Source: Rhizaria sp. SCN 62-66 (lineage: Eukaryota). From it: a DNA stretch of 20,000 nucleotides. The stretch spans positions 45,152-65,151 of the forward strand of contig MEDY01000212.1 in NCBI GenBank assembly GCA_001724265.1. Reading direction: 5' to 3'. Of this stretch, positions 1-20,000 are shown piece by piece; position 1 is the stretch's first letter, and the number at the start of each line of letters is the position of its first letter. Both the position numbers and the translations under genes were made by a program. The notes beneath the pieces were generated by a model. The model made no database searches. It was not told the DNA's origin and was given only the letters and a program-made list of their open reading frames with translations.

Positions 1-123
1 CATCTTCAAGTTGACTTTGACGTCCCCTAGAACCAACAACGACTTAAACAAGAGTGATTTACAATACAATAAGACGTAGCTAGCTCAACACCCGCGTTTT
101 CATCCTCTGAACACGTATGTAGA

Positions 124-2026
124 ATGTCTCAAGAGTCTGCTCCAGCAGCAGCAGCAGCAGCAGCAGCTGATTCGAGCGTCCCCAGTCCGTGCAAGCACGA
201 CGAAGCTCGGGACGACGCCAACAAGCAGCTGGCCGTGTGCCCCATTCTGCGCATACCGCGCTTCGACGACTGGCACCTGCACCTGCGCGACGGCGCCGCG
301 CTACCCGAGTACGTCTGGGCGTCTGCGCAGCGGTGCCGGCGAGCGCTGGTAATGCCAAACCTGGCGCCCCCCGTCACCACCACTGCGGCCGCGCTGGCCT
401 ACCGCGCGCGCATCCTCGCCGCGCTCGCCGCCGCCGCCGCGCGCCGCGGGCTGGCCGCTCCGCCGCCCTTCACGCCGCTGATGACGCTCTACTTGACGGA
501 GGCCACGACGGCGGAGGAGATCGCGCTCGCGGCCCGCTCGGGTGCGGTCGTGGCCGCGAAGCTCTACCCCGCCGGCGCCACCACCAACGCGGCCCAGGGA
601 GTGCGGGATATAGCCCGGCTGGACCCCGTGCTGCGCGCAATGGCCCGCGCAGGACTCGTGCTGTGCGTGCACGGTGAAACGACGGACCCGGCCACGGACG
701 TGTTCGATCGGGAGGCGCAGTTCATCGCCACTGTGCTCGTGCCGCTGCTGGCCCGGCACCCGCGGCTGCACGTGGTCATGGAACACGTGACCTCCGCCGC
801 CGCGGTCGCGCTCGTCGACGCTGACACAGTCCCGGCAAACACGCAGACACCAACGCAAACGCATGCAGCGGGCGCTTCAAGTGCCGGCGCAAACGCTGCT
901 TCAAGTTGTTCAAGTGTGCCTATCGCGGGGCGCGTTGCCGCGACGATCACCCCGCAACACATGCTGTTCTCGCGCAACGCGCTGTTCCTGGGCGGCAAGC
1001 TGCGTCCGCACGCCTACTGCCTACCCGTGTACAAGACGGAGCGCGACCGCTGGGCGGTGGCGGGCGCGGCCGCGGGTACCGGGGTCAGGCACCCAGAGCG
1101 GTTCTTCGCCGGGACCGACTCCGCGCCGCACGCAATAGACGCAAAATGTAAGAAAAAGCATACGACTAGCAGTTTTAAGTTGTTATATAGTCAATATCCT
1201 TGTTATATCCCTCAAAAAAATGGTTTCGCCTATCTTTAACCACCCCTCACTTCCCTCACTTGTGCCGCTTGTCTGTCCTCACTCGCGCCCGTAACCAGAG
1301 TGCTCCGCCTGCTGCGCGGGCTGCTATACGGCGCCGGATGCCGCCGCGCTGTACGCGGAGGCCTTTCTGCGCCACGCCGAGGCGCTGCTGCTGGCCGGCG
1401 ACCTCACCGCGGCAGCCACGGTGACCGTGGGCCGGTTGCGCGCCTTCCTGGCGCGGGACGGTGCCGCGTTCTACGCCCGTGCTGCCCGCGCGGCCAGAGC
1501 GGCCGCGGAGGGGACGGCAACGGAGGGCAACCCTGCTGGCGATGACAACCGCTCCAGCAGTGGCAGTGGCAGTGCGGGGGGCGCGGACCCCGCGCTGTTG
1601 GCCGCACTCGACTTGCCGCAGCACAGCACCGCGACGGCGACTGAGAACAATGACAGCAGAGACAGCAACGACGACAGCAGCGACGGGCTGGTGTTGCTGC
1701 ACTGCCGCTGCGACTGCTGCTGCTGCGGCAACGGCGGCGGAGGCGGCGGCGGCGGCCCGCGCGGGTGCCCCGCAGGCGCCCCGGGCTGCTGTCTCACGCG
1801 GGCCAACAACGAGCAGGCGCAGGCTCTACAACTGCAACAGCAGCAGCAAAGTGACTACAACGACGATGCGGCGGCGGTGACAGTGCGGATGGCGGCGGCA
1901 ATGGCGGTGCGCCTGCGGTGGACACACGCCGCACACGTCACAGAGTGCGCAGAAGGCAGAAAGGTCTCCGAGTGCACAGAAGTAACTCTCGGGAGCAGCG
2001 GCGTTAGCAGCGTTGGTAAGCAGTGA
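124..2026 (+). CDS. URA4: Class II (E. coli PyrC / fungal URA4 / plant-type) dihydroorotase. Exons 124-1147 and 1299-2026; ~583 aa if the TAG at the splice junction (codon 342) is read as sense; ends TGA
   Basis: Exon 1 has DWHLHLRDG, VMPNL, AKLYPAGATTN (carbamylated Lys), VHGE, MEHVT, ATITPQH, YCLPVYK and GTDSAPH. After the intron the frame starting at 1301 gives CSACCAGCYTAPDAAALYAEAF...LRAFLARDGAAFY, matching E. coli [22 protein letters not shown]...FEAFCSVNGPQFY, and joins ORF 1421..2026. Confidence 0.93.
1148..1298 (+). other. Spliceosomal intron (151 nt, phase 1) in dihydroorotase
   Basis: Donor GTAAGA at 1148, an abrupt AT-rich interior, a pyrimidine tract at ~1230-1290 and acceptor CAG at 1296-1298. 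An in-frame TAA at 1292 excludes upstream acceptors; using AG 1299-1300 would shift the frame. Confidence 0.85.
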
Positions 2027-2376
2027 GTCGGCCGCGATAGCAAGCACTTGCGAGATGAGCGTCGAGCTCTGCGCAGCGTGCAAACACGGTGAGTCACACA
2101 CCCGCACGGACGGCATCGACAAGGACAATCCTGCGGGAATTGCAGTCAAAGCATGGCCATGTGAACTTCATGAAAAATGACATTTTTTCGAACGACTAAT
2201 GTATCAAAATTGTTAATCAACACCAAAATACAGAGCAAAATAACCAAGGTTTCAGAAAACTAAGGATCGAATATACGAACAGCGTCTGTGCCGGTGACAG
2301 CGAGAGCGACGTTGGCATAGTGCGAGAGATTGCTCACCACCGCAAAGCCCCCGCGCTGGTCTGCGTCGTCACGTCA

Positions 2377-2901
2377 TCAGAACGCCTTCTTGCGCGACTG
2401 CTCCTCCGACCGCGCCTGCGCATACTGCGTCTGCGCAGACTGGGTCGGCGACTGCGCAGGTGACTGCGGCGGCGAGGAGGGCACGTAAACGTCGCGGGCG
2501 GGCATTGGGGCCGCCCCATGCGGCCTCGCACGCACCGCGTCCTCGATCTGCCCCGCGCGCTGCCGCACCGCGCCCGCCGCCGCCTGTGGGGACTTGCTAC
2601 CGCCGCTGCCGCTGCTGCCACCGCTGCCGCTGCTGCCGCTGGAGAGGCCAACGACGTGGAGGATGAAGAGGACGGTGCGGCCAAGGTAGCCGAAGAACTC
2701 GACGCGGAACCGCTCACTGTTGACGGGAAGTGCAGAAAAAAGCGTGATAAACGATGTCGTGATGAGAGTGTCGTTCGCTATATGTGTCAGAGACGTCGAT
2801 AAGAAGCGTGAAGTAAGAGTTGGGAGCATGATTGAGATGAGAGGGACGTACGAAAGGACGATGGCGGCGACAAGCGCCACGATAAAGAGCAGCACAAACA
2901 T
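2377..2901 (-). CDS. Small hypothetical protein (~129 aa) with an N-terminal signal peptide or TM segment, a second hydrophobic stretch and a Ser/Gly/Pro/Gln-rich tail. Exons 2901-2852 and 2716-2377; ends TGA
   Basis: MFVLLFIVALVAAIVLS|ERFRVEFFGYLGRTVLFILHVVGL... Exon 2 is GC-rich with coding-like codon use. Donor GTACGT at 2851 and pyrimidine tract plus CAG at 2719-2717 preserve the frame. No family recognised. Confidence 0.6.
   Translation of the reverse strand: MFVLLFIVALVAAIVLSYVPLISIMLPTLTSRFLSTSLTHIANDTLITTSFITLFSALPVNSERFRVEFFGYLGRTVLFILHVVGLSSGSSGSGGSSGSGGSKSPQAAAGAVRQRAGQIEDAVRARPHGAAPMPARDVYVPSSPPQSPAQSPTQSAQTQYAQARSEEQSRKKAF
2717..2851 (-). other. Putative spliceosomal intron (135 nt, 3n, stop-free in frame)
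   Basis: GTACGT donor (the same hexamer as the 17119 intron) and TTTTTTCTGCACTTCCCGTCAACAG acceptor. Because it is 3n and stop-free, the ORF track reads through it. Confidence 0.6.
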
Positions 2902-3748
2902 GGGCCAGTGCAACTCAAGCAATGCTAACTTCAACGAGTCTGTTGCTGCTAAACAGCAAGCAAATGAGAGGTGGAGTGAGAACAAGGACGAGATTGCAAG
3001 AGAATATTAGCACGCAGAAAAACGGGGTGAAACTTCGGCGGGAATTTTACAGGGTTACCGGACACTGCAGAAGATATAAAATCATGAACAAAATGGTGCG
3101 ATCGTAAATCGTATGGGAGTTTCCAAATCACGACTATTTAATGTCCAAACAGGCGAGAAATCTCAGCACTAATCCCCCTTTTTTAGCGGACTGGGGTTGC
3201 TCCGAAGAGGAATTGCGTGCAGTGTGCGATTGTATGCAGCAAATCGGTCGTCAAAGAGTCTGAAACTCATTTCGTTATTATTGAACGTACCTTCTCTGTA
3301 TTATATTTTTGAGAATGTTTCTCAATTTCTTGGCTGCATGCACTCTCGCCCCTAGCTCGACTGCGCTTCGAAGCGCTTAAAACAAAGGGTCATATCCCGC
3401 TCTCTACCAACATTGCCAAGTATTTGTTGTCCACCGCGCAGTTTTAGTATTTTTTATTTTCACCTGTTTCCTACTGCGAGTTTGTTTCACGCTGAACTCA
3501 CACCGCGACGACATATTACTGCGTTCGTCGCGCCGACAACGCAATCCTGTTCAGCAATGTCACGCACGCATAACTCAACAGACTTTGCAGCAGCCTAAAC
3601 AAATCATCATCGTATAGCTTCAACTACTGCTGTTGATGCTGTCGTTCCGAATGTACCGCGTGCCAAGTAGTTTCGGCCCCTCTCCAACAACAGCTTTACT
3701 AGTTTCATCGGCGACAACATGTGACAACGACGACAGTGACAGACAGCA

Positions 3749-4095
3749 ATGACGGCTCTCACGACGGAAGCGACAAGTGTATGTATGCCTTGGGGTCTCA
3801 AGTTAGCACTAGTAACAAACAGCCTCACTCCGCACATGCGCACGCACACGGGCGAGAAGCCCTATTTGTGCTCTTATGAAGGTTGTGGTAGTAGGTTCAC
3901 TATGAAGGGCTACCTTTACGTACACACCCGCACGCTCACGGACGAGAAGCTTTATCAGTGCGAGCGATGCCAGTTGTGATTTGGCCTGTTAGAGTTGGCC
4001 AACATCAGCACCTTAAGCGCCACATGATGCGGATTCACAAACTCGCCAGTAGCGCTGCCGCTGGCGCTGACTCTGACTCTTGTGAGCTCTTGTGA
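3749..4095 (+). pseudogene. Decayed C2H2 (Kruppel-type) zinc-finger gene remnant with about three fingers
   Basis: [50 protein letters not shown], then QHQHLKRHMMRIH in another frame. Lesions: the last His of finger 2 is Leu, the linker is TDEKLY, there is a TGA at 3977-3979, a 14-nt frameshifting insertion at 3986-3999, and several stops upstream in frame. Confidence 0.8.
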
Positions 4096-5115
4096 GCTCT
4101 GTGACTTACCACCGTCGTTGCAGTGGTTGTCCAAAGCCTCCACAAGTTTGCAACGCACATGTTGTTGATGTTCGCGCTTTACACGTCCGATTGGCTTCGC
4201 TCGCTATGCTCTTGCGAAGATATATAGCTTCTACTGGAATAATAAATATGTCCATGGTTAATTTCACCGTTAAAAGGTGTATCAACTTTAAAATTAGCGC
4301 TACAACAAGAGATTGTACTTCGTTTTATCTTGTTTTATCCAAAACTCCCCGTCCAAATGCGTTTGTGGTTTAAAAGTTTTCTGGTGACTGGTGACTGTGA
4401 TCAGCCCGATCGCGATTCGATCGACTCGCAGTGAGAATGTGGTCGGCGAAAACGGAGTATTGGCGCTGTACCGGATCGACACGGCGGTTCAATTTCAATT
4501 TTCCAACTAGAATAGTTGCTTTACTACTCAACTGTAATTTATTTCTTGTGCGGCGCTATGTGCTGTCTGCGCTGGACAACCGGATGTTAAGCGATGATGG
4601 CAACACGGTGGATGCGTTCAAACCGCCCCTTGACCGCGCCCGCCGCATCCCTATTCTCCAGCGCAGCTACTCATCCTTGTGCAGCGTTGCCACCGCGCGT
4701 ATGCACCTCTCGCGCAAGTTTGTGGCTGTTTGCGTCTGATGCACACGCCACGGCACTTGTCCGGAGTCGCTGGAGAGGTGGCTCTGCCACCCCCTGTCCT
4801 TCTCCCCTCGCCAGGTGGCCGCAACGCATACTAGACGCCGTGAAATCGCGTTTGATAGCCGCGTTTCATTTTTCTTGTCGCGAATCGCTCTCTTAATTAT
4901 TCCTGTCAGCTGTTTTTACTTCTAATCTCTCAAAACTCACGCACATATCCTCACAATTCTCCTCTCTTCTTCCCTTCCCTCTTAACTTTTAAAATTCAAA
5001 CAGCCTCTTTCTTTTTCGACAACAAGGCCCACCAAGCTTTGTTGCTGTTTCTTCTCCTCCGCCCCCCGCGTTGCCCGCTCACCACGCCCTGCGCGCCCCC
5101 GCCGGAGCCCCGCCG

Positions 5116-8100
5116 ATGAGCCGCCCCGCGTCCGCGTCGTCCGCTGCGGCCGACGCCCGCGACCGCGTACGCTCGCTCATGGTCGCCGACGACCTGCCCG
5201 CCTACCACCTCTCCATCGCCTCCATCGAGCTGGGACTGGGCGTCTCCGTCAAGCGCGGTCTCAGCGCCGAGCAGGTCGCCACGAACCGGCTCAAGTACGG
5301 CTCCAACCGTCTGCGCGAGCCCAAACAGCTTCACCCGGTGCTCATGTTCCTCAAGCACATGGTCAACCCGATCACCTTCATCCTCTACTGCGTCTTCATC
5401 ATCCAGGTACGAGTCCACCAATGTTGTTGCCTATAATATATGTTCATTATATTTATATGTATTTTTGCTATCTTACTATATCATCACGCTTTTATTTTAA
5501 ATAGCCCTCTCTCCTCATGATCTCCCCGCAATATATCCTCTTGTGCTGCTCCTCACTACCAGGCCGTGTCCAACGAATGGATCGACGCAGGCGTGGTGAT
5601 GTTCCTCATCGTCGCCAACGCGATCCTGGGCTTTGTCCAGGAGCTTAAGTCGGTGATGTCGCTCGCGGCGCTGCAGTCGATGTCGTCGCCCGTGGCCACA
5701 GTAATGCGCGACGGCGCGTCGATGGCCGTGGACATCAACGACATCGTCGTCGGCGACGTCGTGCTGCTCAAGCAGGGCGACCAGGTCCCCGCCGACCTCC
5801 GCGTCGCGCAGGCGCTCAACCTCGAGGTCGACGAAGCGCTGCTGACGGGCGAGTCGGTGCCGATCTTCAAGCACACGGACCCACTGCCGCTGCCCAAGCA
5901 GGAGCGCGCCGACCTCATCGTCTCGGTCGCGCTCGGCGACCGTAGCAACATGGCCTTCCGGCAGACCACGGTCGTGGCCGGCACGGGTGTGGGCGTCGTC
6001 GTCGCGGTCGGCGAGGCCACCAAGGTGGGCCAGCTCTCGGAGCGGCTCCTCAGCGCGGGCAACCCCAAGACGCCGCTGGAGCGCAAGATGGCCATCTTCA
6101 TGTACTCGGTCTTCGGCATGGCCATCATCCTCGCCATCATCATCTTCGGCGTCACCGGCTTCACCTTCGAGCACGACACGATCGTCTACGCCTCGGCCAC
6201 CGGCATCGCGATCCTGCCCGAAAGTCTCATCGCCGTCGTCACCGTCACGCTCTCGCTGGCGACGTCGCGCATGGCGGCCCGCAAGGCCATCGTGCGCAAG
6301 ATGGGCGCCGTCGAGATCCTCGGCAACGTCACCAACATCTGCTCCGACAAGACCGGCACGCTCACGGAGGGCAAGATGGTCGTCAAGCGCTTCTGGCCCG
6401 TCGGCTCCAAGTACATCTACCACGTCACGGGTGGCACCATGGACGCCACCGGCGGCTTCGGCCTCGAGCACGACCCCACGGACCCAGACGCGCCGCCCGT
6501 CGAGCCGGGCCGCCGCTCCTCGCGCGCCGCCTCCCGGGCCTCGCGCGCGGGCACACGCGCCTCGCGCGCCGCCTCGGGCACCGGCGCCGCCTCTGTCGGC
6601 TCTATTGGTGGGACTGTCTCCGGCCGCCCCAGCACGGCCACGGGCGAGTCGCGGCGCTTCCGCGCGCCGTCGTACGCGCACACGGTGGCCAAGGTCTCGC
6701 AGGGGCTGCCCGAGTCTGACTTCTCGGCGGTGCAGAAGGCGGCCGAGGAGCTAGCGCTGGTCTGCGCGATGTGCAACAACACGCAGCTGCAGCACGACGA
6801 GGAGGAGGACAAGCTCATCGGCACCGGCAACCCCACGGAGCTGGCGCTGCAGGTGCTCGCGTACAAGCTGCAGAGGTCCCCTTACTACTTCGAGGAGGAC
6901 GAGGGCTGGCTAAAGTGCGGCCAGTGGGCCTTCGACTCGGGCGTCAAGTGCATGTCGGTCGGCCTCGTGCGCGACGCCGAGCTCAAGGAGGAGGACGAGG
7001 CCTCGGGCCGTGAGGACGGCGACAACTCGCTCGAGTGCAAGGTGCTGCTCAAGGGCGCGCCCGAGGCCGTGCTGCCCAAGTGCCCAGGCGCCAACGTCGA
7101 CGAAGTCATGGCCAAGGTCGCTCACCTTGCCGGCCAGGGCTACCGCGTGCTGGCCTGCGCCGCGCGCGACGACCTCAGGCTGGCCGACCGCGACGGCGCG
7201 CGTCTGCATGACATCGACCGGCACCTGGCCGAGTCCAACATGCGCTTCGTGGGGCTTGTCGTGGTGTACGACCCGCCGCGCGAGGAGTCGTACGTGGCCG
7301 TGCGCAAGTGCAAGGAGGCGGGCGTGACGTTCCACATGGTGACGGGCGACCACCACGGCACGGCCGAGGCGATCGCGCGCAAGCTGGGCATCCTGGAGGA
7401 CCACCAGGGCCGCGACCGCGTCACCACGGGGCCAGTGTTCGATGCCATGACGGAGGAGATGATCGACCTGATGGAGGAGCTGCCGCTGGTTATCGCACGC
7501 TGCTCGCCCGAGAGCAAGGTCAAGATGGTCGAGGCGCTGCACAGGCGCCGCCGCATCGTGGCCATGACCGGCGACGGCATCAATGACGCGCCCGCGATCA
7601 AGATCGCCGACGTGGGCGCTTGCATGGGCATCGCGGGCACGGACGTCACCAAGGGCGCCGCCGACATCGTGCTGGCCGACGACAATATCGCGACGCTGGT
7701 CAACGCCGTCGAAGAGGGCCGCCACGTCGCCGCCTCGATCCGCAAGTTCATCGTGCACCTGCTTACGTCCAACATCGCCGAAGTGATCGTGCTCATGATC
7801 GGGCTCGCGCTGCGCGACGACAACAACGAGGTCGTTTTCCCGCTCTCCCCGCTGCAGATCCTCTGGGTCAACATGTTCACGTCGACACCCCCCGCCATCG
7901 GTCTGTCGCTGGACGAGAAGAACCCTGCGCTGATGCAGCAGCCGCCGGACCACCGGCCTCTCTTTTCGCTCGAGGTCATGACGGACCAGTTCATCTACGG
8001 CATCATTCTCGGCGGCCTCACCTTCGGCGGCTACCTCGTCGTTATCTTCGGCTTCGGCGATGGCGAGCTGGGCACCCACTGCAACAAGACCTCCGGCGAG

Positions 8101-8535
8101 CACACGTGCCACCTGGTGTGGACGGCGCGCACGACGGCCTTCGCGACGCTCAACACGCTACTGCTCTTCCACGGCTACGTGTGCCGCGATCCGCGGCAGA
8201 GCGTGTTCGCGCGCTCCTGGCTCAGCAACAAGGTGCTCCTGTGGTCTCTCATCGTGGGCTTCGCGCTGCTCATGCCCGTCATCTACATCCCGGGCGTCGC
8301 GCGCACGCTCTTCCGCCACGCCTACATCTCCTGGGAGTGGGTCATCGTGCTCGTCTGCATCGTCCTGCACCTGCTGCTCACCGATCTGTACAAGTTCGTC
8401 AAGCGCCAGCTCTACGGCGAGAACCACTGGGAGGCCGACGGCGGCCGCGCCAGCGCCGGCATCAAGGGCGGCAGCCGCGGCGCGCGCACCGTCATCACCG
8501 AGGACGGCGGCCGCATCGAAATGATTCCCGTCTAA
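5116..8535 (+). CDS. ENA1: P-type ATPase, type IID (ENA, Na+/K+ efflux). Exons 5116-5406 and 5563-8535; ~1087 aa; ends TAA
   Basis: GLSAEQV...YGSNRL, LEVDEALLTGES, LPESL, ICSDKTGTLTEGKM (phospho-Asp; ENA-type GKM), GNPTE, FDSGVKCMS, KGAPE, MVTGDH, LPLVIARCSPESKVKMVEALHRR, AMTGDGINDAP, FPLSPLQILWVNMFTSTPPAIGLSLD. The LPLVIARCSP...ALHRR segment is characteristic of yeast ENA1 and relatives. The start could alternatively be ATG 5179. Confidence 0.92.
5407..5562 (+). other. Spliceosomal intron (156 nt, phase 0) in the ENA ATPase
   Basis: CAG|GTACGA donor, AT-rich interior, pyrimidine tract and CAG|GCC acceptor. Splicing joins ...YCVFIIQ to AVSNEWIDAGVV..., the expected TM1-TM2 region. Confidence 0.92.
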
Positions 8536-10048
8536 GGCCACGTCCGAGTCCAAATCGAAGTCTAAGTCTAAGGGCCTCGCGCCGCAGTTTAAGTACCCAG
8601 ACGACGAATCGAGTCTGAGTGCTTCTCGCTTTCTTGTCGTGTTTTGGTGCTTAGTTGCTTTGTATTTTATTGTGATGTATGGTGTATTTTTATTGTTTGT
8701 TTGTGTTTTTTTTCGATTTCGTTTTTCAACGTTATGTTCTGGTTTAGATTTCGTTTTGATGCTTGTTTGTGACGATGATGGGGGAAAGACAGTCTGAAAA
8801 CCCTCGATCGAGGTGAGAATGCAAGCGTATCATGTGTGAGTGCAAAATACTGTGTGCGTGTGAGTATAAGTGTGATTGTGTGCGATGTTATGAGCTTTTT
8901 TTAAGCTTTATCTTGAATCTGGCACGGCAGTTTTTGTGTCTTCTTTCTTCCTTTGTTCTTTTCATTCATTACGTACGTACGTCTGTGTTGACTTTTCAGC
9001 TCTTTTTGTGATTTGCCAACGTGTGCTAGCCAACTTTCCTTCCCTTTGCGCCTCCGTGAAAGCCAATAACTTCGCACAATTTATACGAAACGAGAAACAA
9101 TCATTCTAACAACAACTGTAACAATGTGCCCATTGAAATAGCTGGCATAGTAACACTGCCGTTACTGCTGTGCTTTCTGCCCGCAGTCGTTCACAATTGT
9201 TGGGATTGCAGTCAGCTTAGAACAAAGTTTCTGTAGTTGTTTCTGCATCTCATTCGTTTTTGAACACTTTCCTCGCGCCTTCACATTAACCCGCACACAC
9301 CTGCGCACGCACTCATGTATACGCTCCGTTTTACGCTCGCACTTGTTTGCTGTCGCTGCTGTTGATAATGCTAATGGTGATAATGTTGTTTGTGCTAATC
9401 GTGCTCGTTGTCTTGTAAAATCTCGAAGTGCTACTGCTGATCTTGCTTTAGTTCATTGAACTCTTCGTGTTTCATATTTCAAACGACTCAGCTATGACTT
9501 ATAGTTAATCCTAATAATGATTACTACAACTAACAATATTACTGCTATATAACGTGGATAAATACAAATTTGCTTTGCTTTTATTCTTTGAATAACATTA
9601 CAGTTGCAACAAGACGTCACACTCAGTCACAGTATCGATGTGAGAGCAGTTGGCGTTTGCAAAAAAAGATCTAGATAGAATCCGAAATTTGTTCTAAGTA
9701 ATCGTTGTGATTGTGCGCTAATAAATCACATTAACGCACAATATGTCTGTACCTGAGCGTTTTGAGATGGGCACCCTACGGGCACCGGAAGCTTCTCTTC
9801 TTATCGCGATTCGTTTAATTTAGATGAGACAGTTCAAAGTTACAGTACTTCAGTGTTAAACTAATATAAAAAGACAACGCGGTGTCTATCCAGTCATAAG
9901 CCTTAGGGTGCCCATCTCAAAACGCACAGGTACAATCTATTGCAGTCGCATAGGCAACCCCATGAAAAGCTGTGTTGTTGACACAGCGGTTGTCGTTGCT
10001 GCTGTAGCTCTTGTAGCTCTGCGCACAGGCACAGCCTCAGAAGCTGTC

Positions 10049-12295
10049 TCACTGCATGAGGAAGGCGACGATGCCGGTATCGAAGCCGCAGCCGCCACAG
10101 CCGGCCCGCAGCCCCGCCTCGGCCGCCGGGCGCCCCCAGGGGCCCGCAGCAGAAGGAGCATTGGTACTCGCACCAGCACTAGCATTTGCACTCGAGTAGA
10201 CTGCGGCCACGGCGGGGGCCTGGGCGAACACAGGGGCCAACGCACAGCACCCTTTGTTGCTCTGAGGCAACTGCGACTGCGACTGGGCGTGCGCGTTGTG
10301 CGCTGCGTAGACGGCCCCCAGCAGAGCCCGCGTCCGCGCCGCCGCCGCGGCCACGGCCGGACACGAGCACAGCAGAGCCAACGCAGCGACACCCACCGCA
10401 CCAGGCCCAGACGCAGACGCAGAGTCTGTCGGCAGCCAGAGGGGCGACTGGGGGCCGGCCTTGGCGGCGGCCGCGGCGGCTGCGGCGACGGAGACGGCGT
10501 CAGGCACCTCCGCGATGTGCGCCCCCGCCTCGCAGCCGCAAGCCATGCTGCGACTGCCAGCGCTGGCTTCAGCGGTGTTGTTTGCGATGTGAGTATTACT
10601 CGCGAGTGCGAGTGCTAGGGAGCAGTGGCAGGAGCAGCAGCCGAGCCAGAGCAGAGGCACCGCGCCGTCCGAAGTTAGGCCGCCGCCACCCCGTGTCGCG
10701 GAAGTTAGGCCGCGCGGTTCGAGCACGCCCGTCGGGCACAGCGGGCACTGCGACAGCGCGGCGGCCACGGCGGCGGCGGCGGCGGGCGCGGGGCCCGGGG
10801 CAGCGCTCTCGGCCACGGACAGCAGCGCAGCGGCGTCAGCAGCAGCCTCAGCGGCGGCCGCAGCCCCCGCGGCGGCCTCGGCCTCGGCAGCCACCCACCA
10901 ATCGCAGTCGCTGTCGCCGGTCTGCGCATTGGCGTTCGTGTTAGCTGTGCCATTGTAGTACGCAGCGGCAGCCTCCTCGTCGAATGCTTGTTGCTGCTGC
11001 TGTTGTTGCTGTTGTTGGTTATGCAGCCACTGCTGTTGTTGTTGCCGTTGCTGGCTCTAATCTTCGTCCCGACATGCCTGGCCGACGCCGCCATACGCGG
11101 CAGCAGCACCGCCGCGACTGTACCCGTCGCCGTCGCCGTCGATGGCGGCCGCGACGGCCGACTGGACCTCAGCCAGTTCCTCGCGGAGGCTCTCAGCCAG
11201 CAGCGCGTCCTTCATCGCCAGCATGATGTCCACCATGTCCTCGCTCGTCAGCACGCTGCCAGTGCTGTCAGGGGCGGCGGCGGCGGCGGCGGCGAGACCT
11301 GTGAGGATCAGAGACGAGCCGTCGTCGCACATGCTCCCAGTGTTGTGACCAGACTGCGCCTGCGCCTGTGTCTGTCGGTCCGGCGACGCTCGGGCTGAGG
11401 CCTGCGCCGAGGCAGTGCGGGAGATGGCGGCGACGGCGTTGCGGCGGTACCACTGGAGGAACCACTCCTTGCTGTTGCCGCCGGAGCTGCTGCGCGTCAC
11501 CGCGGCGTTGTGGCGGCTGCTGTCGTCGTCGTCGCCCATCGCGGGGCTGCACGTAGTACCGCCGAGGCTGGTGACGGCGGCGGTGGGGACGCGTGACAGC
11601 ACCGCCGGCAGTCCGAAGCCGGGAAACGACGACGAGGATGAGGACGAGAGCGACGAGGAGGATGAGGGCGTTGTTGTGATGGGAGACGAGCCAGAGCTGG
11701 AGCCGGCGCTGGCACTGGGGCCGAAAATGGAGCCGAAGCTAGCGTTGGTGCTGGCAATAGCCGCAGCGTTGGAGTTAGCGTTGCTGCCGAAAGGGGTCGA
11801 GAAACCTTGCTGTGGAGCTGTACGGGCTGCGTTAGGCGTCATCGGGAACGACGCGATAGTAGCAGCAGCGCCGCTGTTGCTGCTGCTTGTGCTGAGGGCG
11901 GACTGAATGATGCCATGGAAGGCGGAGGCCATGCTGGCAGCGGCGCGACGGGCACTCAAGCGGCCGGCGGGAGCACTGCCACCGCAGCTGCCGGCGTGAA
12001 CGTCGGCGGTGTTGCCGTTCCCGGTGAGCCCCAGACCAAGGCCGAGCACGAGGGCGTTCTCGTTGAAGCAGCTGTCGTCGTCGTCGTCGTCGTCGTTGCC
12101 GTCCTGGCCGTCGCCGTTGCTGGCGTTCGAGCCGCACGAGGAGCCGCGGATGCGGGTAAGGATCTCGGAGCGGTTTGCGCGTACGAGGTCGGCACAACGC
12201 GACATCATGCTCGCCTTAATCGACTCGCGCGTGCTCAAACCACGCGCCTTGGCCGCCGCGAGAGACGCGCCGGGAGACGGGCGGGGACGGAACAT
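10049..12295 (-). CDS. RPAIN: RPA-interacting protein (RPAIN/RIP), ~748 aa with long low-complexity insertions. One in-frame TAG at 11059-11057 (codon 413); ends TGA
   Basis: N-terminal RESIKASMMSRCADLVRANRSEILTRIR (RPA_interact_N-like). Middle LTSEDMVDIMLAMKDALLAESLREE. C-terminal Zn finger CPLC...CSC...LLGAVYAAH...GC...PVF...LRAGCGGCGFDTGIV (RPA_interact_C-like). ORFs 11057..12364 and 10049..10894 share a frame and only the TAG separates them. Confidence 0.8.
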
Positions 12296-13538
12296 GAGCT
12301 GGCGGAATCGACACCACGAGAATGGGAAATAGATGCGAAAATAATGAGCCGTACCGCACAACAAATTGTAAACAATAGCAAATAATCACGGAGAATATGG
12401 AAATAACATCGAAAGCGCCGTTTACGGTCGGTTATACGTTGTGACAAGTGCAAACCAGGGTCTCTAAGCCTTATTAAAAGGGCGCCAACTGAACAAACGG
12501 AAACAGCAGAATAAGCCGGAATCGACGGTTTTACAAACTCAATGGCATGAAATCGGTACGAAACGCACATATAAACGCGTATTTGTTGATTTCTAGAAGG
12601 TCTTTAAGTTTTAACACGCGAGAAAAGCATATACCCAAGAAACCTGCAGACTATCTCGACGCGACAAGATATACACAGGTAAAACCAAGCTCATAACAAA
12701 TAAAATACTGTGAAAGATTTTCAATAAATATTATTAAGCCCATGGAATTTTAATATTATTATTATTACTGCTTAGATTAATATATCTAAAAATTGTATCG
12801 TTTTTTACCATTATAAATAATTGAAAACTGTTGAAACATATATCAATAACATTTTAAATTGTTAGTTTCTTTTGATGCTTCTCTGCCAATGACAGTAAAA
12901 AGCTTTTTTTCTTATTGATCTTGGAGCAAACCAAGGTTCTGACTTGCACAAAAATGTTAAAAACTGTTAATATCAAACAAAACGTTTTAATGTATTTTAA
13001 TTCTATTTAAATAAAATTAAACACTATTACAACTTGATAATAAGATAGTCGTATAATTATAAAATTAAAACAGTATATAATATTATTTAATAATTTATGT
13101 TAAATTTCTTAACTGAATATTTGACTCTCACAGTCAAATCAAAGAGTGTAGCTCTTTAATCAAGAGGTTCGCTTGACGCATGATTAAATATGATGGATAG
13201 CAAGGAGCAGTTACCAATGGTCATAATCACAATGATAGATTTGATTGGGAAATTTTGTATTACAGTGTACGTATATGATAAGTTTGTAACAGGTTAGTTT
13301 TTTGATTCTGGGCTCATCACCACAGAAAGACAACATTCGGCAAGTCCGAAGCAACGCAAATCCGACATTATTAAAATCTCCTAAGACGTTGCCCACGACA
13401 CATATTTAGCTTCATAAAAACTAAAACTCGAATTTAATTTTAACAAATTTTGTTCGTATCTCGTATATTTTTATGAGATGACCTTACTCACTCCGCAGTG
13501 GTGTAAGAGTACTTGTTATCGCTAGAGGGCTGATTTGC

Positions 13539-16500
13539 CTAATCGGACTCAGACTTCTTGTTGGAGTCATCGTCATCATCCTTGGCAGCGGCAGCCTCCT
13601 CCTCAGCCTTCTTGGCAGCGGCAGCCTCCTCCTCAGCCTGCTTCGCAGCAGCAGCCTCCTCCTCAGCCTTCTTGGCAGCGGCAGCCTCCTCCTCAGCCTG
13701 CTTCGCAGCAGCAGCCTCCTCCTCAGCCTTCTTGGCGGCAGCGGCAGCAGCGGCAGCCGGCAGCAGCGGCAGCTTCCTCCTCGGCCTTCTTGGCGGCGGC
13801 GGCCTCAGCAGCGGCCTTGGCCTCAGCCTTAGCCTTAGCGGCGGCAGCCTCCTCCTCAGCCTTGATGCGAGCAGCCTCAGCCTCCGCAGCAGCCTTAGCC
13901 TCAGCAGCAGCCTTAGCCTTAGCCTCGGCCTCAGCCTTGGCCTTGGCGGCGGCAGCCTCCTCCTCAGCAGCGGCCTCGGCAGCCGCCTTGGCCTCGGCCT
14001 CGGCCTTGGCCTTGGCGGCCTGCTTGCGCTTCTGGCTGTTGCCGGCCTGGCCCGCCTCGGGGAACTCGTCCGCGTCCACCTTGACGTTGGCCACTCTCTC
14101 GTCAGCGCTAGCGCCAGCAGGAGCCTTGGGGTGGGCGTGAGCGTTAGAGTGCGCCGCGGGGGCGGCAGCGGCGAGGCCGTGGGCCTGGCGCATGATGCCG
14201 GCCCAGCCGCCGGGGGCCGCCGCGGCCTTGGTGGCGGGAACCACAGGCGCAGCAGCAGCAGCAGCAGCGGCGGCGGCCTTCTTGCCCTTGGGCTGCTGCT
14301 GCTGCTGCTGCTTAGGCTCAGCGGCAGAGGCAGCAGCGGCAGCGGGAGCAGCCGCCTCGGCGGCCGCCTTCTGGTTCTTCTTGTTGTTGCCATGAGTGTT
14401 CTCCTTCTTCTCAGTCGTCGTCGTCGTGGCAGCAGCAGAAGCAGCCTTGGCCTCAGCGGCGGCGGCAGCGGCGGCCTTCTTGTCGGCCGCAGCGGCGGCA
14501 GCGGCCTTCTTGTCGGCGTCAGCGGCCTTCTTGTCGGCGTCAGCGGCGGCGGCCTTGGAGGCCATCTCGTGCTGCCGGCGCTCGCGCTCCTTGTCGGCGG
14601 CGGCGGCGCGGTCCGCGGCGGCCTTGTTGGCGGCGGCCTGCGCGTCCGCGAGCGCCTTCTGCTCCGCGGCCGCGGCCTCGCGCGTGCTCTTGGCGGCGAG
14701 CGCCTGCTGGCGCTGCACAGCTGTCGCGGCGAGTCGGCGCACGACGGCCACGTCGATGGGGAAGGCCTTGGCGTCGAGGTCGGCCAGCAGCGCCGTGAAG
14801 GCCGCGAGCGACAGCGCGTCGGGGTCGCAGCGCCGCAGCACGCGCTCCAGGTATTGGCCCACCTGCGTGGCCAGCACGTGCAGCTCCTTGGCGTCGGCCG
14901 CGGCCTGCTCAGCCATCTGAGTCTCGAGCGCCAGGTGCTGCGACACGACCGAGGCCGGCAGTGACAGCGCGCGCGCGCGGGCCTGCTCCTGGCGCGCCTG
15001 CAGCGCCGCCGCGCGGCAGCCCGCGACGCGCTCGGCGAGGAACTCGTGCAGCCGCTGCGCCGACGCCAGGTGCGCGCGCAGGGCCGGGAAGAAGCCCGCG
15101 CGCTCGGCGGCGGCGGCGGTGGCGGCCTTGGCGCCCAGCTCCTGCAGGCGCAGCGCGAGCCGCTGGTAGAGAGCGATCGTGAGCCCGTGGAGCGCGTCGC
15201 CGGTCGCCTTGTCGGCGGCCAGCGCGGCGGCCGCGGCCGAGGTGTCGGCCTGGCGCGCGGAGACGTCGCCGCGCAGCGCCGCGTAGCGCGTGCGCACGGC
15301 CTCGGCGCGCGCCGCGGCCTCGCCGAGCTGGGCCTCGGCCGTGGCCAGCTCGACCTCGGCGCGCTTGAGCTGCGCCTCGAGCAGGCGCTTGCGCTCGCGC
15401 GCGTCGTCGCGCTTGGCCGTCAGCTCGGCCACGCGCGCGGCGTGCGGCGCCAGGTCGCGCTGCTGCAGCGCCTCCAGCTCGGCCGCCTTGGTCGAGGAGC
15501 CAGAGGCGAGCGCGGCGGCGCGGTCCAGCTTGGCCTGCGCCTGCGCCAGCTCGCGGCACACGCCCGTCTCGAGCAGGTGGAACGCCAGCTGCACGTCGTG
15601 CTCGTGCTTCGGCCGCTCCTGCAGCGCAGACAGCAGCGGCGCTAGCGCTGAGCTGGCCCTGGTCAGCGCCGCCGCAGAGGCCTTGTTGGCGTCCTGCAGC
15701 ACGCGAAGCGGGTCGCTGCCCGCGGTGGCGGTCGCAGCGCCCGCGGGGCCGGCGCTGGCGGCGATGTTCTGGGAGCCCCAGGGGCCCTGCGGCGCGAGGG
15801 GGGCCGCGGCGGCCGCGGCGGCGGCGGACGCGGCGGGCACGGCCTGCTTGGCGGCGAGCGCGCTGCCCAGCCCGGCGACGTGGACCGACGCCTCGCGCTG
15901 CGCGGCGAGCAGCTTGCGCACGAGCGCGGCGTAGCCCGCGGCGGCGGGCGCGGCGGCCAGCGGCTTGCCCAGCAGCACGAGCTGATCCAGCAGCCACGTC
16001 GCCTGCGCCAGCTCGCTGCCGAGCACGTTGGCGATGAGGCGCGCGAGGTTGGCCTTGGCGGTCAGGACGACGCCTGCGTGGCCGGGTGCGGCGCGCGCGG
16101 CGGGGTCAGCGCAGAGGCGGGTGAGGAAGGCCAGCGCGAGGTCGTCGAGCGCGGGCGACGACGCCAGCGCGGTCGCGATCGGCGTCGGCGCGCCCGCGGC
16201 TGCTGCGGCGGCCTGTTGGAGCTTGAGCGTCCACGTGCGGGGCAGTTCCGGGTCCGCGCGGGGGTCCCAGGCCTTAGCCGCGGCCTCCAGGGAGAAAATG
16301 TCGCTGAAGTCGGCGGGCGCGGCCACCGCAGGCAGAACGACAGCAGCAGCGGGCTTGGGGGCAGCAGCAGCGGCGGGGGCGGGGGCGGCAGCGGGCTTGG
16401 CAGCAGCGGGGGCGGCGGGGGTCTCGTCGTCGGGGATGCCGCGGATGCCGTTGTCGATAATGCGGGGGCCGTTGTTGTTGTTCTCGCCGTCCTTCTTGCC

Positions 16501-17178
16501 GCGGCGGCGGGCAGCCTTGCCACCAGCAGCAGCGGCGGCGGCGGGAGTAGCAGCAGCGCTCTCGTCGTCGTCAGGGATGAAGGCGACGGGGCCCGGCGCG
16601 GAGCCGGCCTTAAGGGCCGAGGCCGGCGCGGCGGCCTCGGCGAGCCCGGACTGGAGCGTCTTAAGCATGAGCGGGAGCGTAACGAGCCCCGAGGCCGATG
16701 AGGACAGGAGGCTGTAAGCCATCTCAATGTCGTCGCGGCTGTAGTCATCCGCGAACAGCACGCGGCACGCCTCGATGGTCAGCGCGCGCGTCGCGGGCTG
16801 CGCGGGCTTCTCGCCGCCAAAACTCACCTTGCTGCGGAGGAGACAAGCGGAGTTAGTTGTGAGGCGCACGAAGCAAGACAGTGAGGGACGGGGACGCGGA
16901 CAGGCAGTTGGGCGTTTGAGGTCGAGGTTAGGAAGTCAAGAAAAGATATGGAGTGATAGAGCATATGTAAAGAGATAAATAGGTGAGTCTGGGATATTTC
17001 CGAGTGCTCTTAAGTCAATAGTTAGATAAGAGTGCCTGTTTGTGCGGAGTACAGCGCGTGGCATGCGCTAGTGAGAAAGGCAAGAGTCGGCAAACGGGGG
17101 GATTTGGCGAGAGACGTACACAGCCTTCTTCTGGCCCTGGTGAACAGAGCCCTGGGAAGCAACCTGAGCGCTAGACAT
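13539..17178 (-). CDS. Large Ala-rich coiled-coil protein of unknown function (~1116 aa). Exons 17178-17120 and 16831-13539, with an apparent 1-nt insertion at ~13758. Ends at TAG 13541-13539, or TGA 13490-13488 if TAG is sense
   Basis: 1048-codon ORF with strong GC3 bias. Exon 1 MSSAQVASQGSVHQGQKKAV joins in phase 2 to KVSFGGEK. Long heptad-like helices (e.g. RVAELTAKRDDARERKRLLEAQLKRAEVELATAEAQL). The E/K/A repeat tail continues in the frame of ORF 13539..14393. Confidence 0.8.
13581..13736 (-). repeat. Coding tandem repeat: five 30-nt units encoding K[K/Q]AEEEAAAA, with an exact 60-nt higher-order duplication
   Basis: Unit ctt(g/c)gcagc(g/a)gcagcctcctcctcagcct(t/g). 13611-13670 is identical to 13671-13730. 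Degenerate copies extend to ~14010. Confidence 0.95.
16832..17119 (-). other. Spliceosomal intron (288 nt, phase 2) in the coiled-coil gene
   Basis: GTACGT donor at 17119, branch-point-like CTAAC at ~16855, and pyrimidine tract TCCGCTTGTCTCCTCCGCAG acceptor. The join GT+C (Val) keeps the frame. Confidence 0.85.
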
Positions 17179-17844
17179 CTTCCCTCTGTGGGGCAACACA
17201 AAGCAAGAGAAAAGCGAACGAATGATGAGCACACGGTGCGGAACAACGGCAAAGAGAGAGGCACCGCAGTGGGGGAACGCGTCCAAGGCAACGAAAGTGC
17301 TGACACGGCAATTTTGAGCTGTGCGGGACACCAAGAGCAACGCACACGCGCGTGTAAACAAAATAAATACACACCCAGGCCATGCAACAGCGCTATCCAG
17401 ATATAAATATCACCCGCAGTGTCATGTTTCACGCCGCAATGGCTTCTGCCAATGGTCCTCGTTGTGGGCTCAAATCTGTCGCCTCAGTAGGCCAGACCTG
17501 CTAGAGCCAAGCAGAGACGGCTAACTTTCCATCGGCCAGGAGCCCACAGTCTCACCAGTCTGAGTCCAACGGGTCGCTAGCTCGTCCGACGAGAGAAGAA
17601 GAAGAAGCTTGTTGTTCTCGGTGAAGGCTACGCACAAGGGGTTCGAGTGGGTATATAGACGCCGTCAAATGTTATTGTAACGACATAACCGAGTTGTTTT
17701 GTACTTTCTATTATATTTTCTCTTTTGTTTTCTCTCCACGTGACTTCCCTGCCCCATTCTATTCCCGATTCTCACCCCGTCTCGCTTCCCCTCTCTTCGC
17801 CCTCCGCGTGGTGTCCCCTTTTTGTCTTGCAGCCTCGAGCACTG
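17179..17844. promoter_or_regulatory. Short divergent intergenic region between the coiled-coil gene and RRP15 (probable bidirectional promoter plus 5' leaders)
   Basis: Head-to-head start codons ~670 bp apart, with an acceptor-like pyrimidine tract facing outward on each strand. No specific promoter motif proven. Confidence 0.4.
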
Positions 17845-18978
17845 ATGAACAAGCGCAAGGGCGACCATAGCAAGTCCTCCGGCGGCGTCGTCTCGTTCGC
17901 CGACGACGCCGCGGACCCGTCCCCCTCGGCCGACTCCTACGGCGGCGCCTCCAAGGGCTCGGCCGGCACAGGCACCAAGAAGTCCCGCCCCGCCGCCGAC
18001 CCCGCTAAGGGCTTCGGCGCCGCGCTCGCCGCCATGATCAGCATCCCCACGCCCGCGCCCGCCGCTACCGCTGCCGCTGCCGCTGCTGCTGCTACCGCTA
18101 AGCCCGTTGCTGCTACCAAGCCCGCTGCTGCGCCGCAGTCTGCCGCGCGCGCCGCCTTCGCTGCCGACAAGCACATCAAGCACGCCGAGCGCCTCTCCAA
18201 GAAGGAGGCCGCTGCTGCCAGCGCCGACGCTAACGCTGACGACGCCGCTGCACCCGCGAGCATCGCCTCTGCTGCTGCGGCCGCTGCGATGGACGCGAAG
18301 CTGAGCTCGAAGCTGCAGCGGCGGCTGGCGCGCTCGGGCGTCGCGCTGCCGGGCGCGGCGGTGCCCGCAGCCGTGATCGCGCGCGCCGAGGCCGAGGCCG
18401 CCAAGGCGCTGGCCGAGGCGCAGGCGCGCGTGCGCGAGCGGCAGCGCCGCCGCCAGCGCCGCCTGCTGCTGAGCAAGGACCACATGACCGCTGACTTCAC
18501 GGACCTAGAGCGGCGGCTGCTGCGGGTGGCAACCAAGGGCGTGGTGACGCTCTTCAACGTGGTCGCGCAGCAGCAGAAGGATCTCAGCTCGCTCGAGGCC
18601 GCGGGCTCGGGCACGGCTGAGGGCATCAAAGATAAAGCGACGAAGCACCTCTCGCAGGACGGGTTCGTTGACCTGCTCAAGAAGCAGTCCGCCGCCGCCG
18701 CCGCCACCGCCGCGGCCGCCGCGGCCGCCGCCAAGAAGAAGAAGTCCACGTCCAACGGCAGCGACGACGACGACGACAGCGACAAGAGTGGCAGCGGTGA
18801 CGACGATGATGACGACGATAAGAAGGCCAAGGCCAAGAAGGGCGACGTGTCCGCGAGCAGCAAGGCAGCCGCGGCGGGGCTAAAGTGGAAGGCGCTGGAC
18901 GAAGGGTACCTCCTGGGCAAGAACAAGATGAAGGACTGGGAGGCCACCGACTCGTCCGAGGACGAGGGCTCCGACTGA
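17845..18978 (+). CDS. RRP15: Ribosomal RNA-processing protein 15 (60S biogenesis), ~377 aa; ends TGA
   Basis: Rrp15 signature ERRLLRVATKGVVTLFNVVAQQQK, then LSQDGFVDLLKK and the C-terminal WKALDEGYLLGKNKMKDWE acidic tail. The first ATG after the pyrimidine tract and CAG (17830-17832) is 17845; an upstream coding exon is not excluded. Confidence 0.92.
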   Translation: MNKRKGDHSKSSGGVVSFADDAADPSPSADSYGGASKGSAGTGTKKSRPAADPAKGFGAALAAMISIPTPAPAATAAAAAAAATAKPVAATKPAAAPQSAARAAFAADKHIKHAERLSKKEAAAASADANADDAAAPASIASAAAAAAMDAKLSSKLQRRLARSGVALPGAAVPAAVIARAEAEAAKALAEAQARVRERQRRRQRRLLLSKDHMTADFTDLERRLLRVATKGVVTLFNVVAQQQKDLSSLEAAGSGTAEGIKDKATKHLSQDGFVDLLKKQSAAAAATAAAAAAAAKKKKSTSNGSDDDDDSDKSGSGDDDDDDDKKAKAKKGDVSASSKAAAAGLKWKALDEGYLLGKNKMKDWEATDSSEDEGSD

Positions 18979-19834
18979 GCGAGTAAGCTTGCGACGCCGC
19001 GCGGACCGTGGGCTGCTACAGATGCCAGTGTGACCGTGAGTTTATCTGCTGCTGCTGCAGAGTCATAACAGTGTCTCAGTCTGATGGGAGACGACAACGA
19101 CAAAAACGGGATATTGGAGGGCCAGGGGCTGATATTAATAGATACTATAACACGTTTTATGTAATTTTATTGGGTCATTCAATGACGATGCTATTCAAGT
19201 TTACATGAGTAAGTTGCGGATTGTGTTGCGCATAGATAGTTTTAAGAATGAAGTAATTATTTACGTATCAGTTGTTTCGTTTAAGATAGTTTTGTATTTG
19301 CGTTATGAAGGCGAGTGAGCAGCAAGCAGGCGAACACGCGCTATAGCGACAACGATAACAGTACAACGTAATTGTAAGAGCATTACAGCAACAACTGAGC
19401 ATCAACAGTCACAGCTGAGTAACAATAGACACACGTAAGCAAGACACTGAGACAACTGAGACTGAAACAGAAAGCTCAATATAAAGCTACACCAGTCCTC
19501 AGAGTGACAACGGTGATACAGAGTATGTTCATTGCATCCTGAGGACACAACAGCAACGCTGAGAGTCACTTCTAGTCAGCAGCTACTTGAAGCAGCTGCT
19601 GCGTGGCTAAGTTGGGTCAATACATCACATAGCGTTTCAAGTATAGTCTGTCGACAAATCAGGGACCCCACTCGTCCGTCTAGCAAGCTAGACTGGACTC
19701 GCTGGAGTCGTTTCGAGGCTGTTTCACGCCAGCAGAGTCGGCTCAAATGAGGAGCAGAGGTTCGGATGTGTGGTTAGAGGTTGAAGTTGTATTGATTGAG
19801 GTTGTTTTCGCGCGGGGACGCAGGCGTGACGCAC

Positions 19835-20000
19835 TTAATCGAGGGCGACCTTCTTGCCGTTGCCGTTGGCACGGTTCTTGCGGTTGAGGATGGACTGGCG
19901 AGAGCCGTTCATGTAGAGGTCGGTGACGACGACGTTGGAGGTGTGGATGGGGACCTGGACAGAGGTGCCGTTGTTCTTGTCGGTGGTGAGGCCCTCGAGG
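19835..20000 (-). CDS. RPL26: 60S ribosomal protein L26 (uL24), 3' end only; the 5' part lies beyond the window; ends TAA
   Basis: Manual translation from 19999: LEGLTTDKNNGTSVQVPIHTSNVVVTDLYMNGSRQSILNRKNRANGNGKKVALD*, which aligns with eukaryotic L26 [41 protein letters not shown]. Not in the ORF track. Confidence 0.9.
   Translation of the reverse strand, partial: LEGLTTDKNNGTSVQVPIHTSNVVVTDLYMNGSRQSILNRKNRANGNGKKVALD

Follow-up and report, generated by a model that had tools for sequence, protein, structure and literature searches.

The window analysed here is a single stretch of DNA, 20 kb in length, in which blocks of 65-82% GC alternate with spacers of 23-50% GC. Third codon positions inside the GC-rich blocks are as much as 90-100% GC, and this GC3 signal, together with a codon-usage score for which the clearest genes served as training set, yields a reading of seven genes. 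A dihydroorotase gene, the main subject of what follows, occupies positions 124-2026 of the forward strand and stops at TGA (2024-2026). It is followed on the reverse strand by a small gene, B, running from ~2940 to 2380 and ending TGA TGA, and then, again on the forward strand, by a P-type ATPase of the ENA type (Pfam E-values 2.5e-40 to 1.5e-13), with exon 1 at ~5116-5406, exon 2 at 5563-8532 and a TAA stop at 8533. Two reverse-strand genes come next: gene E, a low-complexity orphan (12295 to 10052, stop TGA 10051-10049), and gene F, which is long and Ala-rich (16935 to 13726, stop TGA 13725-13723). Rrp15 lies beyond them on the forward strand (~17845-18975, TGA stop; Pfam 1.5e-12), and the right end of the window holds only the tail of a reverse-strand gene, H, which stops at TAA. 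Scanning the two halves of gene E, gene F and gene B against Pfam at E<=10 returned nothing meaningful.

The ATPase provides a local model of intron style: its intron (5407-5562, forward strand) is 156 bases long, in phase 0, and reads GTACGA...CTCAC..CAG. The ATPase also says something about the organism. Its four closest proteins are 53-61% identical to it, while its identity to those of kinetoplastids, Andalucia, fungi and green algae is no more than ~45%; judged by these identities, the organism is from a poorly sampled lineage. A scan of contigs with one of the ATPase relatives (P0123) gave 71 loci, all of them prokaryotic P-type ATPases at 24-40% identity, and no eukaryotic relative. DNA nearly identical to part of the window is found in wastewater, bioreactor, activated-sludge and fuel-cell metagenome runs (17 entries from 13 studies), and in 6 of those 17 entries half or more of the sampled words of the window are present.

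The spacers at 12600-13200, 8600-9900 and 3000-4600 are very AT-rich and directly adjoin exons of 70-82% GC; GC content is lowest, at 23-29%, in 12601-13200. Over the 1.6 kb from 3000 to 4600 (43-54% GC) none of the frames has a coding signal, and neither a tRNA nor an Rfam match lies there; scans of the entire 20 kb for tRNA genes and Rfam families were likewise empty.

A dihydroorotase gene split by an intron

Exon 1 (124-1147, forward strand) consists of 1024 bases from the ATG at 124: 341 codons and, at 1147, a T that is the first base of a split codon. It ends GCA AAA T, encoding ...HAIDAK, and the sequence across the donor (1138-1153) is gac gca aaa t/gtaaga. The AT-rich intervening segment (1148-1298, 151 bases, phase 1; GTAAGA...CTCAC...CAG) has the marks of a spliceosomal intron: GT-AG ends, a 3' part rich in pyrimidines, a length and composition like those of the ATPase intron, and a position apparently shared with a metagenomic relative, P0003, that is considered below. 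Its terminal CAG lies at 1296-1298, and the acceptor side (1291-1306) reads gtaaccag/ag tgc tcc. Exon 2 (1299-2026) then supplies AG, 241 codons beginning CSACCAG, and the TGA. If the intron is spliced as drawn, the split codon formed from T (1147) and AG (1299-1300) is TAG. The original prediction had pointed to just such an in-frame TAG, created by splicing between an exon ending AAA T and one opening AG TGC TCC, and it holds up in detail, including the end coordinate of 1303 that it had given.

The reading frame of exon 2, starting from the TGC at 1301, stays open for 241 codons up to a TGA located where the GC-rich sequence stops; a frame this open arose in 193 of 20000 shuffles. The periodicity of GC3 agrees with the exons as drawn: the GC-rich third position falls on coordinates divisible by three before the intron, and on coordinates that leave a remainder of one after it. 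With 241 open codons and a GC3 of 0.8-0.9, exon 2 cannot be regarded as decayed.

What does exon 1 encode? Compared by phmmer with the class II dihydroorotases of the PDB, it matches 17 sequences at E<=0.001, in two stretches, with a best E-value of 6.8e-68; the match stops exactly at ...DSAPHA.DAK, that is, at the last residue before the junction. Its identity to thousands of proteobacterial and algal homologues is 53-59%. All of the motifs HxH, KLYPAG, VHGE, EH.T and DSAPH are present, and these we take to be the metal- and substrate-binding elements of PyrC, with the carbamylated Lys in KLYPAG. A Pfam scan of 124-1146 assigned exon 1 to no family at E<=0.01, whereas PF01979 is listed in the collection's precomputed entry; the Ala-rich composition, through its effect on score or bias, is the probable cause of the miss.

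Exon 2 carries the remainder of the enzyme. Its C-A-G loop, followed by ...LYAEAF... and ...FY, aligns directly after the Glu of two full-length homologues (P0004 and P0018; pairwise E-values 0.002 and 2e-5), and this part of the protein is joined to exon 1 solely through the TAG codon. Termination at the TAG would accordingly take away the C-A-G loop, as had been anticipated. The accompanying claim, that the C-terminal elements are clearly conserved, is apt for the first ~58 residues of exon 2, which align well, and overstated for the remaining ~180, which are of low complexity or diverged.

Set beside the known class II enzymes (PyrC, homodimeric; solved structures 4lfy, 5vgm and 1j79), the protein has the full set of exon 1 motifs, with E-values from 6.8e-68 to 1e-61. 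It differs from them in being intron-split, in having TAG at a Glu column, and in its long low-complexity inserts (at ~235-270 and across most of the last 180 residues). The exon 1 insert, at 826-930 (about residues 235-270), is made of Thr, Gln, Ala and Ser; those of exon 2, within 1500-1900, are Ser/Gly, Cys/Gly and poly-Gln stretches. Judged on sequence, the locus is an intact, intron-split, bacterial-type (class II) dihydroorotase gene of an uncultured eukaryote with GC3-rich exons.

The codon at the junction

The alignment of TAG with Glu, based in the original prediction on the E. coli enzyme, is borne out by the homologues at large. The residue that follows the conserved K is E in all 118 full-length homologues listed (P0004-P0121), and the spacing from DSAPH to C-A-G is constant across the same 118. 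(This set excludes P0002 and P0003, both of which read into introns.) Among the 120 short homologues listed, 112 have E in this column, two have Q and two V, while H, K, C and R are each found in one; one of the 112 (P0315) is counted through a shifted match only, and several of the short homologues without E are read-through or frameshifted fragments. One short homologue, P0267, has Val-Gly-Phe... after the K, as though an intron began one base earlier (in phase 0, right after K) than it does in the window and in P0003. On these alignments the dihydroorotase protein calls for a single residue at the junction, and that residue is almost certainly Glu.

Can the junction be drawn differently? 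An enumeration of all GT/GC..AG and AT..AC pairs near the intron by which exon 2 regains its frame left 1148/1298 as the sole one to preserve the spacing from DSAPH to CAG. Alternatives free of stops either lose 2-5 or more residues or gain 6 or more AT-type codons. Two further devices were considered and set aside: pairing the GT donor with the later AG in CAGAG (1299-1300) shifts the frame, and +1 frameshifting at AAA-TAG, a motif of the Euplotes type, is ruled out by exon 2 being in frame when TAG is counted as a codon. A protein search for ORFs of spliced transcripts from this organism listed 120 matches, none of them above 66% identity.

The base at 1147 can be followed beyond this assembly. 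Two gene calls of this locus, P0002 and P0242, run past the donor into the intron and have Cys (TGT) after the K. The read-through ORF containing this TGT is recorded in 4 contigs (the longest 59,252) and in 3 more (the longest 8,666); these 4 + 3 contigs represent more than one assembly, made from samples that may overlap and whose independence is unproven.

The relative P0003 (59% identity, from a metagenome contig of 3,931 bases) bears on what preceded the T. In its predicted protein, ...SAPH....K is followed by AT-type residues, after which exon 2 is read in a shifted frame. The 35 read-through codons point to an intron of ~103 bases at the same codon and in the same phase as in the window. 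The first read-through codon, a Gly, would be GGT on the premise that its second and third bases are the GT of a donor, in which case exon 1 of P0003 ends in G. On the other side, H-R-V in P0003 matches the T-R-V that the window yields from ..CCAG/AGTG.., and with an AG acceptor exon 2 would start RG. The junction codon of P0003 would then be GAG or GGG and, given the conservation of the column, GAG; the TAG of the window would therefore lie one G>T step from an ancestral Glu codon, the step having been taken in this lineage. That a G at 1147 would turn the codon into GAG had been noted at the outset, and P0003, as far as its read-through protein can tell, appears to carry that G. (A scan of metagenome DNA for P0003 gave at least 80 loci, which are bacterial pyrC at 49-55% identity; the P0003 contig itself is not among the matches listed.)

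Other TAG codons and the ends of genes

A second in-frame TAG lies inside gene E, at 11057-11059 on the reverse strand, in the context ...GAC GAA GAT TAG AGC CAG CAA.... Beyond it the frame remains open for another 335 codons, to the TGA at which AT-rich DNA starts. The gene E frame is the best-scoring of the six in 7/7 windows downstream of the TAG and in 7/8 upstream; over the downstream 335 codons it is the single stop-free frame, the other five having 3-8 stops each, and an open frame of this kind was met by chance in 46 of 20000 shuffles. The translated context, ...RDED-TAG-SQQRQQQQQ..., marks the border where an acidic run gives way to poly-Gln; it fits either and does not discriminate the residue. 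Gene E with X placed at the TAG (P0243), searched against 1.84 billion representatives, had one match, its own N-terminal half, and a search of the ESM Atlas with the C-terminal half gave no usable match. A likeness of the Cys-rich tail of gene E to RPA-interacting proteins was dropped, since Pfam at E<=10 did not support it. The TAG of gene E may be a true stop left by a recent truncation, because there are no relatives against which to check the column.

Gene F presents a different complication. Within a 30-base repeat array, a 16-base tandem duplication (13773-13758 followed by 13757-13742) breaks the frame and leads to the TGA at 13725-13723. When the duplication at 13742-13773 is discounted (and only then), an older frame is reached, which runs on into KKAEEEAAAA repeats and whose codon usage is good (score 0.61). 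In the repeat tail of this older frame stands a TAG (13539-13541, reverse strand), followed 16 codons later by TGA (13488-13490), and the AT-rich DNA beyond gene F begins only after that TGA. The TAG may be a plain stop or a third sense TAG; its place near the end of coding-like sequence fits TAG as a stop. The duplication, for its part, is either a real and recent mutation or a mis-assembly of the repeat, and its breaking of the frame means that the assembly, or the genome, has defects.

Setting the ambiguous gene F aside, six gene ends can be read in the window: four are TGA (pyrC, B, E and Rrp15), two are TAA (ATPase and H), and none is TAG. The end of the ATPase is emphatic, with three more TAA within 20 codons of the TAA at 8533 and a collapse of GC3, and TAA thus seems to act as a stop in this window. 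The absence of TAG from six ends is weak evidence for reassignment. There are 2 in-frame TAGs in the ~4,050 codons of the window, 1 of them at a conserved column; the 990-codon exon of the ATPase, gene F (1,018 codons) and Rrp15 have no in-frame TAG. Codon counts provide a further perspective: among 2,896 codons GAG occurs 140 times and CAG 87 times, with GAG making up 140 of the 154 Glu codons. In GC3-rich coding sequence with so much GAG and CAG, most random nonsense mutations would produce TAG.

Readings of TAG

The chances are about even, in our estimation, that TAG is decoded as an amino acid in this organism, most likely Glu and, as second choice, Gln; we infer both the decoding and the identity of the inserted residue. 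The scheme would be as follows: canonical GT-AG splicing would place a TAG codon where exactly one residue, nearly always Glu, is needed; TAG would be translated as an amino acid, for which Glu is the best guess; and TGA and TAA would terminate genes. If TAG means Glu, the G>T that converts GAG to TAG at the end of exon 1 would be silent, and it is for this reason that Glu is ranked first: Gln or Leu would be a replacement at a nearly invariant site (Gln is found there in 2 of the 120 short homologues listed). The more particular proposal, that UAG alone is reassigned to glutamate, with UAA and UGA retained as stops, in a wastewater or bioreactor eukaryote with GC3-rich exons, is possible and is put forward tentatively.

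Other accounts of the same junction have to be weighed against sense decoding. The simplest puts the T at 1147 down to faulty sequencing or assembly of what is really a G, the gene being an ordinary one. The attraction is plain: a single base change restores both GAG and a consensus G/GTAAG donor, P0003 appears to have G, and the contig contains a suspicious 16-base duplication in a repeat. Position 1147, however, lies in unique sequence, outside repeats, and the TGT-containing read-through ORF recurs in the 4 + 3 contigs, from more than one assembly, which makes a plain slip unlikely and the account as a whole very improbable. Of the two G>T origins proposed in the original prediction, then, mutation stays in contention, while error is less likely than was allowed there. 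Alternative or non-canonical splicing might yield an mRNA without the TAG, and stop-free pairs do exist on paper: the acceptor as drawn can be combined with a donor at 1172, 1190 or 1223, and the AG at 1299-1300 with a GC donor at 1132 or 1141. Every one of them alters the length of a stretch whose spacing is constant in 118/118 listed homologues. They are weak donors beside a strong GTAAGA, the codons that they would insert are devoid of the GC3 bias of real exons, and the intron of P0003 appears to lie at the same codon and phase; splicing of this sort is very improbable. In particular, the downstream donors at 1172 and 1223, once suggested as ways around the TAG, make poor rescues, inserting 8 and more than 20 AT-type codons, respectively, into the constant-spacing motif. 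A leaky or context-dependent read-through of a TAG stop, supplying some full-length enzyme with no true reassignment, would suit the rarity of in-frame TAGs (2 in ~4,050 codons) and the possibility that the older frame of gene F ends at TAG. Codes in which a codon is stop or sense according to context are documented (PMC4967479 and PMC12153298, in the portions available), which is in its favor. Against it stands the cost of making an essential enzyme rely on near-cognate read-through at a nearly invariant Glu. Near-cognate read-through, moreover, does not normally insert Glu, and we consider the leaky reading improbable.

The strongest competitor leaves the genetic code standard and takes the TAG at face value: a G>T change would have hit the final base of exon 1 and converted GAG into TAG, a true nonsense mutation in a copy or allele that has recently become null (in a diploid or polyploid), with the organism living on salvaged pyrimidines or on another dihydroorotase copy. 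Much is consistent with this. The corresponding base of P0003 is, as deduced from its protein, G; the change additionally weakens the -1 position of the donor; TAG is the nonsense product to be expected where GAG is the commonest Glu codon (140/154); the C-terminus of the dihydroorotase has already diverged; and three of the seven genes look damaged (the duplication in F, the TAG in E, and pyrC), as they might in a decaying or haplotype-specific region. On the other hand, the 241 open codons of exon 2 and their strong GC3 require that any inactivation be very recent, and two independent nonsense events in seven genes are many for a working genome. The variant is, besides, recorded in 4 + 3 contigs, and near-identical DNA turns up in the runs of several studies (in which the base at 1147 was not seen). 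True nonsense is thus to be taken seriously, as an unlikely but far from negligible reading.

Sense decoding of TAG has precedents of two kinds. UAG-only reassignment, with UAA and UGA as stops, is described for the sainouroid rhizarian exLh (UAG=Leu) and for Iotanema spirale (UAG=Gln) in the available part of PMC5304391, and, in that of PMC11687900, for phyllopharyngean ciliates, in which UAG means Leu or Gln. The window resembles these cases, as far as the accessible text of the two papers describes them, in that TAG occurs in frame within genes that are otherwise intact, TAA and TGA being the terminators in the same DNA; they, too, are uncultured or poorly known protists that are known through sequence data. 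It departs from them, on the same partial texts, in that the conserved site here points to Glu rather than to Leu or Gln, and in resting on two sites where the published UAG-only cases have hundreds. Ciliates usually have low GC and tiny introns, and GC3-rich exons (90-100%), introns of ~150 bases and multi-gene contigs set the window apart from them. For a non-ciliate whose exons are GC3-rich, UAG-only reassignment to Glu was not found in the literature searched, a search that was far from exhaustive.

The second kind of precedent is Glu itself. In the sections at hand, PMC12153298 gives UAR=Glu for Blastocrithidia nonstop, and PMC10553269 a ciliate in which UAA and UAG differ in the amino acid they encode. 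As in UAR=Glu codes, TAG stands in the window where relatives have Glu; in those codes TAA is sense as well, whereas here TAA appears to end the ATPase and gene H. Peritrich ciliates also have UAR=Glu (NCBI table 30), and in the ciliate that gives UAA and UAG different meanings, UAG is said to be Glu. Trypanosomatids are almost without spliceosomal introns, and the window, which has them, is unlike a trypanosomatid genome in this respect. Taken together, the GC3, the introns of ~150 bases, the multi-gene contig and the presence of Rrp15 make a ciliate, a trypanosomatid or a giant virus an unlikely source of the DNA.

What would follow from each outcome? If the TAG is a true null, a bacterivorous protist has been caught just after the loss of de novo pyrimidine synthesis. 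If TAG is instead a sense codon, proteins of this organism would be cut short in public metagenome catalogues by standard gene callers, as has happened with P0002 and P0244. Nuclear reassignments of stop codons are rare, and they bear on how a genetic code can change; UAG alone reassigned to Glu, in a genome of GC3-rich exons and ordinary introns, would, if true, be an independent case with a new meaning.

What the first reader, a model, noticed from the sequence alone, without database searches (positions are those of the whole stretch)
124..20000. Candidate variant nuclear genetic code: UAG as a sense codon while UAA and UGA remain stops
Seen: two unrelated conserved genes (dihydroorotase and RPAIN) each need exactly one TAG read as an amino acid to give a full-length protein, with no other lesions and with conserved motifs downstream. 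The six confident gene ends are TGA (2024-2026, 2379-2377, 10051-10049, 18976-18978) or TAA (8533-8535, 19837-19835). The only TAG-ended ORF (13541) reads on 16 codons to a TGA. The 3' contexts (TAG-TGC, TAG-AGC, TAG-GCA) are not the CARYYA leaky-readthrough motif. Established: UAA and UAG almost always change meaning together; split meanings are rare (UAG=Gln in Iotanema spirale, UAG=Leu in rhizarian exLh, and a few ciliates). Inference: UAG is reassigned here, probably to Gln (poly-Gln context) or Glu (conserved dihydroorotase position), though Leu is not excluded. Only 2-3 sites are visible, so this is a hypothesis.
Basis: partly seen in the sequence, partly recalled or inferred. Interest (0 to 1): 0.92.

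Follow-up and report, generated by a model that had tools for sequence, protein, structure and literature searches.

The report
Possible UAG sense codon, unproven
In DNA of an unknown GC-rich wastewater microbe with a nucleus, TAG "stop" triplets sit inside genes that keep looking like genes behind them; this could mean a changed genetic code, but one window cannot settle it.

Summary
The sequence facts hold in part. Dihydroorotase (DHOase) is real. A canonical GTAAG...CAG intron (1148-1298) builds an in-frame TAG (T1147|A1299 G1300) at a column that is Glu in 118 of 119 homologues. The second gene (10049-12295, minus) has one in-frame TAG (11057-11059) inside one continuous coding-like frame. 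It is not RPAIN by any test: no Pfam match and no homologue among 1.84 billion proteins. The DNA behind both stops recurs in public assemblies (7 and 6 contigs), so they are not one-off assembly errors. A third TAG (13539-13541) is followed by 16 coding-like codons and then TGA. The six firm gene ends are TGA x4 and TAA x2.

There are cautions. 74% of one-step nonsense mutations in these genes would give TAG, so "only TAG" is weak evidence. DHOase conservation drops behind the TAG (16/36 conserved columns kept, against 115/126 before it). A third gene carries an apparent frameshift. No genome, tRNA, eRF1 or RNA reads could be examined. A 56%-identical relative appears to use TAG as a stop.

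Verdict: UAG read as sense, most likely Glu, is about even odds. Real premature stops are the main rival. The idea is worth a cheap decisive test.

The parts
124..1147 (+). Dihydroorotase exon 1 (341 codons plus T1147, the first base of the split codon)
   Evidence: TIGR00856 at 4.6e-78. PDB dihydroorotases, 17 sequences, best 6.8e-68. 115 of 126 family columns that are >=90% conserved are kept.
1148..1298 (+). Intron, 151 nt, AT-rich, GTAAGA...AACCAG, phase 1
   Evidence: Read from the sequence. GC falls to 0.47. It has the same style as the ATPase intron 5407-5562 (GTACGA...TACCAG) and the gene F intron 16832-17119 (GTACGT...CCGCAG). The relative P0126 has an intron at the same place.
1147..1300 (+). 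Split codon T1147 | A1299 G1300 = TAG in the spliced message
   Evidence: The column is Glu in 118 of 119 aligned homologues; the exception is P0126, which reads into its own intron. T1147 is fixed by ORFs P0125 and P0245, found on 4+3 contigs.
1299..2026 (+). Dihydroorotase exon 2, 241 codons then TGA
   Evidence: The spliced tail aligns to family profile positions 4-65 at 42.8 bits. There are 0 stops, against 1-6 in the other five frames, and 75/5000 simulations stay open. But only 16 of 36 conserved columns are kept, and the last ~40 core family positions are not found in any of the three forward frames.
10049..12295 (-).
   Evidence: The ORF frame is the best codon frame in most windows on both sides of the TAG, though the signal is weak right at it. 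No Pfam, Atlas or HMMER relatives.
11057..11059 (-). In-frame TAG (context GAA GAT TAG AGC; ...CRDED*SQQRQQQQQ...)
   Evidence: The 412-aa ORF that stops here (P0246) is on 6 contigs from two sources. The 335 codons behind it have 0 stops, and 22/5000 simulations stay open. The first in-frame ATG behind the TAG is about 190 codons on.
13488..13541 (-). TAG 13539-13541, then 16 codons (ANQPSSDNKYSYTTAE), then TGA 13488-13490
   Evidence: The codon score of the 16 codons is 0.51. That value is reached by 1.0% of 2,528 intergenic windows, 2.5% of 204 windows just behind accepted stops, 78% of training coding windows and 27% of held-out coding windows.
13723..17178 (-). Gene F (no family), intron 16832-17119. 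The frame jumps by +1 near 13766-13770 inside a 30-nt tandem array
   Evidence: Frame 0 ends at TGA 13723-13725; frame 1 carries the same KKAEEEAAAA motif on to TAG 13541.
5116..8535 (+). P-type (ENA-like) cation ATPase, intron 5407-5562, TAA stop, no internal stop in 1,088 codons
   Evidence: Pfam PF00690, PF00122, PF13246, PF00702 and PF00689; gene model.
17845..18978 (+). Rrp15-like gene, TGA stop
   Evidence: PF07890 at 1.7e-12.
19835..20000 (-). 3' end of ribosomal protein L26 gene, TAA stop
   Evidence: PF16906 at 1.7e-10.
2377..2715 (-). Last exon of a small membrane-protein-like gene, tandem TGA TGA (2374-2379)
   Evidence: no Pfam family.

Best explanation
The window is nuclear DNA of an uncultured eukaryote that I could not place. 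Its exons are very GC-rich, and its spacers and roughly 150-290-nt GTA[AC]G introns are AT-rich. Bioreactor and wastewater runs hold the stretch nearly whole.

My leading reading, at about even odds, is that this organism translates UAG as an amino acid, most likely glutamate, while UAA and UGA end proteins. The mechanism would be the usual one for such codes: a tRNA with anticodon CUA charged with that amino acid, together with an eRF1 that no longer (or only poorly) recognises UAG. The codon would be rare, about 2-3 per 3,900 codons, as expected for a young reassignment in a genome whose third codon positions are about 90% G or C.

Shown: the TAGs are in the DNA and that DNA recurs in public assemblies; one TAG is built by a canonical splice; the frames behind them stay open and coding-like; the DHOase TAG lies on an invariant Glu.

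Inferred: that UAG is translated at all, which amino acid it gives, and the tRNA/eRF1 mechanism.
For: 1. DHOase. Canonical GT1148...AG1298 is the only frame-keeping splice, and it yields AAA-TAG-TGC. The spliced product aligns without a break across the junction (42.8 bits). The TAG column is Glu in 118/119 homologues. The relative P0126 has the intron at the same place, and its exon ends in G, so GAG is likely there.
2. The DNA recurs. ORFs that include T1147 lie on 4+3 contigs. The ORF that ends at the second TAG lies on 6 contigs from Logan and ENA, and its 90% cluster holds no other member.
3. The frames behind the TAGs are open beyond chance. There are 0 stops in 241 and 335 codons, against 1-8 in the other frames, and 75/5000 and 22/5000 Markov simulations stay open. 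These frames are also the best codon frames in most windows.
4. In the orphan gene, coding signal follows the poly-Q run behind the TAG, about 150 codons before the first in-frame ATG. The stretch behind the TAG is therefore not a separate gene with its own start.
5. No AT-rich intron-like stretch surrounds TAG 11057-11059. The three modelled introns all start GTA[AC]G and are AT-rich.
6. The 16 codons behind TAG 13541 score 0.51, a value reached by 1.0-2.5% of non-coding windows.
7. 0 of 6 firm gene ends use TAG.
8. Acidic neighbours at all three sites (DAK_, DED_S, SESD_A) fit Glu.
Against: 1. There are only 2-3 sites, and 74% of one-step nonsense mutations in these genes give TAG. Two random premature stops would both be TAG with probability about 0.55.
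2. GAG to TAG at an invariant Glu is also exactly what a knock-out mutation would look like.
3. DHOase keeps 115/126 conserved columns before the TAG but only 16/36 behind it. The last ~40 core family positions are not found in any of the three forward frames, and codon scores fall along exon 2. That is the pattern expected if the tail is under weaker constraint.
4. The second gene is an orphan, so nothing independent shows that its tail is translated.
5. Gene F has an apparent frameshift. Lesions or errors therefore do occur in this contig.
6. TAG 13541 is followed by G, as are 5 of the 6 accepted stops. It may simply be a stop.
7. The only relative whose DNA I could read (L072, ATPase 56% identical) has a 1005-codon ORF that ends in TAG and is followed by many stops.
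8. There is no tRNA in the window, no genome and no reads.
Confidence: 0.5

Rival explanations
1. The code is standard and the TAGs are real stops. DHOase and the orphan gene carry young premature stop mutations that are fixed or common in the sampled populations, so the genes are dying or the proteins are truncated. TAG 13541 is the ordinary end of gene F's tail. The frameshift in gene F is a third lesion of the same kind, as in a genome that is shedding genes.
For: - 74% of one-step nonsense paths give TAG.
- GAG to TAG is a single base change at the last exon base.
- Conservation behind the DHOase TAG drops to 16/36, against 115/126 before it, and the family's last ~40 core positions are missing.
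- Gene F has an apparent +1 frame jump.
- TAG 13541 has G at +4, like 5 of 6 accepted stops (note).
- Relative L072 seems to end a gene with TAG.
Against: - Two premature stops among six genes, each the only lesion in its gene, would be unusual for a free-living organism.
- DHOase exon 1 keeps 91% of conserved columns and strong codon bias, so the gene is not long dead.
- Both downstream frames are still open (1.5% and 0.44% by simulation).
- Old decay would also have produced more frameshifts. Only one is seen, inside a tandem repeat.
- The 16 codons behind TAG 13541 look coding.
Confidence: 0.3
2. The code is ambiguous or leaky. UAG is still a stop (for example at 13541) but is read through at useful rates at some sites by a near-cognate or suppressor tRNA. 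Full-length and truncated products would then coexist.
For: - It reconciles the stop-like +4 G at 13541 with the two internal TAGs (+4 T and A).
- The weaker constraint behind the DHOase TAG would fit partial readthrough.
Against: The contexts are not a known leaky motif; that motif is recalled and was checked by reading the sequence only. Nothing here measures readthrough. With three sites the context pattern is anecdotal.
Confidence: 0.1
3. The TAGs are gene-model artefacts and are not in the mature message. Candidates are:
- a non-canonical splice shifted by one base (intron 1147-1297), which would give AAA|GAG;
- a GC-AG intron 1141-1300;
- a hidden 87-nt GT...AG intron that removes TAG 11057-11059 together with the poly-Q run;
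- RNA editing.
For: - The genomic triplet 1298-1300 is GAG, in frame with exon 2, and the profile aligns it to the invariant Glu.
- An in-frame GTCGGG...CAACAAG segment of 87 nt can be drawn around the second TAG (read).
Against: - The one-base shift needs TG...CA intron ends.
- The GC-AG option deletes the conserved Ala-Lys-Glu and shortens a loop that otherwise has the same length as in the family.
- The 87-nt segment is GC-rich, has a poor donor and no pyrimidine tract. The three modelled introns are AT-rich, 151-288 nt, and start GTA[AC]G.
Confidence: 0.07

Closest known systems
Rhizarian exLh (Sainouroidea), UAG = Leu with UAA/UGA as stops (PMC5304391; outline, abstract and section 6 read)
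   Same: A non-ciliate eukaryote in which only UAG would be reassigned. In exLh, bona fide gene ends are only UAA or UGA (56 and 15 of 71).
   Different: exLh has 384 in-frame UAG in 71 genes, mostly at conserved Leu. Here there are 2-3 sites in about 3,900 codons, and the one informative site is an invariant Glu. No relationship to exLh was shown; the organism here is unplaced.
Iotanema spirale (Fornicata), UAG = Gln, UAA the main stop (PMC5304391; abstract and table in section 6 read)
   Same: The meanings of UAG and UAA are decoupled.
   Different: Gln is not favoured here, because the DHOase site is Glu in 118/119 homologues. The genome style here is GC-rich with introns.
Oligohymenophorea sp. 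PL0344, UAG = Glu, UAA = Lys, UGA stop (PMC10553269; abstract read)
   Same: UAG read as glutamate, with suppressor tRNA genes reported there.
   Different: PL0344 is a ciliate with UAA also reassigned. Here UAA ends two genes (8533-8535, 19835-19837). This window has no tRNA.
Phyllopharyngean ciliates, UAG = Leu or Gln, UAA the preferred stop (PMC11687900; abstract read)
   Same: Independent UAG-only reassignments, partly found by mining metagenome data.
   Different: They are ciliates and the amino acids are Leu and Gln. Here TGA is the commonest stop (4 of 6).
Blastocrithidia nonstop, UAR = Glu, UGA = Trp (PMC12153298; only the start of the abstract seen in search listings)
   Same: A stop codon read as glutamate outside the ciliates.
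   Different: All three stops are reassigned there, and trypanosomatid gene organisation is unlike this window (recalled). Here there are introns, genes on both strands, and TGA/TAA as stops.

Membership tests
Nuclear code with UAG as sense and UAA/UGA as stops | Many in-frame UAG in conserved genes, at columns dominated by one amino acid | tested here: inconclusive
   One informative site (DHOase, Glu in 118/119 homologues), one site in an orphan gene, and one ambiguous terminal site. That is 2 internal TAG in 3,910 codons.
Nuclear code with UAG as sense and UAA/UGA as stops | UAG absent from true gene ends | tested here: inconclusive
   0 of 6 firm ends are TAG (TGA x4, TAA x2). A seventh end, 13541, is TAG followed by 16 coding-like codons, but with a stop-like +4 G.
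Nuclear code with UAG as sense and UAA/UGA as stops | UAG present in the mature mRNA (reads across the sites and the splice junction) | not testable with these tools
The protein collection holds no spliced forms.
Nuclear code with UAG as sense and UAA/UGA as stops | A tRNA gene with anticodon CUA | not testable with these tools
   0 tRNA genes in the window, no Rfam match, no genome held.
Nuclear code with UAG as sense and UAA/UGA as stops | Changed stop-codon recognition motifs in eRF1 | not testable with these tools
   There is no eRF1 gene in the window and no other contig of the organism could be reached.
Type II (bacterial-type, homodimeric) dihydroorotase, TIGR00856 | Match to the family model, including the metal-site motifs | tested here: met
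   Exon 1 matches model positions 2-252 at 4.6e-78. The alignment to 4lfy shows DDWHLHLRDG, KLYPAGATTN, VHGE, EH.T and GTDSAPH. The catalytic roles of these motifs are recalled.
Type II (bacterial-type, homodimeric) dihydroorotase, TIGR00856 | Full-length, uninterrupted match above the curated cut-off | tested here: not met
   Exon 1 alone scores 262.6 bits, below the 292.95 cut-off. A TAG lies at the Glu column. The last ~40 core family positions are not detectable in any of the three forward frames.
RPAIN (RPA-interacting protein; Pfam RPA_interact families, names recalled) | Match to any RPA_interact domain model | tested here: not met
   No Pfam family for either half at E<=0.01. At E<=10 the only hit is an unrelated weak one, PF12633 at 0.014.
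RPAIN (RPA-interacting protein; Pfam RPA_interact families, names recalled) | Detectable homologues in other organisms | tested here: not met
   phmmer of the 748-residue read-through (X at TAG) against 1.84 billion representatives found 1 hit, the window's own N-terminal ORF. The Atlas gave no usable hit.

The most novel reading that the evidence does not exclude
An uncultured, phylogenetically unplaced, GC-rich eukaryote of wastewater systems reads UAG as glutamate while keeping both UAA and UGA as stops. I did not meet this code table in the papers I read or listed. It would be a young reassignment caught while the codon is still rare.
Probability: 0.28. Interest if true: 0.85.

Novelty: new variant of a known kind. 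Interest (0 to 1): 0.6.

Why it matters
UAG-only reassignments in nuclear genomes are few, and most are in ciliates. The papers I read describe UAG = Leu or Gln with UAA kept as a stop, and UAG = Glu only together with UAA = Lys.

A non-ciliate lineage with UAG = Glu and two retained stops would add an independent case. It would also catch the change at an early, low-usage stage. That stage bears on how reassignments start: codon capture, or an ambiguous intermediate.

There is a practical side too. Gene callers would truncate this organism's proteins in every wastewater metagenome, as the public ORFs that end at these TAGs already show.

If the TAGs are instead real stops, the window shows a core pyrimidine-synthesis gene being lost, which is ordinary.

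Tried and rejected
- Whole genome: none is held.
No RNA or DNA reads were laid. The run shares are therefore used only to say that bioreactor and wastewater runs hold most of the stretch.
- More contigs of the organism:
  - Metagenome scan with the window's ATPase: none of the 33 pattern matches encodes a relative.
  - Viral-contig scan: none of the 5 pattern matches encodes a relative.
  - Genome-contig scan with P0005: 71 loci, all prokaryotic records at 24-40% identity.
  - Second metagenome scan with P0007: gave L072 only, plus 40 distant loci.
  - The genome search on L072: the record is not held.
- Naming relatives: the listing of cluster members gave no names for P0004-P0008.
- Placement: a FastTree of 38 ATPases puts the window with four unnamed environmental sequences and no named taxon. 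ENA-type ATPases are a poor organismal marker, so I claim no placement.
- RPAIN identity: rejected.
- Gene F homologue search: the candidate list was swamped and nothing scored, not even the protein itself. This says nothing about whether the frameshift recurs.
- Unbiased scan for stops with coding-like flanks: it returned two antisense false positives (TAA at 2486 on the plus strand, TAG at 6188 on the minus strand) and missed the orphan TAG because of its CAA-rich poly-Q flank. The codon score cannot be used as a stand-alone detector.
- Identity with the exLh code (UAG = Leu): not favoured, because usage and the aligned residue differ.
- Rfam: no match in the window.
- Literature: three searches listed no paper on a GC-rich sludge protist with a variant code. 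Supplements were not opened.


Full report
WHAT THE WINDOW IS

The window has 20 kb with coding blocks of 66-79% GC. Third codon positions reach about 90-100% GC in the best genes. Spacers and introns have 17-50% GC.

Gene models:
- Dihydroorotase (DHOase), plus strand: 124-1147 and 1299-2026.
- A small membrane-protein-like gene, minus strand, ending at 2377-2379.
- An ENA-like P-type ATPase, plus strand: 5116-5406 and 5563-8535.
- A low-complexity orphan gene, minus strand: 10049-12295.
- A large gene without a family ('gene F'), minus strand: 17178-17120 and 16831-13723.
- An Rrp15-like gene, plus strand: 17845-18978.
- The 3' end of an L26 ribosomal protein gene, minus strand: 19835-20000.

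The three modelled introns start GTAAGA, GTACGA and GTACGT, end in CAG, are 151, 156 and 288 nt long, and are AT-rich. There is no tRNA and no Rfam family.

Runs labelled bioreactor and wastewater metagenome hold 90-100% of the sampled words of 1120-11100; one of them may be the source.

The ATPase's nearest relatives are four unnamed environmental proteins at 53-61% identity. After them come trypanosomatids, Andalucia, green algae and fungi at 35-45%. A tree groups the window only with the unnamed ones. The organism is therefore unplaced.

SITE 1: DIHYDROOROTASE

Exon 1 is a secure type II dihydroorotase (TIGR00856 at 4.6e-78; 17 PDB sequences, best 6.8e-68).

The exon runs into GTAAGA at 1148. 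The only AG that restores the frame of the homologous downstream block is 1297-1298. The message therefore reads ...GCA AAA T|AG TGC TCC....

The spliced tail aligns as one block across the junction to a profile of 118 homologues (positions 4-65, 42.8 bits, E 2e-15). In a MAFFT alignment the TAG column is Glu in 118 of 119 sequences. The exception, P0126, is a public ORF that reads on into its own intron.

P0126 is 59% identical and is the only eukaryote-like close relative. It has its intron at the same place, and the first base of its split codon is G (Gly codon GGN = G + GT). The ancestral codon was therefore probably GAG (inference).

T1147 is not a one-off error. The public ORFs P0125 and P0245 translate it (..AKCKKK..) and lie on 4 and 3 contigs.

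Alternatives to the canonical splice:
- A GC-AG intron (1141-1300) would delete the conserved Ala-Lys-Glu.
- A one-base-shifted intron (1147-1297) would give AAA|GAG but needs TG...CA ends.
I rate both low.

SITE 2: THE 'RPAIN' GENE

The frame from ATG 12295 to TGA 10049 has one stop, TAG at 11057-11059 (GAA GAT TAG AGC).

I could not confirm the name:
- No Pfam family at E<=0.01, and none relevant at E<=10.
- No usable Atlas hit.
- phmmer of the read-through (X at TAG) against 1.84 billion representatives found only the window's own 412-aa N-terminal ORF.

It is an orphan, so 'conserved motifs downstream' is not established.

What can be shown:
- A codon log-odds score trained on 2,608 codons of the other genes is highest in the ORF frame in most windows on both sides of the TAG. 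The signal is weak right at the TAG and its CAA-rich poly-Q run.
- The 335 codons behind the TAG have no stop, while the other five frames have 3-8. Only 22 of 5,000 first-order Markov simulations stay open.
- Coding signal follows the poly-Q run behind the TAG, about 150 codons before the first in-frame ATG.
- The open frame ends where GC content falls.
- The ORF that ends at this TAG is on 6 contigs from two sources, and its 90% cluster has no other member.
- The surroundings are GC-rich, unlike the three modelled introns. An 87-nt in-frame GT...AG segment can be drawn around the TAG, but it has a poor donor and no pyrimidine tract.

SITE 3: THE TAIL OF GENE F

The repetitive tail of gene F ends ...SESD-TAG (13539-13541) and reads on through ANQPSSDNKYSYTTAE to TGA 13488-13490.

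Those 16 codons score 0.51. That value is reached by 1.0% of 2,528 intergenic windows, 2.5% of 204 windows just behind accepted stops, 78% of training coding windows and 27% of held-out coding windows.

Against this, the next base is G, as it is behind 5 of the 6 accepted stops. The two internal TAGs have T and A there.

THE TALLY AND ITS WEIGHT

The six genes hold 3,910 modelled codons with 2 internal TAG, 0 internal TAA and 0 internal TGA. The firm ends are TGA x4 and TAA x2.

This pattern is weaker than it looks. Given the codon usage, 623 of 846 one-step nonsense paths (74%) lead to TAG. And 0 of 6 TAG ends is unremarkable.

The real argument for a code change is different. Two of six genes each carry exactly one in-frame stop in DNA that recurs in public assemblies, and open, coding-like sequence follows in both. 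In addition, a third TAG is followed by coding-like codons.

RESULTS THAT CUT THE OTHER WAY

1. DHOase keeps 115 of 126 columns that are >=90% conserved before the TAG, but only 16 of 36 behind it.
   - The family's last ~40 core positions are not detectable in any of the three forward frames.
   - They are replaced by about 150 residues of low-complexity sequence with falling codon scores.
   - Part of this may be misalignment around inserts, but it is the pattern expected if the tail is under weaker constraint.
   - It is not simple pseudogene decay, because exon 1 is well kept and exon 2 is still open (75 of 5,000 simulations).
2. Gene F changes frame by +1 near 13766-13770 inside a 30-nt tandem array. 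This is an assembly error or a real lesion. I could not check it in other assemblies.
3. The only relative whose DNA I could read is L072: ATPase 56% identical, about 52% GC, with long ORFs that appear intron-free. Six of its seven long ORFs end in TAA. One 1005-codon ORF ends in TAG and is followed by many stops. If there is a code change, that lineage does not share it.
4. Nothing about a tRNA-CUA, eRF1, RNA or peptides could be tested.

WEIGHING

Under the standard code one needs two young, fixed premature stops in six genes, one of them in a core enzyme. The coding-like stretch behind the third TAG would also have to be chance.

Under a UAG-sense code one needs a rare kind of organism, a separate explanation for the gene F frame jump, and a separate explanation for the divergent DHOase tail.

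I put UAG-as-sense at about 0.5, real stops at about 0.3, leaky or ambiguous decoding at about 0.1, and gene-model artefacts at under 0.1.

If UAG is sense, Glu is the best guess. The single informative column is invariant Glu, and all three sites have acidic neighbours.

COMPARISON WITH WHAT IS KNOWN

UAG-only reassignments are described for:
- the rhizarian exLh (Leu) and Iotanema (Gln) (PMC5304391; abstract and section 6 read);
- phyllopharyngean ciliates (Leu, Gln) (PMC11687900; abstract);
- Oligohymenophorea sp. PL0344 (UAG = Glu, with UAA = Lys) (PMC10553269; abstract).

exLh uses UAG heavily (384 in 71 genes). Here the codon would be rare.

UAG = Glu with both UAA and UGA kept as stops did not appear in anything I read or in three searches. 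Supplements were not seen.

If real, this is a new variant of a known kind, in an unplaced lineage.

VERDICT

The decisive data already exist in public runs: the poly-A RNA of the same community and the DNA runs that hold this contig.

Noticed in passing
window 13581-13806, frame jump near 13766-13770 (minus strand): Gene F's coding frame shifts by +1 inside a 30-nt-period tandem array that encodes KKAEEEAAAA repeats. Frame 0 then ends at TGA 13723-13725, while the same motif continues in frame 1 to TAG 13541. This is either an assembly indel or a real lesion.
   Followed up: partly
window 9748-9781 and 9901-9934: A 34-nt inverted repeat, 94% complementary, with arms 119 nt apart, lies in the AT-rich spacer downstream of the orphan gene. 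It looks like a small MITE-type element or a hairpin.
   Followed up: no
window ~3760-4060 (+): A C2H2 zinc-finger-like fragment (HTGEKPY-type linkers) with about 50% GC and an in-frame TGA looks like a relic or pseudogene. It lies in the spacer between the membrane-protein-like gene and the ATPase. Part of it is the stretch that tripped the read laying filter.
   Followed up: no
window, bases after the stops at 2026, 2377, 8535, 10049, 18978, 19835: Five of the six accepted stops are followed by G. The sixth is a tandem TGA TGA (2374-2379). This may be a termination-context preference, but the numbers are too small to test.
   Followed up: no
window 1500-2023 (+): The DHOase C-terminal half carries about 150 residues of low-complexity insert, including a Cys/Gly run (HCRCDCCCCGNGGGGGGGG). 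It has no detectable match to the family's last ~40 core positions.
   Followed up: partly
L072:1-22212: This is the end of a 317,756-bp metagenome contig from a distant relative (ATPase 56% identical). It has about 52% GC and long ORFs that appear intron-free: NSUN5-like, LRR, Hop2/TBPIP and a 2-oxoacid dehydrogenase E2. Stops are TAA in 6 of 7 long ORFs and TAG in 1. There is no synteny with the window beyond the ATPase.
   Followed up: partly
window 4594-4896 (+): A GC-rich patch (about 63% GC) with a 100-codon ATG ORF lies just upstream of the ATPase start. It may be a 5' exon or UTR of the ATPase or a small gene.
   Followed up: no

Follow-up and report, generated by a model that had tools for sequence, protein, structure and literature searches.

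Nuclear codes in which UAG alone has become a sense codon have so far been reported from a handful of lineages, by the accounts given in PMC5304391, PMC11687900 and PMC10553269. In the code described for Iotanema spirale, UAG is read as glutamine while UAA and UGA serve as stops, an assignment drawn from 204 in-frame UAG codons across 126 genes and backed by reads and conserved-site statistics (PMC5304391). The same report gives UAG as leucine in the rhizarian exLh, and in phyllopharyngean ciliates UAG is described as leucine or glutamine, with UAA as the preferred stop (PMC11687900). Glutamate has been reported for UAG in Oligohymenophorea sp. PL0344, where UAA codes for lysine (PMC10553269), and in Blastocrithidia nonstop, where UAR is glutamate and UGA is tryptophan (PMC12153298).

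In the window (the whole stretch of 20,000 nucleotides analyzed here), we found a minus-strand frame that runs from an ATG at 12295 to a TGA at 10049 and whose sole interruption is a TAG at 11059-11057, in frame within an uninterrupted coding signal. A second TAG arises where the canonical intron of a dihydroorotase gene (124-2026, plus strand) would be spliced out; that gene is intact in other respects. We infer that both are decoded and favor, at a little under even chances, a reading in which TAG encodes an amino acid (Glu or Gln) but is seldom used and TAA and TGA are the stops. The frame 12295-10049 would then form a single gene whose 748-residue product, with codon 413 translated, is largely disordered, and TAG would presumably be decoded by a tRNA with the anticodon CUA together with an altered release factor. 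The reading rests on two sites, one of them reached through a predicted splice junction.

Taken as sense, these TAGs resemble what is described for I. spirale in that UAG alone is sense, it occurs in frame in conserved genes, and it has not been seen as a bona fide terminator, here among seven genes; the differences are that here there are two sites in about seven genes, read from genomic sequence alone, and that the conserved site suggests Glu, not Gln. Oligohymenophorea sp. PL0344 shares UAG as Glu separate from UAA but, by its description, is a ciliate that has also reassigned UAA, whereas the ATPase and RPL26 genes of the window have TAA as their stop. In our judgment the genome studied here is not ciliate-like, with exons of 65 to 80% GC, introns of 135 to 288 nt, and several genes on one contig. 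The codes given for exLh and the phyllopharyngeans are likewise independent UAG-only reassignments in uncultured protists known from sequence data; they concern other amino acids or lineages, and suppressor tRNAs or many conserved sites are reported there. B. nonstop is an example of UAG as glutamate outside ciliates but, as described, has reassigned all three stops, whereas TGA and TAA clearly terminate genes here. UAG as Glu with UAA and UGA as stops is not found among the published reassignments compared here. Somewhat more tentatively than we favor a sense codon as such, we suggest that UAG, and no other stop, has been reassigned in a lineage of GC-rich, intron-bearing protists from wastewater bioreactors, most likely to Glu, and that the codon is still rare, as in early codon capture. 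If so, this would be an independent origin of a UAG-only code in a GC-rich protist that does not look like a ciliate, its low TAG usage would show what a reassignment looks like while it is young or little used, and Glu would make it a new code table. If the two TAGs are lesions, the finding is an ordinary one.

Before the TAG the minus strand reads CGG GAC GAA GAT; after it come AGC CAG CAA CGG, then CAA CAA CAA CAG CAG, then TGG CTG CAT AAC. The frame contains two stop-to-stop ORFs, 11057..12385 (442 aa, of which 412 aa lie between the ATG at 12295-12293 and the TAG) and 10049..11056 (335 codons, then TGA), and in the read-through translation of 748 residues position 413 is the lone anomaly. 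A sequence-only reading of this DNA had described one in-frame TAG heading a poly-Gln tract, with about 335 open codons beyond it; sequence, ORF list and translation confirm the former and the TGA-closed ORF the latter. The N-terminal part (11060..12295, 412 codons, delimited by ORF list, translation and codon-usage score) is low-complexity sequence rich in Ala, Ser and Asp. Codon 413 (11057..11059) follows Asp-Glu-Asp, and two codons later the Gln tract begins (codons 415-436, 10988..11053), rich in CAG and CAA by codon counts and by TRF rows at 10988-11017. This tract holds 10 of the 11 CAA codons of the gene, and GC3 and the coding score dip there. The C-terminal part (10052..11056, 335 codons in the unchanged frame, by ORF list, coding score and codon usage) carries CxxC motifs at residues 517-520 and 733-736 plus several CxC pairs; both CxxC motifs fall inside 9-nt near-repeats in the TRF repeat search. 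The terminating TGA (10049..10051) stands at the boundary between GC-rich and AT-rich DNA, where GC drops from 0.71 to 0.39.

Frame, codon preferences and GC3 carry on across the TAG for 335 codons. With a codon-usage score trained on the neighboring genes, the real frame outscores the other two before and after the TAG, the exception being the scoring window that starts at 11155, where frame 1 is higher; a dip is also seen in the one starting at 11065. Among synonymous codons the C half prefers the same ones (GCC>GCG>GCT>GCA; GGC; CTG/CTC; GTG/GTC) as the N half and three reference genes, and its GC3 is 0.76 (versus 0.81). The openness of the downstream frame exceeds chance, with 45 of 20,000 mononucleotide shuffles of the downstream 1005 bases staying open. 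These properties bear on the possibility that translation really ends at the TAG, giving a 412-aa protein, and that the next 1 kb is untranslated GC-rich sequence or a separate gene. Chance open frames are indeed long at 71% GC (other frames there reach 225 to 253 aa), gene callers recorded the 412-aa product only, and the placement of both CxxC motifs in near-repeats is in keeping with this explanation. Nevertheless, we hold it to be the least probable of those considered: the frame score, the shared synonymous preferences and the scarcity of open shuffles argue against it, GC stays at the coding level up to the TGA and only then falls, and there is neither an AT-rich spacer nor a start context after the TAG, the first downstream ATG being codon 584.

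An open, codon-biased downstream frame would also be expected from leaky or programmed UAG readthrough confined to this gene, which would yield 412-aa and 748-aa forms; near-cognate decoding of UAG commonly puts in Gln. We regard readthrough as improbable. The 123 nt of RNA starting at the TAG show no notable structure (z of -0.27, with 74 of 200 shuffles folding at least as well), and the context TAG AGC CAG is unlike known readthrough motifs. Moreover, a housekeeping enzyme with a TAG in its core, as dihydroorotase would be, cannot depend on readthrough.

Exon 1 of the dihydroorotase gene (124..1147) matches TIGR00856 pyrC_dimer (E of 4.6e-78, profile positions 2-252) and, by BLASTP, a bacterial PyrC. 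It ends in GCA AAA T, the last T being the first base of the junction codon. The predicted splice borders enclose an intron of 151 nt (1148..1298) that begins with GTAAGA and leads through a pyrimidine tract to CAG, and exon 2 (1299..2026, placed by the profile alignment) starts with AG TGC and closes with the TGA of the gene. The spliced junction codon would thus be T (1147) plus AG (1299-1300), that is, TAG. Ten in-frame donor/acceptor pairs are available, and only one of them joins a GTAAG-type donor (1148) to a polypyrimidine-CAG acceptor (1298), giving AAA TAG TGC. On the profile, exon 1 reaches position 252 and the third residue of exon 2 falls on position 256, so the TAG has a single position to fill, between Lys and Cys; this column is Glu in 11 of the 12 bacterial PyrC from which our test profile was built. 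The His and Asp motifs of the aligned part, which we take to be the catalytic ones, are present. This is the one in-frame TAG that falls on a conserved residue of a conserved gene, by way of the predicted junction, and it lies outside any repeat; codon 413 itself lies where the protein has no homologues. A glutamine meaning had been proposed for TAG from codon 413 and its CAG/CAA surroundings. The dihydroorotase site lends independent support to the sense reading, but Glu fits the one conserved site and is probably at least as likely as Gln.

Could splicing remove both codons? The in-phase GT-AG candidates printed for 11057-11059 are 30 to 105 nt long, with pyrimidine fractions of 0.34 to 0.43, T fractions of 0.07 to 0.17, and the donors GTCGGC, GTATGG, GTACAG, GTCGGG and GTCGCG. 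The four introns predicted in the window, one of them validated by homology, are all canonical GT-AG introns with pyrimidine tracts (135 to 288 nt, pyrimidine 0.60 to 0.66, T 0.29 to 0.40, donors GTACG or GTAAG), and none of the in-phase GT-AG candidates over the TAG resembles them. The sequence-only reading was therefore right that no credible intron removes the TAG, given how these candidates differ in length, pyrimidine content and donors. Its nearest candidate, a 30-nt GTCGGC intron, is among them, but it had overlooked in-phase candidates of 36, 42 and 69 nt, which are no better.

Unconventional splicing would require a short or non-GT-AG intron over 11057-11059 and, in dihydroorotase, an intron with both borders shifted leftward by one base (TG...CA), so that the junction codon becomes GAG again. 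The latter gives Glu and the highest profile score (334.0 bits, compared with 331.3 bits for the gapless canonical-splice model with X at the TAG and 310.8 to 320.3 bits for other GT or GC donors). In the split gene, an 87-nt in-phase stretch (GTCGGG...AAG) covers an AT3-rich patch, and the coding score and GC3 dip exactly across 11155-10976. Discoba are among the best named ATPase matches (38 to 45% identity), and euglenids have nonconventional introns. On the other hand, the homology-validated intron and the other three are canonical, the borders of the dihydroorotase intron are perfectly so, and the 87-nt candidate is A/C-rich (T 0.07), lacks an end-pairing structure and reads as ordinary poly-Gln. 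We thus rank unconventional splicing below readthrough, as very improbable, though above a true end at codon 412.

A sense TAG should also be visible in how the window's genes end and in the codons they use. TGA ends the dihydroorotase gene, the gene at 2377-3006, the split gene and Rrp15, and TAA ends the ATPase and RPL26 genes, so that TAG ends 0 of 6. A seventh gene, for a repeat protein, ends with TGA in one frame and with TAG in the other (13539..13541, minus strand). This TAG is uninformative: if it is read through, TGA follows after 16 codons, and the GC content after it is not diagnostic, as the first 48 nt after certain stops also have 0.58 to 0.69 GC. None of the genes of the window certainly ends in TAG, in a small sample of seven genes. 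As a codon, TAG is far rarer than one in free use would be. Among about 3,886 codons, there is one contiguous TAG and one at a junction, and the single contiguous TAG compares with about 9 expected if TAG stood to CAG as TTG does to CTG and about 12 on the scale of GAG; it is absent from the 1,088-codon ATPase, from Rrp15 and from the repeat gene (about 1,035 codons). Frequent use of UAG across genes, as in UAG-only codes, was not found in the window. A six-frame scan found no sense-frame TAA or TGA with coding signal on both sides, a weak control because of antisense false positives, and joining ORFs with TAG, TAA or TGA as sense was swamped by off-frame ORFs in this GC-rich DNA. No tRNA genes (ARAGORN) and no Rfam families were found in the 20-kb window.

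Two other genes of the window are disrupted. The repeat gene has an apparent 1-nt frameshift near 13765, inside a 30-nt tandem array, and a C2H2 relic at 3740-4095 carries several lesions, its GC being down to 0.43 to 0.51.

The main competitor to a sense TAG keeps the standard code and posits two independent nonsense substitutions: one turned GAG or CAG into TAG in the split gene, whose protein would end at residue 412, and the other replaced the final G of dihydroorotase exon 1 by T. They could be young loss-of-function alleles or belong to one decaying haplotype or duplicate. We consider such lesions unlikely, but they carry more weight than any other alternative. Neutral composition is AT-rich (intergenic GC of 0.30 to 0.43) and G-ending codons dominate the genes, so that GC-to-AT changes yield TAG as the commonest nonsense codon, and TAG is otherwise missing from the 3,886 codons. 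The frameshift and the broken C2H2 gene show that the window has further lesions, and these are not explained by reassignment of TAG, which counts against a code change. However, an implausible load would follow if about seven genes held two nonsense changes, with one of these falling in a conserved enzyme that is otherwise intact. Neither gene shows other decay in frame, GC3, codon preferences or, in the aligned part of the enzyme, the presumed catalytic motifs, and both retain a high GC3, unlike the C2H2 relic, the only clear one in the window, which has lost its GC richness.

The identical 412-aa product (P0002), ending at the TAG, is recorded from six contigs, so a one-off base error does not account for the TAG, although these may be non-independent assemblies; an identical 989-aa product is likewise recorded from six contigs. 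A real base suits nonsense lesions as well as a sense TAG, and it weighs against an assembly or consensus error that hides sense codons. The source of the contig (bioreactor or wastewater metagenomes), the apparent repeat-gene frameshift, which would be a typical assembly fault, and the CAA/CAG repeat adjoining codon 413 all speak for an error. Yet the dihydroorotase site is not repetitive, and an error rate giving two stops implies many more errors, whereas the ATPase frame is intact over 991 codons with its P-type family matches. We consider an assembly error quite unlikely, placing it above readthrough. With TAG as a rare sense codon, standard gene callers would shorten the genes of this organism, as they did here in recording only the 412-aa half.

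The split gene had been named RPAIN, with the whole C-terminal RPAIN Zn finger placed in the downstream frame, and this identity found no support. No tool recognizes any RPAIN domain: hmmscan with Pfam RPA_interact_N/M/C gave no match for the read-through protein and both halves (E<=1) or for six segments (E<=10), the Pfam scan returned only sub-threshold low-complexity matches, and the NCBIfam scan no family. A homologue search and phmmer (1.84 billion representatives) recovered only the window's own 412-aa product and no orthologue annotated as RPAIN, and no homologues were found among shorter proteins. The PDB sequence search gave only poly-Q noise (E of 0.37 to 0.41). The read-through protein, used to query JGI metagenome contigs, gave 596 pattern stretches, of which 0 were confirmed, the exact pattern around the TAG had 0 matches in viral contigs, and in the Atlas neither the C part nor the N half had a usable match. 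An AlphaFold2 single-sequence model of residues 505-748 (mean pLDDT of 40.6) was too poor for a structure search. In RPAIN, a basic helix with one Cys at the N terminus is followed by an acidic helix in the center and then by a C-terminal CxxC...CxC...His...CxxC, and the 748-residue protein follows this order of features. It differs in being about three times longer than human RPAIN, packed with low-complexity inserts, in having both CxxC motifs within near-repeats, and in the absence of Pfam matches and homologues in these searches.

When genome contigs were searched with P0004, the matches were all bacterial and archaeal P-type ATPases. The nearest relative available for comparison, represented by the 22-kb locus L001, has an ATPase with 56% identity and different neighbors. 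The split-gene protein had no match there by tblastn (best E of 1.9); no ORFs of L001 are joined by a TAG, and of its seven long ones one stops at TAG, both of which count against a sense TAG. A Pfam scan of 16 of its 36 ORFs identified an NSUN5-like methyltransferase, an LRR protein, Hop2 and a 2-oxoacid dehydrogenase E2.

On the minus strand, the bases around positions 11059-11057 read GAC GAA GAT TAG AGC CAG CAA, and the two stop-to-stop ORFs that meet there (11057..12385 and 10049..11056) lie in the same frame. From the ATG at 12295, 412 codons lead to the TAG and another 335 to a TGA at 10051-10049, so that reading through the TAG gives a product of 748 residues; rereading the sequence and the ORF listing bore out the coordinates and peptide of the sequence-only reading. 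A codon-usage log-odds score trained on the neighboring genes placed this frame first of three in all 60-codon windows on either side of the TAG but one (the one from 11155, in which frame 1 ranks above it), and was also low in the window starting at 11065. Ten of the 11 CAA codons of the gene fall in residues 416-436. GC by codon position is 0.60/0.64/0.81 in the half before the TAG and 0.73/0.64/0.76 in the half after it, the choice among synonymous codons of Ala, Gly, Leu, and Val agrees with that in three reference genes, 335 codons stay open in only 45 of 20,000 mononucleotide shuffles, and at the TGA the GC drops from about 0.71 to 0.39. From the frame score, codon preferences, shuffle test, and GC drop, we conclude that this is a single coding frame broken by one TAG; the two low-scoring windows aside, the same results make a true stop followed by an untranslated tail highly improbable. 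The 5' flank of the ATG (12300-12560, minus strand) is rich in T and holds a pyrimidine tract with an AG after it (ttattctgctgtttccgtttgttcag); this resembles a splice acceptor and may belong to an intron in the 5' UTR or to a trans-splicing site.

Splicing offers no ready way around this TAG. One intron in the window, at 5407-5562 (156 nt) in an ATPase gene, is confirmed by homology to the ATPase of a relative (P0004), since exon 1, which carries Cation_ATPase_N, matches residues 52-131 and exon 2 begins at residue 133; three more are predicted at 1148-1298, 2851-2717, and 17119-16832. The four measure 135-288 nt, with GC of 0.36-0.51, pyrimidine of 0.60-0.66, T of 0.29-0.40, and GTACG donors in three and GTAAG in one. 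A search for introns no longer than 400 nt gave 484 in-phase GT/GC-AG candidates over the TAG, and among the 60 shortest the GT candidates (30-105 nt, pyrimidine 0.34-0.43, T 0.07-0.17, donors GTCGGC, GTATGG, GTACAG, GTCGGG, and GTCGCG) are unlike the introns of the window in composition and donors. We therefore agree with the earlier claim that no credible intron removes the TAG.

A second TAG emerges in the class-II dihydroorotase gene (124-2026, plus strand; TIGR00856 E value of 4.6e-78, stop TGA). Its 151-nt intron at 1148-1298 has a GTAAGA donor at 1148 and an acceptor with a pyrimidine tract and CAG at 1298. Its removal at these canonical borders would place AG TGC TCC directly after GCA AAA T, so that the predicted junction codon (1147 plus 1299-1300) is TAG. 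Ten donor/acceptor pairs keep the downstream PyrC frame, of which only 1148/1298 has a donor resembling the others in the window. On the TIGR00856 profile, exon 1 ends at position 252 and residue 3 of exon 2 is position 256, hence exactly one position is free for the junction codon. In BLASTP against a bacterial PyrC, exon 1 aligned up to DSAPHA, and exon 2, in its genomic frame, aligned from the Glu of K-E-x-x-C-G-C-A-G onward. Among 12 bacterial PyrC genes (from 12 of the 41 genomes searched), the junction column holds Glu in 11 and Ala in one, after an invariant Lys. The aligned part keeps its His and Asp motifs, which we take to be catalytic. Scored with a profile built from the same 12 genes, the canonical GT-AG model with X at the TAG aligned without gaps at 331.3 bits and four models with other GT or GC donors reached 310.8-320.3 bits. 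A model shifted one base to the left (TG...CA), giving GAG, scored 334.0 bits, but such unconventional splicing is very improbable. Taken together, the Glu column, the profile fit, and the retained motifs indicate that an otherwise intact housekeeping dihydroorotase would carry a TAG at a position that needs a residue and usually has Glu. The gene also contains long inserts of low complexity, and its C-terminal tail is long.

It is this independent second site that makes translation of TAG as a rare sense codon, already suspected in the sequence-only reading, the leading explanation, at a probability slightly short of even and not yet established; readthrough local to one gene would not extend to it, and is decidedly improbable. 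Both TAGs stand where a residue is needed, in genes without other decay. The six neighboring genes with a certain end stop at TGA (four) or TAA (two) and none at TAG, and in the sense frames no TAA or TGA has coding signal on both sides. An assembly error is improbable: the 412-residue product ending at the TAG is recorded from six contigs, although the window does hold a frameshift that could be an assembly fault, in an Ala/Glu/Lys repeat gene (17178-13723, minus strand; ORF and repeats). This apparent 1-nt shift lies near 13765 (13723-13806), within a 30-nt tandem array of 7.6 copies; the long frame ends at TGA 13725-13723, while the KKAEEEAAAA motif continues for about 60 codons in another frame to TAG 13541-13539, and either an assembly fault in the repeat or a real truncation would account for it.

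Two real nonsense lesions are unlikely, though they carry some weight, since TAG is the likeliest nonsense codon under a GC-to-AT mutation bias, and neither the repeat-gene frameshift nor a broken C2H2 zinc-finger gene (about 3740-4095, plus strand; zf-H2C2_2 E value of 4.2e-08) is explained by a code change. In the latter, Leu takes the place of a zinc-ligand His, an in-frame TGA breaks the gene, and the reading frame shifts ahead of the His pair of the last finger; with a GC of just 0.43-0.51, it looks like a decaying pseudogene. GC richness is thus lost in the one clear relic and kept in both TAG-bearing genes. Against a sense TAG, there are two sites only, one of them resting on a predicted splice junction, and nothing comparable occurs in the 22-kb ATPase-bearing contig of a relative (L001). 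The codon would also be rare, with one contiguous in-frame TAG in 3,886 codons, compared with 204 in-frame UAG in 126 genes of Iotanema spirale (PMC5304391); scaling by TTG/CTG, about 9 would be expected against CAG and about 12 against GAG. No tRNA genes were found within the 20-kb window.

The sequence-only reading favored Gln, which fits just before a poly-Gln tract, but Glu fits this TAG equally well, after Asp-Glu-Asp, and also fits the conserved PyrC column. UAG is Gln in I. spirale and Leu in the rhizarian exLh, and in both codes UAA and UGA still terminate (PMC5304391). Phyllopharyngean ciliates have reassigned UAG alone to Leu or Gln (PMC11687900), the ciliate PL0344 reads UAG as Glu alongside UAA as Lys (PMC10553269), and in Blastocrithidia UAR is Glu (PMC12153298). 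UAG as Glu with both other stops kept, in a lineage that does not look ciliate, is not among the codes that the papers compared describe.

The proposed translation of TAG stands apart from the identity of the split gene. The earlier label of RPAIN is unproven, and we hold it at roughly even odds. RPA_interact families of Pfam gave no match in the whole protein or either half at E≤1, or in six segments at E≤10, and NCBIfam gave none. A word-index homologue search returned the 412-residue product of the window itself (P0002) alone among 8000 scored candidates, as did phmmer against 1.84 billion representatives; residues 300-600 had no homologue among shorter proteins, and scans of PDB sequences, the Atlas, and JGI metagenomes gave no match. 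The AlphaFold2 model of residues 505-748 (pLDDT 40.6) is too low in confidence to use. The order of features is presumably RPAIN-like: a basic helix containing one Cys stands at the N terminus, an acidic helix follows, and CxxC...CxC...His...CxxC comes last. Both CxxC motifs lie within 9-nt near-repeats.

The window is eukaryotic, with exons of 65-80% GC and spacers of 30-43%. Its DNA occurs in metagenome runs from bioreactors, wastewater, and activated sludge; among the 15 runs listed, three contained half or more of the sampled words, and a polyA RNA run contained a 0.18 share. The ENA-type (IID) Na/K-efflux P-type ATPase (5116-5406 plus 5563-8535, plus strand; TIGR01523, 706.7 bits, stop TAA) has its closest relatives at 61%, 60%, 56%, and 53% identity and matches of 38-45% in named taxa (kinetoplastids, Andalucia, Chromera, Mortierellomycetes), which places the organism in a poorly sampled lineage. 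Synteny with L001 is limited to this gene, and the long ORFs of L001 end in TAA in six of seven cases and in TAG in one, despite a GC of about 50%. The remaining genes are a small ORF (2377-3006, minus strand) with tandem TGA TGA stops at 2374-2379, Rrp15 (17689-18978, plus strand; Pfam 1.5e-12, stop TGA), and the last exon of RPL26 (19835-19999, minus strand; Ribosomal_L26 E value of 1.7e-10, stop TAA), a gene that continues past the window edge.
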